64,000 nt of DNA, from NCBI GenBank assembly GCA_016869765.1, contig VGES01000007.1, positions 13,708 through 77,707 of the forward strand. The letters are read 5' to 3'. The notes beneath the pieces are model-generated. The model was not told where the DNA came from and searched no databases. It saw only the letters and a program-made list of their open reading frames with translations. The DNA comes from Alphaproteobacteria bacterium (GTDB lineage Bacteria; Pseudomonadota; Alphaproteobacteria; SHVP01). Shown here one piece after another: positions 1-64,000 of the stretch. The translations under genes were made by a program, and so were the position numbers. Numbering within the stretch: position 1 is the stretch's first letter; each line of letters opens with the position of its first letter.

Positions 1-68
1 CGCCTATGTAGAATGCGCAAGCGCTGGCTCGGCCAGTCTTTCTCCGATGCCCCTACGAAGGCACGATA

Positions 69-1205
69 ATGAACGAACCGACTGTTGTCTGTTTTCCTTT
101 CATGGGAACGTCTCTTGGTGGCGCTCAACTGTCTAGCTTGATTCTAATCAAGAGCCTGCCTGCGAGCTTTCGTCCGCTGGTCGTCGCACACACTCGGGGA
201 GTGTTCACCGAACACCTAGACGCGCTGGATATTCCGTACGAAATCCTTCCGTTGCCTTCGGTGGTAGGAGCGGACAGGTATCGCCTGGCCCTAATGGTGC
301 AGGTCGCCCTTGCTACTCCAGCACTGCTTTCCTACCTTCGGCAGCAAAGGGTGTCGCTTGTTCACGCCAACGATGGGCGCACGAACATGACATGGTGTAT
401 CCCAACCCATCTTTCGTCGAGACCCTTCGTCTGGCATCAGCGTTCACATTTTCAACAATCTCGTGCAGTCGTCGCCGTGGCTCGACGTGCATCTGCGCTG
501 ATAGGTATCTCAAGGTTCTCAGTCGAGCAAATCCCCCCAGAAATCCGTGCCAAGACTTTGATCGTAGAGAACCCATTCTTAGCGTCGGGACCAGTAGACC
601 GCCAGGAAGCGCACGCGGTCATGTGCCGCGAATTTGGTCTTCAACAAGGCACCAAAGTAGTTGGTTTCTTTGGGAATATGCGCGAACTGAAACGGCCGCT
701 TACGTTCGTGAAGGTAATCGAGAGCATTGGAAAACTTGTTCCTGAGCCCGTGGTTGGTGTCATGTTTGGGGACGCCCGATCACCGCTTGGTGTTTCTATC
801 AGGGAGTATGTCGAGGCCAGAGACCTCCGTCAGCGCGTTTGTCTTGCAGGTTTCCGCTTTCCTTCTGAAAAGTGGATGGCCGGCTGCGACGTGATGCTCG
901 CGCCAGCGGTACGGGAAGGCTTCGGAAGGACGTTGGTCGAGGCTATGCTGGTCGGTACGCCGGTCGTTGCAACGAGATCCGGAGGGCACGAGGAAATTGT
1001 CGACGATGGTCGAACGGGATTGCTCGTTCCCGTAGATGATGTTGTGGCCATGAGTGCAGCCGTAGTGTCGATTCTTCGAGATGCTGTCCTCGCCCAAGCG
1101 ATACGAAACACGGCGCTTGATGAGGCGGCACGTCGCTACGGGGTCGAACACCACACGGAATCCGTGACCTCGCTCTACGGTCGGCTTCTCCAACCGAAGC
1201 GGTAA
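69..1205 (+). CDS. Glycosyltransferase family 1 (GT4-type, GT-B fold)
   Basis: The C-terminal region EGFGRTLVEAMLVGTPVVATRSGGHEEIV...GLLVP matches the canonical GT1 EX7E/G-rich nucleotide-sugar motif. ATG start at 69. Convergent with the long minus-strand operon. Confidence 0.8.
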   Translation: MNEPTVVCFPFMGTSLGGAQLSSLILIKSLPASFRPLVVAHTRGVFTEHLDALDIPYEILPLPSVVGADRYRLALMVQVALATPALLSYLRQQRVSLVHANDGRTNMTWCIPTHLSSRPFVWHQRSHFQQSRAVVAVARRASALIGISRFSVEQIPPEIRAKTLIVENPFLASGPVDRQEAHAVMCREFGLQQGTKVVGFFGNMRELKRPLTFVKVIESIGKLVPEPVVGVMFGDARSPLGVSIREYVEARDLRQRVCLAGFRFPSEKWMAGCDVMLAPAVREGFGRTLVEAMLVGTPVVATRSGGHEEIVDDGRTGLLVPVDDVVAMSAAVVSILRDAVLAQAIRNTALDEAARRYGVEHHTESVTSLYGRLLQPKR

Positions 1206-1255
1206 ACCCTACGAACGACATCCTCTCAGGCAAAGGTCGGGAGGACAGCGCGCTT

Positions 1256-2863
1256 CTATGACATCTTGTGTTGTGACACGGCTCCCTCGCGGATCCGGGT
1301 CGACGCGTCGGGCTGGGGATTGCCTTGTCGGGTGATGTCCGTATTCGGTGTCGCGAAAAAGGTGGCTTGAAACTCGGTGGCCAGCTGCTCCCACTTTGCA
1401 TCGCCCTCTGGTGTCAGCTTCTCCGCGATCGATATCTCTGACCAGCGTGACTTTGGAAACTTGACGTACATGGCAAACGTACGCCTCATTCCCTTCATTT
1501 CTTCTCGAGTATAAAACGGCATGGTCATCAAGGTGTCGTCGGAGTTCGCGGGGCAAATTACATCAGGATTGAGGTACCCGCGCGATACCGCTCGACGGCG
1601 AAGGGCCGTGCCAAAGTACGGCTGGAGGATCGAACAACTCATCTGGTCGGGGTTCATCGCGCGATTAATCTCGATTGTGTCGAACGACAATTCACGCGTT
1701 TCGTCGGGAAATCCAATAATGTTGTTGACCGAGAATGGGATCCCGTGATCGCGCGGGATCTTGAGAGCATCGATCGCTAAGCTGTTTTTGTACCGCCGAT
1801 CTACGACCTCGGCCCTGAACCGCTCATTCCCGTGTTCCATGCCGAAGGCGATTAGGTGGAGGCCAACGTCTTTGAGCTTCTTGATGCGTTCGTGCGTCAC
1901 GGTTTCAGGACGGGTCTGACACCAGAACGGGAGTTTGACACTCGAGTACATCTCGCAAAATGCATCGAATTCCTTTGCTGAATAGGCAAAGAACGTGTCC
2001 GCCCAAAAGTACACGTACTCACCCTTCACCTCGTCTCGGAAGTAGATCAGGTCTTCGTAGACCTTTTCGAGGGAACGCTTTCGGAAGAATGAGGATCCAG
2101 TGGTTTCGGCATAGAGGGCGTTCTGGGACGGTGAATTGCAAAATGTACAGGTATAGGGGCAACCGCGATGCGTCTCGATCGGGGCCATCTTGTATATCTT
2201 GCCGTACATTGGCCGATAGAAACGGGCGTCCTCGAAAATCTGCCAATCGGGCATTGGGACGGCATCGACGTCGACAGGGTAGGTCACGCTATTCTTGACA
2301 ATCCCGTTCCTGGTCTTGACCCAGAGATTCGTCACTGTCGAGTAGTCCTTGCCCGACTGCATCCGCTCGCATAGGTCGACGATGGCATTCTCGCCCTCGC
2401 CGACACAGATCATGTCGATCTCATCGAAGCCGATGGCGCGTTCGGGGGCAAACGTACAAAAGACGCCTCCCACAATGGTCGGTATTTTCGCATATCGGAC
2501 GGATCGCAGAAGGTGAACCGCGAGGAGAAACGTACTTTCCGTCGTCGTGACAGCGATGAGATTGGGGCTAAAACTCTCGACCTTGGCAACGAGGTCGTCG
2601 ACTGCGCTCCGGTGCTTGCGAAAGGAATCGGCGCGAGATTCGTAGGGCCTGGTCAGCAGAAGTTTGGAAACGATCTGCTCAGAACTGGGGCCGCGCTGAA
2701 TGTCGGAGTAGTCGTCAGCATCAATATCATAGAACGATGTGTCGAAGAGGGCGACCTCGATCCCGCGCTGCTTGAGCAACTTGGAGAAGATCGCGATTGC
2801 CGGCGGGACAAGGCTCTCCGCGCGCTGGTTGGGGTAGATGAAAAGAACCCTGAAAGTCGACAT
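1256..2863 (-). CDS. B12-binding domain radical SAM enzyme (probable cobalamin-dependent C- or hetero-atom methyltransferase class)
   Basis: N-terminus FRVLFIYPNQ...AIAIFSKLLKQRGIEVALFD is a B12-binding Rossmann region. A radical SAM cluster motif THRGCPYTCTFC (C-x3-C-x2-C) follows, and the length of about 535 aa is typical of class B radical SAM enzymes. Confidence 0.8.
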   Translation of the reverse strand: MSTFRVLFIYPNQRAESLVPPAIAIFSKLLKQRGIEVALFDTSFYDIDADDYSDIQRGPSSEQIVSKLLLTRPYESRADSFRKHRSAVDDLVAKVESFSPNLIAVTTTESTFLLAVHLLRSVRYAKIPTIVGGVFCTFAPERAIGFDEIDMICVGEGENAIVDLCERMQSGKDYSTVTNLWVKTRNGIVKNSVTYPVDVDAVPMPDWQIFEDARFYRPMYGKIYKMAPIETHRGCPYTCTFCNSPSQNALYAETTGSSFFRKRSLEKVYEDLIYFRDEVKGEYVYFWADTFFAYSAKEFDAFCEMYSSVKLPFWCQTRPETVTHERIKKLKDVGLHLIAFGMEHGNERFRAEVVDRRYKNSLAIDALKIPRDHGIPFSVNNIIGFPDETRELSFDTIEINRAMNPDQMSCSILQPYFGTALRRRAVSRGYLNPDVICPANSDDTLMTMPFYTREEMKGMRRTFAMYVKFPKSRWSEISIAEKLTPEGDAKWEQLATEFQATFFATPNTDITRQGNPQPDASTRIREGAVSQHKMS

Positions 2864-2937
2864 TGGCCCTCCGGAACATGTGCTCTTAGATATTGGGCGC
2901 GAGTGTCAGTCGCAAGAGAAAACCAATAACCGGCTTC

Positions 2938-3657
2938 TCATTGTGGGCTTGGCGAGGGCAACCCGGGGCCGGATCCGAGGACCCTTTGAATGAGCGCTTC
3001 CAATACTTGGAAATCCGTCAACGAGTCGATCTCGTAGGACTCGTCTTCTTCCATCTCGAACAGTCCTATCTTGCCGCCGAGCCGATTTTTCGTGGCAAGA
3101 AGGAGATCGGTTTTCGTGACATAGAGCGACCCCGTCTCCCGCCACCAGCGATCTTGAGGTGCGATGTCCTGGCGCCGTGGTCGACGGTGGTAGTCATAAA
3201 GAGCTTCAGGAGCGTGAGGATATCGCCAAAAAAAGTGGTTGTTCTGGCAAACGCTTAGGATTGAATCCGCGCTTTGTCGTTCGAATTCGGCGATAGCGCG
3301 ATCAATCGTGCCCGGTCGTCGTATCGGCGACGTTGCTTGCAGCAGAACGATCGCGTCGGGCTTGTATCCCGCGGTCGCAAGTTCCTCCACCGCATGAATC
3401 ATCGCCGATTCTGTACTGGCTTGATCGGTCGCCAGGGAAGCCGGCCTCATGAACGGCACATCAGCGCCCCAGTTACGGGCAACGTCAGAAATTTCCGGCG
3501 AATCGGTTGAAACGACCACCCGATCGATTGCTGACGACTGACGGGCCTGCTCGATCGTCCATGCAACGAGCGGCCGCCCGGCGATGAGGCGAATGTTCTT
3601 GCCCGGCACGCCCTTTGAGCCACCACGGGCTGGAATGAGCGCCAAATATCGGCTCAT
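2938..3657 (-). CDS. Acylneuraminate (CMP-nonulosonate) cytidylyltransferase, NeuA-like #1
   Basis: N-terminal LALIPARGGSKGVPGKNIRLIAGRPL matches the CMP-NeuAc synthetase signature. The ATG overlaps the stop of the upstream gene (ATGA). Confidence 0.8.
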   Translation of the reverse strand: MSRYLALIPARGGSKGVPGKNIRLIAGRPLVAWTIEQARQSSAIDRVVVSTDSPEISDVARNWGADVPFMRPASLATDQASTESAMIHAVEELATAGYKPDAIVLLQATSPIRRPGTIDRAIAEFERQSADSILSVCQNNHFFWRYPHAPEALYDYHRRPRRQDIAPQDRWWRETGSLYVTKTDLLLATKNRLGGKIGLFEMEEDESYEIDSLTDFQVLEALIQRVLGSGPGLPSPSPQ

Positions 3658-5258
3658 GCGGGGCTCTGCGCGAGTTGCGCGTTCTTGGCTCGCTCCGCAA
3701 GGCTGGCCAACGCAGGTTCCAGCGACTCCGCCAGTCGATCACAAGCTCGGGCTGCTGTGTCATCACCGTAGCCCATGAGATTCCGAACGGTAAATTCCCG
3801 CATGTCGAAACTCGATGATACCACCGCGCCGAGGAACCGTTCTCCTGCTCTGCGCTCGCCATCGTGGGGTTGCTCCAACTCCAGGGCCCACTGCAGCGCC
3901 CCGCGAAGGTCTTCCTCGCGAGTTATCGTTCTAGAGTTTGGCAATATTCGGAACAAGTTGTGGCGCCCAAAACAAACAACCCGCTTGCCGAGGATCGCGC
4001 CCTCGTGGCCCGCCGTGCCGCAGATCGTCGCTACCGCGCTGGCTTGCTTGATGATCTCTTGTCCCTTTTCCTCGATGTCGAGGAGTACGACATTCTTCAA
4101 TGTCTTGATTTGATCGTAGAAGCGATCGGGCCGTCGCCCGACTGCTGGATGATGCTCTTTTACTGCGAGACGCACTCCAGCAGGAAGGTCCCGTGAAAGC
4201 GAGACGATCGTTGCGAGTTGATAGGTCCACTCCGGGGACCGTCCTTGGAACCAAATTTCCGGTTCCACATGTAGCGCGAAGAAGACGAACCGTTGCCCGG
4301 CCAAATCGCTGAGCTTCGTCGTACAACGCCCCGTGACCTGTCGAAAGCTCCGGACGCGCCGGATCGCGAGGGCGACCATGTCTCGGTAGCGATATAGATC
4401 CGACTTGTGGTAGCCCGTGAGGTGCCATTGGACGTAGTTGCGAGTATGGGCAAGGATATCCCTCATCATGCCGGAGATTCTAAAGCGTCGGCGGGCCTCA
4501 TCGTTGAACAAGGCTCCCTGAAACGGGACGCCGGCGAGTTGTTCGTCTGGATTGAGGGGGGCGCCCGAGTGATATTTCGCGGCGGCCAGCTCACAGAAGC
4601 CGAACGTATCGGTCCAGTAGTAGAGGTTCTTGTGGCGTGCGGGAATAAAGTTCCTGACCAAAATTCCATGCCGTTCGGCAACGGTTCCCTGCAGGAGGTT
4701 GGCCTCGACCAAGGCCGTGATTTGAAGCGTCTGAAGAGCCGTTGCCCAGAGGCCTACCTGCTGGTTATAGGCTTCCAAGAGTTGCCAGTAGTCGGCGCCC
4801 TCTGAGTGTCGGGATCTCGGGTGGTAGAAGCCGCCAAGGGCATAACCCTTCCCGTAAAGGCGGTCGGGGACGGCCATCCAATTGTACGTCACGCCGTAGT
4901 TCTCTTCGTTTCGTCGCGCCGCCGCAACCGTCATCGCGCGATCCTCGACCATGGGGATCGGCATCGTCACGAGCGAGGGTATCACTTCGATCGTGTCGTA
5001 GAGATCGTCTGGTGCGCATGTGCGGAAGAGGTTCGCCGCCTCCCGGGAAGAAGCAAAAAGAACGAGGCGGCTGCCGAAGCGGCTTTTCAGTTCTCGCCCT
5101 AGCTGTGGGTAAAAGTGCCGGTACCATGGGTTACCTACGAGGCCAACGCACCGGAGCGCATCGGTCGTGGTCGGTCGCGAATTCACGACAACTCCAAAGT
5201 CCAACCGGCGGCGATGCGCAAAAGGGCGGTTCCGCTGTCGACGCGAAAGAAAGCGCAA
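3654..5258 (-). CDS. Large GT-B-like protein with K-x-HP motif (putative nonulosonate/Kdo transferase, capsule-polysaccharide-biosynthesis-like); start uncertain
   Basis: Long ORF with protein-like composition. Internal LAVKEHHPAVG...VATICGTAGHEGAILGKRVV resembles the HP-motif region of bacterial sialyl/Kdo transferases. The 76-nt overlap with the HAD gene suggests the true start is downstream of 5258. Confidence 0.35.
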   Translation of the reverse strand: MRFLSRRQRNRPFAHRRRLDFGVVVNSRPTTTDALRCVGLVGNPWYRHFYPQLGRELKSRFGSRLVLFASSREAANLFRTCAPDDLYDTIEVIPSLVTMPIPMVEDRAMTVAAARRNEENYGVTYNWMAVPDRLYGKGYALGGFYHPRSRHSEGADYWQLLEAYNQQVGLWATALQTLQITALVEANLLQGTVAERHGILVRNFIPARHKNLYYWTDTFGFCELAAAKYHSGAPLNPDEQLAGVPFQGALFNDEARRRFRISGMMRDILAHTRNYVQWHLTGYHKSDLYRYRDMVALAIRRVRSFRQVTGRCTTKLSDLAGQRFVFFALHVEPEIWFQGRSPEWTYQLATIVSLSRDLPAGVRLAVKEHHPAVGRRPDRFYDQIKTLKNVVLLDIEEKGQEIIKQASAVATICGTAGHEGAILGKRVVCFGRHNLFRILPNSRTITREEDLRGALQWALELEQPHDGERRAGERFLGAVVSSSFDMREFTVRNLMGYGDDTAARACDRLAESLEPALASLAERAKNAQLAQSPA

Positions 5259-5800
5259 CAGTTCCTTCGGGCAGCGTTTTCGTCCGACTCGCCATCCCCA
5301 ACTACCGCAACGCTGGCGCCTGGAAGCGCGGTCTCGGCCAAGATCGTCGCCAAGGTCTCGGGTTTCGAACGCGGGTAACCGTAGGCACGCGTGATGTACT
5401 TACTCCAACCACGTGCGCGCAGAATCTTGAGCAAAGAGGTTTCAGGGGTGTTGGAGCTCACGAAGAGCGTTGCAGACTGGCTTGCACTCATGATGACTTG
5501 TGTAGCGCCTTCCAATTCCGGGCAGTGCGATATCTTTTTGATCATGGCTCGATCGTAGGCTTTGACGTAGTAGGAAACGTCGGCTGAGGCGAGAGGCAGG
5601 CTCTTCCCGCGCATGTGCTCGATCATTCTCGGGATCGTCTGGTAGCGGGTGTCGTTGTCATTTGCGTTGGCCAACGCCTCTTCGACGCATGAGGCATGTT
5701 CTGGCGTTCGTGGAAACAGATCGAAGAAACCCTGCCGTTTGATGTCGTTGGAATCGACCAGGGTACCATCAAAGTCGAAAACGACCGCCTTATAGCGCAT
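5183..5800 (-). CDS. HAD-superfamily hydrolase (probable sugar-phosphate phosphatase)
   Basis: Motif I MRYKAVVFDFDGTLVDS (DxDGT). Start reassigned to the internal ATG at 5800, because the ORF-track start at 5926 lies deep inside the upstream NeuB-like gene. Confidence 0.7.
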   Translation of the reverse strand: MRYKAVVFDFDGTLVDSNDIKRQGFFDLFPRTPEHASCVEEALANANDNDTRYQTIPRMIEHMRGKSLPLASADVSYYVKAYDRAMIKKISHCPELEGATQVIMSASQSATLFVSSNTPETSLLKILRARGWSKYITRAYGYPRSKPETLATILAETALPGASVAVVGDGESDENAARRNCCAFFRVDSGTALLRIAAGWTLELS

Positions 5801-7328
5801 GTCGACGGCGAAAGTAGTTCGTCCAGTTATCGACGTTGGTCTTTCGCTTCGAGCGCTCCAAACGGGCGATTGCAGGATCTTCATAGAAGGAGTCGTTGTT
5901 GTAGTGCGTCGTCGATATCTCTTCAATGATGGCGCCGGTCAGGGTGTGGAACTTGTGCCAGCTTTCTGGTTCAACCAGGAATGTGTCGCCGGGCGTAAGG
6001 GAGAGGTGGAAGCCGTTCTTGACGATTTCGAGGTCTCCATCGATGAGTTGGAAGGTTTCTTCTTTCCTTTTGTGGAAGTGGTACGGATGCTGCTGTCGGG
6101 GAAGCTGGACGACCAGTTTCTTCGCGTATTCGCGATTGATGCAAGTGATAATCACGGCGCCATATTCGCGAAATCGCTTGAGGCCGTAGTGGTGGGAGAT
6201 TTCGATCGAGGCATCGGCGTTGATGTGGACGTTTGCCTGGTTGAGCATGCCGCGAACCTGCAGCATGATTTGATAGATCAGCTGATCGTCGGACACGGTT
6301 GGAAGCGACAGCCCGCCGGGCAACGGGGCCAACGCCGGGTAATCCTTATCGGCGACCAATCCTTCGCGCCAGCTTCCGCTGATCAGTTGGCCGTCCGAAA
6401 CCGGCATTGCGAAGAACACGTCGTCACGGGTCAGTACTTGACCCTTTGTCGTAGCCTGCTTCAGAAAGACCCCTCGCTTCAACTCAAGCAGGGTCCGTCG
6501 TTCTTCCGGTGAGGAAGGCGGTCGGTCGGGGGCCCCAAGCATGGTCTTTGCTTTCGCGTGGGAGGCAAGCCATGTTTCGATTTGGGCGGGCGTGGACGAG
6601 TAACCGTTCAGCGTGTAGCGGTCGTTACCAATGCCAACGTGACGCTCAAAGAGGCGAGCCCCTTTTGCAAGGGCGATCTTGACGGCGTCGACGTTGTTCG
6701 GGTCCTCGTGGGTTGACCAACCGATCGGGACGCTCCGATATCGGTTGACCATCGCGGAAATCTGGTTGAGTTGCAGAAGCTCGTCGGGTGTCGGGTAAAT
6801 CGAGACGCAATGCATCAGCGCGAAGTCGACCTTCTCTGCCTCGAGGAAATTTACCAACCAGTCGATTTCGGCAATGCGCAAACCCGCGGTGGACACGACG
6901 ACTGGCTTTCGGCTCTGGGCGACTCGTTCGAGCAATGGCCGGTCATCCGCGGAGCAACTTGCGACCTTGATGATGTCCAGGTCCATGTTTTCGATGACAT
7001 CGACAGATTCCTCGTCGAATGGCGTGCACATGGTCAGCAGACCGGCGTCTTTAACCGATTTGGCCAACGACCGAAAATCATCCATTGACAGCCGGGTTTC
7101 GGAAAATCGCTTGATGAACTTCAGGTCGGTGCGAGTTCGATAATCCGGATGAATGAAGGAATCGAGTTGCCGAAACTGGAACTTTAGCGCTCCCCGAACC
7201 TTGGCGGCACGACTGACGCTTCCCACTGCGCCGATGATCTGTTGAGCGTGGGCGAGGTCCCCTTGATGGTTGTTGGCCAGGTCGTATATGAACAATTCAT
7301 CGAAGCTGAAAGTTTTCATTCCCTGCAT
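5790..7328 (-). CDS. NeuB-family nonulosonate/ulosonate synthase #1 fused to a C-terminal cupin domain (512 aa)
   Basis: N-terminal ELFIYDLANNHQGDL...KFQ is NeuB-like and an SAF-like segment ELKRGVFLKQATTKGQVLTRDDVFF follows. An extra 150 aa or so follows, with cupin motifs HPYHFHKRKEETFQLIDGDLEI and LTPGDTFLVEPESWHKFHT. Confidence 0.75.
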   Translation of the reverse strand: MQGMKTFSFDELFIYDLANNHQGDLAHAQQIIGAVGSVSRAAKVRGALKFQFRQLDSFIHPDYRTRTDLKFIKRFSETRLSMDDFRSLAKSVKDAGLLTMCTPFDEESVDVIENMDLDIIKVASCSADDRPLLERVAQSRKPVVVSTAGLRIAEIDWLVNFLEAEKVDFALMHCVSIYPTPDELLQLNQISAMVNRYRSVPIGWSTHEDPNNVDAVKIALAKGARLFERHVGIGNDRYTLNGYSSTPAQIETWLASHAKAKTMLGAPDRPPSSPEERRTLLELKRGVFLKQATTKGQVLTRDDVFFAMPVSDGQLISGSWREGLVADKDYPALAPLPGGLSLPTVSDDQLIYQIMLQVRGMLNQANVHINADASIEISHHYGLKRFREYGAVIITCINREYAKKLVVQLPRQQHPYHFHKRKEETFQLIDGDLEIVKNGFHLSLTPGDTFLVEPESWHKFHTLTGAIIEEISTTHYNNDSFYEDPAIARLERSKRKTNVDNWTNYFRRRHAL

Positions 7329-7898
7329 CCTATCGTATCGTAGGCCTTCGCCATGAGGGCGACCCTCCCGTCGGACTGATCGCTATCCCGAAACAAGACC
7401 TCATCATAGGGGTTTCCACGGAGTCGTACGTCACTTGTCGCCGGCCGCCAGTAGGGGGTAAGAACCCTTCCGGCGTAGCGAAGATCAGCAACCCGCCTGA
7501 ACAATTTCGCTTGGGTCCGCGATGGCACGGGCTCGCGCGCGAATAGATTTCTGCGCGCTTCCGAACGCCGGTCGGCGCCAACAACGATCCAGTACGCCTT
7601 ACGCCTTGCTGAGGTGCATCGGCGATCCGTCGGGCCGCTGAACTGGATCGAGGAGCGTGAGTTCTCCCTTTCCCAGGGGGCGTCCCGTGATCGGCGTAGT
7701 TGAAGGGGGGCGCCAAGAGACACTGCAACATTCGACATTTTCGCTCGGCCACTGCGGGGCCATCCTCAGAATCGATCAAGGCGAACGTATTGGCGCTGAA
7801 AGGATTTCACACCTCACCCCCGGTGGGGGGAGGTGCACCAGCAGGTAACTTTTTCATTGGACCAAATTTGGGCCCAACAGTAGGTCGCCGCACGCGTT

Positions 7899-8639
7899 TC
7901 AGTCCGTCGAGGCCGTATCGGCGGAAGCGGAGTCACCGGAGCGGAACAACCATTCTGCGAAATGGAGGTCATGGACGTCGTCAATATTCACTACTGGGCG
8001 ATCCACGATGATGGCTTGGCATGATCTATCGATGATTTGCCCATGTTCCAGCAAGTGGGTGCGCTCGACCGCATAGCATAGCCCGTTACGGTGATAGTAG
8101 GCGGGGATCAGATGACGGTTGGAAAACTGTGTTCCATCGGCGACGTAGAAACGGATCCGACCATCGTCCGCCACCAAGAGCGTCTTCTGCGGAGTGAAGT
8201 GTGCCGGTGTGCGGGAGATAGTCGCCGCCGCAGCGTGACCGTCGACGGCAACTGCTCGAACTGTCCTTTCTGCGTCGTGCGAAATGCGAAGCGGACTTGT
8301 CGGCTCAAGCAATATTGAAACGTCAAATATCCGACCATAGTGGCACTCAGCTGCCCGCCAAGCGTGCTGCCACATCGCCACGGAGGTTGCATAGTCTCCT
8401 GCAAGTTCGGGTGGCCTGCGAAAAAAGTCGTCGAGACCATGACGTCTCGCCTCTTCGGCGATCATCTCGTCGTCGGTGGATATGAGGGCGGCATCCACCC
8501 ACGGGAGGGCCCGCGCGAACCGTGCAGCGCGCCCAACTAGACTTGTTCCGCCGACGGTTCTCAGGTTTTTTCCAGGGATTCCCTTAGAGCCTCCGCGTGC
8601 CGGCACGACGGCGAGGATCGACTTCCCTGCAATCGTCAT
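7899..8639 (-). CDS. Acylneuraminate (CMP-nonulosonate) cytidylyltransferase, NeuA-like #2
   Basis: ILAVVPARGGSKGIPGKNLRTVGGTSL signature. A 4-nt overlap with the upstream Gfo/Idh/MocA gene. Confidence 0.8.
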   Translation of the reverse strand: MTIAGKSILAVVPARGGSKGIPGKNLRTVGGTSLVGRAARFARALPWVDAALISTDDEMIAEEARRHGLDDFFRRPPELAGDYATSVAMWQHAWRAAECHYGRIFDVSILLEPTSPLRISHDAERTVRAVAVDGHAAAATISRTPAHFTPQKTLLVADDGRIRFYVADGTQFSNRHLIPAYYHRNGLCYAVERTHLLEHGQIIDRSCQAIIVDRPVVNIDDVHDLHFAEWLFRSGDSASADTASTD

Positions 8640-9652
8640 TCTAGTTGGACACCCTCTAACGACACACGACGACCCTCGGAGCTGCTCGTACGAGCTGCTT
8701 CGATGATCTCAAGCACACGCCGCCCATCGGATGCCGTGCATGTTGGCGATGTTCTTCGAGCACAGACGTCAAGAAACTCCCTAGCAACGGCCAAGAACAT
8801 GTCATTGCGCTCGCAGCAAAAGTCCTTGTCCTTCCACCCCGGTGCTGTCTCGGTGCTTACGGAAATTCGGTTCGGATTCTCGCGCCAAATCAACGTCCCA
8901 TGATCACCCAGGAACGTAATGGTCTTCTCGTGTGGTCGACCAAGAATATCGAGGTGAAGCGCAACTCGAAGCCCGTTTCGGTAACCGACCGACATGTCGA
9001 CATTGTCGTCGACGTCGATCTCAAGTTGGCCGAGCTTGGCGACGTCGGCATGCACCCAAGATGGTCTTCCGAACAGCCAAAGCATAACGTCAATCCAATG
9101 ACTCTCGTCCAAAAGAGCCCCGCCCCCCAACGCCTTGCTCGACATGAAGAAGTCTTGGTAGCGTTCCCATGGATGCCAGTCGGCGAGATGAGCTGAGATG
9201 ACCATACGTACGTGGCGGAGCGTCCCGATAGTGTTGGCCTCAATCAAATCGCGCGCCTTGCGGAGCGGCTCCCACCAACGCCAAGTGTAGCCCAATAGAA
9301 GCGGCGCTAGGCCGGTTTCGGTCAAGCGCTCCAAGCGGACGGCACCCTGCAGCTCCGGCGAGATTGGTTTCTCCAGCAGGACGGGGATTCCGCGCTGCAA
9401 GGCTTCTGTCGCTTGGTCAACATGAAACACTGGTGGCGACCCAATCACCACGCCGGTTAAGTCGTGGTGAGTGGCCAACGCCTCCGACACGTGCGGGTGA
9501 CCCGCGACCGTTGGAACCTCGCTCGACAGTTCAGCGCGTCGATCGGCCCTCGGGTCGACGCAAGAAATTCGACAGCCAAGCGTCGCGAGGTTTCTCGCGT
9601 GACGTCTTCCAACGCTACCACTTCCGACGATCAAGATATGAGGGCCATGCAT
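8636..9652 (-). CDS. Gfo/Idh/MocA-family NAD(P)-dependent oxidoreductase
   Basis: N-terminal Rossmann ILIVGSGSVGRRHARNL and a family-typical EKP motif (LLEKPIS). Confidence 0.75.
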   Translation of the reverse strand: MHGPHILIVGSGSVGRRHARNLATLGCRISCVDPRADRRAELSSEVPTVAGHPHVSEALATHHDLTGVVIGSPPVFHVDQATEALQRGIPVLLEKPISPELQGAVRLERLTETGLAPLLLGYTWRWWEPLRKARDLIEANTIGTLRHVRMVISAHLADWHPWERYQDFFMSSKALGGGALLDESHWIDVMLWLFGRPSWVHADVAKLGQLEIDVDDNVDMSVGYRNGLRVALHLDILGRPHEKTITFLGDHGTLIWRENPNRISVSTETAPGWKDKDFCCERNDMFLAVAREFLDVCARRTSPTCTASDGRRVLEIIEAARTSSSEGRRVSLEGVQLE

Positions 9653-11242
9653 CTAGCGTATTCCGGTGACCATCGTTTGATAGGCGTTAGGATCGAAGTC
9701 CGCGCGAACGAAAAGCGGCTCGGTTGCCTTCCAACTGTGTAGAGCCCTCGAGAAAGACTCGTGTGAGGTAACGTGCCTAGTCGGGAGGCCAAAACCTTCG
9801 GCATACCGGAGCCAGTCCCGATGGGGAAACAGGAGGCTACGCTGGTCCAACCCATCTCGAATCGCTCTCACACGAATCGAACCGAACCCGCCGTCGCTCA
9901 TCAAAATGATTGCTATCGGTAGGCGAGCGGATACAGCTATTTCAATGTCGGCCCAATACATTCCGATACCGCCGTCGCCGATCAGCAACACGGTGGGAAC
10001 TGTTGAATCAACAAGAGCAGCAGCAAGTGCCATCGGTAGTCCAACACCCATGTCTCGTCCTGAACCCGAACCCAGGTAGGTGTTTGGCCCCGTGGCTTGC
10101 CAGGCATGTTCTGCAATCGTGCAAAAGTAGCCAGTATCGACGACAAGCCGTACGTTGCTGCCGAATCGATTTTGGATGGCCGCGCATGCCGGCCCTGGCA
10201 GAAAGGGTTCCGCGTCGAATCGGCGTTTGAGAGCGGCGCGATGGCGACTGAGCTCTTCCAACCCCCAAGACCGTGCTCGTAGCGATTCGAATACCAACTG
10301 AACGGAGTTTGGTTCGAGCCGATGATCGAACGGGATTTTCGAGCATGCCGCCGGGATATCGTCGACACCGATTGATGAACAGGGGAAGCGCCCGTAGTTT
10401 AAGAGTTCATTCGCGCGCAGGCCGAGTCCGACGACCAAGTCCGCAGCGGACAAGATTGTTGCTTCGGGAACAAGCTCCAGTCCGACTCCTGTATAAACGC
10501 CGGCGGCATGCTTTAGGCGCTCGTCAATCAGGCCTTTGGCCGAAGCCGTTGTGAAAACTGGGACGTTGAGCGCAGCCAGTTCCGGGCCCCACCCACGTCG
10601 CAACGCTAGCGCTCCGGCGACCACTACGGGCCGCTTCGCGCGCTCGACCAACTCAAGTCCGGCCCTATCTCGGGACGAAGTTTCTGGTTCGAAAGGTGGG
10701 GGCAGCTCGCTCTTCGGTGGCTTCGGGGCGAGTTGGAAGACGACGGGGCCGGGCGGTTCCGTTGCAGCCCAGCGTGCCATCGCCCGATAGCTTGGTCCAT
10801 CCTCGGACAACGATCGAATTCCCTTGCTGACCGCCATAACGAGGCCCTTATGGTCCAGCCACTTGTGTACCGTATTGGTTGGCTGTTCCGCCGCGTATGC
10901 TTCCGCCACGGCGACCATCGGGAAGCCTTCAAGACAGCAAGCCGCAAGCCCGGGCACCATGTTGGCAAGACCGGGACCTTTGATGGCAACTGCCACACCA
11001 GGGATTTCGGTCAACCTGCCCAGTGTACCCGCCATTATTGCGGCGGTTCCCTCGAAATGTGTCGTACGGAAGTTGACGCCCCGGCGACTCAATGCGTCGA
11101 TCAACGAAAGCGTTGAACCACTGCCGGGAATTCCAAAAACATGCTTCAACCCTGCCGAGGCAATTTCATCTGCTAGACGCGCGATGCTCACGGCGTTGAA
11201 AGACCAAGGTGATGAGCGACCTTTTCCGCGGCTCTTGCGCAA
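9653..11242 (-). CDS. Thiamine-pyrophosphate enzyme, acetolactate-synthase-like (three-domain ALS/YerE-type); start uncertain
   Basis: N-terminal HVFGIPGSGSTLSLIDAL (Pyr domain). C-terminal TPP motif LLIGDGGIGMYWADIEIAV...MSDGGFG. The 55-nt overlap with the upstream gene suggests a later start. Confidence 0.75.
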   Translation of the reverse strand: MRKSRGKGRSSPWSFNAVSIARLADEIASAGLKHVFGIPGSGSTLSLIDALSRRGVNFRTTHFEGTAAIMAGTLGRLTEIPGVAVAIKGPGLANMVPGLAACCLEGFPMVAVAEAYAAEQPTNTVHKWLDHKGLVMAVSKGIRSLSEDGPSYRAMARWAATEPPGPVVFQLAPKPPKSELPPPFEPETSSRDRAGLELVERAKRPVVVAGALALRRGWGPELAALNVPVFTTASAKGLIDERLKHAAGVYTGVGLELVPEATILSAADLVVGLGLRANELLNYGRFPCSSIGVDDIPAACSKIPFDHRLEPNSVQLVFESLRARSWGLEELSRHRAALKRRFDAEPFLPGPACAAIQNRFGSNVRLVVDTGYFCTIAEHAWQATGPNTYLGSGSGRDMGVGLPMALAAALVDSTVPTVLLIGDGGIGMYWADIEIAVSARLPIAIILMSDGGFGSIRVRAIRDGLDQRSLLFPHRDWLRYAEGFGLPTRHVTSHESFSRALHSWKATEPLFVRADFDPNAYQTMVTGIR

Positions 11243-12135
11243 ACCCGCGCCACGGCATCGGGGCTAAAGCCACCGCAATGGGGCGTGATAAGAAGATTGT
11301 CGTGATGCCTCGCGTAATTCACCAGCGGGTGATCGGCGATGTCAGGCTCGCCGTCGAGAACATCAACGGCAGCCGCAGCCAACTTCCCCGTCTTGAGCGC
11401 ATCTAGCAACGCGAGTTCATCCACGACGGCACCCCGAGAAGTATTGATCAGGATGGCGGTGGGCTTCATCGCCGCGAACTGGCTCGCGCCCAGGAGGCCG
11501 CGTGTCGACTCGCTCAAATGGACGTGGATTGACACGACATCTGAGCGGGCTAGGACTTCCTCCAAAGTCCCGCGCTCGACGTCGGCGGGCCAAGGTTCGA
11601 TATACGGGTCCGTACCAAGGACGGTCATGCCAAACGCCCGGCCATATCGAGCCATCCACTGCCCAATCCTGCCGCAACCAATCAGCCCAAGAACGCGACC
11701 GTTGAGCATCAAGCCAGGAAAGTCTTCGCGTACCCAAGATCCAGATCGAACATGCGCTATCGCTGGCACGAGGCGGCGAGCGCAAGCGAGAACCAGAGCC
11801 CAGCTCAATTCGGCCGCGGGGGTGAGGTTATTCAGCAACGGTCTATCTTCGCGCAACGTTAGAACAACAATCCCGTTGCTTGCCGCCGCCGAATGATCGA
11901 TGTGATCTGACCCTGTGGTTGCAGTCGAAATGATGCGCAACTGCTTTGCTCGCGTAAGGACCTCGGCAGTCAGCCGAACTTTCATAGAGGCGTCGATCAG
12001 GGCGTTAGCGGTGGTTAGTGCGTTGGCGACCGCAATTTCCGTAGCCGGCACGTGTTTGATCTTTGCCCGCACGTTGAGAACGTCTTTTACGGCGACGAAT
12101 CCTGCAGTTGCGCCGATGTACGCAACTTCGATCAC
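11188..12135 (-). CDS. D-isomer-specific 2-hydroxyacid dehydrogenase family (NAD-binding)
   Basis: GLIGCGRIGQWMARYGRAFGMTVLGTDPY glycine-rich NAD fold and the catalytic region ...RGAVVDE...LITPHCGG. Confidence 0.75.
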   Translation of the reverse strand: MIEVAYIGATAGFVAVKDVLNVRAKIKHVPATEIAVANALTTANALIDASMKVRLTAEVLTRAKQLRIISTATTGSDHIDHSAAASNGIVVLTLREDRPLLNNLTPAAELSWALVLACARRLVPAIAHVRSGSWVREDFPGLMLNGRVLGLIGCGRIGQWMARYGRAFGMTVLGTDPYIEPWPADVERGTLEEVLARSDVVSIHVHLSESTRGLLGASQFAAMKPTAILINTSRGAVVDELALLDALKTGKLAAAAVDVLDGEPDIADHPLVNYARHHDNLLITPHCGGFSPDAVARVCARAAEKVAHHLGLSTP

Positions 12136-13310
12136 ACGTGATCTCCGAAGGAGAGGCGCTTCTGAACCTGAAAGGTCGAGGTAGCGAGTAGGTCGGCGAT
12201 TCGCTTGCCCGCGTGGCCGTCTCCGAATCGTGTCGACCGGCGGTAGCGGCCGTGATCGATCTGAAAGTGAACGGCCCTCTCGATGTCCCTGGCTTCGTAC
12301 CCTACGTCCCTGACATTCTCATCTCGTTCGCGCCCAGCCTGGCGCGTCCCGATGTTTACGGCTGGCACGCCCAAGAACGACCCTTCGCGGAGCGCGCTGG
12401 ATGAATTCCCGACGAGGCAAGACGCGTGATAAATCAGACGTGCGTAGTCTTCGACCGAGAAGTTGCGGTAGAAATGAATCGGCGCCGAAGGGTGCTGTTC
12501 GCGAAATTGGCGGAGCCCTTTGGAGATGTCATCCGAGCCCGCATCAACATTGGGCCATAACCATATCGCTTGAAGGCCGATGCGAAGCACCGCAGACAGA
12601 GTCTCGCGGATTTGTTTTAGGCCGTTGCCGTACTCGGTGGTTACCGGGTGCTGGAGCACGACGACATAGCGGCGGCTGGGGTCAATCGTTGCGCCAACGC
12701 CCTTTCCACCGCTGAAGAAATCGGCGCGCAGGGATAGGTCAAGCGCAGCCAGGACATCAATTGATGGGCAGCCGGTGAGGTGGACGGTTGCCCGCTCTTC
12801 GCCCATCCGCACCAGGTTCTCCGCTGCTAGCGCGGTTGCGGGAAAATGAATGTGTGCAAGCTTAGTAACAGCATGCCGTACACTCTCATCGATCGACCCC
12901 GTGACCTCCCCTCCCTGGGTATGAGCAACCGGTATATTCATGTAGGCGCCCGCAATTGCGGTGGCGATCGTCTCGAATCGGTCAGCCACGGTCAGCACTA
13001 CGTCGGGTCGAATGTTCTCAAAAGTGGTTGCAAGCTCCATGATGGCCAACCCTGTCGACTTGGCCATTGTCGTTGGGGTTTCCCCCTCGACAATGGAATA
13101 AACCGTCGCAACGGGCGAAAACCCATCGCGGGCGATCACCTCGCTGACGTTTCCGAATCGCCAAAGCAGCGCAGATGCCCCGATCACAAGCTGAAGTTCG
13201 AGTCTCGGATGCTCGGTGATCGATCGCAAGACCGTCTTGATCCGGCCGTAGTTCGCGCGGCTATTGACGACGACGCAAATTTTGCGCCGACTCCCCGTCG
13301 AATGGCTCAT
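12132..13310 (-). CDS. neuC: UDP-N-acetylhexosamine 2-epimerase, hydrolysing (NeuC/LegG-like)
   Basis: KICVVVNSRANYGRIKTVL...HTQGGEVTGSIDESVRHAVTKLAHIHF matches the hydrolysing UDP-GlcNAc 2-epimerase family. Confidence 0.75.
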   Translation of the reverse strand: MSHSTGSRRKICVVVNSRANYGRIKTVLRSITEHPRLELQLVIGASALLWRFGNVSEVIARDGFSPVATVYSIVEGETPTTMAKSTGLAIMELATTFENIRPDVVLTVADRFETIATAIAGAYMNIPVAHTQGGEVTGSIDESVRHAVTKLAHIHFPATALAAENLVRMGEERATVHLTGCPSIDVLAALDLSLRADFFSGGKGVGATIDPSRRYVVVLQHPVTTEYGNGLKQIRETLSAVLRIGLQAIWLWPNVDAGSDDISKGLRQFREQHPSAPIHFYRNFSVEDYARLIYHASCLVGNSSSALREGSFLGVPAVNIGTRQAGRERDENVRDVGYEARDIERAVHFQIDHGRYRRSTRFGDGHAGKRIADLLATSTFQVQKRLSFGDHV

Positions 13311-13361
13311 CTTCGTTGTTGCTTTCCAACACGTCTCAAGTTCGGCACCGAATGGGTCACG

Positions 13362-14513
13362 CTAGGAATCCGATTGGACATCATCCCACGTGAGTATTCG
13401 AAGTTCGTTAACGGATCGGCGAAGGCGTTTGCCAACGAGGCGTGGCAAATCGGACTCCGGAATACCGCCCCCGGGTTTCTTCATCGTCAACATCTCGGCG
13501 GTAAGGACTGTGCCGGCAGACAATTCGCGTGATGGCGCGACGCTCTTGGTGAAAGTCGAACGCATCGTTGACAGCTCGCGAGCCATCGAGTCCTTGTCGA
13601 TCGGATTCGCGTCCATCGTCCAGATGCTGGATCGAGCTTCCGACAATCGCCGAAACTCGGCGATCGTCAAAGAAGACGTGGTGTCAGGGCCAAACATACG
13701 ACGATCGAGAGTTAGGTGGGCTTCGACGAGGTCGAACCCCCGCATGATCGTGGCGATCCCCGGCCAGATAGTACCGGAATGATCTGAAAGCCCCACTGGA
13801 CACCCGAAGCGCCGACGATACTCATTCATGACGTTCAGTCCGACCTCAGTCAACGGGGTCGGATACTTGCTAGTACACTGCAGGAGGGCGATGGCACTAC
13901 CGCTGCCGACGATCCGATGAACGGCTCGGCTGACGTCCTCGTATGTACACATTCCAGTGGAAAAGATTATTGGCAGCTTTGTCGCGGTCATTGCCTCGAT
14001 AAGGTAGGACGATGAAAATTCCCCGGAGCCGACCTTCCATGCAGGGACACCAATTTTCTCCAGCAGCTCGATAGCTTCGACCGAGAACGCGCTGCTCAAG
14101 AAAACCAGATTTCGCTCTCGAGCATGATCGGAAAGACCCAACCAATGCTCGGGAGAAAACTCCATTCGTCTCCAATAGTCATAGCGGGTCTGATCTTGGC
14201 GACTAAATCGCACGCGAAAAGGCTCGTCCAGTGTCGACTCGGCGGTGGCTATGTGCGTCTGGAACTTGACCGCGTCAGCTCCCGCTTCAGCGGCGGCGTC
14301 CACGAAGGCATGTGCCATTCCCAGCGATCCATCGTGCGCTTGGGCGATCTCGGCGATGAGGAAGGGCGGATGGCCGGATCCGATGTTGCGCCCGCAAATG
14401 GAGAACGTGTCATGGGCCCTCGAGTTGGTAGCTTTGTCCACGCCGTTATACCCGCGCCTCCGCGGCCGTCGCTCTATCTGGCGCGTCGGGCGGCCGCAAA
14501 GAACCGTTCTCAA
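13362..14513 (-). CDS. NeuB-family N-acylneuraminate/nonulosonate synthase #2 (with SAF domain); 5' end probably shorter
   Basis: IGSGHPPFLIAEIAQAHDGSLGMAHAFVDAAAEAGADAVKFQTH plus a C-terminal SAF segment LSAGTVLTAEMLTMKKPGGGI. The ORF-track start overlaps the ABC gene by 68 nt. An in-frame GTG at 14441 lies 4 nt after the ABC stop. Confidence 0.8.
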   Translation of the reverse strand: MRTVLCGRPTRQIERRPRRRGYNGVDKATNSRAHDTFSICGRNIGSGHPPFLIAEIAQAHDGSLGMAHAFVDAAAEAGADAVKFQTHIATAESTLDEPFRVRFSRQDQTRYDYWRRMEFSPEHWLGLSDHARERNLVFLSSAFSVEAIELLEKIGVPAWKVGSGEFSSSYLIEAMTATKLPIIFSTGMCTYEDVSRAVHRIVGSGSAIALLQCTSKYPTPLTEVGLNVMNEYRRRFGCPVGLSDHSGTIWPGIATIMRGFDLVEAHLTLDRRMFGPDTTSSLTIAEFRRLSEARSSIWTMDANPIDKDSMARELSTMRSTFTKSVAPSRELSAGTVLTAEMLTMKKPGGGIPESDLPRLVGKRLRRSVNELRILTWDDVQSDS

Positions 14514-16263
14514 GGAAAAGAACTTGATCAGCGATTCGGATCACCTCCGGTTGGTGGCTAATTGCAATCACTGTTGTGGAATGGGCAATGACCGAGAGCC
14601 GTTTGATGAGATCCCGCGCAGTGGCTGAATCCAATGAGGCCGTTGCTTCATCAAGGATGAGGAGGGCGGGCCGGCGCGCCAAAGCGCGCGCCAGCACGAG
14701 ACGTTGGCGTTGACCACCCGATAGTCTTCCGCCGCGTTCGCCGACCACAGTATTGAGTCCTTCGGGTAGCGCCGAAACGAACTGATCTGCCCCCGCAGTC
14801 GCCAGTGCACTGGTGATATCGTCTTCGCTGATGTTGGATCGGCCAAGCGTCATGTTGGCTCGGATGGTGTCGTTTAGGAGGACGGGCTCTTGGGGAACAT
14901 AGCCGATGTGGTTGCGCCAGTCGGCGAGAGCAATCGTCGCGAGATCTTTGTCATCTATCAAGACGCGGCCGGCCTTTGGCCAGTAGAGCCCGACAATCAA
15001 GTCGATCAAAGTGGTCTTTCCGGTGCCGGAGGGGCCGACAATGACGGTGATTTGTCGAGCAGGAATGCGCGCGGTCACCAGGGTTAGGACATCTTTCTCC
15101 GAGTGTCCGAAGGAAACGCGGTCGAAGGTGATTGCATCGGTCAAGGATGCTCGCGCCTGTCCTCCGCTGGCTTCTCGGCGCTCAGCAGTCGTTTGTGTCA
15201 TTCCTTCCACAAACCAGAACCCTCCCTCGGATGCTACGACAGTCTGGATATTGCCTTGGATGCCCGTAACTGACGCGATGGCTCGCGAAAATATGACGCC
15301 GAGCGTCATCAAGGTTTCAAGCGGCGTACCGCCCAGGGTGAGCAGATAATAGGCGCCACCGGCCAAAGCGATCGCGACCAGCGGTTCAGTAACTTGAGGC
15401 AATGTGAGTAGAAGGATCGTCAATCTCCGTCGCACCTTCTCAAGAGCGACGATGTCGGCCGTGATCAAGTCGCCGAGGTACCGCGTGCCGTTCATGATCT
15501 TGGCCGGTTTCATAGAGGCGAGACCATCAACTAAGCGAGTCATGAGGGCATTCTGAACCGTGGTTTGCTCGGCTCCAACTCTTCGAGTTTTTCGAATGTA
15601 GCCGAAGAGAACTAGGCTGATGAGCCCCCCAAATAGAATTCCGGCGGTCGTAACTTGCCAGGAGATCATCAGGGCCACGCCAGTCAAGATGACGACGCGG
15701 ATCACTGACGCGGCAAACTTGCTCGATGCAACGTAGCCGTTTCCACCGCGTCCCGCCTCGGTTCCCATGGCCGAGGCGATTCGTCCAGCCGGCATGTCGA
15801 TCAAGAGATCCCACCTTGCCGAGAGGATGCCGTCGCTCAGCCGCTTTCGCATATCCGCCACCACCAGTTGACCGGTGTGGGCCACGACGAAGGTCGACGA
15901 TATCGAGAAAAGCGCCTTCACCAACATCGTCAAGACAAACAGGGCGATCATAACCTCCAGGGTTGGCGCAACGGAAACGAACGACAGGGCCTCTGTTACA
16001 GATTGGGTGATCACATCATCGGACCGTATTTCGTCGGTTCCCCGGACGAACAAGGTGAGGAGTGGCAACAAGACCGCGAGGCCGACTCCCTCAAGTAGTC
16101 CGCTCAACAGCAGGGCCAAGACTGTGGCGACGGCGTGAAACGGGTAGCGCCTAGCTATCAGCGACACCATCGCCCACGTTCGGCGAGGAACAATTTCCGA
16201 GGCGGTTGACGTCACCGTAGATTGAATCCTACTAGATGCTCGCGGAACGACGTCGGGTCGCAA
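14446..16263 (-). CDS. ABC exporter, fused permease-ATPase (MsbA/PglK-like)
   Basis: Six predicted TM helices N-terminally. Walker A GPSGTGKTT, ABC signature LSGGQRQRLVLARAL, Walker B LILDEATASLD. Confidence 0.85.
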   Translation of the reverse strand: MRPDVVPRASSRIQSTVTSTASEIVPRRTWAMVSLIARRYPFHAVATVLALLLSGLLEGVGLAVLLPLLTLFVRGTDEIRSDDVITQSVTEALSFVSVAPTLEVMIALFVLTMLVKALFSISSTFVVAHTGQLVVADMRKRLSDGILSARWDLLIDMPAGRIASAMGTEAGRGGNGYVASSKFAASVIRVVILTGVALMISWQVTTAGILFGGLISLVLFGYIRKTRRVGAEQTTVQNALMTRLVDGLASMKPAKIMNGTRYLGDLITADIVALEKVRRRLTILLLTLPQVTEPLVAIALAGGAYYLLTLGGTPLETLMTLGVIFSRAIASVTGIQGNIQTVVASEGGFWFVEGMTQTTAERREASGGQARASLTDAITFDRVSFGHSEKDVLTLVTARIPARQITVIVGPSGTGKTTLIDLIVGLYWPKAGRVLIDDKDLATIALADWRNHIGYVPQEPVLLNDTIRANMTLGRSNISEDDITSALATAGADQFVSALPEGLNTVVGERGGRLSGGQRQRLVLARALARRPALLILDEATASLDSATARDLIKRLSVIAHSTTVIAISHQPEVIRIADQVLFLENGSLRPPDAPDRATAAEARV

Positions 16264-16286
16264 ACGACATGGTGGCGGTGCGGGTA

Positions 16287-17186
16287 TCAGAGTCGCAGGG
16301 CATTCGAACGATATTCGACAAATACGGAGTGGCGCTCGTGCCCTGGGGAGAATATCCCCCTAGCGTGCCAACCAAAGGTGTTCGCAATCATAAGCGTATT
16401 GGCGTCGCAGCTCAGAGTCACCTTCCTCAGGCCCCACTTCTCGAGATCGACATCGGTGATGCGCGGCGCGCGCTGTCCTATGCCAACGCTGTTCGAATAC
16501 TCGAACAGGAGCCGGCGCGGATGAAGGCGATGGGACTTGGGGACGAAGACAAAGGCAGCGCTATCCGCATCCGTTGGCCGCAGGTACAAATATGCCTTGG
16601 TGATCGAATAGAACGTATCCGAATGCAGGTCACTATTCGTATCTTCGGTATAGGCAGCGGTAGGACCGCCGTCGTGTAACAGGGCGCGCTCAAACCGCGC
16701 CTTGAACATACCGCGACGATACAGCGTTTCCTCTGTTTGGCCCTCGTGGGCCATGACGATTCTCACGAATCGTTCGTCACGCAAGACTGAACGCGTCGTT
16801 TCTGGATAAATACTCTCGTTCCCGCTGATCGTTTCCGAGTGAACAACGGTTCTTACACGATCGAGTAGGGGTAATATTCTTTGTTCCCGCAGCCGCTGTT
16901 GCGCTGCGTCGAATTCTCGCCGAACCAATGCAAGGTCGCGTTCGCTCAGAAAATTGGGGATCGTGCAGTAGCCCTGCTCTATCAATTGACGAGTGGGGGT
17001 CTCTTTCGTTGATCGATCTCGCATGCGACGCACGTGCAAGAGAGTGCGGGCCGCGCAAATTCGCGCCAGTTGAAGGCCTAGGCGGTTCAGCGCCGCAGAT
17101 GGGATCAGCTTGTCGTTGGACAGGATATTTGCCAGTTGACTCATGTCGATATCCGGATCGCGATCAAGACGAAACAGGCGTTCCAA
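16287..17186 (-). CDS. Putative Fe(II)/2-oxoglutarate dioxygenase, PhyH-like; start uncertain
   Basis: GYCTIPNFLSERDL start-like motif and an HSD...H arrangement (LHSDTFYS ... FGWHARG) typical of phytanoyl-CoA-dioxygenase-type folds. Weak. Confidence 0.45.
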   Translation of the reverse strand: MERLFRLDRDPDIDMSQLANILSNDKLIPSAALNRLGLQLARICAARTLLHVRRMRDRSTKETPTRQLIEQGYCTIPNFLSERDLALVRREFDAAQQRLREQRILPLLDRVRTVVHSETISGNESIYPETTRSVLRDERFVRIVMAHEGQTEETLYRRGMFKARFERALLHDGGPTAAYTEDTNSDLHSDTFYSITKAYLYLRPTDADSAAFVFVPKSHRLHPRRLLFEYSNSVGIGQRAPRITDVDLEKWGLRKVTLSCDANTLMIANTFGWHARGIFSPGHERHSVFVEYRSNALRL

Positions 17187-17204
17187 AGCCGACGAATACT
17201 GATC

Positions 17205-17981
17205 TCATTCTCGGGCGATCGAAATAGGTTTCTGTTCCACGTGAGCATTGATCGCAATCCATGCGGGGTTTTGCCGCAGGCATTCGAGGCAGTCCTCCAA
17301 GTTGAACCAGGGCCGCTCCTTGTGCAGAACCAGCAGCATCCGATCGATGAGCTCAAAGTCCGCGGCCGTATCAACGGTCCAACGGTGCCGACTTTGATCC
17401 GATGAATAGGCGACGTTGTGCAGACGAAAGCGGCTTGGCTGGCGCCACACAAAGAGAGTCACATGTTCACGATCCTCGGGATTGCTGGCTTCGGCGTGGG
17501 CCAATTCGAGCACGCTACGCGGCAGAACCTCGGTATCCATCCCCCGGGGATAGGTCGGGATCAACCGATTGCTCACATAGTCGACATCGGCTCGGCGCCC
17601 TAGAAACGCTTCGATGGTCCGATCGATAACGGCAGGGTCGATCAAGGGGCAATCTGAAGTGACGCGAACGACAATATCAGCGTCAGAGTGTCGAGCCGCG
17701 CCAACATAGCGAGCCAAGACATCTTTCTCCGGGCCGCGAAACACCTCTAGCCCCATCGCCCGAGATAGTTCGACAATCGGCAAGTCGTCATCCTTGTCCG
17801 TCGTAGCGACGACGACGGCATCAGCAAGTCGAGAGCGCGCTATACGTTCCAAGTGATGGCCGAGAAGCGACTTTCCCGCCGAGACCTTCATCACCTTTCC
17901 CGGCAATCGGGTCGAGCCCACTCGAGCCTGGGTAACGATGACGACTCTCGATCCGGAACGTTCGTTCATCCCATTTTTCAA
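17205..17981 (-). CDS. CMP-sugar cytidylyltransferase, PseF/SpsF-like (third cytidylyltransferase)
   Basis: VVIVTQARVGSTRLPGKVMK is the PseF/SpsF/KdsB-type motif (ARxGSxRLPGK). Confidence 0.7.
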   Translation of the reverse strand: MKNGMNERSGSRVVIVTQARVGSTRLPGKVMKVSAGKSLLGHHLERIARSRLADAVVVATTDKDDDLPIVELSRAMGLEVFRGPEKDVLARYVGAARHSDADIVVRVTSDCPLIDPAVIDRTIEAFLGRRADVDYVSNRLIPTYPRGMDTEVLPRSVLELAHAEASNPEDREHVTLFVWRQPSRFRLHNVAYSSDQSRHRWTVDTAADFELIDRMLLVLHKERPWFNLEDCLECLRQNPAWIAINAHVEQKPISIARE

Positions 17982-18140
17982 TTCATCTAGGTCTTACCAA
18001 AACCGAGCCATCTACTCGGGGCATCGCAAAGCCGCTGCACGGTCCGCATCCGGTTATCGTGGAGTCTTTGTACTGTCGCCAGCGATCCCCGATGGCGATC
18101 GCCTGCCAACCCTTTTCGAAAAGGCTCCGAGACGCGAGTC

Positions 18141-18860
18141 TCAGGCGCGGTCGGTCCATGATGGGCTTCTTGCGTGACGCCAACCGACCAGGTCGAACCA
18201 AACCGTAATTGCAAGAGCTCTCAAGATTCGTGCATTGGCACGCAAGCGACGGCCAAAGCGTGGGGCTCCCGAACGCTGAGATACCGGAACGTTGATAAGG
18301 CGATGACGTGCACCGGCGGCCAAGCTCGCCGACGCAAGTTCCGTGCCGATCAGACGGTAGCGGTCGAAGCAACCGTGTTTTCGGTATAACGCCGTGTTGT
18401 ATCCCTTGAGGCCGCAGAGAATATCGGGAACGCCATGACGCCATCGCGCGTACTGATTGAACAAGTACTCGGCGGTCCGCGCCGCTGCAGGTCTTTCGCC
18501 AATCACGAGATCGGCCTCGCCGCTAAGCAAGATAGCCAGTAGACTGGGCACAGCCGTTGGTTGATGCTGTCCATCGGCATCGAACGTGACGACGATGTCA
18601 GCACCTAGGGCCTCGGCTTTCTCGAAGCCCGACTGCAGGGCGGCGTCATAGCCGCGGTTACTGGGGTGGCGTACCACCAAGGCACCAGCCGACTCCGCGA
18701 GCGCGCCTGTCGCATCGGTAGAACCATCATCAACTACGATCGGTCGACCAAATGCAATGAGCGAACCTACGACCCGACCAATCGTCTCCGCTTCGTTGAG
18801 TGCCGGTATAACGATGACGCTATTCAACGTCGCGCAACAATACGCAACTGCCCTCGGCAA
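18141..18860 (-). CDS. Glycosyltransferase family 2 (short, DPM1/GtrB-catalytic-domain-like)
   Basis: VIVIPALNEAETIGRVV...VVDDGSTDAT (DxD region). The ORF-track start at 18860 is a TTG. An alternative TTG lies at 18827. Confidence 0.75.
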   Translation of the reverse strand: MPRAVAYCCATLNSVIVIPALNEAETIGRVVGSLIAFGRPIVVDDGSTDATGALAESAGALVVRHPSNRGYDAALQSGFEKAEALGADIVVTFDADGQHQPTAVPSLLAILLSGEADLVIGERPAAARTAEYLFNQYARWRHGVPDILCGLKGYNTALYRKHGCFDRYRLIGTELASASLAAGARHRLINVPVSQRSGAPRFGRRLRANARILRALAITVWFDLVGWRHARSPSWTDRA

Positions 18861-19890
18861 CGCTGCGTCGCGTCACTCTGCCGATTAGCTCACCGATGCG
18901 GTAAGGCGGCAAAGCGTCTCTTGGGCATGGGCGAAGTACGATCAGGTCGCGTTCGACTATCCGATGGCCCTCCGGCAGTGGACGACGGGCTCGAATAGCT
19001 CGGCGCTGTAGGACGACAGTTTCCCGTTCATTCTCCATGACTCTTTTTTCGTCGGTGCCCAGGGCTTGTTCGAGTTCGCGTGTGCGGTCGACCATTTCTT
19101 GCCATGACCTAGGATCCATCGAGAAGGCGTGGTCCGGCCCTTTTCTGGAGAGATCATCTGTGAAGTGCTTCTCGATCGCTCTCGCGCCCAACGCGACCGC
19201 ACCGAGGACCGTGGCATGACCAGGAGTATGGTCTGAGAGGCCGAGGACCAAGCCTTCGAACTCGCGGGCGTAAGTCTTTAGGACGTTGAGGGCGACGTGC
19301 CGAAAATTCTCCAGCGCGGCCGTGTAGTTCGTGTTGCATTGCATTAGGACGATGTCTTGTGTCCATCGGCGCACGATCTCGACCGCGGACCGGACTTCAT
19401 GCATTTCTGATGCGCCTGTCGCAAGCAATATCGGTTTTCCGGTTCGAGCCATCGCTTCAATGCTGGCATGCCAAGTGATGTCACCGGATCCAACCTTCCA
19501 CGCACACACATGCTTTGAAAGGTCATCGAGGAGGTCGAGGTCGTAAGGCGCGGTAAAATAGTCGATTCCTGCATCATCGCACGTTTCCTTGAGTATCGGG
19601 CTCCAATCCTGCGGTATTGATGCAGCGCGATAGACCTCCTCGACGGACTTTTCCCATTTGGCTTGGTGGGACTGTTGCTCTCCGAGATCTCGGAACCCCT
19701 TCCCCGAGACGATCGTCTCAGCGCGAAAATTCTGAAACTTTGCGGCATTGGCACCCGCGCTTGCGCAAAGGCGGATCAAATCCTTGGCGCGTTCGATGTC
19801 TCCGTCATGGTTCGCAGCAATGTCGGCGATGAAATAGGTGGGCGAAGTGTCACCAACCTCATGACGACCTATTCGAATCGATGCGGCCAT
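18820..19890 (-). CDS. NeuB-family nonulosonate synthase #3 (PseI/LegI/NeuB-like, with SAF domain)
   Basis: IGRHEVGDTSPTYFIADIAANHDGDIERAKDLIRLCASAGANAAKFQ. C-terminal SAF-like GHRIVERDLIVLRP. Confidence 0.8.
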   Translation of the reverse strand: MAASIRIGRHEVGDTSPTYFIADIAANHDGDIERAKDLIRLCASAGANAAKFQNFRAETIVSGKGFRDLGEQQSHQAKWEKSVEEVYRAASIPQDWSPILKETCDDAGIDYFTAPYDLDLLDDLSKHVCAWKVGSGDITWHASIEAMARTGKPILLATGASEMHEVRSAVEIVRRWTQDIVLMQCNTNYTAALENFRHVALNVLKTYAREFEGLVLGLSDHTPGHATVLGAVALGARAIEKHFTDDLSRKGPDHAFSMDPRSWQEMVDRTRELEQALGTDEKRVMENERETVVLQRRAIRARRPLPEGHRIVERDLIVLRPCPRDALPPYRIGELIGRVTRRSVAEGSCVLLRDVE

Positions 19891-19930
19891 TTGCGTTCCC
19901 CTTGCCCGCGAAGAGTCCTACCGCTCAGTC

Positions 19931-20722
19931 TTACTTCGACGTCGCAAGATACTGGCGCACAAACTGATTGCCCGGAGCGGTCGGATCCGGGTTGCGGTCC
20001 ATGGACATGGAAGCCCGAGCGCTGCGAAGATAAGGGACGTGATTGAGTTCGCTCCAACGCCCCACCAATGTCCAGCGTATGGTGGAACTGGAATTGGGCA
20101 CAGATCCATGAAAAAGGAACGGATGAAACACCAAGGCATCGCCCGCCGCCAAGTCCAATGTGACAACTCTCTCTTCGTCGATCAATGAAAGGGGAAGGGA
20201 CCAGTAGTTTTGTGGTTCCTCGACCCGATGGTGGACGTGCAGCCCCGATCGGTGTGAACCCGGGACGACGCGGAGTCCTCCACGATTTCCCCCGGTATCG
20301 GTTAGCGGAATCCAGATGTTTAGATTCATCAACGACATCAACTCAAGTTCCTGGTGCATAGGGAGGAGACGGTCGTCGCTGGGGTCGTCGATTCGCACCT
20401 GCATGTACCCAGCAAGAAGTGGCGTGCCATAGAGCTTTCGGCCAAATGCGAGAACGGTTTCGTTGGATAGCGCATGTCGTACGCCATGGAGCATGCCGAG
20501 GACGTTGTAGCAGTACGCTTTGATCTCCGGGTGCCTCGTCTTTAGCTGCAAGTACTTCGCATCGACTCCGGCGTGGTCAGTTATCCTTTCCCCGATGGCA
20601 CTCAAAGAGGTGTCAAACACTCTTTCGATCTGATCGAAGATGTCGGAAATCGAGTCGTTGGACAAAAGGCCCCGAAAGACCGCATACCCGTTGCGATCGT
20701 AGTCGTCATCGATTTGGGTCAT
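19931..20722 (-). CDS. Phytanoyl-CoA dioxygenase (PhyH) family Fe(II)/2OG oxygenase
   Basis: NIWIPLTD (metal HxD-equivalent region) and C-terminal FHPFLFHGSVPNSSSTIRWTLVGRW, typical of PhyH-family hydroxylases. Confidence 0.6.
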   Translation of the reverse strand: MTQIDDDYDRNGYAVFRGLLSNDSISDIFDQIERVFDTSLSAIGERITDHAGVDAKYLQLKTRHPEIKAYCYNVLGMLHGVRHALSNETVLAFGRKLYGTPLLAGYMQVRIDDPSDDRLLPMHQELELMSLMNLNIWIPLTDTGGNRGGLRVVPGSHRSGLHVHHRVEEPQNYWSLPLSLIDEERVVTLDLAAGDALVFHPFLFHGSVPNSSSTIRWTLVGRWSELNHVPYLRSARASMSMDRNPDPTAPGNQFVRQYLATSK

Positions 20723-20731
20723 TTGATCTTT

Positions 20732-21478
20732 TCAACCACCATCCGGTTGCGTGGGTTGAGGGGACATTTTGTTGTTCCTCGTCGCGGTGATTTCCCAGCT
20801 AGCACGTACAGTGCCTCCGAGCGCATCGCGCCTCAGGACGTGCTGAAGGTCGACGATGGCGAAATATTCGCCGAACAAAGCCTCGATGTCGCGCGGCGAC
20901 ACGAAGAACATCGTCCCTTCCTCGTCGTATGGTGTGCCACGAAAGTGGTTGTAGCTACCGTCTCCGAGGGGGTGGCCGCCGGAAACATGGGTGTCAGCGG
21001 TGCTAAACATGTGGCTATAGAGGAGGCCGCCTCTATCCAACACCCTCGCAATTTCTTCGATCGCCCTTTCGACAATGGAGCGGGCGTTGTGTGAGACCGC
21101 GGCCCGGTCGATGACAGCTTGGAACGAGCTAGTCGGCCAAGGAAGGGCATCTAGCCTCCCGACCCGAAAATCGGCGTCGTAGCCTTCTCCGGCCAGAAGC
21201 TTCCGTGCATGATCGATTGCCGTTGGCGAGCCGTCGATACCGTGCGCTGAGAATCCTTCACGTGCTAGAAACCAAACGGTATTGCCAGCACCGCAACCTA
21301 CATCGAGGATGCGAATGGATCGCCGCTCGACCCAATTTGCATCGGCAAAGCGTCTCATGACTGCGGCGACCACCCCCTGATAGGGGTAACGATTGAGCTG
21401 TCGTCCACGGCCATAAATCTGGCGCTCCCAGTGGTCGGACTGGGCGGCGGAAGGGCTATTCCCTTGGTCTCCGGTCAC
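20732..21478 (-). CDS. Class I SAM-dependent methyltransferase
   Basis: Motif I ILDVGCGAGNTVWFLAREG. Confidence 0.7.
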   Translation of the reverse strand: MTGDQGNSPSAAQSDHWERQIYGRGRQLNRYPYQGVVAAVMRRFADANWVERRSIRILDVGCGAGNTVWFLAREGFSAHGIDGSPTAIDHARKLLAGEGYDADFRVGRLDALPWPTSSFQAVIDRAAVSHNARSIVERAIEEIARVLDRGGLLYSHMFSTADTHVSGGHPLGDGSYNHFRGTPYDEEGTMFFVSPRDIEALFGEYFAIVDLQHVLRRDALGGTVRASWEITATRNNKMSPQPTQPDGG

Positions 21479-21487
21479 CGCCCCGCC

Positions 21488-22612
21488 TCAAGGATTCGCT
21501 GGTCGCGATAACCAGTGGGCCGGGTGATCGGTTGGGTGTACCGAGTTCGCGCGCCCAGAGAGCTCTTTCTTAATGCGGTCGTCAATCATCAATCCCGGCC
21601 GCCTGGTCCATGGCACCAGTCGGTTAGCGTCTTCTTGGTAGTCGAGAAATGCGTTCAGTGCTTGCTCAGAGCTCATCGACAATTCGTAGCCCTCGGACGT
21701 CATCTCATGCCGGCAGATCCATTCTATTGCCCCCAAAGCCTCGACAGGCAGCACGCTTCTCCACGTTTGCGAAGCCGGACTCTGCCCTGGGTGACTTGAG
21801 TTTCCCCGCCATCGTCCGCCTTGTTCTGTCATAAATTCTGATGGCCCGGTTGACCAGAACTCGTCGCCGATCTCGAGAAATGAGGACACGCGCGCCAGAG
21901 TTTTCGGGGTGTCTGCCACCATTTCTTCGAAGGAAAGCAGCAACACTCGATCGGCGAATCGAGCCTTCAGTTCGCGCCTATACTGTGCGGCCGTAGTCCA
22001 CATACGACCTACGAAAAGAAGTGGATGGAGGCCATCCGGGTTCCGGGATGCTCCAATCGGGTAGTTCCTCGAGGCCAGAACACCGCGTGGATCGCGAATA
22101 ATGTGAACAATACGAAGCGTCCGATCGGTGGCTACCAGTGGCGCCAACAGTTCTTCGACATAGACCTCTTTGAGTCCAACCCACGATCCCGCCGGCGCAC
22201 GGCGATATTCGGCCAATATCCCAAACAACGAATCAAGCAGTTGTGACGGGGTTGAACCGGTCAGTCGCTTTGTCACCAGTTCATCGAAAGTGACCGGCAG
22301 AGCATCTTCCTCGCCTGCCGCTCGCAGTCGTTGCTGAAGCTCGATGAGTTCGTTGGCGATCTTCGCGACGTCATATCGACCGATTGCAAGCTCTGATGGC
22401 CAATGGTCATCTCGGTCACGCAGGAAAGAAATGCCCATTGGGTCCGAGGGGTTTGACGCCAGAAATCCGCCATCATGCAGCAAGCGCCTGAGGCCCAGGA
22501 AGAGGGGAAGGGCGGGTTGATGAACGACAGAACACAGCGGATGCCGGTCGATCGTCTTCTGCAAAATCGTCGTACCCGAGCGGTAGGTTCCGCAAAGGAC
22601 TAGATGCTTCAT
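21488..22612 (-). CDS. Sulfotransferase-domain protein (PAPS-dependent)
   Basis: 5-prime PSB loop LVLCGTYRSGTTIL and 3-prime PB-like IIRDPRGVLASR. Confidence 0.65.
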   Translation of the reverse strand: MKHLVLCGTYRSGTTILQKTIDRHPLCSVVHQPALPLFLGLRRLLHDGGFLASNPSDPMGISFLRDRDDHWPSELAIGRYDVAKIANELIELQQRLRAAGEEDALPVTFDELVTKRLTGSTPSQLLDSLFGILAEYRRAPAGSWVGLKEVYVEELLAPLVATDRTLRIVHIIRDPRGVLASRNYPIGASRNPDGLHPLLFVGRMWTTAAQYRRELKARFADRVLLLSFEEMVADTPKTLARVSSFLEIGDEFWSTGPSEFMTEQGGRWRGNSSHPGQSPASQTWRSVLPVEALGAIEWICRHEMTSEGYELSMSSEQALNAFLDYQEDANRLVPWTRRPGLMIDDRIKKELSGRANSVHPTDHPAHWLSRPANP

Positions 22613-22710
22613 GCGGCGTTCAATTTCACCGCCGACAACCTGTGCGTTCCACTGTTGGTGTCAGGCGTCACGTCCTGTTTCAACCAGACCGGCGCTGTTT
22701 GACGGTGCAC

Positions 22711-23826
22711 CTAGCTCTTTCCGAGATATCCATCCGGCAGCGCACCAGCGAGGGCGACCGGCATAGCTTGTCGATCGGGCTTGCGGCTTGCGCGCACGAG
22801 CACTTCTTTCGAATAAATCTGACACTTTCGGCAAGTGTCGGGGAGCGGTTTCGTTACACCGAAGGTTGCAATGGCTTGTCGCAAGGAGCGATATTTCGAG
22901 TTGTTCCATATCTCAAGCAGATCGCTGGTACGGATGTTGCCCATCCTCAGTTCGCCGGTGATGTCATAGCAGCAAGCAGTAACTTCCCCATTGGCCCGGA
23001 CAACGATTTCATTGAACGGCATTGTGCACAATCCGAGGCCTGCCTTGGTGGCATGGCCCTCAGCGGTCGAGATCTCAAGCCCCTGTTGAGTTGCACTTTC
23101 AGCGGTCAGCCCAGGCCAGCGCATGGCATGCCCGGAATGAATCGTGCCAGGACCGAAATCATCGGCAAGAAATTTCGGTACCTGCGGTCGTGAGCCAAGT
23201 TCCGCCCGGGATGGGATTCGAATGTTGTGGATCAAGATACGAGTCTTGTCGAGAATCTTTCTCGCGCGAAGGACGTTCTCTCGAACCTTGAAATAGTTGC
23301 TTCTGATTCGGATGGCATCGTTTTCCAGCGGAGTGTCGCCATCGATCGAAACAATGATGGTGTCGACTTCGGACTCCGAGAGCTTTCTGCATGCTTGTTC
23401 GGTCAACAACATGCCGTTGGTGTGAAAATCTGTTCTTTCGACGCTCGTCTCTTTCTTTGTGCGGGAGAGCATCTCGGCAAGGCGAGGGTTCAGAAGAGGT
23501 TCTCCACTGAAGTAGAACGCGGCGTGCTTGATGCTCTTGATTGGGGTGATCTGGCCAATAATCCTATCGAAGAGCGTTGCATCCATGATGTCCTTATTGG
23601 GCGTTCCGGCGACAGCAGCCGCACCGGTTGGGCAATGGGTGCAACGAAGGTTGCACGCACTTGCTGGCTCGATGCGAATTCGTCTAGGGGAGGCAAGTCG
23701 GTATCTACGAAGGATTGCCGGTATCCCCCATTCTATGGCGTAAGGCCAAAGTCGATGGACCTCGCGTAACGGACGTTCGACCACGCCGGGGAGCAAAGAA
23801 ACGAATAACTTCCTGAGCTTTTTCAT
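22711..23826 (-). CDS. Radical SAM enzyme with SPASM/twitch-type C-terminal Cys cluster (anSME/peptide-maturase-like family)
   Basis: IRIEPASACNLRCTHCPTG (C-x3-C-x2-C) and C-terminal Cys pairs ...GEVTACCYD...CRKCQIY. Confidence 0.75.
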   Translation of the reverse strand: MKKLRKLFVSLLPGVVERPLREVHRLWPYAIEWGIPAILRRYRLASPRRIRIEPASACNLRCTHCPTGAAAVAGTPNKDIMDATLFDRIIGQITPIKSIKHAAFYFSGEPLLNPRLAEMLSRTKKETSVERTDFHTNGMLLTEQACRKLSESEVDTIIVSIDGDTPLENDAIRIRSNYFKVRENVLRARKILDKTRILIHNIRIPSRAELGSRPQVPKFLADDFGPGTIHSGHAMRWPGLTAESATQQGLEISTAEGHATKAGLGLCTMPFNEIVVRANGEVTACCYDITGELRMGNIRTSDLLEIWNNSKYRSLRQAIATFGVTKPLPDTCRKCQIYSKEVLVRASRKPDRQAMPVALAGALPDGYLGKS

Positions 23827-23989
23827 TCTGTCCGGTGTCTAGCGAAGTTGCGCCATATGAAGGGCATTCTACGTAATGCTCACGAGATGGGCACGATTGA
23901 TCATGACGCCCGGGGCGTCCTGCCTCCTATAACTCTGCCGCACCTCGAGCCTCCCGATGCGCGCAATGTCCCCGTTCAGGATGAGGATA

Positions 23990-25369
23990 TCACCCGTTCT
24001 TCCCTCGCGAACCCCTGATCACTGAACTGAAGTGGGCAACGTACTCGTCTTGAGCCGTTGGCGTTAAGGGTGAAACGTATTTCTCGAATAGCGCTCGGTA
24101 AGCGGAGTAGTAGGGCTCCGGGAGTCTTCTCGTGTCTAGTCCGGTCTGCATCAAGGTCGTCAGCTCTTCCGGAGATCGTGCCACCAATAGCCCTTCGAAC
24201 GCGTCACGATATAGGATGCGCTGATCATAGTACTCGGTTCGGACTTCGTCGAAGTGGGGGACAATGACGTAGCGCCGCGCAACGCCGGCTTCGATCAGCG
24301 TTGTGGAGTTTATCCCGACCACGACATCGCTTCTGAGGATCAGATTTTGAGCGTCCGGTTTGCTCGAAATTACGAGATTTGGAATCGTCTTTGGGTCGAT
24401 GGATGCGGCGGTCAATGCCAAACGAAAGTTCCGACGCCATTCATCTTCTGCATCTGATTTCGGTTTGATCACAACTTCGATCCCGGAGTTGTTCATAGCG
24501 AAGCGGGTGATTGTCACGGCGACCCGATCGAAATAGTCGCGCGCCATATCCGGGGGAAACGTGCCGCCTGTCCCACCGACAAGGTTGAACGGAAAGAACG
24601 TCAGTCGTCGATGGGGTGCTTCATTGTCCGGTAGTGCCGCAATTCGACGGAGAAAACGATCCATCCGGATAGCGCCCAGCGTGACCACACGATCCGCAGG
24701 CGCTACACCACATTCGATGAGGTGTCGTCTCGCGATCTCATTGTGGACGACAATCGAATCCCCCTCGAACGAAAACTTGAGCAGCGAGAGCCGCTCTCGG
24801 ATTCTTTTGAGCAATGCCGGGGACGCGTAGAGATTCTCACGATGCAAAACGACGTATGGAACCCTAAGTTCCTGGGACACAGCACCCCAGTCGAAGTCTA
24901 ACCCAAAATGGATGTGCGGACTGATGACGCAGTCGGCTCCTATGCGCCGATACAAGATCGGCAAGAAAGCGGCGAGAAAGGAACGATACCGGGATTTGGA
25001 GCGTAGCTGCTTCGAGTCCCCGTCCGGGTTGACGATCTGGCGCCAAGACGTTCGGCGGTCGTAGAAGCAATAGACGAGACGGCGAAGCCATTCTGCCGAC
25101 AATTCCAGGACACGCAACCTGCCATCGGCCGCAAGAATTTCTGGGTCGCCACGAAAACTCTCGCCCAACAGGGCGAGCACCGTTGGACGGCCCTGCTGAT
25201 GCCGCCAGCGACTAACCTGGCGTCCGTCAGGCGTACGCTCTTTTGTAGCACGTGCGAAGACGATGGCCAGCAACCTATAGGCACGTGCAGCAACGAGAAG
25301 CTTGACGACTGCCGTCTTGCCACGATGGCGGCTCGGCCAGTACCGGGTAATCTCACGTCTGATCAACAC
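23990..25369 (-). CDS. Hypothetical large cytoplasmic protein, possibly GT-B-like transferase
   Basis: 459-aa ORF, coding-like. It sits between the FemAB-like and radical SAM genes. No confident family assignment from sequence. Confidence 0.3.
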   Translation of the reverse strand: MLIRREITRYWPSRHRGKTAVVKLLVAARAYRLLAIVFARATKERTPDGRQVSRWRHQQGRPTVLALLGESFRGDPEILAADGRLRVLELSAEWLRRLVYCFYDRRTSWRQIVNPDGDSKQLRSKSRYRSFLAAFLPILYRRIGADCVISPHIHFGLDFDWGAVSQELRVPYVVLHRENLYASPALLKRIRERLSLLKFSFEGDSIVVHNEIARRHLIECGVAPADRVVTLGAIRMDRFLRRIAALPDNEAPHRRLTFFPFNLVGGTGGTFPPDMARDYFDRVAVTITRFAMNNSGIEVVIKPKSDAEDEWRRNFRLALTAASIDPKTIPNLVISSKPDAQNLILRSDVVVGINSTTLIEAGVARRYVIVPHFDEVRTEYYDQRILYRDAFEGLLVARSPEELTTLMQTGLDTRRLPEPYYSAYRALFEKYVSPLTPTAQDEYVAHFSSVIRGSRGKNG

Positions 25370-25420
25370 AACAATACTCGTTCCAATCGATCTTTCATGG
25401 GGCCGCCTTGGAGCAGTGCC

Positions 25421-26389
25421 TCATAGGTGAATGTCAAAGAACAGTCGAGGCGATGCACCAAGACTGTGCTTGAAGTCGGCCCGCGCGGGCGAGTTCGCAC
25501 CGTTGAAGTCCGCCCACTGGAGTTTCTTGTCGAAGACCCGATTGACAAAAGCGACGCACGCCATAGTCGCAGCCCCCGCGAGGCGACCGTCATCGATGGA
25601 CGCATTAGCCACAGCGTGGCCGCTACGAGAGTCGTACAGCGCAAGCTGCGCTGCGACCGGCTCACGATCTCGATCGGTGACAAATAGTATTTCCCCGATA
25701 CTTTCGGTCACGGCCGCCGTCGCCATCGCTCGGAGAGCCCGCCGGTGGTCAGCGGAAACCAGAGTTCCCTGGCGCTCGAACATCGCCGAGTACAGCCTTA
25801 AGAGAAGATCGACATCATTTCCGGAGCTTACCGTGAGACCTTCCTGTTGCGCCCTTCTCAGGTCTTGCCGACGGTCCTTTCGCCCAGCTTTGAGAACCGC
25901 CTCTACGCTGCGCAACTCTGAGCAATCGAGTAGGGCCGTATAGCGAGGCGTGATGGTACACCGGCGTTGGCCTGGTCTCCCGTAGTTGAACCAATCGAAG
26001 CCCCTGATATCCGTAATCGAATGGTGAAGGCCAAAGTGCAGTTGGCCATATTCACGGGTCAGCGTTTCGAGCAACAGGTTGGTCAGGGTCAATAGCCAAA
26101 ACGATTTGCGGGGAATCGGTAGCCCGTCAACATCGGGACTAAACATCACGCCCTGGTAGTAGGCGAACGGCATTCCCGGCAGCACATTCCCCGCTCGACG
26201 CAGTACCGCCACACCGGCCTTGATCTCACCATTTCGGGCGACGAACCATATGTCGGATACGAGATCGTGATACTTAAGAAGCCGGCCATCTTGGAACACC
26301 GTTCCCTGGAGAGAACTCGTTACAAGCAAGCTCCAATCGTCGCCTTCTGAAGAGCCGCGAAAAACCTCGAGGCCGGGGACTGGCAGCAT
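25421..26389 (-). CDS. FemAB-like / GNAT-fold acyl(aminoacyl)transferase, putative
   Basis: Size (about 320 aa) and composition resemble FemAB-family (BioF2-like) transferases. Weak motif-level support only. Confidence 0.4.
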   Translation of the reverse strand: MLPVPGLEVFRGSSEGDDWSLLVTSSLQGTVFQDGRLLKYHDLVSDIWFVARNGEIKAGVAVLRRAGNVLPGMPFAYYQGVMFSPDVDGLPIPRKSFWLLTLTNLLLETLTREYGQLHFGLHHSITDIRGFDWFNYGRPGQRRCTITPRYTALLDCSELRSVEAVLKAGRKDRRQDLRRAQQEGLTVSSGNDVDLLLRLYSAMFERQGTLVSADHRRALRAMATAAVTESIGEILFVTDRDREPVAAQLALYDSRSGHAVANASIDDGRLAGAATMACVAFVNRVFDKKLQWADFNGANSPARADFKHSLGASPRLFFDIHL

Positions 26390-26446
26390 GTCTTGGTTAG
26401 CTCTTTGATTCCGTCAGTATCAGAATCCGCGCGGCATCCCTCGGTC

Positions 26447-28069
26447 TCATCGGATGTCCCCCGCTGGTATCAAGTAGCGCCGGGCATATTCGTCTGAACG
26501 ACGCATCGGGGCTTCCATAGCTGCGTTCGCCAGATCGGCTGGGTCGAACACGATTTCAAGTCCATTGGTCAATCTCGCTTTGACCCATGCGCAACGCGAA
26601 TCGAGGGATACGCGCTCCGATGCATTCCAGCATTGCCCTTCTATTTCGAGCACCACGATTGGCGTTTCGGTCATGAGGGCCTCACCGAAAGTGGTTGTCG
26701 AAACATAGCTGAAGATCAGCAGGTCACTTTCATCGATGATGTGAATGAATGGCTGCCGAACCACGCGCTGGCATGAGGATCTCATGATGGCATCAACCTC
26801 GTTTGGTGCCTCGGGGTGAGCCTTGTAGATGACGTCGTAACCGTTAGACATAAGAACCTTCGCCATTCTCAATTCCACATCGAGGCGTGGACTGAAGAAC
26901 AGAGCCACATCTGTCGGGGCCCGTCGAAACGAGTGGTTGTAGCCAACAATCATCGCGGTTTTGCCCGTGGTCTTCTTCCTCGTCGTCGCAGAGCGAGAAC
27001 GCAAATTATTCCATCGATTGGGGATCACCGAGAAAGTGATCTCGCGAACCTTGGGCACCACGGCGATTTCGGCGCGATCAATCGCCGAGTGCATCGCAGC
27101 TGTCGATTCACACAGATACTCGGTGCAGACTGCGTAGTCGTTGTAACAGATGATGTCGTTGACGATGTGGCCTGCGTTGTGGCCATGCTGTGTACCAATT
27201 ACAGGAACACCCCTTCGCTTGTTCGCTAGTGCCAAGACACGATAGAAGGGTGGGGCTCCGGCTCCCAAGAGAACTCCAGCCGGGCGAACGGTTTCTTGGA
27301 TACCGGCGGTCAATCCAGCAAGGGTTTGCAGGCGCTTGATCCAGGCGTATTTGAGGTCGTCGATCGATATCTCTCCGCCCAGGTCGCCACAGGCACGGAC
27401 GATCTTGGCGGCGCAAGTATCGATTGCGTCGAGCAGCGACGGCGGCAACGGCCGATCGTCGTGGTCCATCCAAAGGGTGGCAAAATCCAAATTATCAACG
27501 AACCAGCCTTGTCGAACTGAGTAAGCTTCTAGCATTGGAGAAAGGTGCCCGACCACTAGCGCGGTTGGTCCAGTCTGGCCAATGAGTCTGCGAAGCAGGG
27601 GGACTCCTGGGTTGGCGCCAATGCGCCGCTTGATCCTGCGGACGCGAGAACGTATCGACGATCCGCGGGCGAGCGCCACCCGATGTTGAATCGCGAGATG
27701 CCCCCAATCAGGCCGATAGTAGGTGGCCGCGTGCGGCCCGACGTCTAAGGTGAGGCCGTATTCTTCGGCCTTGCGGGCGGTCGCCGACGAGTGGCCGATC
27801 TGGATTAAGACATCCAGTATGCGCACATCAGCCAAGAACAAGTCTTGGTCGCTGCCCGCGAGACCGTCAACAGCCTCCTTGAAGGCTTGGTAGACCGTGC
27901 CGCAAAAACCTAGGAAGTCGTCTTCGGGAATAGGCCAAGGGGGAGGTCGAGCCGTCGAACCAAAGCCGAGCCTCTGGTAGCTGACAACATCAGTCGCGAG
28001 AGTCCGACCGACCGTAGTGGCATCGAGCGTCCTATGTCTCGTCGGTGGTGAGAACTCGCGGCTTCTCAT
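26447..28069 (-). CDS. Large GT-B-like protein with K-x-HP motif (putative nonulosonate/Kdo transferase)
   Basis: Start reassigned to the internal ATG at 28069, which overlaps the upstream stop (ATGA). The ORF-track N-terminal 88 aa are Arg-rich junk. Contains VIYKAHPEAPNE ... FSYVSTTTFGEALMTETPIVVLE, the same K-x-HP architecture as the 3654-5258 protein. Confidence 0.35.
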   Translation of the reverse strand: MRSREFSPPTRHRTLDATTVGRTLATDVVSYQRLGFGSTARPPPWPIPEDDFLGFCGTVYQAFKEAVDGLAGSDQDLFLADVRILDVLIQIGHSSATARKAEEYGLTLDVGPHAATYYRPDWGHLAIQHRVALARGSSIRSRVRRIKRRIGANPGVPLLRRLIGQTGPTALVVGHLSPMLEAYSVRQGWFVDNLDFATLWMDHDDRPLPPSLLDAIDTCAAKIVRACGDLGGEISIDDLKYAWIKRLQTLAGLTAGIQETVRPAGVLLGAGAPPFYRVLALANKRRGVPVIGTQHGHNAGHIVNDIICYNDYAVCTEYLCESTAAMHSAIDRAEIAVVPKVREITFSVIPNRWNNLRSRSATTRKKTTGKTAMIVGYNHSFRRAPTDVALFFSPRLDVELRMAKVLMSNGYDVIYKAHPEAPNEVDAIMRSSCQRVVRQPFIHIIDESDLLIFSYVSTTTFGEALMTETPIVVLEIEGQCWNASERVSLDSRCAWVKARLTNGLEIVFDPADLANAAMEAPMRRSDEYARRYLIPAGDIR

Positions 28070-29388
28070 CTTTCCGTATGGCCATCGCTGGGTGCCAACA
28101 AACCAGCGGAAACGAGTTTTCGCACAGCGGGGAGGAGACTCGGCAGGGGCCGCGCAATCAAATCGGCGATCGCCAAGAGGTCGATCTCGCCGTCCGAATA
28201 GGCCAGCAGATTGAGCATCACGCGGACTTGTTCGCTTGCCTGTGCACCGCCAAGACTCGGATATAGCCCGTAGCGCCCGAGCTGCGGCTCTCCGACGGTG
28301 GTGGCGCGATAGGTTTGATTTGCCTCGAGGCACTCGATCGCGTGCTTAACGATCCGAAAACCGCCTTCGAGTCCAAGAGGGGTGACCAGATCGAGGTTGT
28401 CGAGTGAGGTGTGGTACTCGGGATAGGTGCCGTACTTCGAGCGCATCAATGAGCAGACCGGAAGGTCGACGGTCGGGAAGCCGTATTGTCGCTCATCGCT
28501 GGCTCGATCGAGGTAGTCATAGGTGTTAAAGCTACCGACCAAATGTTTCAGGGAGTGGCGGGCGGCGCGGTCAGCGAGCGTATTGCCTCGTCGCGAAGCC
28601 AAATACGAATATGCCCGCTCATCGCCAATACAGGTGAGGACGAAGCCTGCTGCGACCTGTCTCTTCAGTTCGTCAAGGCTCCGGCTCAAGAACGCGAGTG
28701 TGCCTATCGTCTCCGGCACAAAAACGAGCCGGTATCCGAAACCCCGGCGCTGAAGCGACATCAACCATTTCGCGATAAACGTCGCGACAATGGGCCCCGA
28801 AAGCTCGTTGTTTGCCATCGACGGGTGGCAAACGTAGGTCGACAAAAGAATCTCTTTGTCTCGAGTGCCTGGGAGCCTGAATTCGCCGTAGGTCAGGCTG
28901 CCGCTTGTAAGCGAGGCGTCTATACAGACCTCGTAGTCGCCGGGCAGGAGGGCATCGCGCTGCCGTTGGGAAAGGCAAAACCCCCAATTCCGCGAATAGT
29001 ACGAGGTGACGTATGGAATTGCGTCTGGCAACTCGGGCTTGGAGTGCAAGTGTCGCTGAAGTTCGTCGAGGGAGAGGCGGCGGCGAACGGGAACCGAGTA
29101 GCTAACGACATGGAGGTTGTTGGTTGCGGTGTCGACAATCTTTCGGCCGTCCGGCCCGGAGATCCAAGCCTCCCTGAGATTCCACTCGTCGGGAATCGTC
29201 CAGTCGAAGACCTTCGTCCCACTCGGGACCTCGGTAATCTCCAGCGTCGGGAGGTGTTCCCTTAGGATAGAGAGTGTTTGCCGCACACCATCTCCCGTGA
29301 TCGAGCGGCAGATTGGAAAGAGGCGCCGCGCGAGCGCGTGCATCTGCGATCCGAGGGCTTCATTTTTCGAACTCGATTGACCGGTCAT
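28066..29388 (-). CDS. Aminopeptidase-like-domain protein (DUF4910-type), glycan-cluster associated
   Basis: N-terminal SITGDGVRQTLSILREHLPTLEITEVPSGTKVFDWTIPDEW resembles DUF4910/aminopeptidase-like proteins common in polysaccharide loci. Confidence 0.4.
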   Translation of the reverse strand: MTGQSSSKNEALGSQMHALARRLFPICRSITGDGVRQTLSILREHLPTLEITEVPSGTKVFDWTIPDEWNLREAWISGPDGRKIVDTATNNLHVVSYSVPVRRRLSLDELQRHLHSKPELPDAIPYVTSYYSRNWGFCLSQRQRDALLPGDYEVCIDASLTSGSLTYGEFRLPGTRDKEILLSTYVCHPSMANNELSGPIVATFIAKWLMSLQRRGFGYRLVFVPETIGTLAFLSRSLDELKRQVAAGFVLTCIGDERAYSYLASRRGNTLADRAARHSLKHLVGSFNTYDYLDRASDERQYGFPTVDLPVCSLMRSKYGTYPEYHTSLDNLDLVTPLGLEGGFRIVKHAIECLEANQTYRATTVGEPQLGRYGLYPSLGGAQASEQVRVMLNLLAYSDGEIDLLAIADLIARPLPSLLPAVRKLVSAGLLAPSDGHTER

Positions 29389-30293
29389 CGCGGATCGTCA
29401 GACAGCCTAAGCAGGTCGGAGTCGTTCCAGGCACGCCAATCATCGCAGAACGAGTCGAGGCAACGGTCCAAGGTCGGAAGGCGCATCCCGAAAGCGTGCT
29501 CGAAGAACTCTACGTTCATCGCCATGCCGCGAGGTCTGTAGGTCTTGAGCTGGGCGTCGCCAACGCTGGCAACCACGCAAGTCTCGGTCGAAAGGCCAAG
29601 GCGCGCGGCAAGTCTCATGGCGAATTCCGCCTTACTCACCCCCGGGCCGTGATAGCCCACGTTGAACGTCCCCCGCTGCCACCGCTCGACGACTCTTGCC
29701 AGAATCCCCGGCAAGAAGCCCGCATAGATCGGGTTGAAGAAGACATCACCGAAAAGGCGCAGAGGCTGTTTCGACCGAAACGATCGAGTGAGCCATCCCG
29801 CAAACCCCTCCTTCTTTTCCGTACCCAAACAAAAAAAATTGAGTCGTAGGGCAGCGGCGTTGGCTGACAGCGCGATGTCTTCTCCCCAAAGCTTGGTCAA
29901 CGCATACACGTTCGTCGGTCGGACATCGGCCTCTCGATTGGCACCGGCACCGTCATAGACGTGGTCGCTCGACACATAGATGATTTTGGCGTCACCGGCG
30001 GCCGATACGAGGTTTCGTGTAGCGTCGACGTTTAGTCGGTAGGCGCGAGTAGGATCTGCCTCGCAAGCATCGACATCGGCCAATGCGGCCAAATGAAGGA
30101 TGACATCGGGCCGACAGCGCTTCACGAGATCGTTGACCGAACCTTTTTCCGTCAGGTCGACGGCGAGGTACGATTCACCGGAGGCCGGGGCACTGCTGGC
30201 TGCATGCCGGCAGACGAAGTATGTTTCCAAGTCTTCCGCAATAGCCCGGCCCAACAGCCCGCTGGACCCGGTGACTAGGAGTGTTGGTCTCAA
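29385..30293 (-). CDS. RmlD-like NAD(P)H-dependent sugar-nucleotide 4-ketoreductase (dTDP-4-dehydrorhamnose reductase family; WbvR-like)
   Basis: LLVTGSSGLLGRAI Rossmann motif and SSDHVYDG (compare RmlD STDYVFDG). A 4-nt overlap with the next gene. Confidence 0.7.
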   Translation of the reverse strand: MRPTLLVTGSSGLLGRAIAEDLETYFVCRHAASSAPASGESYLAVDLTEKGSVNDLVKRCRPDVILHLAALADVDACEADPTRAYRLNVDATRNLVSAAGDAKIIYVSSDHVYDGAGANREADVRPTNVYALTKLWGEDIALSANAAALRLNFFCLGTEKKEGFAGWLTRSFRSKQPLRLFGDVFFNPIYAGFLPGILARVVERWQRGTFNVGYHGPGVSKAEFAMRLAARLGLSTETCVVASVGDAQLKTYRPRGMAMNVEFFEHAFGMRLPTLDRCLDSFCDDWRAWNDSDLLRLSDDPR

Positions 30294-30306
30294 CTTGATG
30301 GAGCCG

Positions 30307-31287
30307 CTACGAACCGGTGTCGAGGATTGACAGCAGCTGTTGGTTGGTCAGCCATTGATCATTGGTCTCACTAGAGTAGCAGAATTCGGGAGCAACCAGT
30401 TTGGCGCTGGCCGGGGCAACGCGGTCCCGTGACCAAAGCGCAAACGCCGGCTCGATGACGAAGCGATCCCCCATATCGTAGGTGTAACGACTATCGTCCT
30501 CGGTGATCATCACTTCGTGCAACTTCTCGCCGGGACGAATCCCGATGGTCTTGAGAGGTAACGATGGCGCGATCGCCCGGGCAACGTCGATCACCTTCAT
30601 GCTTGGGATTTTGGGGACGAAAATCTCACCACCTTGCATTTCGCGAACACAGCGTACGACAAAGTCAACGCCTTGTTGCAAGGTGAGCCAAAATCGAGTC
30701 ATGCGCGGATCGGTGATAGGGAGGTGATCGGTGCCCCGAGCGATCAACTGACGGAAGAACGGAATGACGCTACCGCGTGAACCTATGACATTTCCGTACC
30801 GTACGACGGAAAACCTGGTTCCAACCCGACCACTCAGATTGTTGGCCGCAATGAATATCTTGTCGGAAGCAAGTTTGCTGGCGCCGTAGAGATTGATCGG
30901 ATTGGCCGCCTTGTCAGTCGATAGGGCAAGCACCCTCTGGACCCGGTTCCTGATCGCGGCTCGTACGACGTTCTCGGCACCGAAGACGTTCGTATGAATA
31001 CACTCGAAAGGGTTGTATTCGGCGGTTGGTACTTGTTTGAGTGCCGCAGCATGAACAACCAGATCGACTTCCCGCATCGCCAGCTCCAGGCGCTCCGCAT
31101 CTCGAACGTCGCCGATGAAATATCGGATCCGGCGGTCGTCGCGAAGCTCCGGATCCTGCTGCATCTCGTACTGCTTGGCTTCATCACGCGAAAACACGGC
31201 AATACGTGCCGGTGCATGCTGTCGGGTCAACGTTCGGACAAACGAACGTCCGAACGAGCCTGTCGCGCCGGTGACAAGGATGGACAT
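30307..31287 (-). CDS. UDP-GlcNAc 4,6-dehydratase, inverting (PseB/FlaA1/CapE/WbvB family)
   Basis: Start reassigned to the internal ATG at 31287 (verified cat at 31285-31287). MSILVTGATGSFGRSFV...IAVFSRDEAKQ is the hallmark of this family. 327 aa fits. Confidence 0.8.
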   Translation of the reverse strand: MSILVTGATGSFGRSFVRTLTRQHAPARIAVFSRDEAKQYEMQQDPELRDDRRIRYFIGDVRDAERLELAMREVDLVVHAAALKQVPTAEYNPFECIHTNVFGAENVVRAAIRNRVQRVLALSTDKAANPINLYGASKLASDKIFIAANNLSGRVGTRFSVVRYGNVIGSRGSVIPFFRQLIARGTDHLPITDPRMTRFWLTLQQGVDFVVRCVREMQGGEIFVPKIPSMKVIDVARAIAPSLPLKTIGIRPGEKLHEVMITEDDSRYTYDMGDRFVIEPAFALWSRDRVAPASAKLVAPEFCYSSETNDQWLTNQQLLSILDTGS

Positions 31288-31710
31288 CCCATCAAGCGAC
31301 TGGATCACGATGATCTCTGTCTGTTTTTCTGAAGGCCAATCTGCGGCCAACGCAATCAAGCTCCGCCATTCGGGTGACCTGACGGGCGCCGCGTTTCTCG
31401 TAGACCGATAAGGGACTGGCCCTTCCGCGTCAAGATCGACGGGAATTCGCGGACTTGGGCATCCGGGCTGGTGAGCTGGTGGGGCGCGCCAAACTGCTGG
31501 GCGTGATCGTTCGGGTGGATCGGCGTAACCGAGTGGATGGGGCTCGGTGAACGCCGCGGAAGTCTTGGGCGCGCGACCCAACGGATACACCTCGCGGTCG
31601 GCCCATTGGCCGGCAACGGAAGGTTCTGTTCGAGGGCCTGCGCCAATGCGGAGAATAGGCTATGGTCCGCGCACTCCCGACCCGAACGGAAGAAGGCGAC
31701 TAGGCTCGGC

Positions 31711-32379
31711 ATGAGCAAGCAGATTGAAACGTGGCGTGGTGCCTTTGGCAGTGCCTATATCGCGCGGAACGAGGTCGCACCCGAGGTCGTTCAGGCGAAG
31801 ACGTTCGCTTGGGCACAAGCGTTTCGAGCGCTTGCCGGCGCAATGCCTCGCTCGATCCTCGAAGTAGGGGCGAATATCGGGCTCAATTTGCGGGCCATCA
31901 AACTTCTGTGCCCCGCCAACCTGTTCGCGGTTGAACCGAATGCGATCGCCCGCCAACGCCTTGTCGATGACAATGTGGTCCCGCTGGATCACGTACGAGA
32001 TGGATCGGCCGCAGATCTTCCATTTGACACGAGGTCGATGGACCTGGTCTTTACGTCCACGGTTTTGATTCACGTGCCGCCCGACGAGTTGCCGCGCGCA
32101 TGCCAGGAGATCTATCGCGTCTCACGTCGCTACGTGCTTTGCAACGAGTACTTCTCGGACAAGCCGATATCGATCGAGTATCGCGGGCACAACGATCTCT
32201 TGTTCAAGCAAGATTTTGGAGCCTTCTGGCTGGACAACTTCCCCGACCTCCGGCTGGTCGACTACGGCTTCTTTTGGCGCCGGGCTGCGGCCATGGATAA
32301 CACAACGTGGTGGCTCTTCGAAAAAATGGGCCCAGGCAGCGAGGTCGCCTACCAAACTGAAACACAAGTTCGCCGGTGA
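31711..32379 (+). CDS. SAM-dependent methyltransferase resembling the pseudaminic-acid-biosynthesis-associated methylase family
   Basis: ATG at 31711 verified. ILEVGANIGLNLRAIKLL motif I-like region. Divergent from the PseB-like gene. Confidence 0.6.
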   Translation: MSKQIETWRGAFGSAYIARNEVAPEVVQAKTFAWAQAFRALAGAMPRSILEVGANIGLNLRAIKLLCPANLFAVEPNAIARQRLVDDNVVPLDHVRDGSAADLPFDTRSMDLVFTSTVLIHVPPDELPRACQEIYRVSRRYVLCNEYFSDKPISIEYRGHNDLLFKQDFGAFWLDNFPDLRLVDYGFFWRRAAAMDNTTWWLFEKMGPGSEVAYQTETQVRR

Positions 32380-33479
32380 CGCCCTCGCCCGAGGGCCACG
32401 ATCTGACGATGGTCATCTCCGACCTGAGTGCGGGCGGGGCTCAGCGGGTCTTCAGTCTGCTCGTCGGCGGTCTAACAGCAGAAGGCTGGCGCGTTTGCGT
32501 CGTCACGCTGAGCGAGCCGCAGTCGGACTTTTTCACGCTGCCATCGTCGGTCACGAGGTTCTCGATCGGCGGTCTTGCCCCTTCCAGTGGCCCAATTGCG
32601 GCAGCAGTCGCCAACATTGCGCGACTGCGGTCGCTGAGAGCGGCTCTAAGGTCGGCGGGGAGCCGCCGCGTGCTGTCTTTCCTCACGGCCATGAACGTGC
32701 TCACGCTCATTGCGTCTGTGGGGATGGGAAATAGAGTTGTCGTTTCGGAGCGCAATGATCCAGCCCGTCAACCGATCGGGAGGATGTGGCGGGTACTCAG
32801 GCGAGTTTCCTATCCATTCGCGGCGATCGTAACAGCCAATAGCAGAACGGCCATCGACAGGATGAGGCCATATGTCGCCAATCACCGGCTGAGATTCGTC
32901 CGAAATCCTCTCCCAATAGTGGAGGTCCTTGGTGACCGCCGCGCAGATCCCGGCTTCGTGCTGGCGATTGGTCGCCTCGTGAGACAAAAAGGCTTCGATG
33001 TCCTGTTGCGTGCCTGGGCCATCCTCCCTGCGGAGTTGCACTCTTGGAAGTTGGCTGTCGTCGGTGAGGGTGAGCTCGCTGGAGAGCTGGAAGCCTTGGC
33101 AGCTCGTCTTGGTATTGAGGGCCGGGTTCGCTGGGTCGGCCGCGTAGCGAACCCTCGGGAATACTACCGGGGGGCGGCATTGTTCGTTCTTCCGTCGCGC
33201 TACGAGGGCACGCCCAACGTCCTCCTTGAAGCGATGGCCCACGGACTACCAGTGATCGTGACTTCGACGTGCGAAGGTGCGTTGGAATTCGTCAAAAATG
33301 ATGTCACGGGCCTGGTCGTCGCGTCGGAGGACGTATTCGCGCTTGCCCAAACGATGGAACGCTGCTTACGCGCATCCGACTTGCGCTTAAGACTCGGCGC
33401 CGCGGCAGCCGAGCGATTGCAGCAAGAGCCTGACCGTACGGGATTGGATACCTGGTTGGAGGTCCTTTCCCTGAACTGA
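32376..33479 (+). CDS. Glycosyltransferase family 1 (GT4-type)
   Basis: RLVRQKGFDVLL and EGTPNVLLEAMAHGLPVIVTS motifs. A 4-nt overlap with the methylase. Confidence 0.8.
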   Translation: MTPSPEGHDLTMVISDLSAGGAQRVFSLLVGGLTAEGWRVCVVTLSEPQSDFFTLPSSVTRFSIGGLAPSSGPIAAAVANIARLRSLRAALRSAGSRRVLSFLTAMNVLTLIASVGMGNRVVVSERNDPARQPIGRMWRVLRRVSYPFAAIVTANSRTAIDRMRPYVANHRLRFVRNPLPIVEVLGDRRADPGFVLAIGRLVRQKGFDVLLRAWAILPAELHSWKLAVVGEGELAGELEALAARLGIEGRVRWVGRVANPREYYRGAALFVLPSRYEGTPNVLLEAMAHGLPVIVTSTCEGALEFVKNDVTGLVVASEDVFALAQTMERCLRASDLRLRLGAAAAERLQQEPDRTGLDTWLEVLSLN

Positions 33480-33509
33480 GTCACCGCGTTGGCGCGGGCA
33501 TTTTTCGCG

Positions 33510-34676
33510 TTAAGAGTTTGGTCGTATCAGGCGGCGCTTGCGACCGCATACCAAGTCTCGGACAGCCCGTACTGCAAAGTAGAAAAGGATGGGTTGAACC
33601 GCGAGCAGATAGCGTTCCTGACTCACGCCAATTAGGAAAGGGATAAGGTACAGACCGAGCAAAACACGGATGTGCTTGTCGCCGGCGATGATGGCGTAAA
33701 CCAAGCCGGGCAACATGATGAATCCGGGCAACGCGCGTAGGGCGACAGCGGAGAAATCGGGGTTTGCCCAACTCGGCCTCAGACCCACGAGGTAAAGCAG
33801 TTTGGCTCCAGCGAACGCGCCCCAAGAAAGGGGAAAATTGACGAAATCGGGCAGGCCGGGGAAAAGCCCGGCTGCATAGCCGCCGGGCAGAATGCCGAAA
33901 TATGCGAGGTCAGTCTGCGAAGCCAAGAAGTCTGAGCCGTAGTCTTGATAAAACAAGAATAGCGCGATGCCCAGGGTCGTCGCGATCATCGCTGCAGCTA
34001 TGTCTTGCCCCGTTCTCAGTCTGGAGCGCTGCAGCCAAAAAAGCAGAACAAAAAGGAGCAGCACGAGTCCGTTTGGACGGATGAGGCTCGCGACGATCGC
34101 GGCGAGCAACCCTCCCCACATCCTTGGAACGCCTTTTGCGGGGCACAGCAAGAAGAAAACCACAGCGAGCGCACATGCAAAGGGCAAATCCGAACTGACG
34201 TTCAGCATGAACCAGAAAGGCGTAGGCAGGAGCGAAAACAAACAGAGCCATATGAACGAGAGTCCTCGATGATGCAGCCACCAAAGCCAACCAGACACGA
34301 GGGCGCAGCTCGCAAGAACATAGAGACTGGAAAGCGGCAGGGTATTGCCCTTGTCGTAGCCGAATACGAACAGCAAGGCGGGAATCACGGGGGCAGAGAC
34401 AAAACCGAGTTGGGCGGATTCCGTGGTTGGAGCACCAGGTGCCTCCGCGATCGCCAATAGTTCTCTGGCTAGTCCAACGTAATAGTCGCGAGAACCTTGG
34501 TAGAACGTGAAATCGATGGCCGAATTCGCGTGCAGTGGCGAGATCGGCTGGCCCAACTCGTTGGGCACGGGCCACAGCATTGTGGCCAGCGCAACGAAAA
34601 TTCGTGCGCCTACGGCAATCGCAATTGCGACGGCCAAGGGTCGACGCGTCAAGAATGCTCGAACGTTCTTTGTCAA
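33510..34676 (-). CDS. Polytopic integral membrane protein, putative GT-C-type glycosyltransferase or glycan polymerase
   Basis: At least 10 hydrophobic segments. Located next to the GT2/DUF2304 pair. Confidence 0.4.
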   Translation of the reverse strand: MTKNVRAFLTRRPLAVAIAIAVGARIFVALATMLWPVPNELGQPISPLHANSAIDFTFYQGSRDYYVGLARELLAIAEAPGAPTTESAQLGFVSAPVIPALLFVFGYDKGNTLPLSSLYVLASCALVSGWLWWLHHRGLSFIWLCLFSLLPTPFWFMLNVSSDLPFACALAVVFFLLCPAKGVPRMWGGLLAAIVASLIRPNGLVLLLFVLLFWLQRSRLRTGQDIAAAMIATTLGIALFLFYQDYGSDFLASQTDLAYFGILPGGYAAGLFPGLPDFVNFPLSWGAFAGAKLLYLVGLRPSWANPDFSAVALRALPGFIMLPGLVYAIIAGDKHIRVLLGLYLIPFLIGVSQERYLLAVQPILFYFAVRAVRDLVCGRKRRLIRPNS

Positions 34677-34681
34677 GCTGC

Positions 34682-35026
34682 TTACTGGGACAAGGACCGC
34701 GATTCGTCGCGATCCTGAGCCGCTAACTCCAGGGCAGCTACTCGCCGTACCAAGGCGAGATCTCTTTGTTCAGCTCGACTCATGTACACCGAAAGCAGAG
34801 TTACCAAACACAGGAGCACAAAAAGCGCCAGTAGAACGATGGCCAGGGGTTCGTACACGATTTCGAGCACACTAGCCGCTAGCAGAATGAACGATTGGCT
34901 CAAGCTCGCCACGCTCAATAGAAGTATCGCCAGCAATAGGAAGAACGAGAGGTCGATATGCAGGAGCCGCCGTCGGACTAAGTATAGCAAACCAGCGGCA
35001 AGGAGAATCGTCACGAAGATTTTCAC
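34682..35026 (-). CDS. Small membrane protein, DUF2304-like (GT2-partner)
   Basis: 114 aa with two or three TM helices (MKIFVTILLAAGLLYLVRRRL...). Immediately downstream of a GT2 with a 2-nt gap, the usual DUF2304 arrangement. Confidence 0.4.
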   Translation of the reverse strand: MKIFVTILLAAGLLYLVRRRLLHIDLSFFLLLAILLLSVASLSQSFILLAASVLEIVYEPLAIVLLALFVLLCLVTLLSVYMSRAEQRDLALVRRVAALELAAQDRDESRSLSQ

Positions 35027-35027
35027 G

Positions 35028-35756
35028 CTAACGCAACCTGTCGATCAGCAAATTTATGGCAAGCGCATTGAAGCGCAGCAGCAACTGAAACGCCCGACCG
35101 ACGGTGATGGTCGAACGGCCGTGCAGCCGCTCACCCTGTTCGATCGGTACGCCGAGAATGCGCAACTTTCGGAGGCTCGCGATGATCATCATTTCCGGCT
35201 CCGGATAGCGCTCCAGGGGCCATTCGGCGAACGTGGCGGCGGCCGATCGGTTCATCGCGTAGAACCCACTGTTGATATCCCCTGGGACCCTGCCGTCGGT
35301 CAGAAGTCGGGCAATCAAGCGGATGTAGGCCCGCACAGCTCTGGCGGCGAGCGAACGGATTCCTGTCGCCGCGCCGGCATTCGTCCGAACACCGATGGCG
35401 AGATCGCACTCGTCTCCTCTGACCGCCTCGGCCAAGCGTGGAATCTCGTGAGTGGGGTGCTGGCCATCGGCATCGATCCGAACAAGAACGTCTGCGCGTC
35501 CCGAAAGGAAATAGTCGATAGCGACATGGTTGCAAAGCCCGATCCCATAGTTGGACGGCAGGCGCACAAGACGCACGCCGACCGGAAGGCCTTCCCGAGT
35601 GACCGGAGGCACGGAACCATCGTCAACGATAAGTACGCGATTGACGCCCGGAAGCGAGGCGATGGAGTCGCAAATCTTGGCCAATTGCTCTCGGTCGTTG
35701 AAAGTCGGAACAAAGACCAGGGTCGAGGGCGAGGCAGGGCTACCTTGCGGCGTCAA
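35028..35756 (-). CDS. Glycosyltransferase family 2 (polyprenyl-phosphate sugar synthase-like)
   Basis: LVFVPTFNDREQLAKICDSI...LIVDDGSVPP and a DADGQH catalytic region. Confidence 0.75.
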   Translation of the reverse strand: MTPQGSPASPSTLVFVPTFNDREQLAKICDSIASLPGVNRVLIVDDGSVPPVTREGLPVGVRLVRLPSNYGIGLCNHVAIDYFLSGRADVLVRIDADGQHPTHEIPRLAEAVRGDECDLAIGVRTNAGAATGIRSLAARAVRAYIRLIARLLTDGRVPGDINSGFYAMNRSAAATFAEWPLERYPEPEMMIIASLRKLRILGVPIEQGERLHGRSTITVGRAFQLLLRFNALAINLLIDRLR

Positions 35757-35959
35757 TTGACGTCACGGTTCACAATGGTTACCTCCTGGGCACCAATAGG
35801 CCCATTTTGGTTGACCCCCAATCTAGCGCTAGCTATTCGTAGCCTCAATTGATTCGCAGACTGCCCGAAGGTCGAGGGCAACTCATAGCCACCCCTTGTT
35901 TTCGTCAGACGGGCGAGGAAGTTCGGGTGCCATCAACGTCCCAAAACGTCCGGCCATCG

Positions 35960-36868
35960 ATGCGGCACATGAATTTCTTCAATAGCCTACCGTTCTTTGA
36001 AGTTAACCGGCGTCCGGGCCTGGAGTATTGCTCCATGCAGTTCGGAGCGGAGGATCGGGCGGTCGGGACGTTGTCGGGGGTCATAGCCGAAGGCACGTTC
36101 ACGTCGGGATTCAGCGCGCCCTACGGGGGCTTCGACTTCGTTCGCGAACGCGAAGATCCAATCGTCGTTTCAGAAATGGTAGTGGCTTTGACGAACCGTC
36201 TCCACGAACGGGGGGTTCGCGAAATCGTAGTCCGAGGCAAGCCTGCTGCCTATTCGCCCAACGAACCAGCGGTGCAGGCGAGCCTGCTCAATGCGGGGTA
36301 TCGCGTCGTCTCGGCGACCCTTAGTTTTCATTTGGACATTTGCCGCTTCTCGACGCCCGAGGATTACGTTGGGCGCCTTCGTTCGGCGGCGCGTCGCCAT
36401 CTTTTGCGTGGAATGTCGAAGGATTATCGGCTCGCGGAGGCACGGACTGACGAAGACCGTCAGCTCGCCTATTCGATCTTGGTTGAGAATCGCGAGGTGC
36501 TCGACCGCGAGCTCACGCTTTCCGAGGACTATGTGTTGGCAATGCAAGCGCGCTTCCCAGATCGTGTTCGCTCGTTTCTTTTGCTGCAAGATGGCACGCC
36601 CTCGGCTGCCGCCTTGACGTACCGTGTCGCTCCTCAACGAGAGCTCGTGGTGTATTGGGGGGATCGACCTGAGCGGCGCGCCGCCTCCCCGATGAATCTG
36701 CTGGCCTATTGTCTCTTTGTTCGTGCCCATCGCACCGGTATTCGTCACCTCGATTTGGGGACGGTACCGCTTCACATCGGCGCTGACGCCAGCGGCTTGG
36801 CTCGTTTCAAAAGGTCCGTTCTGGGGGAGCCCAGTTTGGTCAACGTCGTGAGCTGGCAGCGGCTGTGA
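35960..36868 (+). CDS. FemAB-like / GNAT-fold transferase, putative; start uncertain
   Basis: Coding-like 300-aa ORF. Internal ATG at 35960. The paralog-like architecture to 25421-26389 is weak. Confidence 0.35.
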   Translation: MRHMNFFNSLPFFEVNRRPGLEYCSMQFGAEDRAVGTLSGVIAEGTFTSGFSAPYGGFDFVREREDPIVVSEMVVALTNRLHERGVREIVVRGKPAAYSPNEPAVQASLLNAGYRVVSATLSFHLDICRFSTPEDYVGRLRSAARRHLLRGMSKDYRLAEARTDEDRQLAYSILVENREVLDRELTLSEDYVLAMQARFPDRVRSFLLLQDGTPSAAALTYRVAPQRELVVYWGDRPERRAASPMNLLAYCLFVRAHRTGIRHLDLGTVPLHIGADASGLARFKRSVLGEPSLVNVVSWQRL

Positions 36869-36942
36869 CCGCTGGTGCTGGCCCCTGTCGAACAAGGCAG
36901 GGGCTGTGTTCGAATGACAAGCGAGAATAATTCGGAGGTCCT

Positions 36943-37878
36943 GTGTCGCGATCGACGAGAAAACTGACGGTCCTTGTCCCCGTCTATTTCAACGCTCCGA
37001 CACTTGAGGAACTGGCTCGCCGTTTGCGGGACGCCGAGAAGACGCTCGGAGAGATTGGCGTCGAACTTGAGCTGATCTTCGTCGACGACGGCTCGAAAGA
37101 TCAGTCGCTCGATGTATTGGGTCGCATCAAGTCGGAGCGGCCAGCCACAGTCGTTATCAAGCTGAGCCGGAACTTCGGCGTGATCGCAGCGCTGAAAGCA
37201 GGCTTGAAGTACATGACCGGCGACGCCTATATCGCGGTAAGTGCCGATTTGCAGGATCCCATCGAACTGATCGTTCCCATGGTGCGACACTGGCTCGATG
37301 GCGCGAAATTCGTGATTTGCGCACGAAACAGGCGTGACGATCCGGCAATGACACGCCTCTTTGCCGGGACGTTCTACTGGTTTGTCCGTCGCATGGTGTT
37401 TCCGCACTACCCAAGACGGGGCTTTGACCTAGCCCTGCTAGACAGGTCGCTCGCCGTCGAGCTCCGCGACACAGGAAAAAACGTCAATGGAAATATGCTG
37501 GCCTACTGGTTGGGCTATGAACCGGTGGTGATCCGTTACGATCGGCCAGCGCGCGAGATCGGGCGGTCACGGTGGTCTTTCGCGAAGCGGTTGATCTTGT
37601 TTATCGATTCGTTGGTCGTGTTCTCGCCGGCTCCGATCCGGCTATTGGGGGGCATCAGCCTTTTCGTCGCAGTGTTGGCGTTCGTTTACGCCCTCTTCAT
37701 GGTCATGGCCGCTGTCGTCGGCGACCGGGAGGTGCCAGGTTTTGCGACGATCGTGGCGCTCATCGCATTTGTCGGTGGAATGCAACTCGCGCTTCTCGCG
37801 CTCATCGGCGAATACATCTGGCGCATCTACGATGACATCAATCGTCGACCCGAGGCGGTTATCGAGCGTGTACTGTGA
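36943..37878 (+). CDS. Glycosyltransferase family 2 with C-terminal TM helices (GtrB/ArnC-like polyprenyl-phosphate glycosyltransferase)
   Basis: LTVLVPVYFNAPTL...FVDDGSKDQS plus two C-terminal hydrophobic helices (LLGGISLFVAVLAFVYALFMV...). Confidence 0.75.
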   Translation: MSRSTRKLTVLVPVYFNAPTLEELARRLRDAEKTLGEIGVELELIFVDDGSKDQSLDVLGRIKSERPATVVIKLSRNFGVIAALKAGLKYMTGDAYIAVSADLQDPIELIVPMVRHWLDGAKFVICARNRRDDPAMTRLFAGTFYWFVRRMVFPHYPRRGFDLALLDRSLAVELRDTGKNVNGNMLAYWLGYEPVVIRYDRPAREIGRSRWSFAKRLILFIDSLVVFSPAPIRLLGGISLFVAVLAFVYALFMVMAAVVGDREVPGFATIVALIAFVGGMQLALLALIGEYIWRIYDDINRRPEAVIERVL

Positions 37879-37886
37879 GTTCGCTC

Positions 37887-39935
37887 CTATCGCTCGAGGC
37901 GGATGCGCTCTCGAAGAGCCGGGTACGGCGCTGTAGCTAACTCTCGGGCGACTCGATGGCCGGCGTAGACCGCCGCGGCAATCGTCCCAGGCGCGTTGCA
38001 ATCGCCAGCGCGGGTGATCGATTTGAACGGACGATTCTCTTCCGGAATGGCGTCGAGGGTGGCATAGAGTTCTACCCGCGGAACCCGCGCTGTCACCAGG
38101 ACGGTGGTTGCGGCCTGAAGGGCAAACTCACGAGCCGTCGTTAGATCCGTCACCCGGACCGAGTCGTCTGCGATCGAGCTCAACTGGTGGCGGCGATGGA
38201 TGATGATCCCGAGGAACTTCAGTCGTCGCTCGATCGCTCCCAATTCCAATGTCCATGCTGTCCACGCAGACGGAGCCGCTTCCGGGGTCACCAAGATTGT
38301 GACATGACCCTCGGAGCGGAATTTCTCGGCCAGCACCCCCCCTAAATAGTAATGGTCGTCGTCATAGATGACGACCGGACTGGTCACGATTGCGCCAGAA
38401 AAGATGTCATCGGGAGTGAGAATGCGGGCGCCGGGGCTAACCGGCGGGGCGACTCGCAAGGAACGTCCTAGCCCGTCCCGTCGCCACCGCGCGCCAGTTG
38501 CGATCACCACCCGCTCTGGTGCGGCCTCCAGGACGTAGTCGGCGTCAATGGTACTCGAAGGGTAGACCGCAACATTCGGTTGTTGCCGAATCTGGGACAA
38601 CCGATAGTCCCGAACCCGACTCCAGCGAGCGAGGCCTGGAAGCCGCGCCTCACGCGTTACGCGACCGCCCACCTCGTCGGAAGCCTCAGCCAGCGTCACG
38701 TCGAAGCCGCGTCGGCCCAACGTTAGGGCACACTCGAGCCCCGTCGGTCCACCTCCGACGATCAGGACCGTCCCTTTCGAATCTCGGCGAATGATCTCCG
38801 GGTGCCAATCGCGTCGCCATTCTTCACCGGCCGTAGGGTTCTGCGTGCAACGCAACGAGACGCTGCTTCGGTGAGCAGCAACGCAGATGTTGCACCCAAT
38901 GCACTCACGGATGTCGTCGAGGCGGCCCTCGGCGATCTTCCTGGGTAGAAACGGGTCGGCGATGGAGGGCCGGGCGGCCCCGATCAAGTCGAGCACGCCC
39001 CGTCTTATCTGCGATACCATGGCGTCTGGCGACGTGAACAAGCCGACGCCGACCACGGGTTTGGACGTCAGGCTTTTCACGAAGCGCACGTAGGGCTCTT
39101 GAAACCCCTCGTCCGCGAACCGTGACGATTGGGAATCGTTGGCCCAGTTGCTCAGATTGACGTCCCATAGATCCGGTAGCTCCGCGAGCATCGCAACGAT
39201 ATCGCGGCCCTCTCCGTCGCAGGAAATTCCGGATGGGCCGAGTAGTTCGTCGACGGCGAGGCGAACAGCGACGGCGCTGCGGTCACCGACCGCATCTTTT
39301 GTGTCTTCGATCAACTCTCTTAGCAGCCGGACTCGATTTTCCAAGGGGCCGCCGTACTCGTCCGATCGATCGTTGTGGCGCCGGGACAAGAAGTGCATCG
39401 GAAGCGTGGCATCATGCACGGCGGCGACGTAGATGATGTCAAAGCCGGCGCGCTGAGCGAGCTTTGCCGCACGGCGGTGGCTCTCCCGAATGGCCCGTAG
39501 GTCGGCTCGGTCGATGGCCCGTGGCTGGATCGGGTCGAGGCGACTTGGGAACGGCAGGCAACTTGGCCCCATCGTGATACCGCGTGAGTCCCGATTCGCG
39601 GCCACCGGCCCATAGTGCATCAGTTCGACTCCCGCGAGTGCGCCATGGCGATGGATGCCGGCCGCGATAGCGGCGGCGAGCGGCAGGTCACCATCGTCCC
39701 AGAGCTGGAGTCCAACGGAAGGAGAGATGTCGACGTCGGGCTCGATAGACGTTTCTTCGGTGCATACGACTCCCCATCCACCCTCGGCTTTGATCTCGCG
39801 CAAGCGGACAAGAGCGTTGGCTCGAGCGGAGCCCATGCCGTTGCAATGGGGAACCTGATAGAAGCGGTTCTTGGCCGTAACCGGGCCAATTCGAATCGGT
39901 TCGAAAAGCACGTCGAAACGCGGGTCCCGCGTCAT
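37887..39935 (-). CDS. NADH:flavin oxidoreductase (OYE-like TIM barrel) fused to FAD/NAD(P)-binding domain (2,4-dienoyl-CoA-reductase/TMADH-like)
   Basis: N-terminal FYQVPHCNGMG, 4Fe-4S CIGCNICV, and C-terminal dinucleotide fold VLIVGGGPTGLECALTLGRRGFDVTLAEA. Confidence 0.75.
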   Translation of the reverse strand: MTRDPRFDVLFEPIRIGPVTAKNRFYQVPHCNGMGSARANALVRLREIKAEGGWGVVCTEETSIEPDVDISPSVGLQLWDDGDLPLAAAIAAGIHRHGALAGVELMHYGPVAANRDSRGITMGPSCLPFPSRLDPIQPRAIDRADLRAIRESHRRAAKLAQRAGFDIIYVAAVHDATLPMHFLSRRHNDRSDEYGGPLENRVRLLRELIEDTKDAVGDRSAVAVRLAVDELLGPSGISCDGEGRDIVAMLAELPDLWDVNLSNWANDSQSSRFADEGFQEPYVRFVKSLTSKPVVGVGLFTSPDAMVSQIRRGVLDLIGAARPSIADPFLPRKIAEGRLDDIRECIGCNICVAAHRSSVSLRCTQNPTAGEEWRRDWHPEIIRRDSKGTVLIVGGGPTGLECALTLGRRGFDVTLAEASDEVGGRVTREARLPGLARWSRVRDYRLSQIRQQPNVAVYPSSTIDADYVLEAAPERVVIATGARWRRDGLGRSLRVAPPVSPGARILTPDDIFSGAIVTSPVVIYDDDHYYLGGVLAEKFRSEGHVTILVTPEAAPSAWTAWTLELGAIERRLKFLGIIIHRRHQLSSIADDSVRVTDLTTAREFALQAATTVLVTARVPRVELYATLDAIPEENRPFKSITRAGDCNAPGTIAAAVYAGHRVARELATAPYPALRERIRLER

Positions 39936-40678
39936 CTTCGGTCACACATCGGGGATGATCGTTCCGGAGGTCCCTCGGCATTCGCTCGGGCGAGCACAAA
40001 GTACTGGATCGCCGCGTATTCATCGAGGTGGTGAGCGATTCGATCGAGCGCTTCGATCAGTTGGTCGGTAAGGCGCGCCATCGCATCGTTCGGCAGGGGC
40101 TTAAGCAATATCCCTTCCCGATGGACGACCTGAAATCCGGCAGAGGCGGCAATGCGCTCGACTTCTTCGCGGTCGAATGGTCTCGTGCCATGGCGAACGT
40201 TCGCGGCGCTGAGATCGTGAAAGCTTGCGATTAGACCCATTTCGACCGCCAACAGTCGGTGAAGGGAACGGGGATTGTTGACAGTGACGTGAACTAGGCC
40301 GCCTCCTGAAAGTAGCGGCCTCATGTTTCGGAGGAAGCGTCGCTGATCGGAGAGATTGCCGAACAGACTCGTAGCTACGACGTGATTGAACGTAGCGTCA
40401 CTCGAGAAATTCTCAGCATCGCCCTGGTGAACGGCGACGTTGCTCAACCCCCGGCTACGCAGCTTGTCGACGTAGGCCGGTGACCGCTCCACGCTGGTGA
40501 TCGAGTTGACCAGGGGCGCGATCATCGCGGTCATCAGGCCGGTCGCCGCACCCATCTCGAGCACGCGGTCCGGCGGCCGTAGCCAACGCCGAATTCGATC
40601 GGCCGTGAATTTCGTGAACCAACGGTCGAAATCCGCGTCCGGGTCGTAGTCATGGGAATAGTCAAGGACAGGGTTCAT
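39932..40678 (-). CDS. Class I SAM-dependent methyltransferase (paralog A)
   Basis: VLEMGAATGLMTAMI motif I. N-terminal LDYSHDYDPDADFDRWF is shared with the 42241-43005 paralog. Confidence 0.65.
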   Translation of the reverse strand: MNPVLDYSHDYDPDADFDRWFTKFTADRIRRWLRPPDRVLEMGAATGLMTAMIAPLVNSITSVERSPAYVDKLRSRGLSNVAVHQGDAENFSSDATFNHVVATSLFGNLSDQRRFLRNMRPLLSGGGLVHVTVNNPRSLHRLLAVEMGLIASFHDLSAANVRHGTRPFDREEVERIAASAGFQVVHREGILLKPLPNDAMARLTDQLIEALDRIAHHLDEYAAIQYFVLARANAEGPPERSSPMCDRR

Positions 40679-42165
40679 AGCCTGCGATCGAGCGATGTTG
40701 CGGCGTTGATCGTGGTCTGCCGACGTCGTTGGTACCAGAGCTCGCCAAGGGCGGCAGCCACAATAACCTGGAAGAAGACGTAAGGCGGCAGTGACAGTCG
40801 TGGGTCGTCATGCCCCAAGACAGTCACTAGCATCGTCCTGACGATTGCAAAGGCGAGGGCGATCGAAGCGAGTTGACGTAACGGCGGACTACCGAGTTTT
40901 CCGAGAAGCACCGCTACGAGCAAAACAAGAACGACCAATCGGTAGACGGTGAGTCCACCCTTGATGGCGAAGCTGAGAGGCGACGAAAGGACAACCTCCG
41001 CTTTGCCAATCCATGTGGCTTCGGCAAGCTGACGTCTCACGTCCGGGCCGACTTCCGCATTCCACCCGATGCTTGCACCGGGGGAGAGCCACATCGAGAG
41101 CGTCCGCTTCAACGGCAACATGACAAAGTGAAAGAAAGGCGCAGCTGACCTTCGAGCCGTCGCGAGTTCAGCAAAAGCGGCGTCCAATTCATCGGGGAAC
41201 GGGGCGCCATCGTGATCTCCAAGTCGACGCAGCAAGTCGGACGTCAGCAGCTGCTCATCGGGCGAACGAAAGATGGTTGTCGGGACCACGATCTCCGAAT
41301 AGCGGCGATTCGCTACCGGGTATGCCGCCGCAGCGCCGTCGTAAAGGTCGTAAGTCCAGGTTGCCAGCCAGCCGTAATACCCCCCAGCTTTGTGTGTTCC
41401 AGCACCATAGTCTGGCATCGGCATCACGCTGAGCCCGACCATCACGTTGCGGGCCGTCCAAACCGCGATCGGCAACGAGAACACGAGCGCGACGACTGCG
41501 CCACGCAAAAGGGCCCGCCTGATCGGGACTCCTATGAAAACCGCCAAGGCGACGCAGATCGTCAGGGCCACGGCGTCATAGCGCACAAAAAATGCTGCGG
41601 CGAGAACGATTCCAACGCGAACTAGATGCCAGCGACCATCCCTGATCGCATGAATCAGTTCGGCCAAGACCCAAGCAGTGAGGGCGATCGAAATGGCTTC
41701 GGTTAGGATGAAGCGGGGCCACGCGATGTGTAACGGGGACAATGCGACGATGAGCGTAGCCGCTTTGCCTGCAGCGGGATTGGCCGTGACCCTGGAGATC
41801 GCGGAGCCCACGAGTATCGCCGTTCCGACCAGTGCGGTCGCTTGAACCACGACCATTGCTTGCGCAAAGTCATGGGTGTTTGTGGAGAGGTCGCCGCCGG
41901 CGATGGCGAGAATCGCGGCCAGAACCAGGGGGTAGCCCGGGAACTGATTGCCGCCCCAGTGGGGTACGCATTCGCCTGTGCTAGGGTCCGAGACGGAAAC
42001 GCAGTTGTGGAGGTAGATGTTCTTGGCAACGATCAGGTATCTCTCACTGTCGCCGCCACCTGCCGTGAACGCGAAGCCATAGGCCACCATTCCCGACAAC
42101 CCAAGGAACAAGATCACCAGCAGGAAGCCGTTGCCGGCAAGAAACTCGACTCTTCCGCTGCGCAT
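40675..42165 (-). CDS. Polytopic membrane protein, GT-C-like (ArnT/PMT GT39/83-like) glycosyltransferase, putative
   Basis: More than 10 TM helices with periplasmic-loop composition. Start moved to the ATG at 42165 (MRSGRVEF...), because the ORF-track start leaves only 6 nt between it and the divergent methyltransferase start. Confidence 0.45.
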   Translation of the reverse strand: MRSGRVEFLAGNGFLLVILFLGLSGMVAYGFAFTAGGGDSERYLIVAKNIYLHNCVSVSDPSTGECVPHWGGNQFPGYPLVLAAILAIAGGDLSTNTHDFAQAMVVVQATALVGTAILVGSAISRVTANPAAGKAATLIVALSPLHIAWPRFILTEAISIALTAWVLAELIHAIRDGRWHLVRVGIVLAAAFFVRYDAVALTICVALAVFIGVPIRRALLRGAVVALVFSLPIAVWTARNVMVGLSVMPMPDYGAGTHKAGGYYGWLATWTYDLYDGAAAAYPVANRRYSEIVVPTTIFRSPDEQLLTSDLLRRLGDHDGAPFPDELDAAFAELATARRSAAPFFHFVMLPLKRTLSMWLSPGASIGWNAEVGPDVRRQLAEATWIGKAEVVLSSPLSFAIKGGLTVYRLVVLVLLVAVLLGKLGSPPLRQLASIALAFAIVRTMLVTVLGHDDPRLSLPPYVFFQVIVAAALGELWYQRRRQTTINAATSLDRRL

Positions 42166-42240
42166 TCGCTCCCTACGGTCCGGGTATCGAGCTTCCGAAG
42201 CTGTTTCCGAGGCGTCGTCGCGGCAGGGTAGCATGGACCG

Positions 42241-43005
42241 ATGAACAGCGGTTTCGATTACGCAGGGGTCTACGACCCTGAGACGGACTTTGACCGTTGG
42301 TACGCGATCCTGGTGGCGCGGCGAGTGACTCCTTGGATCCGACCAGGAGATCAGGTGCTCGAATACGGCTGTGCAACGGGATTGATGACTGAGCGACTCC
42401 TCAACGCGGGTGCCATCGTGGATTGCTTGGATCGTTCGTCCCAGTACCTGGACACTCTCAAATCGAAAGGCCTATCGGTTCGGCGGATCGTTCTCGGTGA
42501 CGCAGAAGGTTACGAGACCGATCGTTGTTACGACCATGTCGTCGCGACCGCGCTTCTCGCCAATTTGGAAGAACCAGCGGAATTCTTGAAGCGAATTCGA
42601 ACACAACTTGCGCCACATGGGAAACTGCACGTTACGGTAGCGAATCCTCAATCCTTGCACCGCCTTCTCGCGGTCGAAATGGGTCTTATCCGGAATGTCA
42701 GCGAGCCGAGTGAGCGGGACAAGTTGCTGCGCGCTCGTACAATCGACTTGGATGCACTATTGACGATGGCAGAAACCGCGGGGCTTGCGTGTCATCACCA
42801 AGGGGGAGTCTTGCTCAAGCCCTTTCCCAACGCGATGATGACGCAGTTTCCGGATTCGATGATCGAGGGACTTGACCGCCTGGCAACTCTTTTTCCCGAG
42901 TTTGCCAGCGTCCACTATCTCATTTTTGCGAACTCTGCGTCGACGCAAGTCTCGAGCTCAGGAACTCGCCGACGTTTTCGCGACGTGTCGACGGCCTCCA
43001 GTTGA
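42241..43005 (+). CDS. Class I SAM-dependent methyltransferase (paralog B)
   Basis: VLEYGCATGLMTERL. N-terminal FDYAGVYDPETDFDRWY aligns with paralog A. The 3' end is possibly over-extended, since it overlaps a convergent membrane ORF by 86 nt. Confidence 0.65.
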   Translation: MNSGFDYAGVYDPETDFDRWYAILVARRVTPWIRPGDQVLEYGCATGLMTERLLNAGAIVDCLDRSSQYLDTLKSKGLSVRRIVLGDAEGYETDRCYDHVVATALLANLEEPAEFLKRIRTQLAPHGKLHVTVANPQSLHRLLAVEMGLIRNVSEPSERDKLLRARTIDLDALLTMAETAGLACHHQGGVLLKPFPNAMMTQFPDSMIEGLDRLATLFPEFASVHYLIFANSASTQVSSSGTRRRFRDVSTASS

Positions 43006-44053
43006 GGCGCATGAACACAACTGTCAAGAAAAATAGAAGAGGAAGATAGCTCGTACGATACCTTATCGCCGACCCCCCGTTCATTATCCCCAGAGGGTAG
43101 GTTGCGAACAGCAACAGCAAAACACCAAACGCTGCGATCCAGAAGCTGAACAGCGGGGCGCGAAGCGCACTCCGAAGCATGACAAGGCTCATGACGAGGA
43201 TGAGCGCAATGCTCTCCCAAAACGCGGCTAAGCGGAGAAATCCCTGACTGGTCTCCTGCCACGTCGGGCCAACAAACGCTTGTAACATCCCCTCCGGTGC
43301 CTTGATCAAGACATCGCTAGGATCGTGCCAAAACGCCGGGCGAGATCCGCTTTGTCCGGCGAAATGCGGGACGATCTGCAGCGCTAGCTTCCCAACTGTG
43401 TCCTGTAGCGCAATGAGAAGAGCGAGCGCAATGAACGCCCCGAGCAGTACCGACAGCGCGCGCTGCCGTACAAATCGTTGCAGGTATCCGCCCACGAGAA
43501 TGAGGCCGACTGCCGGTACGTAGTGAACCTTGAAAATGGCGATTGTGGTAATCGCGACCACATACACGAGTCGCAGGCGACCCCGCCCCTCGAACAATTC
43601 GATCAGGTACGCTATGCAAAATCCAAGTGCACCGACGACGAGGGCTTCCTTGCCTGCCACAGAAGACCAAATTGTAAAGGACGGTGTCATCAAGAGTCCG
43701 AAAACCAGAAGACGTCCCCTGGGTTCCACGCGACGCAGGAATGCTACGAGCCCCATGAAAGCAATTGTCTGGAAGACGAAATTCGCCAAACTTGCGCTTC
43801 CACCGGTCGCATAGTTGAGCAGGAGGCCAAGGCCGTCCGCAATGGCCGTCGAAAGCGTCCACGTCGATGCGCCAGACAGCTCGAATTCCGATCCAAGTTG
43901 GTAACGCGAGGAGTCGCCGAGCGAAGTAAGTCCAGAGACAACGTTCTGCGCGACAAACGAATAGAGCGCCCTATACAACCAAAGCACACAATAGAGAGTC
44001 CACCAGATGCGCCGGGACCTTGTTGACTCGAAGAAGGAGGGTCGGACTGTCAT
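42920..44053 (-). CDS. Polytopic membrane protein, possibly O-antigen polymerase/ligase-like
   Basis: 377 aa, about 10 TM helices. No motif-level assignment. Confidence 0.35.
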   Translation of the reverse strand: MTVRPSFFESTRSRRIWWTLYCVLWLYRALYSFVAQNVVSGLTSLGDSSRYQLGSEFELSGASTWTLSTAIADGLGLLLNYATGGSASLANFVFQTIAFMGLVAFLRRVEPRGRLLVFGLLMTPSFTIWSSVAGKEALVVGALGFCIAYLIELFEGRGRLRLVYVVAITTIAIFKVHYVPAVGLILVGGYLQRFVRQRALSVLLGAFIALALLIALQDTVGKLALQIVPHFAGQSGSRPAFWHDPSDVLIKAPEGMLQAFVGPTWQETSQGFLRLAAFWESIALILVMSLVMLRSALRAPLFSFWIAAFGVLLLLFATYPLGIMNGGSAIRYRTSYLPLLFFLTVVFMRLNWRPSTRRENVGEFLSSRLASTQSSQK

Positions 44054-44334
44054 CGTTCTACGTTTGTCAATCTTCTACGTCTTTGCACACCGCGCCAAGT
44101 CGGTTGCACGTCCAGTGACGCGCCCGTTGCGGTATGCCAAGCCGCGGTGGAATGACCGGCTCAATCCGGCAGATCCGCGCCGGCGTCGGCTGGCAGCAGT
44201 TGCCGGGAGCGCCGGACATATTCGATCGCGGAGAAGACCCACGAGCCCGATCAAAAGCGACGGCCAGCGCCTGCCTACTTGGCCCATGCGTCAGGAAGGT
44301 TATCAACGAGCGGCCGTAGTATTCCGGCAACGAG

Positions 44335-44363
44335 AACATGCCCTTCTGCCGAAACATGCCCTT
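44335..44363 (+). promoter_or_regulatory. Perfect 11-bp direct repeat AACATGCCCTT x2 in the rmlB operon leader
   Basis: Copies at 44335-44345 and 44353-44363 (18-bp periodicity), about 250 nt upstream of the rmlB ATG in a 560-nt non-coding leader. Confidence 0.3.
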
Positions 44364-44613
44364 GAGCCCCAAGCGCAATCGGCCGCCGCTTGTCGAACAC
44401 GTAGGATCGAATCGTCAAACCTGTCGCACCTCGGCGGCTATTCTCCCAAGGGGCTCACGTTCCGGCTACGGTGAACCAACGCAGCGCTTGGCTTTGAGCG
44501 GTCGATACACCTCACCCAGGCAGAAGTATGGCGCGGATACGCGAAAGACCAGTCGAATTGGCCCCGGAAAACGTGCTAGGGCCTGACTGAGGTACTCCAT
44601 TGCGACAGTTCAG

Positions 44614-45684
44614 ATGAGAGTCTTGGTCACAGGCGGCGCTGGCTTCATTGGTTCCGCAGTCGTGCGGCGGATGCTGTCCGACCCGGCGACCGTCGCCGTA
44701 GTCGTCGTCGATAAGCTGACCTATGCCGGTCATCGGGTCAATCTGACGCAGGTCGAGGGGAACCCGCGCTACGCCTTCGTTCAGGCCGACATCGTCGACG
44801 GGGCGGCAATGGCAGCTGTCTTCGATGAGCACCAACCCGACTCAGTCATGCACCTGGCGGCCGAGTCCCACGTCGACCGATCCATCGACGGACCGCGACC
44901 TGCAGTCGAGACGAACGTCCTTGGGACGTTCACGTTGCTTGAGGCCGCTCGCGCCTATTGGGGCCAGATGAAGGGTGAGCGGCGCGATCGTTTCCGTTTC
45001 CACCACGTTTCGACGGATGAAGTGTTCGGCAGCTTGGGGCCGGAGGGAGTGTTCACCGAAGCCTCGACCTACGACCCGCGCTCGCCTTACTCCGCCAGCA
45101 AGGCCGGATCCGATCACCTCGTAAGAGCTTGGCATCACACGTACGGTTTGCCAGTTGTCGTGAGCAACACGTGCAACAACTATGGGCCGCGGCAGTACCC
45201 CGAAAAGCTCATCCCCGTCCTCATCGGTCGTGCACTGACGGGTGAGCGACTGCCGATCTACGGCTCGGGTACCAACGTCCGCGATTGGATCTTCGTAGAG
45301 GATCACGCCGAAGCATTAATCGCCATTCTCCAACGCGGCCGAGCCGGAGAGTCCTACAACGTCGGCGCACGCGCAGAACGCACCAACAATCAGGTCGTCG
45401 AGCTGGTATGCCGCATGCTCGACGAGTTGATTCCGCAATCCACGCACCGCCCGCACAGACAGCTCATCGAGTATGTGGCCGACCGTCCGGGACACGATCA
45501 GCGCTACGCGATCGACCCATCGAAGGTGGAGCGCGAATTGGGCTGGCGACCGAAAGTAAGTTTCGAACAAGGGCTTCGCATGACTGTGGAATGGTACATC
45601 TCCAACCAGGAGTGGTGCCGTGTCGTCACGCGGGATCGCTATGATGGCGGTCGATTGGGGGTCACTGCAGGGTATCGGCGATGA
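44614..45684 (+). CDS. rmlB: dTDP-glucose 4,6-dehydratase
   Basis: [31 protein letters not shown] catalytic YxxxK, and the typical 356 aa. Confidence 0.85.
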
Positions 45685-46559
45685 CGCGCCGCGGCATCAT
45701 TCTGGCCGGTGGTAGCGGTAGCCGCCTCTATCCGGCAACGCTTGCGGTGAGCAAGCAACTGCTACCGGTCTATGACAAGCCGATGATCTACTACCCGTTG
45801 ACCACCCTGATGATGGCGGGGATCAGGGAAATCCTTCTCATTACGACGCCTCGTGACCAAGCCGCGTTTCAGGCGCTCCTGGGCGACGGAACGCAGTGGG
45901 GCCTGGAGATTTCATATGTTGCTCAACCCAGGCCCGCTGGGATTGCCCAAGCGTTTCTCCTTGGACGGTCGTTTGTTGGACGGAGCCCCGTGGCGCTGAT
46001 TCTCGGCGACAACCTGTATTTCGGCGACGGTCTCCGGCTCCATCTACAACGGGTCAGCGAGGATGCTGGCGGTGCCACGGTCTTCGCGTACCAGGTCCGG
46101 GATCCGGAGCGCTACGGTGTGGTCGAGCTCGATGCATCGGGTCGAGCCATAAGCATCGAAGAGAAACCAATCAAACCCAAGTCGCGACTCGCGGTGACGG
46201 GGTTGTATTTTTACGATCACAACGTGGTGGCGATCGCCGAGTCCTTGCGGCCCTCGGCGCGCGGTGAACTCGAGATAACGGATGTCAACGCCCAATACCT
46301 CGCCGCTGGTCAACTCAAGGTCGAAGTGCTAGGGCGCGGCATCGCGTGGTTGGACACCGGGACTCATCAGGCATTGCTGCACGCTCAACAGTTCGTCGAG
46401 GTCGTAGAGACTCGGCAGGGGCTGAAGATCGCATGTCCGGAGGAGATCGCGTGGCGGATGGGCTACATCACAGCCGCCCAACTCGAGGCGCTGGCGCAGC
46501 CGTTGGTGCCGAGCGGGTACGGCGCTTACCTGCTCGACTTGCTCCGATACTCGCCCTAA
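45681..46559 (+). CDS. rmlA: Glucose-1-phosphate thymidylyltransferase
   Basis: [36 protein letters not shown] is essentially the RmlA signature. Confidence 0.9.
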
Positions 46560-46569
46560 ACATGGCGCG

Positions 46570-47568
46570 ATGAAAGCGATCGTCACAGGCGGCAGCGGTT
46601 TCATCGGCAGCCATCTCGTCGACCTGTTGCTGGCCAAGGGCCATGATGTCGTGGTCATCGACAACCACAGCACGGGTCGGGCGGCCAATCTCGCCCATGT
46701 CCACGATCGCATTCGCCTCGTCGAGGCAGACATTGCCCAGGGCGGGCGTTGGCAAGCCGAACTGACGAGCGGTTCTTGGGTTTTCCACTTGGCGGCGTTG
46801 GCCGACATCGTGCCATCGATCCAGAACCCCGAAGGCTATTTCCGAGCCAATGTCGATGGCACGTTCAATCTTCTCCGGGCAGCACACTCCGCCGGCATTG
46901 GACGCTTGGTCTACGCTGCATCGTCTTCGTGTTATGGCATTCCCGATGCCTATCCGACGCCGGAATCGGCGGAGATGCGACCGCAGTACCCTTACGCGCT
47001 CACCAAACGTTTGGGGGAGGAGCTCGTTCTGCATTGGGCCCAGGTCTACAAACTCCCGGCCCTATCCTTACGGTTCTTCAACGTCTATGGCCCGCGATCC
47101 CGCACGTCCGGCACCTACGGCGCGATGTTCGGCGTTTTTCTCGCCCAGAAGCTGGCGGGGAAGCCGTTTACGATTGTCGGTGACGGCACGCAGACGCGGA
47201 ATTTTACCTATGTGACCGACGTGGCGGAGGCGGTTTATGCGGCGGCGAGCAGCCGCGTTGTCGGTGAAGTATTCAACGTCGGCAGCGGCGCCACCGTATC
47301 GGTGAACCGTATCGTCGAGTTGCTCGGTGGTTCCGCGGCGTATATTCCGAAGCGGCCGGGTGAACCCGATATGACGTTCGCCGACATTTCGAAGATCGCG
47401 CGCGCCATCGGTTGGCGGCCGCGTATCCCGATCGAGCGGGGCGTCGCGGAGCTGCTGCGCCATATCGACTACTGGCGGGAAGCCCCGGTGTGGGAGCCCG
47501 CCTCGATTGCGGAGGCCACCCGAGATTGGTTCCGGTTCCTCGGTGGCAACGACGCGGGGCGACGATGA
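46570..47568 (+). CDS. NAD-dependent sugar-nucleotide epimerase/dehydratase (short-chain dehydrogenase/reductase family)
   Basis: MKAIVTGGSGFIGSHLVDLLL and YALTKRLGEEL (YxxxK). Confidence 0.75.
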   Translation: MKAIVTGGSGFIGSHLVDLLLAKGHDVVVIDNHSTGRAANLAHVHDRIRLVEADIAQGGRWQAELTSGSWVFHLAALADIVPSIQNPEGYFRANVDGTFNLLRAAHSAGIGRLVYAASSSCYGIPDAYPTPESAEMRPQYPYALTKRLGEELVLHWAQVYKLPALSLRFFNVYGPRSRTSGTYGAMFGVFLAQKLAGKPFTIVGDGTQTRNFTYVTDVAEAVYAAASSRVVGEVFNVGSGATVSVNRIVELLGGSAAYIPKRPGEPDMTFADISKIARAIGWRPRIPIERGVAELLRHIDYWREAPVWEPASIAEATRDWFRFLGGNDAGRR

Positions 47569-48137
47569 CCGGCGACTTTTTTGACCGAGAACTCGCTGAA
47601 CATGAGGCAGTGGTGCGCGGCGTCCGACCGTTGGCGAACCCCTTCGGCAAACTTGTGAGCGTCTGCGTCACATGCCTCCATGCCGGGGGCAAACTCATGT
47701 TCTTCGGCAACGGGGGGAGTGCCGCCGATGCGCAGCACCTCGCGACCGAACTGACCGTTCGCTACATCGACAACCGCCGTGCGCTCGCAGCAATTGCCCT
47801 GACCACGGATACCTCGGCGCTCACGGCGATTGGCAACGATCTTGGCTTCGAGCAGCTTTTTGCACGTCAAATCGAAGCGTTGGGCAGGGCGGGCGATGTC
47901 GCCATTGCAATTTCGACCTCCGGGCGCAGCCCCAACGTGACCCTGGCGCTCAAGCAGGCGCGGACCATGGGGATCGTGGCAGCTGCGTTGACCGGAAAGG
48001 GTGGCGGGGATCTCGTCGGCCTCGCCGATCCCATCCTGGTCGTTCCCTCCCGAACGACCGCGCGCATCCAGGAGATGCATATCATGCTGGGCCAGATGCT
48101 CTGCGGCGCGATCGAGTACGAACTCGGCCTGGCATGA
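47565..48137 (+). CDS. gmhA: Phosphoheptose (sedoheptulose-7-phosphate) isomerase, SIS domain
   Basis: ATG at 47565 verified (ATGA overlap with the upstream stop). KLMFFGNGGSAADAQHLATEL and AISTSGRSPNV are SIS/GmhA motifs. Confidence 0.8.
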   Translation: MTGDFFDRELAEHEAVVRGVRPLANPFGKLVSVCVTCLHAGGKLMFFGNGGSAADAQHLATELTVRYIDNRRALAAIALTTDTSALTAIGNDLGFEQLFARQIEALGRAGDVAIAISTSGRSPNVTLALKQARTMGIVAAALTGKGGGDLVGLADPILVVPSRTTARIQEMHIMLGQMLCGAIEYELGLA

Positions 48138-49435
48138 GCGGTGGTTCCGCCTGGGTTGTGGCCTATCGATTGGCCCTGACCCTCACAGCCCCGATTGCCC
48201 CCCTCGTCCTTCGTCACCGTCTTCGGCGAGGCAAGGAGCATCCGGATCGCTGGTGTGAGCGTCTCGGGATCGCCGGACAGCCAAGGCCGCCGGGAGCTCT
48301 TGTGTGGTTGCACGGGGCCAGTATCGGCGAGGTCCTGTCGGCGTTGCCATTCGCCGAGCAGATCACCCGAGAGCATCCGTCCGTCAATCTTCTTTTCACC
48401 AGTGGCACCGTGACGTCGGCGGAGCTCCTTCAAAAAAGGCTTCCGCCGTGTGCTCGACACCAGTTCTACCCACTGGATATTCCGGGTGCTGTGCGTAGGT
48501 TCCTGGACCATTGGCGCCCGGATCTGATGCTGTGGATCGAATCGGAGTTTTGGCCATCGATGTTGACGGAGGCCAAACGACGGAACGTTCCAAGAGTCTT
48601 GGTCAACGGCCGAATGTCCCCGCGGTCGTTCGAGCGCTGGCGCCGGATGCCGGCGATGGCCGCCGAACTCGTTTCCGGCTTCGACCTTTGCCTCGCCCAG
48701 TCCGAACGTGATGGCGAACGCCTCCGGGCACTCGGGGGCTCTGAGGTCCGGGTCGCGGGGAATCTGAAGTTCGCCGCGACACCATTGCCCGTCGACGAAA
48801 CCGAGCTCACCCACTGGAAACGGGCGTTCGACGGTCGGCCGCGGTGGTTGGCGGCCAGCACTCATCCTGGCGAAGAGGCGTTCGCCGCGCGGGTGCACGT
48901 TGCGCTCGCACGGACTTACCCTGATCTGTTGACGGTCATCGTGCCCCGCCACCCCGATCGCGGTGCAGCCATCGAGGAAGAACTGCGCGCTTCGGGACTG
49001 CGAATCGTGCGTCGTTCTCAGCACCGCGAAGCGAGGGCTGACACACAAGTCTATCTGGCGGATACCTTCGGGGAACTGGGGCTTTGGTACCGATTTTGTC
49101 CGCTAACACTGATCGGAAAGTCGCTCCTTAACGGCGGCGGCCAGAACCCGATCGAACCGGCAATTCTCGGCTGTGCCGTGCTGTTTGGCCCGCACATGGA
49201 CAACTTTGAGCCGATTGCGACCGAACTCGCACAATGTGGAGCGGCACGTCGCTTTGTCGACGAAGCGGACTTGGTTAACCAGCTTTTGCGCTGTCTGAAC
49301 GATCGCGGGATAACCGACGCGATGGGGGCTGCAGGCCGGGCCTTCGCCATGCAGCATGGCAACTCCCTGGGTATGACGATGGATTCGATTCGCCCATTCC
49401 TCGAGCGTCTCCCACCGTCGCCCGAAGTGACGTAG
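48134..49435 (+). CDS. waaA: 3-deoxy-D-manno-octulosonic-acid (Kdo) transferase
   Basis: ATG at 48134 verified (ATGA overlap with the gmhA stop). N-terminal ...LVWLHGASIGEVLSALPF is the KdtA/WaaA signature. 433 aa. Confidence 0.8.
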   Translation: MSGGSAWVVAYRLALTLTAPIAPLVLRHRLRRGKEHPDRWCERLGIAGQPRPPGALVWLHGASIGEVLSALPFAEQITREHPSVNLLFTSGTVTSAELLQKRLPPCARHQFYPLDIPGAVRRFLDHWRPDLMLWIESEFWPSMLTEAKRRNVPRVLVNGRMSPRSFERWRRMPAMAAELVSGFDLCLAQSERDGERLRALGGSEVRVAGNLKFAATPLPVDETELTHWKRAFDGRPRWLAASTHPGEEAFAARVHVALARTYPDLLTVIVPRHPDRGAAIEEELRASGLRIVRRSQHREARADTQVYLADTFGELGLWYRFCPLTLIGKSLLNGGGQNPIEPAILGCAVLFGPHMDNFEPIATELAQCGAARRFVDEADLVNQLLRCLNDRGITDAMGAAGRAFAMQHGNSLGMTMDSIRPFLERLPPSPEVT

Positions 49436-49455
49436 AATTCACCTGGGGACAGCCG

Positions 49456-50481
49456 ATGGATTACGTCGTCTATGCATTGACGGCCGCCGCGACCCTCGCC
49501 ATTTGCTGGCGGGCCGACGCGATCGCGCGCGTTCTCGGCGTTATGGACGAACCTGACGGCAAACGAAAATTGCATGCTCGCGCGACCCCGCTCGTCGGGG
49601 GCCTCGCGATCATGCTGCCGGTGATCGGCCTTGGACTCCTCTGCGCTCTGACCCCTCCGCTCGACCGCTTCTTTCTCGCGATTGCTCTGGCCGGGGGTGG
49701 GGCGACGCTGCTCGGTTATCTCGATGATCGCCGGCATATCCCGGCGCTTCGTCGCCTCATCGTGTCGGTGGCGATCGGCGCAGGCGCCATGCTGTATGCG
49801 CCTGGTTTCGTGGTCGACGTGCTGCACTTCAGTCTTCCCGGCGCCACGTTCTTCCTCGGGGTCCCTGCGGGCGTCACCTTCACGATGTTCTGCCTCGTCG
49901 GCCTGCAGAACGCCGTCAACATGGCGGATGGCAAGAACGGTCTCGTCATCGGCATGGCGCTCATCTGGGTCCTCATTCTGATGGCACACGCCCCCGAGCC
50001 ACTGGTTCCGCTGCTCGTGGTGTTCTCCATTGGCCTCGCGATCACGTTCGTGTTCAACGTCCGCGGGCGGCTTTTTCTCGGTGACGCCGGTACCTATGGA
50101 CTTTCGATGACTCTCGGGCTGATCGCCATCTACGTGTACGAAGTGACGCCCATGACCTTCCGGGCCGACACCGCGGCTCTTCTGTTCCTGATCCCCGTGG
50201 TCGACACCTTGCGGCTCATGCTGTTTCGCGCACTGGCGGGCCATTCTCCCTTCCGTTCCGACCGCTGCCATTTCCACCACATCTTGCTCGAGCTGATGCC
50301 CTGGCATTGGTCGTTGCTGGTCTACCTGGCGCTGGTCGCGATCCCGAGTTTCCTGGCGCGCTATTGGCCGGAGTGGGCGCTGCTGTGGGCCATCGGAGCC
50401 GTGGCCATCTACGTCTGTATTGCGGCCCTACGGTATCGGGTTGCAATGGCCCGTCCGCTGGGCCATCCGTTCACCGGCTGA
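49456..50481 (+). CDS. Polyprenyl-phosphate HexNAc-1-phosphate transferase (WecA/MraY GT4 family, initiating transferase)
   Basis: About 10 TM helices. DDxxD-like GYLDDRRHI and the MADGKNG region typical of MraY/WecA. Confidence 0.75.
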   Translation: MDYVVYALTAAATLAICWRADAIARVLGVMDEPDGKRKLHARATPLVGGLAIMLPVIGLGLLCALTPPLDRFFLAIALAGGGATLLGYLDDRRHIPALRRLIVSVAIGAGAMLYAPGFVVDVLHFSLPGATFFLGVPAGVTFTMFCLVGLQNAVNMADGKNGLVIGMALIWVLILMAHAPEPLVPLLVVFSIGLAITFVFNVRGRLFLGDAGTYGLSMTLGLIAIYVYEVTPMTFRADTAALLFLIPVVDTLRLMLFRALAGHSPFRSDRCHFHHILLELMPWHWSLLVYLALVAIPSFLARYWPEWALLWAIGAVAIYVCIAALRYRVAMARPLGHPFTG

Positions 50482-50500
50482 CGGACCCCGCCCGACCAGG

Positions 50501-51004
50501 CTAGGCGCGGTGCGGCACGATGTCGGCGCGATCCAATCCAACCCGCACGTTTCGCCCCAGGAACTGGAGCAGCACGATCACGCGATCATTGTCGGTCGCG
50601 CACTGGAAGATTCCAATCTGGTCACACAGCGAGGTCGTCACGATTCGCACCGCGTCCCCGGTCGTGAACTCACCTCCGCCGAGCGGGATGTAGCCATCCG
50701 AATCCTGGCGCTCTTGCAGCTCGGCGATGATTCGAGGGGAAACGACCGAGGGATGAGGGCCCATGCTGACGAGATCGACAACCCCGTTCGTCGACCTAAT
50801 GCGGCGCAGTGGGATATGTTCCAAGTCCGCCCTGACGAACAAGTAACGTGGAAACAACGGTCGCGCGACGATCGTCGTCTCCCGCGCGTGCCGACGAGTC
50901 TTGCGATATTCGGGAAGATAAACCTCGAGGCCGAGTTCCCAAAGATTGGAACGCGCCCAGCGCTCCCGGTTGGGTTGAGTGTAGGCGCAAAACCAAGCCG
51001 TCAC
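50501..51004 (-). CDS. NusG-paralog transcription antiterminator (RfaH/UpxY/LoaP-like, NGN + KOW)
   Basis: NGN-like N-terminus WFCAYTQPNRERWARSNLWELGLEVYLPEY...PLFPRYLFVRAD and a KOW-like FTTGDAVRIVTTSLCDQIGIF. Convergent with the wecA-like gene. Confidence 0.65.
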   Translation of the reverse strand: MTAWFCAYTQPNRERWARSNLWELGLEVYLPEYRKTRRHARETTIVARPLFPRYLFVRADLEHIPLRRIRSTNGVVDLVSMGPHPSVVSPRIIAELQERQDSDGYIPLGGGEFTTGDAVRIVTTSLCDQIGIFQCATDNDRVIVLLQFLGRNVRVGLDRADIVPHRA

Positions 51005-51630
51005 GGTCGTCTCACGATCTTGAGCAGCGGCGGGGCGAAAACGCGCTCGCGACCGTAGCCGTCGACGAGGGCGTCGTAGGCCGACTGCGGCGCCTTCGAG
51101 TCCGTCACGAGGAAGGCGGCGACGTTGCTGAGCGCAGCGGCATTGGTCACGGTTGGCACGCCCATGATCTCAGGGCCGCCCTCGGACGCAATGATTCCCG
51201 CAATGGCGACGCCTCGGTGGGACGCGAAGAGCAGAGCAATCTCCGAAAGGTCGCCACGGCCGACCAAGGCGATCGGCGTCAGCCGCTGGGTCGCCACCGT
51301 GTCGAGCAACTGTTCGATCTCGCTGCGGGCCCGGCGATAGAACCGCAAGGAATCGGAAAGGTATTGCGCCGTCAGGCGTCCCTTTTCGCTGAAGCCTTTG
51401 GGCGTGAGGTAATAGGCGTAACGGTTCGCCGGCGCTTCCGACACCTTAATGAGGCCCTTGCGGATGCACCGCTTGAGGTAGGCGTTGGTCAGGCCGAGCG
51501 CGATGCCCAATTCCTGGGCCAAAGATCGTTGCGATCGCTGACCGTCGCTCTCGACGGCCTGAAGCAAACCCAGCGTAATTTCGCCTTCGATTGGGCCGCC
51601 GCCCACGGGGGCGCCGTTCCTCGTGTTCAT
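51001..51630 (-). CDS. Winged-HTH transcriptional regulator with C-terminal Rossmann-like domain
   Basis: LLQAVESDGQRSQRSLAQELGIALGLTNAYLKRCIRKGLI (wHTH). 4-nt overlap with the NusG-paralog gene, so the two form one operon. The start codon is embedded in a palindromic element. Confidence 0.5.
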   Translation of the reverse strand: MNTRNGAPVGGGPIEGEITLGLLQAVESDGQRSQRSLAQELGIALGLTNAYLKRCIRKGLIKVSEAPANRYAYYLTPKGFSEKGRLTAQYLSDSLRFYRRARSEIEQLLDTVATQRLTPIALVGRGDLSEIALLFASHRGVAIAGIIASEGGPEIMGVPTVTNAAALSNVAAFLVTDSKAPQSAYDALVDGYGRERVFAPPLLKIVRRP

Positions 51631-51663
51631 GGCGTGAACACTAGGGTGTTCATGCCATGAACG
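51623..51663. promoter_or_regulatory. Tandem palindromic operator-like element in divergent regulator/HK promoter region
   Basis: GTGTTCA-n5-TGAACAC-n4-GTGTTCA-n5-TGAACG: four alternating 7-bp half-sites. The regulator ATG (cat at 51628-51630) lies inside the first half-site. Confidence 0.4.
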
Positions 51664-51703
51664 TCAAGGACCGCGCGTTGACAGTGGCGTCGTCCGGAGG
51701 ACA

Positions 51704-54268
51704 ATGACGCGTCCGCCGCAAAGGATTCTCCGAATTTCGACCCCATCGCCTTATCGCCCGTCGCTGCGCGCGTTGGTCGCGGGTGGCGTCATTGCCGCCG
51801 CGGCCATCGCTGTGGCGTTGCTGTGGCGGGGGGCTGAAAATGCCCATCAGGTGGCGGATCTCCAGATCCGGCGCCTCGCGGCACTCGAGCGGGACGTCCG
51901 AGCGGCAGCCATCGTTGCCCAGGAACTGGCTCTGGTGGAACGCCGCCAGGAAGCGGAGGTGGTCGCAGATCGTGCGCTCGCCTTGGTGGTGACCCTGCGG
52001 CAGGCGACGAGCGGGTTGCCGGGATCGGCGCCGAGTGGCGAGGTTGTGCGGGTCGGTGCCGATCTGGCGCGTAGCGTCGATGGACTGCTTGGCGACCTGA
52101 ACGATCTGGCAGTCGATGGCGGCGAGCGGTCGCTACGCGCGACGCGGGCCGCGGCGATCGTCGATGCCGTCCGCGGTCCGGTGACCGAAAACGCACTCCG
52201 GTTGGTCGTTGCGATCGAAGAGCGCCGCGCCGAGCGCGTCGGTCTCTACACGACGATCGGCTACGTCCTCACCACGGTCCTGGCGGGTTTGGCGCTCGGT
52301 TCGATGGCCAGGCGCCGCCGCTCCGAGCGTCCCGCTCGCGAAACCTCGGCGGTCTCCGGCCGACATGCGCCGGCCGACATCCTCGGTCAATTGGCTGCGG
52401 GTGGAGCACTGTTCGATGCCCAGGATCGGCTGATCTACGCCAACGAGGCGTTCCGCGACGTCTTCGAGGTGGGCGATGACCCGATCCCGGCCGGCACGCC
52501 CTATGAGATGGTCTTTCGCGGGGCCGCCGTCAAAGGCCGCATCGCCGGCGTACGGCGCGATGAAACCGATTGGCTCGCGCGGCGCATGGAGCGTCATCGC
52601 GATGAAGGGACGGTTCGCGACAAGTTGTCCACCAGCACCGGCCGGTCGTTCGAAACCATGGAAACGCGCCTCGCCAACGGTGGCACTTTCGTTCTGCATA
52701 TCGACGTCACCGACTACGAACGACGGGAAGCGGCGCGCCAAACCGCCGAGCAAAAGGCTCTGGCGATGCTCGACACCGTTTTCGACGGCGTCATGACGTT
52801 CGATGTCGACGGCACGATCGATACGGTCAACAAACGGACGGCCGACATTTTTTCCTACCAGGTCGAAGACCTACGCGGTCGCCCATTGCGCACGATCATG
52901 CCTCATCTCGATCTCAAGCAGGCGCTCAACGGCGACCTTTCCAATGGCACCTTGTCCGAAATCGTCGGTCGTCGGCGGGACGGAAACGAGTTTCCGCTCG
53001 AGATCTCCGGCAACGAAATCAAAGACACTTGGTCCCTGGCGGATCGGCGCCGGGCACAGCGGCGGACCTTCATGTTTACGCTGCGCGATGTGACCCGGCA
53101 AAAACAACTCGCACGCCAGGTCGAACAGGCGCAACGCATGGACGCCATCGGCACGCTCGCCGGCGGCATTGCCCACGACTTCAACAACATTCTTTCGATC
53201 ATCATGGGCTATGGCGGCCTCCTGCAGCAGGAATTGCCGGACGGCAGCGAAGGGCGCGAGCATGCGGACATGGTTGTCCAGGCGGCCCGCCGTGGGCGTG
53301 GCCTGGTGGATCAGATACTGACCTTCAGCCGGCGCACCGATCTTCAGAAGAAACCGCTCGACCCCGCGCCTGTCGTCAAAGAAGCGCTCAAACTCATGCG
53401 CTCGACCTTGCCCGTGACCCTTCGCATCGAACAGTCCATCGATTCGCGAGGACGTACCGTCGTGGCCGATCCGTCGCAGCTCCATCAGGTGCTAGTCAAC
53501 CTGTGCACCAATGCCGCCCAGGCGATCGGCGACCGTCCAGGGGAAGTTCGTGTGGGCCTCGATGTTCGACCTTTGTCGGCCTCGGATGCCGAGCGCCTGG
53601 GAGTCCCGGCGGGCGACTATTTCCGTCTGACCGTGGCCGACGATGGGGCCGGGATCGACTCGGCGATCCGGGAACGGGTGTTCGAACCGTTCTTCACGAC
53701 CAAGGAACGTGGTCGCGGAACGGGTCTCGGGCTATCGGTGGTGCACGGCATCGTCAGCGATCTCGGCGGCTCGATTGCTCTCACGAGTGCTGTCGGCAAG
53801 GGCACCACGTTCGAAATCTTGCTGCCCGCAGACCGCGCGCCGGCCGTTCCCGAGGTCGCCACCGAACCGGGACGCGCGCCGCTTGGAAAGGCCCGCGTTC
53901 TCTTCGTCGATGACGAAGAGCCGATCGTTCGCATGGGGCAGAAGGTGCTGGCGCGCCTGGGCTACACGGTTGTCGGTGCGACGATCTCGGAAGAAGCGTT
54001 GGCAGCCTTCCGAGCCACGCCGCAGAGTTTCGACCTCGTCATTACCGATCAGACGATGCCTGGCCTCACGGGTGATGCTTTGGTTCGCGAGATCCGGCGT
54101 TTGCGCCCGGATATTCCGATCATCCTCTGCACGGGTTACAGCCAGTCGGTCGGGGTCGACGAAGCCAAGCGACTCGGGATCGACCGGTTCCTGATGAAGC
54201 CGCTCGAGGCGTCCGAACTCGGCCAAGCGGTCGGCGAAGCACTGGCTGCGGAAGACCGCAGCGGCTAG
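51704..54268 (+). CDS. Hybrid sensor histidine kinase (TM, PAS x2, HisKA, HATPase_c, C-terminal receiver)
   Basis: H-box IAHDFNNILSIIMGY, G-boxes in ...GTGLGLSVV..., and REC VLFVDDEEPIV...DLVITDQTMPGLTG. SD ggagga lies 4 nt upstream of ATG 51704. Confidence 0.85.
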   Translation: MTRPPQRILRISTPSPYRPSLRALVAGGVIAAAAIAVALLWRGAENAHQVADLQIRRLAALERDVRAAAIVAQELALVERRQEAEVVADRALALVVTLRQATSGLPGSAPSGEVVRVGADLARSVDGLLGDLNDLAVDGGERSLRATRAAAIVDAVRGPVTENALRLVVAIEERRAERVGLYTTIGYVLTTVLAGLALGSMARRRRSERPARETSAVSGRHAPADILGQLAAGGALFDAQDRLIYANEAFRDVFEVGDDPIPAGTPYEMVFRGAAVKGRIAGVRRDETDWLARRMERHRDEGTVRDKLSTSTGRSFETMETRLANGGTFVLHIDVTDYERREAARQTAEQKALAMLDTVFDGVMTFDVDGTIDTVNKRTADIFSYQVEDLRGRPLRTIMPHLDLKQALNGDLSNGTLSEIVGRRRDGNEFPLEISGNEIKDTWSLADRRRAQRRTFMFTLRDVTRQKQLARQVEQAQRMDAIGTLAGGIAHDFNNILSIIMGYGGLLQQELPDGSEGREHADMVVQAARRGRGLVDQILTFSRRTDLQKKPLDPAPVVKEALKLMRSTLPVTLRIEQSIDSRGRTVVADPSQLHQVLVNLCTNAAQAIGDRPGEVRVGLDVRPLSASDAERLGVPAGDYFRLTVADDGAGIDSAIRERVFEPFFTTKERGRGTGLGLSVVHGIVSDLGGSIALTSAVGKGTTFEILLPADRAPAVPEVATEPGRAPLGKARVLFVDDEEPIVRMGQKVLARLGYTVVGATISEEALAAFRATPQSFDLVITDQTMPGLTGDALVREIRRLRPDIPIILCTGYSQSVGVDEAKRLGIDRFLMKPLEASELGQAVGEALAAEDRSG

Positions 54269-54311
54269 CTTGCCGCCGCCGCACCCGCCTCTTATGGTGC
54301 GGCCGGTTCGA

Positions 54312-54386
54312 TGGGGCGTCGCCAAGTGGTAAGGCACCGGGTTTTGGTCCCGGCATTCGTGGGTTCGAATCCTACCGCCCCAACCA
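54312..54386 (+). tRNA. tRNA-Gln: tRNA-Gln (anticodon TTG)
   Basis: Cloverleaf folds by hand: acceptor TGGGGCG/CGCCCCA, D-arm GCC-AAGTGGTAA-GGC, anticodon stem CCGGG/CCCGG with loop TTTTGGT, T-arm GTGGG-TTCGAAT-CCTAC, discriminator A, encoded CCA. Confidence 0.85.
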
Positions 54387-54543
54387 ACCCCTCAATTATC
54401 CGGCCCGGAGACATAGGTAACAGCTTGTACCGGAGACACGGGTTACAACCCGTGGCCAAACGGGTTGTCTGTGGGTTGCAGGTTTGTCCAGCTCAGATAG
54501 AAGAGACCAATCCCTCACCCATTGTCCGTACCCCGCGGGCGCG

Positions 54544-54873
54544 CTAAGCCGCTTCACGCAAGACTCTCATGACCGCGTTCGGCATCCGGGCGATAACCCT
54601 CAGATAATTTCTCGTTGCCGCGTCCAGGGTGCGCCGTCCTTGCTCCCAATCGCGCAGGCTTCCGACCGGTATCCCAAAGCGGACGGCGAAGGCGTTCTGC
54701 GATAAGCCGGTGACCGCGCGCGCGCGCCGAGCCAACATGGCTCCATGTCCGCGTTCGAAATCCGTATCCGAGAGTGGCGCGTCGCCATCCGGTTGCTTGA
54801 GTTTGCGCGCGGCAGACCGGAGCTTCGCTGAGTCAGCGCGGCGTTTCTTTGTAGCGCTTCGTTTCGCGGTCAT
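54544..54873 (-). CDS. brnA: BrnA-like antitoxin (DUF4415-type, C-terminal HTH)
   Basis: Basic N-terminus, PDGDAPLSDTDFERGHG and LSQNAFAVRFGIPVGSLRDWEQGRR are typical of BrnA/DUF4415 antitoxins. Lies directly downstream of the BrnT-like ORF. Confidence 0.55.
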   Translation of the reverse strand: MTAKRSATKKRRADSAKLRSAARKLKQPDGDAPLSDTDFERGHGAMLARRARAVTGLSQNAFAVRFGIPVGSLRDWEQGRRTLDAATRNYLRVIARMPNAVMRVLREAA

Positions 54874-54945
54874 TGGCCTTCCTCACGCTGATGATTCGAT
54901 AAACTCCACCTCGAGCGGCGAAGACGCAAACCCAGATCCGTTTCT

Positions 54946-55107
54946 CTACCATGCCATAGGCGACAAACCGTTCCTCGACGTCCAAGACCGAACGTCGAGA
55001 ACGTCAAGTCTGTTCGAATCGATCAGCACCTGGGTCCCGTAGGCGAGAGAAACACCGTGCTTTGCCCGGTTGCTCGCATCCTTGCCAGGATCGAAGGCGA
55101 TCCGCAT
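54946..55107 (-). pseudogene. brnT: BrnT-like (DUF497) toxin, apparently truncated or frameshifted
   Basis: MRIAFDPGKDASNRAKHGVSL matches the BrnT N-terminus (M-x-I-x-FDP-x-KD-x-SN-x-AKHGV), but only about 53 aa remain in frame, whereas BrnT is about 90 aa. Confidence 0.4.
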
Positions 55108-55220
55108 GGCTCGATAATACGGTATTCCCGTATGCCCCGAAACGGGATCTGGAGGTTCCGTTGTCTCTGGTAGCTTCTTTCGCCAATGTCTCGGGCCGCC
55201 TGATCGGTCAGCCGCCTCGG

Positions 55221-56210
55221 CTACTGATCGCAACGAATGGCGGGGCGGTAGACCTGATTGAGCTTCGAGCCGCTCGATCCACCCTGGCTCGTGCCACCGC
55301 CAACCACCCGGATCAGGCCATCGACGAATGCGGCACCGGTCACGCCATGCACGGGGAGCGGCATGTCGGGAAGCTTCGTCCAGCGGCCGGCGCGCGGGTC
55401 ATAGACGTCGTGATCGGGGAACACACCCGTGGTGTGTTCCCCGCCCCATACGTGAAAACAGCCGAACGCCATGGCGCCATTGATGCCGCTTCGGGGCCGC
55501 GGCAGGGCGGCGCCCGAGGTCCAGGTGCGGCTCGCGGGGTCGAAGTATTCGGTCACCGCAGTCAGCTCGCTCTGAAACCCTCCGCCCAGCCGACCGCCGA
55601 CGACCAGCATGCGGCTGCCGATCACGGCGCCGGCGATGTGGTTGCGCTGACTTGGCAGGGGCGGAAGCGTTTCCCATCGGTCGACAGCCGGGTCGTAGAC
55701 GGCAAAATCATTGCCGCGGGGTGGGCGTCCTCCTGCGACGTAGATCTTGCCTCCGAGCACCAGGGCAACCCCGGCACTCCGTTTGGATGGCATCGGCGCT
55801 TTCTCGACCCATCGCCCGATCTTGGGATCGAGCGCGTACACGGTGTCGACATAGGCGGTGGCCGGATCGGTCTGGCCGCCGATCAAGTAGATGACGCCCT
55901 CGACCGCGGCCGCCATTCCGTGGTTGTTGGGTTGCGGCAGCGGCGGGCCCAAACGCCAAGTATCCGACTTGGTATCGTATATCTGTACTGTCGTCACCGA
56001 CTGGCGGTTTGCGGGATAGCCGCCGAGCACATAGATCGTGCCTCCGGTTTCAGCAACGGCGAACTCCGAGTTGGCCTCGATCAGCTCTGCGCGCTTGCCC
56101 CAGGATCCTGGCGCGAGCTCGGCACCAAGCGCCGATGTGGCGCCCGGGATCAACCACGCGAGCAGCGCCGCCCGGCCAAGATCGACGAACGTGTTTCTTC
56201 GACGCATCAC
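55221..56210 (-). CDS. Secreted Kelch-repeat beta-propeller protein
   Basis: Signal peptide (AALLAWLIPGATSALG) and repeated ...YVLGG/YVAGG/MLVVGG... Kelch blades. Confidence 0.6.
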   Translation of the reverse strand: MMRRRNTFVDLGRAALLAWLIPGATSALGAELAPGSWGKRAELIEANSEFAVAETGGTIYVLGGYPANRQSVTTVQIYDTKSDTWRLGPPLPQPNNHGMAAAVEGVIYLIGGQTDPATAYVDTVYALDPKIGRWVEKAPMPSKRSAGVALVLGGKIYVAGGRPPRGNDFAVYDPAVDRWETLPPLPSQRNHIAGAVIGSRMLVVGGRLGGGFQSELTAVTEYFDPASRTWTSGAALPRPRSGINGAMAFGCFHVWGGEHTTGVFPDHDVYDPRAGRWTKLPDMPLPVHGVTGAAFVDGLIRVVGGGTSQGGSSGSKLNQVYRPAIRCDQ

Positions 56211-56275
56211 GCCCCCCTCGTCGGCCTCTCGTGGCCGTCGCGCGATACCTTACCGGGAAGCACGGTGGCGGGACT

Positions 56276-57829
56276 TCAAGATTTGGTAGGCGGCTCGTAG
56301 CCGGGGGTGGTTTTGAGGGGCGTTTCGCGCAACAGCAACGCGACCACCGTGGAGAAGACGGCGAGACCGGTGACGACCCAGAACGCGTCGTGAAAAGCCT
56401 CCGTCGCGGCCAAACGAAACGCATCGTGCGCCGAGGCGGGAAGACGGCCGAGGATCTCGCTGCCGTTGCGTATGACCTGGAAACCAGCGTCCGCGCCAAA
56501 GGCTTCGCGGCCCGGCACGCGCCGCAGTGCCGAGTCGAGGCTGGTCACCAAAACGGTGCTCACGAGCGGTACGCCAAGCGCCCCACCCATCGAGCGAAAG
56601 AACGAGATCGATGCCGTTGCCGTTCCCAGGTCGCGGGAGTCGACGGCATTCTGGACCGCGACCATGATCGTGGGGCCGATCAGGCCCGATCCGAAACCGC
56701 AAATTCCGATGAAGACGCTGAGCAGCCAGGCCGGGCTCGCTGGCGTGGTTTGGGTGAGCAGTCCGACCCCGAGCGCGCAGAAGATCATGCCGAGCACCGG
56801 CAGGAACTTGTAGCGGCCGGTCACGGCAGTGATGCGGCCAGCGGCGATTGCGCCGATGGTACCGGCTGCCATCAATGGGATGAGAACGATTCCCGCTTGG
56901 CTGGCGGTCATCCCGAACACCAGTTGCAGGTAGATCGGGATCAACACCAGGAGGCCGAACGCGATGGCCGACATCGTGACGTTGATGGTATTCGAGACAA
57001 TGAAGACGCGATTGCCGAACACGTGCGGCGGTAGAATGGCGTCGCGCGCCAGCCGCTCCTGAACGATGCAGCCCGCGAACAGCACGATCGTGCCAGCCGC
57101 GAGGCCGATCACCAGGGCCGAGTCCCAGGTCGCCGCCCGCCCGAGGATCGTCATGATCATGATGACGCCGGTGATGGCACCCACGATGAGGGTGGCGCCG
57201 AGGTAGTCGATGGTGTGACGAACGCGGCGAACGACCAGTGCCCCGAGCGTTCGCTCCGCCAGGTAGAGCGCGCCGAGGGCGATCGGAACATTGATCAGGA
57301 AGATCCAGTGCCAGCTCAGGTAGTCGACGAACAAACCGCCGACAATCGGACCAAGGACGCTGGCCATCGTGAATGCCGTCGCGATGTAGATCTGATAGCG
57401 GCCTCGCTCACGGGGCGAAATGACGTCCGCGATGGTGGCGTGGGCCATGGTCATGAGACCGGCGCCGCCAATTCCTTGGAGGGCCCGGAAAGCGATCATC
57501 TGCAGCATGCTGTCGGCGAGGGCGCAGAGCACCGAAGCGATCAAGAAGATGATGATCGCCACCTGTAGCAGCAGCTTGCGTCCGTAGAGATCCGACAGTT
57601 TCCCGTAGATCGGAGTCGACGCCGTCGAGGTCAGCAAGTAGGCCGAGATGACCCAAGGCAACAGCTCGACGCCGTGCAGGTCCGAGGCGATGGTGGGGAG
57701 TGCGACCGCGACGATGGTTTGATCGAGCGCCGACAGGAATAGGCCAAGCATCAAACCCACCAGGATGCGCACAGTCGCTCGGTGGGAAAACGCAGTCTGG
57801 CTCGAATCCGGCTGGGACACGCTCAACAC
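56276..57829 (-). CDS. MFS transporter, DHA2 (EmrB/QacA, 14-TM) drug:H+ antiporter family
   Basis: LDQTIVAVALPTIASDLHG is motif A of the DHA2 family. About 14 TM segments. Confidence 0.8.
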   Translation of the reverse strand: MLSVSQPDSSQTAFSHRATVRILVGLMLGLFLSALDQTIVAVALPTIASDLHGVELLPWVISAYLLTSTASTPIYGKLSDLYGRKLLLQVAIIIFLIASVLCALADSMLQMIAFRALQGIGGAGLMTMAHATIADVISPRERGRYQIYIATAFTMASVLGPIVGGLFVDYLSWHWIFLINVPIALGALYLAERTLGALVVRRVRHTIDYLGATLIVGAITGVIMIMTILGRAATWDSALVIGLAAGTIVLFAGCIVQERLARDAILPPHVFGNRVFIVSNTINVTMSAIAFGLLVLIPIYLQLVFGMTASQAGIVLIPLMAAGTIGAIAAGRITAVTGRYKFLPVLGMIFCALGVGLLTQTTPASPAWLLSVFIGICGFGSGLIGPTIMVAVQNAVDSRDLGTATASISFFRSMGGALGVPLVSTVLVTSLDSALRRVPGREAFGADAGFQVIRNGSEILGRLPASAHDAFRLAATEAFHDAFWVVTGLAVFSTVVALLLRETPLKTTPGYEPPTKS

Positions 57830-57938
57830 GGCCGGCGATGCGTCGACGGCTCAGGTAGGGACAAAGGCGTTCGAACCTTAACGGTTCAATAGTCTCGCGT
57901 CCTCTGTCAAACTTGCATGGCAGATCGGAGGGGGTGTC

Positions 57939-58352
57939 GTGGCAGGGCAGTGGGACGCGTTTCTGGCCGGGGCCCCGGTGGCGGTCAGCCACTTCGCGAT
58001 CACGCTCGCGCTCCTGACGCTGGGCGTTGCAGCCTATGTCGCGATCACGCCCCACCGGGAGTTGCAGTTGATCCGCGCTGGGAATAGCGCGGCTGCCTTG
58101 TCCCTGGCCGGCGTCGTGGTCAGCTTGGCGTTGCCGCTGTCGGTCAGCATGTCGGAAAGCCTGGGTCTGCTGGAGATCGTGCTCTGGGGCCTCGCCGCGT
58201 TGGTCGGGCAAATCTTCGTGTTCTGGGTGCTCGACAAGTTGCTCCGCAACCTGCCCAAGCGGATCGAACAAGGGGATATGGCGGCGGCGATTGCCCTGTG
58301 TGGCGCCAAACTGGCGATCGGCATCGTCGGTGCCGCCGCGCTCACCAACTGA
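57939..58352 (+). CDS. DUF350-like small membrane protein
   Basis: 137 aa with four predicted TM helices. No catalytic motifs. Confidence 0.4.
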   Translation: MAGQWDAFLAGAPVAVSHFAITLALLTLGVAAYVAITPHRELQLIRAGNSAAALSLAGVVVSLALPLSVSMSESLGLLEIVLWGLAALVGQIFVFWVLDKLLRNLPKRIEQGDMAAAIALCGAKLAIGIVGAAALTN

Positions 58353-58364
58353 GCGGCCTGCGCC

Positions 58365-59243
58365 ATGCGGGCGCTCGACTGGATCCTGGTCATCCTGCTG
58401 TTGATCGGGATCGCATTCTTGTTCGCCAACGGGAAGGTCAACGAAGAGCCACGGCGCCCGGACGTCATTGCAATGCCCATGGCGGATCGGTTCTCCGATC
58501 GTCCGCTCTTGCCTCGTTCCGATCCACGCGATCCCGTGTTCACAGTCGAGGTGAAGCCGCGCACCGGGGATGCGACCGGAACCGCCTTTGCCATCAATCT
58601 CGCAGGGTGGTGGGTCACGGCGGCGCATGTCACCGAATCCTGCTCCGAGTTGCTGCTCGTCACCGAGCCGATTTCGCGACGGGCCGTGCGCGTCGATGGC
58701 GTCATTGAACACGATCGTGCGGATGTCGCCTTGCTGCGTTCGCGGGGTGGTGGACCGGTTTTGCCGCCGGTCGCCCGAGATCTTCGCATCGGTGAAGACG
58801 GTTTTCACGTCGGGTTCCCCCGGGGGCGGCCGGGCGATGCCCGCTCACAACTCGTGCAGCGGGGACGATGGGTTCGCGGCGAACAAACCGACGATCGGGT
58901 CTTGGCATGGGTCGAGCGCGAACGCCGCCCGGGAGAGCTCGACGCGTTGGCGGGGATGAGTGGTGGCCCGGTGCTCGATGCCCAGGGTCGTGTGGTCGGC
59001 GTCACGATCGCGACCTCGACCCGCCGTGGTTACGTTGTGAGCACGACGAACCAACCGGTCTTCGATCTGCTGGGCGAGGTCGAGGGTACCTGGGACCGCC
59101 CCGAGCGTACGCCTCTCGATGCCACGCAATTGGTCGAGGACTCGTTCGATCGAGCCGGCACGGCCCTACGCGACCAATTGTCGGTCGTCCAACTCGTGTG
59201 TCGCTATGGTCCCGGGGTCGGTCGGCGCCGTGGCCGAATCTAG
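58365..59243 (+). CDS. Trypsin-like serine peptidase (S1 family)
   Basis: His region GTAFAINLAGWWVTAAHV, Asp region, and Ser GMSGGPVLDAQGRVVGV. N-terminal membrane anchor. Confidence 0.65.
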   Translation: MRALDWILVILLLIGIAFLFANGKVNEEPRRPDVIAMPMADRFSDRPLLPRSDPRDPVFTVEVKPRTGDATGTAFAINLAGWWVTAAHVTESCSELLLVTEPISRRAVRVDGVIEHDRADVALLRSRGGGPVLPPVARDLRIGEDGFHVGFPRGRPGDARSQLVQRGRWVRGEQTDDRVLAWVERERRPGELDALAGMSGGPVLDAQGRVVGVTIATSTRRGYVVSTTNQPVFDLLGEVEGTWDRPERTPLDATQLVEDSFDRAGTALRDQLSVVQLVCRYGPGVGRRRGRI

Positions 59244-60202
59244 CCGAAGCGCCCGCGATCGTGGGGCGCCGCGAAATCATCGCTCGGACCTGACGCGACA
59301 ATCCCGGTCGGGTTGATGGTGCGATGGCTGTGATAGTAGTGCCAGCGGATGTGGTGCAGGTCGACGGTCGCAGCCACCCCCGGAAGCGCGTAGAAGTCGC
59401 GCACGTAGTTCGACAGGTTGGGATACTCGCGAATCTTGCGACGATTGCACTTGAAGTGGCCGTGGTAGACGGCATCGAAACGAATCAACGTCGGAAACAA
59501 CCGGATGTCTGCTTCGGTTACCCGCGGCCCAACCAGGTAGCGCTGCTTGGCGAGCCGATCTTCGAGTTCATCCAGGGTCTCGAATAGGGCGATAAACGCC
59601 TGTTCGTAGGCCGTTTGCGAGGTGGCAAACCCGCATCGGTAGACGCCATTGTTGACGTGGTCATAGACCTTCGCGTTCACGGCATCGATATCCCGCCGTT
59701 GCGCTTCCGGGTAGAAGTCGAACGGCGTCCGCGCCAGTCCCCGGAAGGCGCCATTGAGCATCCGGAGAATTTCCGAGGATTCGTTGTTGACGATGCGCTG
59801 GCGCTCCCGATCGTAGAGCACCGGGACCGTCACGCGCCCCGAATAGTCGGGATGAGATCGTACGTAGAGATCGCGAAGGTAAGCGAGGCCATGTTCGTGA
59901 TCCCGGGTCGCGCCGTCCCGTTCGGAGAAATGCCAGCCATCCTCGGTCATGTGCCAGTCGACGATCGACACCGGCAATACGTCGTCGAGGCCGAGCAGGG
60001 CCCGCGCGATCAGGGTGCGATGGGCCCAGGGGCAGGCAAGCGAGACATAGAGCCGGTATCGTCCGGCGACAGCCGCGTACTTGGCTCCGACGCGGTCTTC
60101 GACACTGTCGCGAATGGCCGAGGCCTTGCGTTGGAAGCTGCCGTCGCCGCTCCGTGGGATGTCCGCGTCCCGGACCCAGCGCCCGTCGAGAAGCGCGCCC
60201 AC
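59240..60202 (-). CDS. Glutathionyl-hydroquinone reductase-type GST (YqjG/ECM4, Xi class)
   Basis: RYRLYVSLACPWAHRTLIARAL (CPWA active site) and 320 aa. Confidence 0.7.
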   Translation of the reverse strand: MGALLDGRWVRDADIPRSGDGSFQRKASAIRDSVEDRVGAKYAAVAGRYRLYVSLACPWAHRTLIARALLGLDDVLPVSIVDWHMTEDGWHFSERDGATRDHEHGLAYLRDLYVRSHPDYSGRVTVPVLYDRERQRIVNNESSEILRMLNGAFRGLARTPFDFYPEAQRRDIDAVNAKVYDHVNNGVYRCGFATSQTAYEQAFIALFETLDELEDRLAKQRYLVGPRVTEADIRLFPTLIRFDAVYHGHFKCNRRKIREYPNLSNYVRDFYALPGVAATVDLHHIRWHYYHSHRTINPTGIVASGPSDDFAAPHDRGRFG

Positions 60203-60206
60203 GGGG

Positions 60207-60617
60207 TCAGACGGTGGCGCGAGCGTCGAAGCTGCGCGCGCCGGGCCCGAGAACCACGACCATCAAAAGCCCACCGGCGATCGACAGGTTCTTGAGGAAG
60301 CTTGCCATCTCCAACATCTGCATTTGGCCAGCGGGCTGTGCCCAAAACGCGTGGAACAGGAACGCGGCGACAATACAAAAGCCGGCCAGCGCCGCGGCCC
60401 CCCAACGGGCGCGGTAGCCGGCGATCACCGACAGGCCACCGAGCACTTCGACGACCACCGCACCAGCCAGAAACACGGGCGCCAAGAAGAGTCCTTTGGC
60501 CTCAATGTACTGAACGTTCATGTCCCACGTTCCCAGCTTGCCCAGGCCGCTGAGCACGAAGATGAGGCCAAGAAGGCCTCGGGCGACAAAGGGAAGGTTG
60601 TGACGAATGGAGTCCAT
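60207..60617 (-). CDS. DoxX-family membrane protein
   Basis: LPFVARGLLGLIFVLSGLGKL and four TM helices. Confidence 0.65.
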   Translation of the reverse strand: MDSIRHNLPFVARGLLGLIFVLSGLGKLGTWDMNVQYIEAKGLFLAPVFLAGAVVVEVLGGLSVIAGYRARWGAAALAGFCIVAAFLFHAFWAQPAGQMQMLEMASFLKNLSIAGGLLMVVVLGPGARSFDARATV

Positions 60618-60652
60618 CGTGAGGTCCCTGGTTCGTTGTTCTTGGACAAACG

Positions 60653-60985
60653 TTGCGTGATCGTCGCGACGTGGCGGCCTTGGAAGCGGGCCAACTCACA
60701 CTCGTTTGCGCGCGGCTGGCGTTCACCGCGGCGGCCAGTGATCGTACTCGCGCGCGCGATTCTGCTCCAGGAGTTTGGAATCGCCAAGTTACCGACGTTC
60801 ATCTTCGGCGAGGACCGGCGGGTCGGTCGGCTGCAAGCCCCTGGCCGGGAGCGTACGCCGAGGGGGTCGCTCTCTTCGCGGTCTATCCATCGCAGCGTTT
60901 CCTTGCTGCCAAGGTGCGTGTGTTCATCGACTATCTTGCCGAACGGGCCGCCGGCCTCCGTGGGACCCCGATGGATGACCCTTGA
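60653..60985 (+). pseudogene. Remnant of a LysR-type regulator (C-terminal about 100 aa only)
   Basis: GVALFAVYPSQRFLAAKVRVFIDYLAE is the classic LysR C-terminal tail. No HTH/N-terminal domain is present upstream. The first codon is an alternative-start artefact. Confidence 0.4.
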
Positions 60986-61042
60986 GTCGCGAGGACGCTC
61001 GTGTAACCTCGCAACTATGGACGGCACCCGACTCCGACGACG

Positions 61043-61675
61043 ATGACGGACACGGCCCAGCAAGAGGCCCGCGAACCGTTGGCCGAGGTCAAACCCTCGG
61101 TCGGTAACAAGTCCCCATCCCGGGACACGTTGTTGGAGGAAGGTGTGTTTCAGATTGTCGCCGAGCGGCCGGAAGATGCCGCTGCCATCGAGGCCCTGCT
61201 CGATGTCGCCTTTGGCCCCGATCGTCACCGCAAGACGTCCTATCGCTTTCGTGACGGGCTGACCCCAGCCGAGGGGCTTTCTCTGATCGCACTCGATGCC
61301 GGCACTTTTCAAGGCAGCCTGCGGTTTTGGCCGGTACAGATCGACGGTGCGAAGAAACCGTTGCTCCTGGGGCCTCTAGCAGTCGACCCGGCGCGCCGTG
61401 GGCAAGCGATTGGTGTCGCGCTCGTGCGGCGAGGTCTGCGCCTGGCGCGCCGTCTCGGCCACGATTGGGTCATCCTGATCGGCGACTATGCGTATTACAA
61501 ACGCTTCGGCTTCGTGCACGCGTTTCCGCATGGTCTGCGCTTTCCCGAGCCGGTCGACGCCCGGCGCTTTCTGGTGCGGCGGATTCCGCGCGGGCCGATC
61601 ACGGGAATCTCGGGGCTGGTGCGACGCGCTGATGGGGCGGCCGTCAGTGCCGAGGTCGTGCGGCCACCGTCCTGA
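61043..61675 (+). CDS. GNAT-family N-acetyltransferase
   Basis: AVDPARRGQAIGVALVRRGLRLARRLGHDWVIL (acetyl-CoA binding motif A). Confidence 0.65.
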   Translation: MTDTAQQEAREPLAEVKPSVGNKSPSRDTLLEEGVFQIVAERPEDAAAIEALLDVAFGPDRHRKTSYRFRDGLTPAEGLSLIALDAGTFQGSLRFWPVQIDGAKKPLLLGPLAVDPARRGQAIGVALVRRGLRLARRLGHDWVILIGDYAYYKRFGFVHAFPHGLRFPEPVDARRFLVRRIPRGPITGISGLVRRADGAAVSAEVVRPPS

Positions 61676-61681
61676 ACGCGC

Positions 61682-63760
61682 TCAGCGGCCTTCGCGATGC
61701 CAGGCCCACACGAGGCCACCGAGCAACAACAGCAGCGTGAGTAGCGCGGGCATCAGCGGCGTCTGGCGAACGCCAGTGACCACGTAACTCTCGTTGGCGA
61801 TGACGCCCATCCAGTCGCGCCCGAACGTCGTCCGACCCGCCCGTACCCGACGAACCTCCGGCACGCCCTCGTCGGCAAGCCAGGCAATTCGGCCGCCGCT
61901 TTGATCGACCAAGGGGCCGACGATGTTGCCCGTCGCGCGAACATCGGCGAACTCACGCGGGTTGATCGCGCCGACGGCGGCCACCGTCGAGCGTTGTCCA
62001 TCATCGATGCGATAGAGGCCGGATTCCTCGGCCAGGACACCACCCTGCCACTTGCCCAGGCCGGCACCGGTCATTGCCACGGCCTGTTTCTGGCCGGAGG
62101 GGGTCGTCACGGTCACTGTCGTATCGTCGTCCGACATGCTGCGGCGGGTGATGTCGATCCGGTTGCCAACGGTCACACTCCGCAGATCCTCTTCTTCGAG
62201 GTCGGGTTCTTTCATCAGCCAGTGTACGAGCCGTCGCAACAGCTCGAGTTGCGGGCCGCCGCCCTCGTAGCCCCGCGACCACAGCCAGCCATGATCCGAC
62301 AAGAACTGCGCCACACGTCCCTTGCCCGCACGGTTCAACACCAGCAGGGGCTTGTCGCCGATCCCGGACATCAACGAGGTTCCGGCCGTCAAATTGCTGT
62401 CGATCAATCGGAACCAGCGACCCCACGTCGGCGGCGCCCCCACGGCCCCGGCCCCGGCCAGGTCGCCCGACACAGGATGACGCCGCCCTTGGTCGGTCAG
62501 GGTCGGCTTGAAGCCCTGCGAGAAGACGTTTCCGGTCGGTTCCGCCGGCAACACCTTGGCGAGGGCGGTGCGATAGAGGCTGAGTGGGGTCGCGAACGCC
62601 GAACCCGCGGCTTCCAGAACGGCGCCGCCCTCCATCACGTAGTTGGCGATGTTCTCGAGATATACCGGCAGCAGGATGCCGCGACGCTTGTAGTTGTCGA
62701 AGATCACGAGATCGAACTCGCTGAGCTTGACCTCGAACAACTCGCGGGTCGGAAAAGCGATCAGCGAAAGCTCCCGCACACTCGTGCCGTCCTGTTTTTC
62801 AGGGGGGCGCAGGATCGTGAAGTGCACCAGATCCATCGATGGGTCGGACTTGAGCAGGTTGCGCCAGGCCCGCTCGCCAGCGTGGGGCTGGCCCGATACG
62901 AGCAGGACGCGTAGGCGTTCACGCACGCCGTTGACGTTGAGCGCAGCGCGGTTGTTCTGCAGCGTCAACTCGCGGGCACCCTCTTCGGCTTCGAGCTCGA
63001 CGATCGTCTGTCCGCCGTGGCTCAGGACGAACGTAAGCGTGAACGGTGCATTGACCGGAACCCGGTGAATGGTCGGGTCGCCGCCGTCGATACGCATCGT
63101 GACGCGCGCCGTCGTACGGCCCTCGTCCGGCGTGTCGACGACCCGTACCGTGACCTGCAACTCGTTGCCGACGATGCCGTAGGTCGGCGCCTTCTCGATC
63201 ACCAACCGCCGGTCGCCCTCTTGGCGGGAGCCCGTCAGCAACGCGTGGAGTGGCGCCTTGAGGCCCAGCGCTTCGAGGCGTGCCGGCGGATCGTGAATCT
63301 GTCCGTCGGTCACCAGGAACGCTCCGGCCACTTGCTCAGCCGGAATGTCGGAGAGCGCGCGTTCCAGCGCCGAAAACAAGCGCGTCCCGTCGTCGGCGGT
63401 CGTCGCGGCGCGGCTGGCCGAGCGTACCACCCGGACTTCGAGGTCACGGTAGCCGCCGAGTTGACGCTCGAGGGCGTCGACCGCGTCCTGCGCCTGCGTG
63501 CGTCGATCCCCGATGCTCTGGCTCTGGCTGTCGTCGACGACGACCACGGCAACGTCCTTGAGCGGCTGGCGTTCCTCCCGTACGAGGGCCGGATTTGCGA
63601 GCGCTAGCAGGCCGATAGCCAGCGCGATCGTGCGCCAGCCAACTCCTGTCATGCGTCGCCAGACGGCGACCAATACCAGCAGGAGCCCGACCACCGCGAG
63701 GGCGACGAGCACCCACCATGGCAGGTAAGGCGCAAAGGCGATGTCGGCAAAAACCGTCAT
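61682..63760 (-). CDS. Membrane protein with N-terminal double-transmembrane anchor (Bat/DUF4159-neighbourhood family)
   Basis: Two N-terminal TM helices followed by a 600-aa soluble region. Its start overlaps the stop of the DUF4159-like partial ORF. Confidence 0.45.
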   Translation of the reverse strand: MTVFADIAFAPYLPWWVLVALAVVGLLLVLVAVWRRMTGVGWRTIALAIGLLALANPALVREERQPLKDVAVVVVDDSQSQSIGDRRTQAQDAVDALERQLGGYRDLEVRVVRSASRAATTADDGTRLFSALERALSDIPAEQVAGAFLVTDGQIHDPPARLEALGLKAPLHALLTGSRQEGDRRLVIEKAPTYGIVGNELQVTVRVVDTPDEGRTTARVTMRIDGGDPTIHRVPVNAPFTLTFVLSHGGQTIVELEAEEGARELTLQNNRAALNVNGVRERLRVLLVSGQPHAGERAWRNLLKSDPSMDLVHFTILRPPEKQDGTSVRELSLIAFPTRELFEVKLSEFDLVIFDNYKRRGILLPVYLENIANYVMEGGAVLEAAGSAFATPLSLYRTALAKVLPAEPTGNVFSQGFKPTLTDQGRRHPVSGDLAGAGAVGAPPTWGRWFRLIDSNLTAGTSLMSGIGDKPLLVLNRAGKGRVAQFLSDHGWLWSRGYEGGGPQLELLRRLVHWLMKEPDLEEEDLRSVTVGNRIDITRRSMSDDDTTVTVTTPSGQKQAVAMTGAGLGKWQGGVLAEESGLYRIDDGQRSTVAAVGAINPREFADVRATGNIVGPLVDQSGGRIAWLADEGVPEVRRVRAGRTTFGRDWMGVIANESYVVTGVRQTPLMPALLTLLLLLGGLVWAWHREGR

Positions 63761-64000
63761 TGGCCGAGGCGCTCCAGGATGGCCGGTACGTGAACCTGGT
63801 CGGCCTTGTAGTTACCGGTGAACGCGTACATCACGAGGTTGACGCCGAAGCGATAAGCCATTTCGCGCTGTTGTGCGCCGCCGGGCACGGGCTGGGCCAT
63901 CGGCCGACCGTTGTCGTCGGTCGCCCAGGCCGCTGCCCAATCGTGCGATCCGATGATGATCGAGGATACGCCGTCGTTGGAGCCGCCGGCGTGGCGCTCC
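63757..64000 (-). CDS. Partial ORF (C-terminal end), DUF4159-like
   Basis: Hand translation of the minus strand gives ...FGVNLVMYAFTGNYKADQVHVPAILERLGQ*. Truncated by the window edge and not in the ORF track. Confidence 0.4.
   Translation of the reverse strand, partial: ERHAGGSNDGVSSIIIGSHDWAAAWATDDNGRPMAQPVPGGAQQREMAYRFGVNLVMYAFTGNYKADQVHVPAILERLGQ

Follow-up and report, generated by a model that had tools for sequence, protein, structure and literature searches.

The window analysed here, a stretch of 64,000 nucleotides from an uncultured alphaproteobacterium, contains a minus-strand block running from position 31287 down to 1256, with 26 credible genes and one doubtful ORF. The block is flanked on the plus strand by a convergent GT4 gene (69–1205) and a divergent methylase gene (31537–32379), and lies near LPS-type genes encoding WaaA, a WecA-like GT4-family initiating transferase, RmlA/B, and ArnT-like and ArnC-like proteins. 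Pfam and NCBIfam searches confirm that three NeuB-family synthases (SynA, SynB, and SynC), three cytidylyltransferases (CT1, CT2, and CT3), a NeuC, and a PseB are all encoded on this strand, as proposed in the initial annotation, with the starts of SynA, SynB, and CT3 refined to 7319, 14441, and 17969 from gene calls on identical contigs. An assembly artefact is ruled out, as the block recurs on at least nine independent contigs from metagenome assemblies (Logan, ENA, and JGI) carrying an identical NeuC protein and matching gene order, with one such locus (L001) 99.98% identical to the window across 21,179 bp. The genes had been described as chained by 4-nt ATGA overlaps into a single translationally coupled block. 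Overlaps of 4 nt are present at 8 of the 26 junctions (five ATGA, three GTGA), with the other 18 consisting of one 11-nt overlap, one 41-nt overlap as called, one zero-gap junction, and 15 gaps of 4–171 nt (the largest being 171, 163, 160, and 98 nt), so that coupling holds within sub-blocks and not over the whole 30 kb. Scans for consensus promoters and terminators returned sites no commoner than in shuffled sequence.

The three synthases share pairwise identities of only 21–29% and are therefore deep paralogues, each belonging to its own large conserved subfamily whose members are 57–74% identical to it. SynA, SynB, and SynC score 140, 209, and 228 bits against Pfam NeuB (PF03102, cut-off 22.1 bits), and CT1, CT2, and CT3 score 97, 52, and 80 bits against CTP_transf_3 (PF02348, cut-off 22.6 bits). 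No synthase reaches an NCBIfam NeuB/PseI equivalog cut-off (TIGR03569, 400 bits; TIGR03586, 340 bits), and no cytidylyltransferase reaches any NCBIfam equivalog cut-off, thus the products are not readable from annotation. The metal-binding histidines and the subfamily-invariant active site are kept in all three synthases in the family alignments, which, together with the low mutual identity and the separate subfamilies, rules out a recent tandem duplication and argues against a loss of catalytic residues in two of them.

The first gene of the block encodes PseB, an inverting UDP-GlcNAc 4,6-dehydratase (30307–31287; TIGR03589 equivalog 510 bits, cut-off 408; Polysacc_synt_2 340 bits) with GATGSFG and YGASK motifs, and is followed by the gene for an RmlD-like nucleotide-sugar 4-ketoreductase (29385–30293; RmlD_sub_bind 129 bits; TIGR01214 rmlD 129 bits, cut-off 224), which in the PDB is closest to dTDP-4-dehydrorhamnose reductases (2GGS, E = 2e-26). 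We group these two genes with a second half, at 17205–19890, as cassette C. The second half encodes SynC (18820–19890; SAF 32 bits), a small GT2 protein of GT-A fold (18141–18860; Glycos_transf_2 79 bits; PpgS-like 98 bits, below cut-off), and CT3 (17205–17969), a cytidylyltransferase related to KdsB and PDB 6OEW. SynC reaches 257 bits with TIGR03569 and 214 bits with TIGR03586, and its family alignment (A3) is invariant at D23 (for E25), K51, K132, D137 (for E134), H221, E240, H242, D253, and R320; the exact SynC protein (P0121) is annotated at NCBI as originating from an “Alphaproteobacteria bacterium” MAG. NCBIfam matches of CT3 are to KdsB-type profiles only, none scoring above 59 bits, and include no PseF match; its top PDB match is 6OEW (152 bits), deposited as “Cytidylyltransferase”.

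In the proposed route PseB would yield a UDP-4-keto-6-deoxy sugar, with reduction at C4 by the RmlD-like enzyme replacing the transamination step of the Pse pathway. Cassette C differs from the Pse pathway in having an RmlD-like 4-reductase and no aminotransferase, with none found in the related locus L011, among the remaining ORFs scanned in locus L090, or in the whole window. The sugar would then be released, possibly through the GT2 protein, which may be either a UDP-sugar hydrolase replacing PseG or a polyprenyl-phosphate sugar synthase, before its condensation with PEP by SynC, which would form a 5-acetamido-3,5,9-trideoxy-nonulosonic acid for activation by CT3. Alternatively, PseB and the RmlD-like enzyme could provide the glycan backbone with a 6-deoxy-HexNAc, their genes lying 9.5 kb away from SynC; tailoring and candidate transferase genes fill the roughly 9 kb between the two halves of the cassette. 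In L011, L045, and L090, PseB, RmlD-like, SynC, and CT3 genes co-occur, in part with GT2, with the PseB homologues (54–62% identity) directly upstream of the RmlD-like and SynC genes, and the CT3 homologues (41–58%) downstream of SynC; GT2 homologues (51–55%) are found directly behind SynC in L011 and L012. The predicted product of cassette C, a 3,5,9-trideoxy acid, belongs to a known kind of nonulosonic acid (NulO), with one described alongside 6-deoxy-L-AltNAc in one Fusobacterium O-chain, as cited in PMC7371886 (reference 4).

The genes between the two halves of cassette C begin with a protein combining DUF4910/DUF2172 (aminopeptidase-like) and winged-helix HTH_47 domains (28066–29388; Pfam 345, 129, and 72 bits), a homologue of which (59% identity) adjoins a FemAB-like gene in L011, with the DUF4910/DUF2172 domain fused to an AMP-binding domain in L012. 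A FemAB-like GNAT acyl or aminoacyl transferase is likewise encoded here (25421–26389; Acetyltransf_6 30 bits; weak match to the TIGR03019 FemAB family), with its homologue in L011, as is a radical SAM/SPASM enzyme (22711–23826; Radical_SAM 62 bits, SPASM 59 bits), a gene of this kind also being present at the L011 edge. These are followed by a sulfotransferase (21488–22612; Sulfotransfer_3 44 bits, Sulfotransfer_1 40 bits) 9 nt from the next gene, a SAM-dependent methyltransferase (20732–21478; Methyltransf_25 69 bits, Methyltransf_11 61 bits), and a PhyH-family Fe(II)/2-oxoglutarate dioxygenase (19931–20722; PhyH 88 bits) weakly matching TIGR04324, a sporadic carbohydrate cluster 2OG-Fe(II) oxygenase. 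A weak PhyH-like protein (16287–17144; PhyH 25 bits), called as a 285-aa gene on identical contigs, lies beyond CT3, and the last gene of the block encodes a class B, B12-binding radical SAM enzyme (1256–2863; Radical_SAM 71 bits, B12-binding 40 bits), a class that includes C-methyltransferases; this protein reaches no NCBIfam equivalog, and such genes are also found in four other NulO loci (L032, L077, L161, and L173). The tailoring enzymes had been said to lack counterparts in characterised Neu, Leg, and Pse loci, which holds, while several of them are fixed in cassettes that recur in numerous uncharacterised genomes.

Three further proteins of the block are candidate transferases. Neither unk540 (26447–28069, 540 aa) nor unk510 (3654–5186, 510 aa) was matched in Pfam and NCBIfam searches. 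Homologues of unk540 adjoin SynC homologues in L011 and L012, and the protein carries YKAHP ahead of a GT-B-like S/T..G.E motif, features that are no more than suggestive of a CMP-sugar transferase for cassette C. The candidate CMP-sugar transferase unk510, encoded between the HAD and CT1 genes of cassette A, similarly carries KEHHP ahead of a GT-B-like motif, with homologues in two NulO loci (L056 and L088). A weak NCBIfam match of unk459 (23990–25369, 459 aa) to the BFO_1060-family glycosyltransferases (E = 7e-6, residues 277–417) points to a putative nonulosonic-acid transferase of TagB/BFO_1060 type, with the Tannerella BFO_1060 relatives being Pse/Leg transferases (PMC5420450). Homologues of unk459 adjoin cytidylyltransferases in seven loci (L012, L013, L019, L023, L024, L029, and L066), and comparison of the unk459 and unk510 families by hhalign gives a probability of 89%.

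Cassette B (7899–16215) opens with a fused TMD-NBD ABC exporter of MsbA/HepA/PglK type (14446–16215; ABC_tran 113 bits, ABC_membrane 46 bits; HepA family 266 bits, below cut-off), homologues of which lie directly upstream of SynB homologues in seven loci (L013, L014, L015, L023, L024, L066, and L068). SynB (13362–14441; SAF 39 bits; TIGR03569 281 bits, TIGR03586 206 bits) finds N. meningitidis NeuB as its top PDB match (165–166 bits), and its family alignment (A1) is invariant at E31, K59, K136, E141, H221, E240, H242, and D253, as well as at KKPG, so that R314 of N. meningitidis NeuB is replaced by Lys throughout the SynB subfamily. The hydrolysing UDP-GlcNAc 2-epimerase NeuC (12132–13310) reaches its equivalog (TIGR03568, 368 bits, cut-off 236), with NeuC homologues (44–73% identity) placed immediately after SynB in the majority of 80 genome loci. 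It is succeeded by a PGDH-like D-2-hydroxyacid dehydrogenase (11188–12135; 2-Hacid_dh_C 182 bits; PGDH 210 bits, below cut-off) joined to its neighbours by GTGA overlaps at both ends; a 2-hydroxyacid dehydrogenase accompanies SynB, NeuC, and the cytidylyltransferase across many phyla. A divergent ThDP-dependent enzyme of acetolactate-synthase/carboligase type (9653–11191; TPP_enzyme_N, _M, and _C 76, 42, and 67 bits; top NCBIfam match 167 bits, cut-off 509) follows, with catabolic acetolactate synthases (100–109 bits), carboxyethylarginine synthase, and BbmA as its top PDB matches and homologues (44–50% identity) at the equivalent position in six loci. The cassette is completed by a B-type GFO/IDH/MocA oxidoreductase (8636–9652) with three GFO_IDH_MocA Pfam domains, which is 51–57% identical to other cassette B GFOs and only 27% identical to the cassette A GFO, and by CT2, a NeuA-like cytidylyltransferase (7899–8639; PseF model 103 bits, cut-off 206) with CMP-Neu5Ac synthetases as top PDB matches (78–82 bits). 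The gene order, including the position of the dehydrogenase and a terminal CT2 homologue (55–65% identity), is shared with L013, L015, L024, L025, L029, and L034, and with L028 minus the ThDP gene. Cassette B looks like a Neu5Ac-type route with extra chemistry, in which NeuC would convert UDP-GlcNAc to ManNAc, SynB would form a Neu5Ac-type acid, and CT2 would activate it, with the conserved trio of dehydrogenase, ThDP enzyme, and GFO oxidoreductase probably adding further chemistry, and the ABC exporter flipping or exporting the product glycan.

Cassette A (2938–7319) is built around SynA (5790–7319), in which a NeuB part with a SAF-like part (residues about 1–325) is fused to a D-lyxose/D-mannose-isomerase-like cupin (about 330–509; Lyx_isomer 36 bits, Cupin_2 30 bits). 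The synthase part finds 3G8R, “Probable spore coat polysaccharide biosynthesis protein E”, as its top PDB match (E = 5e-88), and the SynA family alignment (A2; mean column identity 78%) is invariant at D13, K46, K118, S123 (for E134), H204, E225, and H227, and in the cupin at H414, H416, K419, E420, E421, and H455. By Pfam, PDB sequence search, and predicted fold, the cupin resembles D-lyxose/mannose isomerase, with its AF2 model (pLDDT 84.7) giving D-lyxose isomerases as top Foldseek matches (E about 1e-10, TM 0.62–0.67). A HAD-IA phosphatase (5183–5800; Hydrolase 49 bits, HAD_2 44 bits; TIGR01549 38 bits, cut-off 23) with intact DFDGT and GDGESD motifs follows, then unk510, its gene joined by an ATGA overlap to that of the NeuA-like cytidylyltransferase CT1 (2938–3657; PseF model 144 bits, cut-off 206; top PDB matches CMP-Neu5Ac synthetases, 94–115 bits), which we pair with SynA on adjacency.

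Among 80 metagenome loci, the gene next upstream of SynA is an A-type GFO wherever it is readable (59 of 59), and the gene next downstream is a HAD in 53 of the loci in which it is readable; Rhodoligotrophos defluvii has the order GFO, NeuB-cupin, HAD, CT, and P0099 is a single protein combining GFO and NeuB-cupin parts. In contrast, the cassette A described here lacks this otherwise universal partner, with no remnant of it at 7320–7898, and its cytidylyltransferase is not of the usual type, those of other loci being closer to CT2 (34–44% identity) than to CT1. The probable spacer at 7320–7898, between cassettes B and A, holds only the doubtful Arg-rich orf140 (7316–7738), which has no Pfam or NCBIfam family match, no homologue in the other loci, and a codon-position-2 GC of 0.56, compared with 0.38–0.49 for the surrounding enzyme genes and 0.53 for the GT2 gene.

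Cassette A looks like a Kdn/Kdo-style route, in which the SynA cupin would turn a ketose into an aldose (mannose(-6-P) from fructose(-6-P), for instance, or lyxose from xylulose). This aldose would be condensed with PEP by the NeuB domain, the HAD enzyme would strip a phosphate, and CT1 would form the CMP sugar. For Bacteroides and Prymnesium, a route from Man-6-P through Kdn-9-P and Kdn to CMP-Kdn has been established (PMC6200933). Since a PDB search found no homologue of the HAD protein and no sugar kinase is present, the phosphorylated form of the cassette A route is a guess. The chemistry of SynA could also differ from NulO synthesis, with Asp and Ser replacing E25 and E134, two of three glutamates proposed to be catalytic, and Met, within an invariant FAMP, in place of R314; the metal-binding histidines are retained. 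The Kdn/Kdo-style route would lead to a non-aminated Kdn-like 9-carbon acid or perhaps to the 8-carbon acid raised in the initial annotation, which this isomerase-fused synthase could still provide.

Multi-synthase clusters have been described before, with several synthases and CMP-synthetases in the Leptospira interrogans cluster (PMC3438082) and NeuB1, NeuB2, and NeuB3 in Campylobacter jejuni (PMC7591256). NeuB-family genes number two in 6 of 80 genome loci and three in 2 of 80, with two Chloroflexi genomes carrying three, and the earlier view that known loci normally carry a single synthase/cytidylyltransferase pair is overstated. The initial annotation's proposal of up to three CMP-activated acids is upheld and is the most economical reading, as each synthase sits in a different cassette with a cytidylyltransferase alongside, and each cassette would have its own way to the aldose that its NeuB-family enzyme condenses with PEP. 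Gene families, their intactness, the deep paralogy, and the separate recurrence of each cassette are shown here, and the substrates and products of cassettes A, B, and C, the match of CT1 to SynA, and the transferase roles of unk540, unk510, and unk459 are inferred. We read the block as a mosaic surface-glycan island of three independent ulosonic-acid cassettes, whose likeliest output is three different CMP-activated acids, a reading to which we assign a probability of roughly 0.6. The block unites on one strand three different intact pathways, all of them uncharacterised, each of which occurs alone in other bacteria.

All credible genes of the block at 1256-31287 (n = 26, plus one doubtful ORF) lie on the minus strand, with Pfam and NCBIfam models recovering the content described in the initial annotation, namely three NeuB-family synthases, three CTP_transf_3 cytidylyltransferases (CTs), NeuC, and PseB, all on that strand. 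The NeuC gene (12132-13310) scores 368 bits against a TIGR equivalog cut-off of 236 bits, and the PseB gene (30307-31287) scores 510 bits against an equivalog cut-off of 408 bits. At least nine contigs from Logan, ENA, and JGI assemblies carry an identical NeuC protein with the same neighbours, and one of them, L001, matches the window at 99.98% identity across 21 kb, which shows the locus to be real and rules out an assembly chimera. Gene calls on identical contigs refined three starts, to 7319, 14441, and 17969.

The three synthases, SynA (5790-7319), SynB (13362-14441), and SynC (18820-19890, present in NCBI as an identical protein of an 'Alphaproteobacteria bacterium' MAG), score 140, 209, and 228 bits respectively against the Pfam NeuB family (PF03102, gathering threshold 22.1 bits). 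Pairwise identity is about 24% between SynA and SynB, 21% between SynA and SynC, and 28% between SynB and SynC, with each synthase belonging to its own large family whose members are 57–74% identical to it. Judged by these identities (range 21–29%) the three are deep paralogues, which rules out one orthologous group arising by recent tandem duplication. The metal-binding histidines and PEP-site lysines are invariant in all three subfamily alignments, the equivalents of H215/H236 and K53/K129 of N. meningitidis NeuB (NmNeuB) being H204, H227, K46, and K118 in SynA, H221, H242, K59, and K136 in SynB, and H221, H242, K51, and K132 in SynC. At the positions of the proposed NmNeuB catalytic residues E25, E134, and E234 and of R314 of the SAF domain (PMC8208679), SynB has E, E, E, and K ('KKPG' in 18/18 sequences), SynC carries an invariant D, D, E, and R, and SynA has D, S, E, and M, invariant in a family with a mean column identity of 78%. 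The E134D exchange is reported to be common among environmental, archaeal, and eukaryotic enzymes (PMC8208679). As every deviation is fixed within its subfamily, these changes are signatures of the subfamilies and not decay, and the concern that the catalytic residues of two synthases might have decayed is not borne out.

Class assignment of the synthases was based on HMM cut-offs, PDB matches, and published signature positions. The Neu5Ac synthase model TIGR03569 (cut-off 399.65 bits) is not reached by SynA, SynB, or SynC (130, 281, and 257 bits), nor is the PseI model TIGR03586 (cut-off 340.25 bits; 116, 206, and 214 bits). The residue before E134 and the residue at position 184 distinguish the known pathways, with F/Ser in PseI and Gly/Tyr in LegI (PMC7371886); the corresponding pairs are G/S in SynB, G/T in SynC, and C/S in SynA. 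Neither SynB nor SynC has the Tyr at position 184 expected of LegI, the dehydratase, aminotransferase, and acetyltransferase genes of the LegB/LegC/LegH type that such a pathway would call for are not matched by any aminotransferase gene in the window, and the label 'N,N'-diacetyllegionaminate synthase' given by JGI to some SynB homologues is an automatic annotation. By these measures, none of the three synthases is of the canonical Neu, Leg, or Pse type.

The CTs of cassettes A, B, and C (CT1, CT2, and CT3) belong to three different subfamilies. All three match PF02348 (CTP_transf_3; 97, 52, and 80 bits against a threshold of 22.6) and carry the N-terminal (A/P)RxGS.(G/R).PGK motif, as PARGGSKGVPGKN, PARGGSKGIPGKN, and ARVGSTRLPGKV respectively. 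The PseF model TIGR03584 (cut-off 205.7) is not reached by CT1 (144 bits) or CT2 (103 bits) and has no match in CT3, and the KdsB model TIGR00466 (cut-off 155.2) is not reached by CT1 (44 bits) or CT3 (35 bits) and has no match in CT2. CT1 is generically NeuA-like, CT2 is nearest to CMP-Neu5Ac synthetases in a PDB search, and CT3 comes closest in the PDB to 6OEW, an entry named simply 'Cytidylyltransferase' and probably a Leptospira protein.

The order of cassette B (7899-16215), ABC-SynB-NeuC-2-hydroxyacid dehydrogenase (2HADH)-ThDP enzyme-GFO/IDH/MocA oxidoreductase (GFO)-CT2, recurs gene for gene in the loci L013 (a Devosiaceae MAG), L015, L024, L025, L029 (a Rhizobium sp. MAG), and L034, with L028 carrying the same order without the ThDP gene; the ThDP-carrying cassette recurs in several proteobacterial lineages. 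A simpler SynB-NeuC-CT-2HADH set is spread over many phyla and includes the archaeon Halovenus salina, whose chromosome (L018) carries ABC-SynB-NeuC-CT-2HADH with a SynB homologue 54% identical to that of the window, so that the cassette core crosses domains of life. SynB is nearest to NmNeuB in a PDB search, yet lies below the Neu5Ac synthase equivalog cut-off, and the combination of NeuC, a NeuB-like synthase, and a NeuA-like CT makes a Neu5Ac-type core likely. Beyond this set the cassette has three further conserved enzymes (2HADH, ThDP, and GFO), the ThDP enzyme being a divergent carboligase or decarboxylase that reaches no more than 109 bits to any solved structure. At somewhat less than even odds, the product of cassette B would be a Neu5Ac-derived, further modified acid.

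Cassette C comprises PseB and an RmlD-like gene (29385-31287) together with SynC, a GT2 gene, and CT3 (17205-19890). In the window, ~9 kb separates the RmlD-like gene from SynC, an interval encoding DUF4910, FemAB-like, and radical SAM (rSAM)-SPASM proteins, a sulfotransferase, a methyltransferase, a PhyH dioxygenase, and two large proteins without an assigned family. PseB, RmlD-like, SynC, (GT2), and CT3 are contiguous in L011 and in the Chloroflexi MAGs L045 and L090, with L011 proteins showing identities to the window of 62% (PseB), 32% (RmlD-like), 68% (SynC), 51% (GT2), and 58% (CT3), and L012 carries an epimerase-type SDR, SynC, and GT2. Inspection of the L011 gene calls and a scan of the remaining ORFs of L090 turned up no DegT-type aminotransferase, and the 64-kb window has no DegT-type aminotransferase, PseH, or PseG, with PseB the only member of the Pse pathway to pass. 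The RmlD-like protein matches nucleotide-sugar 4-ketoreductases. In terms of Pse chemistry, PseB followed by 4-reduction, and not transamination, gives a UDP-6-deoxy-HexNAc, and the sugar derived from this gives a 5-acetamido-3,5,9-trideoxy acid with PEP. The product of cassette C is tentatively proposed to be a trideoxy 7-hydroxy acid. Cassette C resembles the pseudaminic acid pathway in having a true PseB first and a NeuB-family synthase and CT last, but it lacks PseC, PseH, and PseG, in whose place it has an RmlD-like 4-ketoreductase and a small GT2, and neither SynC nor CT3 passes the corresponding Pse model (PseI and PseF). The sole reported trideoxy nonulosonic acid (NulO) is that of Fusobacterium nucleatum 25586, where it occurs with 2-acetamido-2,6-dideoxy-L-altrose (6-deoxy-L-AltNAc; PMC7371886 and its reference 4). 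These two sugars are the products that Pse chemistry would lead one to expect of cassette C, a precedent that is chemical only. We know of no description of the genes for the Fusobacterium trideoxy NulO. Just outside the block, a Pse-biosynthesis-associated methylase (31537-32379, plus strand; TIGR03587, 169 bits against a cut-off of 112) is divergent from PseB over a 249-bp gap, in a window without a complete Pse pathway.

Cassette A (2938-7319) centres on SynA, in which a NeuB-like part is fused to a C-terminal cupin. In the PDB, the NeuB-like part comes nearest to 3G8R (E = 5e-88), an entry titled simply 'probable spore coat polysaccharide biosynthesis protein E', with NmNeuB reaching only 69 bits, and a literature search on 3G8R and on NeuB-cupin/lyxose isomerase fusions found no characterisation of the fusion family. 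The cupin scores 36 bits against Pfam Lyx_isomer (cut-off 20.8) and keeps the His/His/Glu/His ligands and the K-E-E-T-F (K-x-E-T-F) motif, with H414, H416, K419, E420, E421, T422, F423, and H455 invariant in the family alignment. Its AlphaFold model (pLDDT 84.7) matches D-lyxose isomerases along its whole length (E about 1e-10, TM 0.62–0.67), with 2Y0O, 7NZQ, and 3KMH matched at E 3e-10 to 1e-9 over 166–203 alignment columns and mannose- or fructose-bound structures among the matches (ligands of 7NZQ and 3MPB). The modelled cupin has the fold and the motif of a D-lyxose/D-mannose isomerase, and is a putative isomerase.

The NeuB-isomerase fusion family is found at at least 469 metagenome loci. 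The cupin domain alone retrieves 320 cluster representatives at E <= 1e-10, with the fusion architecture in at least 64 of the best 150, corresponding to at least 64 distinct clusters at 50% identity. Rhodoligotrophos defluvii (L007) and many metagenome loci share the order (unknown)-GFO-NeuB~cupin-HAD-CT, and in 80 metagenome loci a GFO of a type different from that of cassette B (A-type) lies upstream of the SynA homologue in 59/59 readable cases, with a HAD gene downstream in 53 cases. One compared protein, P0099 (L009 10001-12646), is an 881-aa triple fusion of GFO, NeuB, and cupin, which ties the oxidoreductase functionally to the isomerase-synthase. In the window the A-type GFO is absent upstream of SynA, and a tblastn search for a pseudogene remnant found none. 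SynA is instead preceded by ~580 bp (7320-7898) with only a doubtful ORF, orf140 (7316-7738), a stretch that is probably the seam joining cassettes B and A. This 140-aa, Arg-rich ORF is judged doubtful as a gene on account of its weak codon-position GC signal and lack of homologues. Downstream, unk510 (3654-5186, 510 aa) is inserted between the HAD gene and CT1, and a PDB sequence search with the HAD protein (HAD-IA type) gave no match.

The established route to CMP-Kdn runs from Man-6-P through Kdn-9-P and Kdn (PMC6200933), and the gene types of a phospho-route to Kdn or Neu5Ac-9-P are present and conserved together in cassette A loci. The layout of cassette A mirrors this route with a built-in putative ketose-aldose isomerase. 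Like the pathway of Bacteroides thetaiotaomicron and Prymnesium parvum, which consists of a Kdn-9-P synthase, a Kdn-9-P phosphatase, and a CMP-Kdn synthetase (PMC6200933), it has a NeuB-family synthase, a HAD phosphatase, and a CT, and amino-sugar enzymes are absent; however, it differs in the fused D-lyxose/mannose-isomerase domain, the GFO partner fixed elsewhere, the Ser in place of Glu134, and the IA type of the HAD. The product is possibly a Kdn-like or an 8-carbon non-aminated acid. A proposed tie between the B12-dependent rSAM enzyme (B12-rSAM) and cassette A was set aside as weak, with the gene in L173 lying 4.5 kb off among unrelated genes.

We consider it probable (roughly 0.6) that three different CMP-acids would be made by the block. 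What the sequence data establish directly is family membership, intactness, deep paralogy, the conserved structure of the cassettes, and the isomerase fold of SynA. What was first observed at this locus is in large part confirmed by the present analysis, and its interpretation as up to three activated acids is supported in part. An unlikely, though the strongest, alternative is that there are fewer than three end products, with the cassettes sharing one or two scaffolds, or with one of them, most likely A, being a non-functional or redundant passenger acquired as the island came together. The lack of the otherwise universal A-type GFO, the ~580 bp with a doubtful ORF that splits cassette A from B, and the atypical CT and inserted gene of cassette A all point in this direction, as do the single ABC exporter, the location of most tailoring genes within one stretch (19931-29388), and the GC content of the island, which is below that of the flank and suggests recent assembly from parts. 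Against this, each of the 26 credible genes is intact, the residues invariant in each subfamily are preserved, the sequence is identical in at least nine contigs, and the genes of cassette A overlap by 4–11 nt, as is typical of expressed, coupled genes; three CT subfamilies and three large candidate transferases are also hard to square with a single donor.

Slightly less probable still is that the SynA cassette does not make a NulO, but another 2-keto-3-deoxy acid (such as an 8-carbon Kdo isomer from lyxose) or another PEP-derived product, leaving the block with two NulO modules and something else; this partly overlaps our own reading of cassette A. The exchanges E134 to Ser, E25 to Asp, and R314 to Met are invariant across the SynA family, which lies far closer to the 'probable' enzyme 3G8R (E 5e-88) than to NmNeuB (69 bits), the top fold matches include isomerases of lyxose, a pentose, and the cassette is often found by itself in an unrelated gene neighbourhood (L007, for example). 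However, a CT of the CMP-sialic-acid-synthetase type is a fixed member of the cassette, so a 2-keto-3-deoxy sugar acid donor is expected either way, mannose and fructose are further substrates of these isomerases (ligands of 7NZQ and 3MPB), which fits Kdn, and the PEP-side and metal-site residues K46, K118, H204, E225, and H227 are kept. An artefact or decay, in the form of a chimeric assembly or of tandem duplicates becoming pseudogenes, is highly improbable, with identical gene order on at least nine contigs from different assemblers and samples, the 99.98% match of L001, paralogues 21–29% identical, and 0 frameshifts or internal stops in assigned genes, and with orf140 and a 153-aa ORF at 17983-18444 the sole oddities and no support found. 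Three different CMP-acids remain our preferred reading.

The genes of the block had been described as chained by ATGA overlaps, and this holds for part of the junctions, with 8/26 being 4-nt overlaps (5 ATGA and 3 GTGA) and the remaining 18 comprising overlaps of 11 nt and 41 nt, one gapless junction, and 15 gaps of 4–171 nt. The four largest intergenic gaps measure 98–171 nt, and scans for consensus promoters and terminators found no excess of sites over shuffled sequence. There is a weak terminator-like hairpin at 18019-18003. The 153-aa ORF at 17983-18444 (minus strand) occupies the 171-nt gap ahead of CT3 and extends into the 3' end of the GT2 gene; the GC of its codon positions is non-coding-like and it has no homologues, and it is regarded as doubtful.

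The GC content of the island (55–59%, window 1-34000) and of the flank (62–66%, 44000-64000) differ by a step that fits variable surface-glycan DNA assembled by horizontal transfer. Downstream of the block lie further glycosyltransferases, an ArnC/PgfS-like GT2, an ArnT-like PMT_2, RmlB- and RmlA-like genes, WaaA, and a WecA-like initiating transferase, with neither flagellin nor aminotransferase genes found within the 64-kb window; the setting is an LPS or surface-glycan region. Adjoining the island at 36943-44053 are the ArnC/PgfS-like GT2, an Fe-S flavoenzyme of the FadH/OYE type (whose 332 bits to the mycofactocin-system OYE2 model fall short of the cut-off), two CpaM-like methyltransferases, and the ArnT-like PMT_2, possibly a lipid-carrier-based periplasmic glycosylation set. 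The ORF of WaaA (Kdo transferase; 47672-49435, plus strand) spans 587 aa with the Pfam domain starting at residue 193, and may have an N-terminal extension or a start called too far upstream.

Three large proteins that match no assigned family, unk459 (23990-25369), unk510, and unk540 (26447-28069), recur beside CTs or synthases in other loci and are candidate transferases. The first, unk459, weakly matches the BFO_1060 family (25 bits against a cut-off of 200), which contains the Pse/Leg transferases of Tannerella (PMC5420450), and is related to unk510 by profile comparison with a probability of 89%. It resembles the TagB-like GT-B proteins Tanf_01245 and BFO_1060 of Tannerella forsythia in length (459 vs 445 aa) and in adjoining CMP-NulO genes, but its family match is far below the cut-off and a motif scan found no HP motif in it. 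'KEHHP' at position 346 of unk510 and 'YKAHP' at position 418 of unk540 are each followed by a GT-B-like S/T..G.E..G motif. These K-x-H-P motifs resemble the CMP-binding HP motif of bacterial sialyltransferases. Sulfotransferase genes adjoin all three cassette types across unrelated genomes, at 21488-22612 in the window and in L013, L014, L007, L109, L116, L122, and L141, which hints at sulfated ulosonic acids.

Several synthases within one genome are not without precedent. The NeuB genes of Campylobacter jejuni lie in two separate regions, for LOS and for flagellar glycosylation. The three NeuB paralogues of this genome are dedicated to Neu5Ac, Leg, and Pse (PMC7591256, PMC7371886) and match the corresponding signatures, whereas SynA, SynB, and SynC match none of these and fail both equivalogs. 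[quoted passage not shown] In contrast to the block, where an isomerase is the fusion partner of the phospho-route synthase and no aminotransferase is found, the Leptospira cluster has aminotransferases and a full legionaminic acid pathway; the block in turn has a ThDP enzyme, 2HADH, B12-rSAM, rSAM-SPASM, a sulfotransferase, and dioxygenases. Within the fetched flanks of 80 SynB-centred genome loci, a single NeuB-family gene is present in 72, two in 6, and three in 2 (L045 and L090). The initial view that known loci carry one synthase/CT pair is not supported, in light of Leptospira (PMC3438082), C. jejuni (PMC7591256), and these 8/80 loci with two or three NeuB genes. A second synthase occurs in 3/28 SynA loci of at least 9 kb, and the counts over SynA and SynB loci show the triple to be rare, not unique. 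In the Chloroflexi MAGs L090 (1-21035) and L045, the three NeuB-family genes lie with three to four CTs on one strand, and the third module of L090 has the order GFO-SDR-CT~HAD fusion-NeuB, with a NeuB lacking the SAF domain and another phospho-type route. The novelty lies in how the three cassettes are combined and in their all being uncharacterised.

A more speculative reading, to which we assign a low likelihood, is that at least one cassette makes a CMP-ulosonic acid whose skeleton is extended or branched (C10 or C11). In this scheme the GFO oxidoreductase would introduce a keto group, a two-carbon unit taken from a 2-oxo acid would be attached by the ThDP carboligase-like enzyme, and 2HADH would reduce the product; alternatively or additionally, the B12-dependent rSAM enzyme at the block end might C-methylate the chain. 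Precedents for the modification of sugars include YerE and GenK. CMP-ulosonic acids with an extended C10 backbone have been detected by MS in the alphaproteobacterium Magnetospirillum gryphiswaldense, with the genes not given (bioRxiv 10.64898/2026.04.20.719630), and the extension cassette, if the reading is true, would supply the missing genes for these 'higher-carbon' CMP-ulosonic acids.

Within this island, three uncharacterised, widespread cassettes are set side by side. Sialic-acid-like sugars shape the recognition of bacteria by phages, predators, and immune systems, and few of their pathways are understood (Neu, Leg, Pse, and Kdn). The aminotransferase-free PseB cassette offers a concrete gene hypothesis for trideoxy NulOs, which are represented by a single structure and no described pathway. 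Being compact and cloneable, at ~4 to 8 kb each, the cassettes are directly testable entry points to new CMP-sugars and sialyltransferase-like enzymes, and they may explain orphan mass-spectrometry signals of environmental bacteria, including those of C10 ulosonic acids.

Follow-up and report, generated by a model that had tools for sequence, protein, structure and literature searches.

On the minus strand of the window (the whole stretch of DNA that was analysed, 64,000 nucleotides in length), a single open reading frame, uninterrupted and with an ATG start, encodes a 512-amino acid protein in which a NeuB-type synthase is followed by a cupin domain. The genes that surround it, together with the domains of the fusion protein itself, are listed here with the evidence on which each assignment is based.

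2938-3657, minus strand: second cytidylyltransferase, part of the same gene string (Pfam CTP_transf_3, E 1.6e-27)
3654-5258, minus strand: 534-amino acid protein, a possible transferase with an uncertain start codon (weak KpsC/KpsS-type capsule-synthesis match)
5183-5800, minus strand: HAD-IA phosphatase (Pfam Hydrolase and HAD_2; motifs DFDGT and GDGESD)
5790-7328, minus strand: NeuB-type synthase with SAF-like domain and D-lyxose-isomerase-like cupin (reading frame and translation, Pfam, AlphaFold2, Foldseek)
5832-6290, minus strand: D-lyxose/D-mannose-isomerase-like cupin of the fusion, residues ~347-499 (PDB profile, Foldseek, invariant residues)
6309-6509, minus strand: SAF-like (antifreeze-like) domain of the fusion, residues ~274-340 (superposition on 3G8R; R285)
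6525-7301, minus strand: NeuB TIM-barrel domain of the fusion, residues ~10-268 (Pfam NeuB, 3G8R phmmer, conserved residues)
7329-7898, no strand: 570-nt gap between cytidylyltransferase and synthase (reading frames without family matches)
7899-8639, minus strand: cytidylyltransferase, the likely CMP-sugar-making partner (Pfam CTP_transf_3, E 1.2e-13)
8636-9652, minus strand: Gfo/Idh/MocA oxidoreductase, diverged from the equivalent enzyme of the module described below (Pfam)

Architecture of the fusion protein

The original prediction placed a NeuB barrel and a C-terminal cupin in one 512-residue protein, and the analysis bears this out as a real fusion with a catalytic-looking cupin: the motifs ELFIYDLANNHQGD, HPYHFHKRKEE and PGDTFLVEPESWHKFH are all found in the translation, Pfam matches to both NeuB and Cupin_2 are obtained, and the AlphaFold2 model of the entire protein has a pLDDT of 95 and a pTM of 0.89. 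A frameshift artefact is excluded as the origin of the fusion, because the reading frame runs through without a break, the identical protein (P0001) is encoded on an independent contig, and 76 homologues, with identities down to 31%, align from end to end. The same architecture, sought in other genomes, is shared by over 100 clusters of proteins (50% identity), and in one homologue (P0124) a HAD domain is fused in frame as well. Two candidate variants were rejected: P0098 (881 amino acids), an apparent oxidoreductase-NeuB-cupin triple fusion, is a frameshift read-through, the oxidoreductase part having its final 24 residues in another frame (tblastn), and P0149 (356 amino acids), an apparent cupin-less relative, is cut by a contig end.

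The barrel domain matches Pfam NeuB (PF03102) over residues 47-265 (E 1.2e-40, 140 bits against a cut-off of 22.1). K49, Q51, S146, Y178, E228 and H230 are invariant among the 77 homologues, K121, S124, S205 and H207 are kept in at least 90% of them, and R53 and R74 are invariant as well; by correspondence with N. meningitidis NeuB, the metal- and PEP-binding residues of the barrel are conserved. The protein reaches neither the N-acetylneuraminate synthase equivalog TIGR03569 (130.2 bits, cut-off 399.65) nor that of the pseudaminic acid synthase PseI, TIGR03586 (115.8 bits, cut-off 340.25). The closest solved structure is 3G8R from Chromobacterium violaceum (phmmer E 5e-88), a structural-genomics entry named "probable spore coat polysaccharide biosynthesis protein E", which shares the ANNH motif and 43% identity in the Foldseek alignment and which, at 350 amino acids, differs from the fusion in having no cupin domain. 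The first 336 residues of the AlphaFold model can be laid over all of 3G8R (335 columns, TM 0.96, rmsd 1.3 A; Foldseek).

Of the barrel and SAF region that had been described as complete, the barrel is matched by Pfam, and the SAF region is best called SAF-like: the superposition on the whole of 3G8R covers its fold, but the Pfam SAF model (PF08666) finds no match in the fusion protein. Weak SAF matches occur at the equivalent place in two homologues (E 0.0038 and 2.6e-4), and R285 of the domain is invariant among homologues. The N-terminal motif had been described as divergent; it is a subfamily signature common to 3G8R, and the acidic residue of the motif is retained (46 of the 77 sequences have E and the other 31 have D).

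Identity of the cupin domain

Both of the cupin motifs that had been claimed are present, in the form of H-x-H-x4-E and the histidine of the second motif, and the domain exceeds the Pfam cut-offs for Cupin_2 (PF07883; residues 409-463, 29.8 bits against 27.2) and, with a partial match, for Lyx_isomer (PF07385; residues 428-484, 35.5 bits against 20.8). Profile comparison with the PDB retrieves 2Y0O (E 5e-18, over its residues 7-173 of 175) and 7NZO (E 1.7e-15), and Foldseek comparison of the cupin retrieves 3KMH, 3MPB, 7NZP and 2Y0O (E ~1e-12, TM up to 0.72), the top fold matches all being D-lyxose isomerases. A search of a viral fold library returned only generic cupin and Kdo8P-synthase matches.

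The active site of the Thermofilum D-lyxose isomerase consists of K62, H75, H77, K86, E88, H143, E156 and D163 (PMC8378251). Seven of these eight residues are identical in the alignment, at K403, H417, H419, K422, E424, H458 and E470, and D479 lies one or two positions away from D163. The mapped residues are conserved as a set among the 77 sequences; H419, E424, H458 and E470 are invariant, and the first metal histidine is replaced by glutamine in 13 sequences. Even homologues with no more than 31% identity keep the metal ligands together with the catalytic Lys, Glu and Asp.

Judged from both its sequence profile and its fold, the cupin is a homologue of the D-lyxose/D-mannose aldose-ketose isomerases, represented by B. 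subtilis YdaE (2Y0O), the Thermofilum enzyme (7NZO-7NZQ) and E. coli O157 Z5688 (3KMH/3MPB), with which it has in common the fold, a full-length profile match, the metal ligands and the catalytic residues. The curated isomerase equivalog NF051472 is not reached (16.1 bits against a cut-off of 350), and the domain is a relative and not an orthologue. The enzymes named are free-standing, catabolic and active on free sugars, whereas the present domain is joined to a synthase and bears an extra, invariant R495-K496 tail. It most likely acts ahead of the condensation, supplying the synthase with its aldose substrate.

The conserved gene module and its counterpart in the window

The fusion gene belongs to a module found in 80 genome loci, from Hyphomicrobiales, Nitrospira, Desulfobacterota and others, in the order Gfo/Idh/MocA oxidoreductase, NeuB-isomerase, HAD phosphatase, cytidylyltransferase, to which a transferase-like gene of the TIGR04396 family, present in 44 of the 80, can be added at the head. 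Cultured carriers include Rhodoligotrophos defluvii, Magnetovibrio blakemorei MV-1 and Nitrospira. Among loci with enough flanking sequence the oxidoreductase gene is upstream of the fusion in 73 of 74, and the HAD gene is immediately downstream in 68 of 76, usually overlapping the fusion gene where the two adjoin, and is missing from the other 8; the cytidylyltransferase is found in most of the 80 loci. The core of the module contains no kinase, aminotransferase or nucleotide-sugar enzyme in these 80 loci, and the input must therefore be a central metabolite. Recurrent neighbours were also screened for a kinase or other substrate-supplying enzyme, and none was found; they comprise transferase-like proteins, sulfotransferases, ABC transporters and methyltransferases, and further an epimerase/dehydratase, a PLD-like protein, an asparagine-synthase-like protein and an aminotransferase.

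On T4-like phage contigs, a synthase relative that has no cupin is accompanied by the oxidoreductase and a cytidylyltransferase and lacks the HAD gene; since the oxidoreductase is kept where the cupin is not, it is tied to the synthase more tightly than is the isomerase. Cupin-less members of the same NeuB subfamily include L090 and L091. Protein searches of phage and plasmid collections gave no match. Searches of PDB profiles with the module oxidoreductase retrieved only generic members of its family and those with the HAD protein only generic subfamily-IA phosphatases, so that neither enzyme fixes the substrate.

In the window, the HAD gene begins with an ATG at 5800 (MRYKAVVFDFDGTL...) and ends at 5183, and its overlap with the stop codon of the synthase is indeed the predicted 11 nt (5183-5800 against 5790-7328). 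The protein matches Pfam Hydrolase (50.3 bits) and HAD_2 (44.6 bits), 21 orthologues conserve its residues D9, D11, K146, D169 and D173, and it shares 34-38% identity with the module HADs. It does not reach the HAD-IIIA/KdsC-like model TIGR01662 (23.3 bits against a cut-off of 44.6), and neither subfamily models nor PDB profiles give a specific match to Kdn-9-P, Neu5Ac-9-P or Kdo-8-P phosphatases. The suggested link between the phosphatase and the synthase proves to be a strong one, and with the HAD gene following straight after the synthase gene in 68 of 76 loci, and fused to it in P0124, a phosphorylated intermediate of the kind known from the Kdn-9-P and Neu5Ac-9-P routes is plausible.

In the window the partner genes are rearranged, and with identities of 26-42% they have diverged far more than the synthase (72%). 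The cytidylyltransferase at 7899-8639 is 35-42% identical to those of the module, closer than the copy at 2938-3657, and both fall below the cut-off of the PseF equivalog (103 and 144 bits, respectively, against 205.7). The oxidoreductase at 8636-9652, whose gene overlaps the cytidylyltransferase gene by 4 nt, is just 24-27% identical to the module-type enzyme. These two upstream partners were absent from the original prediction. The 534-amino acid protein matches Pfam Capsule_synth under the cut-off (E 0.0018) and has no homologue in the fetched loci. Two reading frames associated with the 570-nt gap, 7330-7779 (149 amino acids) and 7316-7738 (140 amino acids), were rejected as genes on the grounds that they lack family matches, that their GC is flat across codon positions and that 93 loci contain no homologue, and the gap is probably non-coding.

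Proposed pathway and alternative explanations

On balance it is somewhat probable that the two-activity enzyme is central to a self-contained, Kdo-like pathway for an activated 3-deoxy-2-ulosonic acid. The order of the reactions, the phosphorylation of the substrate and the identity of the sugar are what we infer from the domain identities, conserved catalytic residues and gene linkage described above. The C-terminal cupin, as a metal-dependent aldose-ketose isomerase, would convert a common ketose phosphate into an aldose phosphate of the manno or lyxo configuration, the likeliest reaction being that of fructose-6-P to mannose-6-P. The N-terminal NeuB domain would condense the aldose phosphate with phosphoenolpyruvate to a ulosonate phosphate, for which Kdn-9-P is the likeliest candidate; the overlapping HAD phosphatase would remove the phosphate, the nearby cytidylyltransferase would form the CMP-sugar, and a TIGR04396/BFO_1060-type or capsule-type transferase would pass it to a surface glycan. 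In the least certain step, the Gfo/Idh/MocA oxidoreductase would tailor the sugar by oxidation or epimerisation of a hydroxyl. A precedent is ElaA of the ElaA/ElaB/ElaC set of Acinetobacter baumannii KL49, a Gfo/Idh/MocA oxidoreductase that takes part in the 8-epimerisation of CMP-legionaminic acid (PMC13656337); it acts on the activated sugar and is encoded beside a CMP-nonulosonate synthetase, and the window has the same pairing (8636-9652 with 7899-8639). By this analogy, which is one of family and gene neighbourhood, tailoring of the sugar is probably the role of the oxidoreductase, although the module differs from the ElaA/ElaB/ElaC set in having no partner short-chain reductase.

The scheme has the same logic and number of steps as the Kdo pathway (KdsD, KdsA, KdsC, KdsB), in which a ketose phosphate isomerase, a PEP condensation, a HAD phosphatase and a CMP activation follow one another; the cytidylyltransferases (CTP_transf_3) are homologous, and Kdo8P synthase is a distant structural relative of the NeuB barrel (Foldseek E ~1e-9 to 1e-10). 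The module departs from that pathway in that its isomerase is a cupin and not a SIS-domain protein, its synthase is of the NeuB family, the two are fused, its HAD is of subfamily IA and not of the KdsC type, and a near-universal Gfo/Idh/MocA oxidoreductase is added. The Kdn-9-P and Neu5Ac-9-P routes (BT1714/BT1713 of Bacteroides thetaiotaomicron and NANS/NANP of animals) also bring together a NeuB-family synthase, a HAD phosphatase and a CMP-sugar synthetase, and amino-sugar enzymes, which the module lacks, are not required for Kdn. To our knowledge, synthases of the BT1714 and NANS type have neither a fused isomerase nor a linked oxidoreductase. [quoted passage not shown] The likeness extends to the isomerase-type domain and the adjoining cytidylyltransferase, but COG1082 is unrelated, and thus non-homologous, to the cupin, and no protein of the length of the Serratia fusion occurs among the best 150 representatives; the two fusions therefore look independent. 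The product of the module is probably Kdn-like, the two considerations being the manno-specific type of the isomerase and the Serratia precedent.

Two of the alternatives concern the role of the cupin. Cupins of the RmlC/FdtA/WxcM type are common in sugar pathways, and the original prediction had taken the domain for such a ketoisomerase or epimerase, which would alter a stereocentre either of a nucleotide-sugar precursor or of the pathway's product. Apart from a marginal FdtA match in the distant homologue P0227 (E 0.0038), the evidence goes the other way: the nearest relatives by profile and fold are the D-lyxose/D-mannose isomerases, whose residue set is conserved; no RmlC or FdtA match is found in the fusion protein by Pfam or among the top fold matches; a single-sequence PDB search places FdtA (2PA7; E 0.58) far behind the top-scoring D-lyxose isomerase (E 1.9e-5); and the core module has no nucleotide-sugar-forming enzyme, all of which leaves this assignment barely credible. 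That the cupin is catalytically idle, serving for sugar binding, regulation or oligomerisation on an ordinary NeuB-type synthase, is also very improbable, in that the retention of metal ligands and catalytic Lys, Glu and Asp down to 31% identity is the pattern expected of an active enzyme and not of a binding module, even though the cupin-less members of the subfamily (3G8R, L090, L091) presumably work and glutamine stands in for the first metal histidine in 13 of 77 sequences.

The remaining alternatives accept the isomerase and differ in the substrate or the product. Bacterial NeuB and PseI take unphosphorylated aldoses as substrates (ManNAc in the case of NeuB), and the module might similarly run on free sugars, with fructose (or xylulose) isomerised to mannose (or lyxose), a free ulosonic acid formed by NeuB, and the HAD serving some other purpose. 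All characterised D-lyxose isomerases use unphosphorylated sugars (PMC8378251), and the HAD, generic and without a specific family assignment, is absent from 8 of 76 loci and from the phage version; these points also weigh against the phosphorylated route favoured above. Two further observations count against the pathway as proposed, namely the phage version, with its oxidoreductase but no cupin, and the rearrangement and divergence of the partner genes in the window. A free-sugar route is nevertheless quite unlikely, given the direct adjacency of the HAD gene in 68 of 76 loci, its usual overlap, its fusion in P0124, and the consideration that in autotrophic hosts such as Nitrospira sugar phosphates should be plentiful and free ketoses would not be expected as pool metabolites. 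It is rather doubtful, though less so, that the mechanism is as proposed and the sugar is other than a Kdn-type nonulosonate: a C8 acid (from xylulose-5-P via lyxose-5-P), a C10 acid (from sedoheptulose-7-P), or a derivative, keto or epimeric, that the oxidoreductase would fix; each of these would be an undescribed ulosonic acid. In favour of such a sugar, plain Kdn would leave the oxidoreductase, present in 73 of 74 loci and retained even without the cupin, without a job, which also counts against the proposal of Kdn above; the synthase lies far under the curated NeuB and PseI thresholds; D-lyxose isomerases accept both pentoses and hexoses (PMC8378251); and mass-spectrometry surveys have detected unassigned ulosonic acids in environmental bacteria (PMC8157484). 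Against this, the sole published NeuB-isomerase fusion is linked to Kdn (PMC9000132). A broader form of the idea may be entertained tentatively, namely that the fused isomerase-synthase draws from a central ketose phosphate an undescribed ulosonic acid, distinguished from Kdn, Kdo and the amino nonulosonates by chain length or by the stereocentre or keto group that the Gfo/Idh/MocA enzyme sets; such a sugar would be common on the surfaces of bacteria that dominate in the environment (Nitrospira, Desulfobacterota, Hyphomicrobiales) and would be encoded by T4-like phages too.

The fusion unites a catalytic-looking sugar isomerase with a sialic-acid-type synthase in a widespread, unstudied gene set, whose probable product is an activated, Kdn-like acidic sugar of the bacterial surface; no published description of a NeuB-cupin/lyxose-isomerase fusion was found in the literature searched, and a literature search on TIGR04396 found nothing. 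Nonulosonic and related acidic sugars govern how phages, predators and immune systems see bacterial surfaces, and almost all of the known biosynthetic routes to these sugars come from pathogens. The present module is compact and uncharacterised, with four or five genes, is spread over at least 100 protein clusters (50% identity) in several phyla of environmental bacteria, and would yield a CMP-activated sugar from central metabolism without amino-sugar steps. If the product is Kdn, it would be a major bacterial route to that sugar and could help to account for how often mass spectrometry detects Kdn-type sugars in environmental microbes; otherwise the sugar is new. The fused isomerase-synthase is also attractive as a means of converting cheap ketoses to ulosonic acids in one-pot syntheses.

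The fusion protein and its cupin domain

The synthase-isomerase and its adjoining phosphatase gene are annotated as follows.

5790..7328, minus strand: synthase-isomerase ORF, ATG start, 512 aa, with all the motifs quoted in the original prediction
5183..5800, minus strand: HAD gene, with DFDGT and GDGESD motifs and clear HAD family matches

The predicted NeuB-cupin fusion is borne out, since NeuB (residues 47-265, E 1.2e-40) and Cupin_2 (residues 409-463, 29.8 bits against a cut-off of 27.2) both exceed their Pfam cut-offs in one ORF, in which Lyx_isomer also matches residues 428-484 (35.5 bits against 20.8). The 11-nt overlap between the two genes is likewise real, with the HAD ATG at 5800 and the synthase stop codon ending at 5790. 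A frameshift artefact in the C-terminal extension is excluded, because the frame runs through unbroken, the same protein sequence is found on an independent contig, and 76 homologues, with identities down to 31%, can be aligned with the protein end to end.

An AlphaFold2 model built from the 76-homologue alignment is confident (pLDDT 95, pTM 0.89), and its residues 1-336 superpose (TM 0.96, rmsd 1.3 A) on 3G8R in its entirety. This NeuB-family structure of 350 aa, from Chromobacterium violaceum, gives the best sequence match as well (E 5e-88) and shares the ANNH motif; no characterisation of it was found. In this protein Pfam SAF stays below threshold, and because the superposition covers all of 3G8R, a SAF-like domain is present in the predicted fold. 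The NeuB catalytic set is kept across the family, in which R53, R74 and R285 are also invariant. The protein falls within the NeuB Pfam family and scores below the curated equivalog cut-offs of both N-acetylneuraminate synthase (130 bits, cut-off 400) and PseI (116 bits, cut-off 340).

The original interpretation of the cupin as an RmlC/FdtA-type epimerase or ketoisomerase is rejected, as no meaningful match was found by Pfam, PDB sequence search or fold. In the fold search, the top matches ranking below the NeuB-type synthases all belong to D-lyxose isomerases (3KMH/3MPB, 7NZO-7NZQ and 2Y0O; E about 1e-12, TM up to 0.72), and a profile built from the last 170 residues aligns with the B. subtilis D-lyxose isomerase (E 5e-18, over its residues 7-173 of 175) and the Thermofilum enzyme (E 1.7e-15). 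The Thermofilum active site comprises K62, H75, H77, K86, E88, H143, E156 and D163 (PMC8378251); in the alignment these residues map to K403, H417, H419, K422, E424, H458 and E470, with D163 falling within two positions of D479. H419, E424, H458 and E470 are invariant in 77 homologues, all of which have Lys or Arg at position 422, while Lys is found at 403 in 70, Asp at 479 in 67, and His at 417 in 64, with Gln in 13. Because these active-site residues are conserved, the cupin is, as judged from sequence, a relative of aldose-ketose isomerases with its catalytic residues intact; it belongs to the D-lyxose isomerase Pfam family, whose catalytic residues it keeps, and misses the cut-off of the curated isomerase equivalog (16 bits, against 350). 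The fusion stands and the original interpretation is partly right, the partner of NeuB being most likely an aldose-ketose isomerase that acts upstream of the condensation.

The conserved module and its distribution

A search of 1.84 billion representatives returned 304 clusters at E < 1e-30, more than 100 of which hold full-length fused proteins of about 500 aa, and a 90%-clustered database gave more than 6,000 matches, the best 120 of which all have the same three Pfam domains. Database names are limited to "N-acetylneuraminate synthase family protein" or automatic composites such as "SpsE/D-lyxose ketol-isomerase", and no paper describing the architecture was found, though databases show it. 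Hosts among 80 genome loci include Hyphomicrobiales (a genome bin of which holds the closest relative of the window protein, at 72% identity), Aestuariivirgaceae, Rhodospirillaceae, Magnetovibrio blakemorei, Desulfobacterota, Nitrospira, Marinimicrobia and Cyanobacteria, among others; the architecture is widespread in environmental bacteria.

When partner proteins were placed on the 80 loci by tblastn, a fixed order emerged: (TIGR04396-family protein) – Gfo/Idh/MocA oxidoreductase – NeuB-isomerase – HAD – CTP_transf_3 cytidylyltransferase. The oxidoreductase lies upstream of the synthase-isomerase in 73 of the 74 loci with enough flank, the HAD gene lies directly downstream in 68 of 76, and 44 of 80 carry the TIGR04396-family gene. 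In one homologue (P0124, 723 aa) the HAD domain is fused in frame behind the cupin through a natural-looking linker. An apparent oxidoreductase-synthase fusion (P0098, L004:10001-12646, 881 aa), found on two contigs of one assembly, was rejected as an artefact of a frameshift shortly before the oxidoreductase gene's 3' end. Sulfotransferases, ELM1-type transferase-like proteins, ABC transporters and methyltransferases also recur beside the module, with no kinase among the recurrent neighbours, and the glycan carrying the module's sugar may be sulfated.

The TIGR04396 protein, of about 455 aa and without a Pfam match, is likely to be the module's transferase, because it matches the NCBIfam "surface carbohydrate biosynthesis protein" model (323 bits, cut-off 125) and, weakly, the BFO_1060 glycosyltransferase domain. 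In one 4.4-Mb genome, at least seven paralogues of about 455 aa stand in tandem directly after the module cytidylyltransferase (L003:12672-21530); two compared copies are 95% identical. A Sulfotransfer_2 pair lies downstream of the module in five loci (L031, L034-L037), and Sulfotransfer_1/3 genes occur elsewhere (window 21488-22612, L001:12903-13601, L090:999-2730).

Proposed route and product

The core follows the Kdo pathway (KdsD, KdsA, KdsC, KdsB) step for step, through an isomerase, a PEP-dependent synthase, a HAD phosphatase and a cytidylyltransferase, and differs from it in its non-homologous isomerase and NeuB-type synthase. The module would work like the Kdo and Kdn-9-P pathways, yet cannot be classified as a member of either; it is a known pathway plan in changed form. 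Because of this correspondence, the cupin is proposed to make the substrate aldose out of a ketose. The aldoses that D-lyxose/D-mannose isomerases yield are manno- or lyxo-configured, which is the configuration taken by NeuB-type enzymes. The fusion would help to pull the unfavourable isomerisation and to pass the aldehyde on in its open-chain form. Three points favour a phosphorylated substrate: the HAD linkage and HAD fusion, the lack of a kinase in the module, and the autotrophic hosts, in which the available ketoses are sugar phosphates. The simplest instance would be fructose-6-P -> mannose-6-P -> Kdn-9-P -> Kdn -> CMP-Kdn, for which the Serratia marcescens capsule NeuB, fused to a sugar-phosphate isomerase/epimerase domain unrelated to the cupin, offers a precedent: strains make Kdn with neuA and neuB as the only genes required (PMC9000132).

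The oxidoreductase is the most constant partner. T4-like phage metagenome contigs with neck, terminase and sheath genes (L091-L093, e.g. L091:2097-4894) carry a module-type oxidoreductase (39% identity to the module enzyme) alongside a cytidylyltransferase and a same-subfamily NeuB that lacks the cupin (44% identity); the GenBank phage collection gave no match to this version. Because it is kept there with a cupin-less synthase and a cytidylyltransferase, the oxidoreductase does not merely feed the isomerase. Its best precedent is ElaA, of the same Gfo/Idh/MocA family, which oxidises the C8-OH of CMP-legionaminic acid during 8-epimerisation (PMC13656337) and which by analogy suggests that, instead of plain Kdn, the final sugar would be a keto or epimeric derivative. 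When the oxidoreductase and HAD protein were compared as profiles with solved structures, only generic relatives came up, so computation does not fix the product sugar.

The glycan island in the window

1256-2863: B12-binding radical-SAM enzyme, ending the synthase's gene string
2938-3657: second cytidylyltransferase, same gene string
3654-5258: weak capsule-synthesis-like protein, downstream in the same gene string
7329-7898: gap of 570 nt, probably non-coding (only Arg/Pro-rich ORFs, flat codon-position GC)
7899-8639: cytidylyltransferase
8636-9652: oxidoreductase
12132-13310: NeuC-type hydrolysing 2-epimerase, above curated cut-off
13362-14513: NeuB+SAF synthase
17205-17981: third cytidylyltransferase
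18820-19890: NeuB+SAF synthase
22711-23826: radical-SAM/SPASM enzyme, deeper in the island
30307-31590: PseB dehydratase, above curated cut-off

The window's module is rearranged (oxidoreductase, cytidylyltransferase, gap, synthase-isomerase, HAD), an order shared with loci L076 and L089, and a promoter serving the synthase and HAD genes may lie in the gap. Identity to the module counterparts is 24-27% for the oxidoreductase, 35-42% for the cytidylyltransferase and 34-38% for the HAD protein, so that the partners have diverged far more than the synthase (72%).

The whole region is a surface-glycan island, which also holds an ABC transporter and a sulfotransferase and adjoins the Kdo transferase WaaA and a WecA-like gene. 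Because the island contains two extra NeuB+SAF synthases, a third cytidylyltransferase, NeuC and PseB, this one locus may make up to three different ulosonic acids. Neither radical-SAM enzyme is usual in a sugar cluster, and both may indicate tailoring by C-methylation or another radical reaction. Between the oxidoreductase and NeuC (9653-12135), and outside the conserved module, lie an acetolactate-synthase-like thiamine-diphosphate enzyme and a D-2-hydroxyacid dehydrogenase, which could make an unusual acyl or branched substituent. Two PhyH-type 2-oxoglutarate/Fe(II) dioxygenases (16287-17186 and 19931-20722), one with a weak match to a "sporadic carbohydrate cluster" oxygenase model, lie beside the third cytidylyltransferase and third NeuB, and a DUF4910/DUF2172/HTH_47 protein (28066-29388, Pfam E 2.7e-103) lies amid the island's sugar-nucleotide genes.

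Follow-up and report, generated by a model that had tools for sequence, protein, structure and literature searches.

A six-gene set shared across phyla probably directs a hitherto undescribed sialic-acid-like surface sugar

Gene content of the locus

The window analysed here is a 64,000-nucleotide stretch of contig VGES01000007.1 from an Alphaproteobacteria bacterium (GCA_016869765.1). The first-pass annotation had described an acetolactate synthase-like enzyme, a 2-hydroxyacid dehydrogenase and a Gfo/Idh/MocA oxidoreductase lodged between a CMP-NulO synthetase and NeuC, and Pfam and NCBIfam profile matches confirmed all five genes in place on the minus strand, with coupled junctions. NeuC, a hydrolysing UDP-GlcNAc 2-epimerase (12132–13310; TIGR03568, 368 bits, cut-off 236), is followed by an NAD-dependent D-2-hydroxyacid dehydrogenase (HADH; 11188–12135; PF02826, 182 bits), a 512 aa ThDP-dependent enzyme resembling FAD-free acetolactate synthase (9653–11191; PF02776, PF00205 and PF02775) and an NAD-dependent Gfo/Idh/MocA sugar oxidoreductase (GFO; 8636–9652; PF01408, PF02894 and PF22725). 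The final gene of the unit encodes a NeuA-like CMP-ulosonic-acid synthetase (7899–8639; PF02348, CTP_transf_3, 52 bits). Upstream of NeuC, also on the minus strand, lies the gene of a NeuB-type synthase (NeuB2; 13362–14513; PF03102, 209 bits, and a SAF domain), whose true start probably lies further downstream than the TTG at 14513 because orthologues are ~346–356 aa long. An ABC exporter (TMD-NBD; 14446–16263, minus strand; PF00664 and PF00005) is located upstream of the cassette; it is a common, though not universal, neighbour and occupies the same slot in loci L001, L002 and L003.

The NeuC stop overlaps the HADH start in a GTGA, and the GTG start of the ThDP gene at 11191 overlaps the HADH stop in a second GTGA. 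The TAG of the ThDP gene directly abuts the ATG of GFO with zero spacer, and the NeuA start overlaps the GFO stop in an ATGA. These junctions indicate a single translationally coupled unit from NeuC to NeuA. The start of the ThDP gene is most likely this GTG at 11191, which gives the 512 aa product already on record, and not the TTG at 11242.

NeuC, NeuB and NeuA

The sialic acid enzymes of the cassette resemble, in sequence, those of Neu5Ac synthesis (GNE, SiaC and CMP-Neu5Ac synthetase) more closely than those of the legionaminic (Leg) and pseudaminic (Pse) acid pathways. Among solved structures, NeuC is nearest to the epimerase domain of human GNE (4ZHT, 248 bits, versus 187 bits for LegG, 5XVS), NeuB to N. 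meningitidis NeuB/SiaC (166 bits, versus 118 for PseI), and the NeuA-like protein to the CMP-Neu5Ac synthetases 6IFD and 1EYR. NeuB stays under the cut-off of TIGR03569 (281 bits; cut-off 400), as the NeuA-like protein does for PseF (103 bits; cut-off 206). Of the SiaC active-site positions, NeuB retains E25, K53, Q55, K129, S132, E134, S154, S213, H215, E234, H236 and D247 (SiaC numbering) and carries S in place of N184 and K in place of R314. Orthologues in other cassettes are 57–71% (NeuC), 51–62% (NeuB) and 55–66% (NeuA) identical. No dehydratase or aminotransferase gene was found in the cassette. The unit is thus of the Neu5Ac kind and not of the Leg/Pse kind.

The ThDP-dependent enzyme

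Against TIGR00118 the ThDP enzyme reaches 113 bits (cut-off 538) and against AlsS 139 bits (cut-off 510), and all 48 of its NCBIfam matches are far under cut-off, the top one being PRK08322 (167 versus 509). A true ilvB (791 bits)-ilvN-ilvC operon is found on another contig of the same genome. In the tree, a long stem sets the clade of the enzyme (SH-aLRT support of 100) apart from the IlvB and paralogues encoded by the same genome. The orthologues of the enzyme number more than 100, at 45–53% identity, and its relatives fall into at least 150 clusters (50% identity) with E < 1e-96, all ~510–525 aa in length. Invariant positions include E47, the catalytic Glu, and G405-D406-G407 ... D433 of the ThDP/Mg motif. 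The closest folds to the AF2 model (pLDDT 92), at TM 0.84 and 22–24% identity, are those of the FAD-free catabolic acetolactate synthases of K. pneumoniae and B. subtilis.

By these measures the enzyme is neither IlvB nor AlsS and is placed in a distinct clade of its own, which supports the first-pass annotation on this point. Membership of the branched-chain group or loss of the catalytic Glu and TPP motif would count against the earlier proposal, and neither is thus seen. A standard acetolactate synthase, or some other housekeeping protein placed in a glycan locus by chance of position, would share the superfamily fold and motifs; the probability of this is negligible given the profile scores, the ilvB-ilvN-ilvC operon elsewhere, and a gene that holds its place between HADH and GFO in ~70 genomes and is absent from all 40 of 40 relatives. 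We regard the housekeeping explanation as refuted as far as sequence analysis can refute it.

The two dehydrogenases

HADH is under the cut-off of every NCBIfam equivalog (PGDH, 210 versus 454) and can be assigned to a separate subfamily. All 12 orthologues compared share its R234/E263/H286, D176 and GxGxxG motif, whereas R54 and R75 of human PHGDH are replaced by A49 and C71 in the alignment. GFO matches IolG best among NCBIfam models (97 bits; cut-off 355), and its Rossmann GSGSVG, D33-P34, E94-K95-P96 and GGGALLD182-E-S-H185 are likewise invariant in 12 orthologues. Its matches to solved structures lack specificity (dehydrogenases of inositol and sugars, 93 bits). They include WlbA-type 3Q2I and 3Q2K, as well as NanOx (6Z3B) and YjhC (6O15; both 67–70 bits), sialic acid C4 oxidoreductases that exemplify sialic acid oxidation within the Gfo/Idh/MocA family. 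A weak match to the UDP-GlcNAc 3-dehydrogenase model NF040723 (45 bits) was also detected. An Asp indicative of NAD preference is present in each dehydrogenase (D176 in HADH, D33 in GFO). As judged from the alignments, all three extra enzymes retain their catalytic residues.

IolG partners the ThDP hydrolase IolD in inositol breakdown, and the solved structures related to the ThDP enzyme include lyases such as benzaldehyde lyase and 2-hydroxyacyl-CoA lyase. GFO might accordingly oxidise the glycerol side chain of Neu5Ac at C7 or C8 for the ThDP enzyme to cut beside the ketone, in the manner of transketolase, IolD or benzaldehyde lyase, leaving a seven- or eight-carbon analogue. We consider this very improbable, since IolD is not in the top NCBIfam matches of the ThDP enzyme, HADH would be left without a role, and we know of no natural shortened sialic acid.

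Conservation across genomes

HADH, the ThDP enzyme, GFO and NeuA recur as a fixed core of four genes in ~80 genomes, which span more than 12 phyla and include one methanogen. All of the core-carrying genomes retrieved are MAGs of uncultured organisms, and none is from Magnetospirillum. Neighbours were counted over 81 non-duplicate related loci, using those with enough flank. In 72 of 73 loci HADH immediately precedes the ThDP gene, in 68/71 GFO lies downstream of the ThDP gene, and in 61/66 a cytidylyltransferase comes next after GFO. NeuB-NeuC is found immediately upstream of the core in most loci (45 of 63). The arrangement is far from random. The first-pass annotation had suggested that the trio may serve one of the three NulO synthases; it belongs instead to one conserved six-gene unit, with the NeuB at 13362–14513. 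Elsewhere the cassette has also taken up genes for methyl-, sulfo-, formyl- and acyl-transferases, as seen in other genomes.

In some genomes the unit is split, and the break always falls between NeuC and HADH, so that the trio stays with NeuA and never with NeuC/NeuB. These genomes carry an orthologous NeuB-NeuC elsewhere (NeuC identity 68–69% in three genomes, 47% in the fourth), with no cytidylyltransferase within ~7–8 kb of the separate pair; its only NeuA is therefore the one behind the trio. Together, the split point and the NeuA-less pair point to a trio that acts after the synthase and not, in the role first proposed for it, as the maker of the synthase's precursor. In that earlier proposal, GFO would oxidise UDP-GlcNAc or ManNAc and the ThDP enzyme would add a two-carbon branch before NeuC and NeuB act. 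It would suit the matches of GFO to NF040723 and WlbA-type proteins, the nucleotide-bound keto sugar that is the substrate of YerE, and the fact that the cassette's NeuB, NeuC and NeuA each belong to a separate conserved lineage (55–70% identity across phyla), as expected with a modified substrate. The company that the trio keeps in split units, a NeuC above its curated threshold and closest to GNE, and the retained SiaC active-site positions of NeuB make it quite unlikely.

Two genomes have a NeuB-NeuC-HADH-NeuA module with neither the ThDP enzyme nor GFO adjacent, which suggests that HADH may have a role independent of the ThDP enzyme. HADH and the ThDP enzyme, the latter as a plain decarboxylase or acyl-former, could also supply a small aldehyde or acyl unit (glycolyl, lactyl or glyceroyl, for example) as an N- or O-substituent of the sialic acid. 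N-glycolyl and N-glyceroyl NulOs do exist, although the responsible genes are not known (PMC5378307), and deacetylase and formyltransferase genes within the cassette in some genomes show N-acyl exchange there. The chance of this is slim, because no acyl- or alkyl-transferase, carrier protein or ligase was found in the conserved core, an FAD-free ALS-like enzyme would have no oxidant for reaching the acyl level, and GFO would be left without a role. The 2-hydroxyacyl decoration suggested in the first-pass annotation likewise finds no transferase in the core.

Proposed pathway

No ThDP enzyme of this kind was found for the described Neu, Leg or Pse pathways in the literature searched, in agreement with the first-pass annotation, and the Shewanella sfm cluster is the only genetic precedent found there (PMC3765264). 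YerE-like ThDP enzymes couple 2-oxo-acid-derived units to keto sugars, with an NAD(P)H step thereafter (PMC9306805, PMC12247030). By analogy, YerE-type C–C coupling, already named at first, is the leading model for the ThDP enzyme, although the catabolic acetolactate synthases that are the nearest solved relatives use 2-oxo acids, not sugars, as acceptors. GFO and NeuA are also neighbours in ordinary legionaminic acid clusters, where they appear as PtmF and LegF (PMC4481668), and GFO may thus not be tied to the ThDP step.

We tentatively favour a mobile six-gene pathway in which Neu5Ac is made, remodelled by ThDP-dependent C–C chemistry and CMP-activated for a surface glycan. NeuC would free ManNAc from UDP-GlcNAc, and NeuB would join it to PEP to give Neu5Ac. 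GFO and NAD+ would then turn one secondary hydroxyl of Neu5Ac (or CMP-Neu5Ac) into a ketone, while HADH would convert a small D-2-hydroxy acid into a scarce 2-oxo acid, our first guess being D-glycerate to hydroxypyruvate and our second glycolate to glyoxylate. The ThDP enzyme would decarboxylate this 2-oxo acid at once and pass the acyl-anion unit to the sugar carbonyl in a YerE-like manner, and NeuA would yield the CMP-sugar. The sialic acid so made would be C-branched or extended in its chain (C10–C11), and the transferases of other genomes' cassettes could decorate it further. HADH is cast as donor supplier because pyruvate and 2-oxoglutarate would need no dedicated dehydrogenase, and its unfavourable oxidation would be driven by the ThDP decarboxylation. 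The ThDP gene overlaps the gene of HADH, the producer of the proposed donor. The step order, oxidised position and donor acid are guesses, the order given being the most likely.

Two points would favour Neu5Ac as the ThDP donor rather than the acceptor: it is a 2-oxo acid, and the HADH family usually works on the acid of its name. Under a 'unifying scheme' for acyl-branched sugars, in which ThDP donors are aldolase-made 4-hydroxy-2-oxo acids, open-chain Neu5Ac would be decarboxylated and its C8 unit joined to glyoxylate or some other small carbonyl. GFO would reduce the new 3-ketone and HADH would oxidise the new 2-hydroxy acid to a 2-oxo acid, giving a one-carbon-longer (C10) ulosonic acid for activation by NeuA. 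The chemistry would be textbook throughout (a 2-oxo acid for ThDP, a 2-hydroxy acid for an HADH that keeps R234/E263/H286, a sugar ketone for GFO), the NAD-type Asp of both dehydrogenases fits a redox-neutral pair, and the late operon from HADH to NeuA is separate from NeuB-NeuC in split genomes. C4–C8 polyhydroxylated 2-keto-3-deoxy acids serve, or have been proposed to serve, as donors for ErwE, MMAR_2332 and MyGE (PMC9306805), and CMP-activated C10 ulosonic acids of unknown origin occur in Magnetospirillum gryphiswaldense (bioRxiv 10.64898/2026.04.20.719630; PMC8157484). We nevertheless hold this to be unlikely. The NHAc would sit at C6, the site of the needed pyranose ring oxygen, and no ring such as NeuA-type enzymes normally activate would form. 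The search gave no link to M. gryphiswaldense, as 80 of the 80 carriers retrieved are MAGs outside Magnetospirillum; its C10 sugars are Leg/Pse-like diamino sugars, whereas the cassette is Neu5Ac-like, and a B12 radical SAM methylase could equally supply the tenth carbon.

The first-pass interpretation is thus partly supported. Our best reading is that a Neu5Ac-type sugar undergoes ThDP-dependent C–C remodelling before it is activated with CMP, the exact chemistry being conjectural. The six genes NeuC, NeuB, HADH, ThDP enzyme, GFO and NeuA travel as a set across phyla, and this set probably gives rise to a hitherto undescribed, sialic-acid-like surface sugar.

Organization of the nonulosonic acid cassette

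Six consecutive genes on the minus strand of the window, with calls confirmed by Pfam and NCBIfam scans, form the unit NeuB-NeuC-HADH-ThDP-GFO-NeuA. A NeuB-type synthase gene (13362-14513) and an ABC exporter gene are located upstream of NeuC (12132-13310), which at 368 bits exceeds the curated TIGR03568 cut-off of 236. These are followed by a D-2-hydroxyacid dehydrogenase (HADH; 11188-12135), a thiamine-diphosphate (ThDP) enzyme of 512 aa with all three domains (9653-11191), a Gfo/Idh/MocA oxidoreductase (GFO; 8636-9652), and a CMP-ulosonate-type, NeuA-like cytidylyltransferase (7899-8639). The trio of HADH, ThDP enzyme, and GFO that the first-pass annotation placed between a CMP-sugar synthetase and NeuC is thus real. 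For the ThDP gene, the GTG at 11191 is the most likely start codon; the resulting 512-aa form is on record, and this start overlaps the HADH stop codon. From NeuC through to the cytidylyltransferase, each of the four junctions either overlaps or lacks a spacer (GTGA, GTGA, TAG-ATG, and ATGA), which couples the five genes in translation. A promoter and terminator scan of 7200-16600 returned nothing above chance. The G+C content is 55-60% over the glycan locus (1-44000) versus 61-66% in 44000-64000, and the lower value is consistent with an acquired surface-polysaccharide island.

Among solved structures, NeuC is most similar to the human GNE epimerase domain (248 bits, versus 187 for LegG of the legionaminic acid pathway), and NeuB to Neisseria meningitidis SiaC (166 bits, versus 118 for PseI). 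NeuB scores 281 bits against TIGR03569, which has a cut-off of 400, and retains the residues aligned to SiaC E25, K53, K129, E134, H215, E234, and H236, which we take to be the metal, PEP, and catalytic positions. The cytidylyltransferase has CMP-Neu5Ac synthetases as its nearest solved relatives. Across the annotated contexts and related loci, the conserved unit contains no 4,6-dehydratase, aminotransferase, or N-acetyltransferase. By these sequence relationships, the cassette belongs to the sialic acid, or Neu5Ac, type. The hydrolysing UDP-GlcNAc 2-epimerase scoring above threshold, the SiaC-aligned NeuB residues, the CMP-Neu5Ac-like synthetase, and the absence of a dehydratase and an aminotransferase are all shared with the CMP-Neu5Ac pathway NeuC-NeuB-NeuA of N. 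meningitidis (SiaA/SiaC/SiaB) and Escherichia coli K1. The cassette differs from that pathway in that it alone fixes HADH, the ThDP enzyme, and GFO between NeuC and NeuA, and in that neither its NeuB nor its NeuA reaches the curated equivalog cut-off. Its final sugar is probably not Neu5Ac.

The ThDP enzyme and its relatives

The ThDP enzyme falls far below every curated NCBIfam cut-off, its best match being PRK08322 (167 bits versus 509). It scores 113 bits against a cut-off of 538 for the IlvB-type model TIGR00118, and 139 versus 510 (NF006378) and 121 versus 551 bits (TIGR02418) for the AlsS models. A genuine ilvB (791 bits) is present on another contig (C35) of the same genome, which is 99.6% complete, where it is adjoined by ilvN (ALS_ss_C, ACT) and ilvC (KARI), whereas the neighbours of the ThDP gene are HADH and GFO. 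In a maximum-likelihood tree with own-genome paralogues as its only outgroups, 78 relatives of the ThDP enzyme form one clade (SH-aLRT 100), which a long stem parts from the IlvB of the window's genome, three more paralogues, and one PRK08266-type enzyme. The residues E47 (the cofactor-activating Glu), G405-D406-G407, and D433 (the Mg-ThDP motif) are invariant in 32 orthologues, and all family-invariant residues are kept in the window's copy. On this sequence evidence, the ThDP enzyme is not a housekeeping acetolactate synthase (ALS). The first-pass annotation had proposed a specialized, YerE-like sugar carboligase outside the ilv pathway, and had set against its own reading a grouping with branched-chain ALS in an ilvN/ilvC context or the loss of the catalytic Glu or TPP motif; neither was found. 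The core of that proposal stands, although its details change with the recognition that the trio is part of a single Neu5Ac-type six-gene unit.

An AlphaFold model based on the 32 orthologues (pLDDT 92) has FAD-free catabolic ALS enzymes as its closest solved folds (TM 0.84, 22-24% identity). These include AlsS of Klebsiella pneumoniae (1OZF), with whose Glu and two Mg-binding Asp residues E47, G405-D406-G407, and D433 align, and AlsS of Bacillus subtilis (4RJJ). The central domain gives a weak and partial match to PF00205 (42 bits), and the best matches in both sequence and fold are FAD-free. This domain is nevertheless strongly conserved, with R198, K219, E224, T234, and D251 as examples. 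Compared with AlsS, the window's enzyme is ~45 aa shorter, has no alsD neighbour, and differs in residues close to the active site, among them an invariant R379 in place of a Gln. Phosphonopyruvate and sulfopyruvate decarboxylases lack a central domain. Such an identity was ruled out for the ThDP enzyme, in which the central domain is present and for which a PEP mutase is absent.

More than 100 orthologues share 45-53% identity with the ThDP enzyme, while its cassette neighbours are 55-70% identical to their counterparts; the terminal branch that leads to the window's copy is also unusually long (1.07 versus a median of 0.31). An exhaustive profile search recovered at least 150 clusters at 50% identity (E < 1e-96), nearly all of them unfused proteins of 510-525 aa, and no fusion above 897 aa that would reveal partners. 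The best 150 representatives are ~510-525 aa long, except for fragments and one protein of 671 aa. The latter (P0262, from the representative library) is the only clearly longer relative; its residues 3-451 match family positions 6-447 and are followed by ~220 unrelated residues, and it could reflect a gene fusion or a frameshift in the gene call.

The two dehydrogenases

HADH and GFO both look catalytically active. HADH has an invariant R234, E263, and H286 triad, an invariant G153-x-G155-x-x-G158 motif, and an invariant D176, an Asp indicative of NAD preference. These motifs place it among the D-isomer-specific 2-hydroxyacid dehydrogenases, and with triad and NAD site kept, its substrate should be a carboxylate of the 2-hydroxy or 2-oxo kind. 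Phosphoglycerate dehydrogenases are its nearest relatives, yet it scores 210 bits against the TIGR01327 cut-off of 454, and R54 and R75 of human PHGDH, which we take to be the Arg residues that hold the phosphate, align to an invariant A49 and to C71. A SerA/PHGDH assignment is thus not indicated. In GFO, the N-terminal Rossmann motif (G10-x-G12-x-x-G15), D33, the EKP motif (E94-K95-P96), and the Gfo/Idh/MocA catalytic motif (G176-G177-G178...D182...H185) are invariant, and the model TIGR04380 for the myo-inositol 2-dehydrogenase IolG gives 97 bits against a cut-off of 355. Solved relatives of GFO are generic sugar and inositol dehydrogenases, with the sialic acid C4 oxidoreductases NanOx and YjhC only mid-list. 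Searches of solved structures with HADH and GFO returned generic relatives from which no substrate could be read.

Two marine Rhodospirillaceae metagenome-assembled genomes (MAGs) carry a second module of NeuB, NeuC, a 2-hydroxyacid dehydrogenase, and a cytidylyltransferase (L106, 5828-9778; L107, 1948-5961), with 32%, 35%, and 42-43% identity to NeuB, NeuC, and HADH of the window, respectively, and with neither GFO nor an adjacent ThDP enzyme. A dehydrogenase of the HADH family can thus be part of a sialic-type module by itself, a point relevant to the role of HADH. A 544-aa ThDP gene near such a second module was not counted as part of it, since its product is a member of the general PRK08266 family (765 bits) and its neighbours are housekeeping genes.

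Distribution and horizontal spread

An alignment-based scan of species-representative genomes detected 80 loci, all of them in MAGs; a scan of genome contigs with the single protein gave nothing. Carriers belong to Alpha-, Gamma-, and 'Delta'-proteobacteria, Acidobacteriota, Nitrospirota, Gemmatimonadota, Planctomycetota, Bacillota, Calditrichota, Verrucomicrobiota, Omnitrophota, Rokubacteria, Binatota, and Marinimicrobia, and include one Methanoregula archaeon. Synteny was counted over 81 non-duplicate loci, with those having enough flanking sequence as denominators. HADH is directly upstream of the ThDP gene in 72/73 loci, GFO is downstream in 68/71, the cytidylyltransferase follows GFO in 61/66, and NeuC precedes the four-gene core (HADH-ThDP-GFO-NeuA) in 45/63. 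Three annotated contexts, from an Acidobacteriota genome, a Burkholderiales MAG, and a Rhodospirillales MAG, have the order [ABC]-NeuB-NeuC-(x)-HADH-ThDP-(x)-GFO-cytidylyltransferase, and the Rhodospirillales cassette adjoins flgK and flaF. The orthologous cassette of L004 (6831-13280) is packed more tightly than that of the window (7899-14513).

Phyla are mixed in the ThDP tree, with Methanoregula among Thermodesulfobacteriota and Nitrospira beside Burkholderiales. The ThDP gene is also absent from all 40 relatives of the window's genome that were searched, 16 of which belong to the same family. Together with a G+C content of 55-59% in the glycan island and 62-66% further along the window, these observations indicate that the cassette has spread horizontally. 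The Methanoregula MAG, from a methanogenic archaeon, contains the complete six-gene cassette (L013, 6879-13263), and the nesting of its ThDP enzyme within Thermodesulfobacteriota sequences points to a transfer between domains. The best match among the plasmids searched was 28% identical, and no cultured plasmid-borne copy was found.

Split and variant loci

One group of marine Rhodospirillaceae MAGs and one Gemmatimonadaceae MAG have the four-gene core by itself among unrelated genes. An adjacent NeuB-NeuC pair is located elsewhere in these genomes, its NeuC sharing 68-69% identity with that of the window in three Rhodospirillaceae and 47% in the Gemmatimonadaceae MAG. No cytidylyltransferase was found within ~7-8 kb of the separate pair, which leaves the cytidylyltransferase behind the trio as the sole enzyme to activate what NeuB makes. 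Split units are always broken between NeuC and HADH. Mainly because of this break and the location of NeuA, we assign the trio to steps that follow the synthase and come before, or around, CMP activation. The first-pass annotation suggested that the trio might make a precursor for one of three NulO synthases, and the constant position of the break argues that the trio probably acts after the synthase instead. Branching as early as the UDP-GlcNAc stage, the substrate level of NeuC, is less likely than our preferred model, in which the finished Neu5Ac-type sugar is modified.

In the two split loci with annotation (L109, 6493-11406; L110, 5833-10887), the separate NeuB-NeuC pair has M20-family amidohydrolase genes on either side, for which an N-deacylation step is possible. 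L109 also has a NusG-like gene and a MarR-type regulator upstream, the NusG-like gene just beyond the amidohydrolase. SAM methyltransferases occur between NeuC and HADH in ~10 loci, and a sulfotransferase, or a polysaccharide deacetylase together with a formyltransferase, is found inside or beside the cassette elsewhere. In an Alphaproteobacteria MAG (L016, 11533-14017), GFO is missing, and genes for an MBOAT O-acyltransferase and for a 328-aa protein lacking any Pfam match take its place between the ThDP gene and the cytidylyltransferase. These accessory genes are typical of sugar tailoring and fit a surface-glycan building block. That the trio enzymes themselves supply a side group is a less likely reading than their action on the sugar skeleton. 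A frameshift splits the cassette-type NeuC gene in L104/L105 (genome G005, contig C16, 232357-233497), and the gene has an in-frame TAG in L100 (genome G001, contig C34, 11793-12953), which could be decay or assembly error.

Comparison with known systems and proposed mechanism

Three-domain ThDP enzymes of the ALS superfamily are also encoded in the surface-glycan loci of YerE/YerF, ErwE/ErwF (ErwE, WP_011093010), MMAR_2332, and MyGE. As in the cassette, NAD(P)-dependent oxidoreductases are encoded nearby, together with an enzyme producing a 4-hydroxy-2-oxo acid, a pyruvate aldolase there and NeuB here. The likeness is one of description, and the wider contexts differ: YerE-like loci contain CDP-4-keto-3,6-dideoxyhexose genes and activate with CDP, while in the window and ~80 loci the frame is NeuB-NeuC...NeuA, activation is with CMP, and the oxidoreductases are of the 2-Hacid_dh and Gfo/Idh/MocA families. 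YerE-like ThDP enzymes add a decarboxylated 2-oxo-acid unit to a keto sugar, an NAD(P)H-dependent step comes next, and the donors can be polyhydroxylated 4-hydroxy-2-oxo acids from an aldolase encoded next door (PMC9306805, PMC12247030).

Our search of the literature on thiamine or acetolactate-synthase enzymes with nonulosonic acid or neuB/neuC genes returned no description of the cassette, and only one published case of an ALS-like ThDP gene beside a NeuB-type gene, the sfmABCDE genes of Shewanella oneidensis. This cluster, in which SfmA (with a NeuB domain) is paired with the ALS-like SfmB (SO_3262), is needed for a nonulosonate-containing flagellin glycan (PMC3765264). Compared by description, SfmB is 581 aa long and is partnered by an SDR and a methyltransferase, while NeuC, HADH, GFO, and a cytidylyltransferase are absent. 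In the PtmF-LegF arrangement of legionaminic acid clusters from Campylobacter, Plesiomonas, and Vibrio, the gene of a ~330-aa oxidoreductase adjoins that of the CMP-NulO synthetase (PMC4481668, Table 5). This resembles GFO-NeuA in the size and position of the oxidoreductase, a likeness of gene arrangement; those clusters also contain PtmE, PtmA, and LegB/C/H, and have neither a ThDP enzyme nor HADH. The literature on BbmA/CsmA provided nothing usable.

We tentatively prefer, at somewhat less than even odds, a model of ThDP-dependent branching or extension of a Neu5Ac-type sugar before CMP activation. GFO would make a ketone on Neu5Ac or CMP-Neu5Ac, and HADH would supply a 2-oxo acid that is scarce, for example hydroxypyruvate. 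The ThDP enzyme, coupled to it in translation, would decarboxylate this acid and join the unit to the ketone, and NeuA would activate the branched or extended sugar. Neu5Ac is itself a 4-hydroxy-2-oxo acid, the class of compound that YerE-like enzymes can use as donor, and in the main rival explanation it would be the ThDP donor, with both dehydrogenases rebuilding the 2-oxo acid head group to give a C10 acid; we consider this improbable. Cleavage of the side chain is also less likely than the branching or extension that we prefer.

Significance

Sialic-acid-like sugars shape how phages, hosts, and immune systems see microbes. To our knowledge, all known routes to these sugars form the nine-carbon skeleton at one point, the NeuB reaction, after which only substituents are changed, and we know of no nonulosonic acid for which ThDP-dependent extension or branching of the carbon skeleton occurs. 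A sialic acid pathway and ThDP-dependent sugar carboligation are each known; the cassette would newly combine them. The fixation of a ThDP enzyme in a sialic acid operon suggests a second C-C bond-forming step on the finished skeleton which, if true, would widen the known chemistry of these sugars.

'Higher-carbon' CMP-ulosonic acids have been detected by mass spectrometry, and their origin is a current puzzle (bioRxiv 10.64898/2026.04.20.719630; PMC8157484). The preprint on C10 ulosonic acids of Magnetospirillum gryphiswaldense proposes no genes (bioRxiv 10.64898/2026.04.20.719630). Our data gave no link to that organism, with none of the 80 loci coming from Magnetospirillum. The cassette might be the missing route to C10-C11 CMP-activated ulosonic acids, its ThDP enzyme extending or branching the finished sialic acid skeleton to give a product widespread on uncultured bacteria and at least one methanogen, although we regard this as doubtful. 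As its carriers are known only as uncultured organisms, no structure has been tied to the cassette. It nevertheless provides a concrete, clonable six-gene candidate for the origin of these compounds. Its ThDP enzymes are new candidate carboligases that may accept polyhydroxylated substrates, and such enzymes are sought in biocatalysis. With at least 150 clusters at 50% identity, carriers in more than 12 phyla, and clear horizontal spread, the gene set is a common one.
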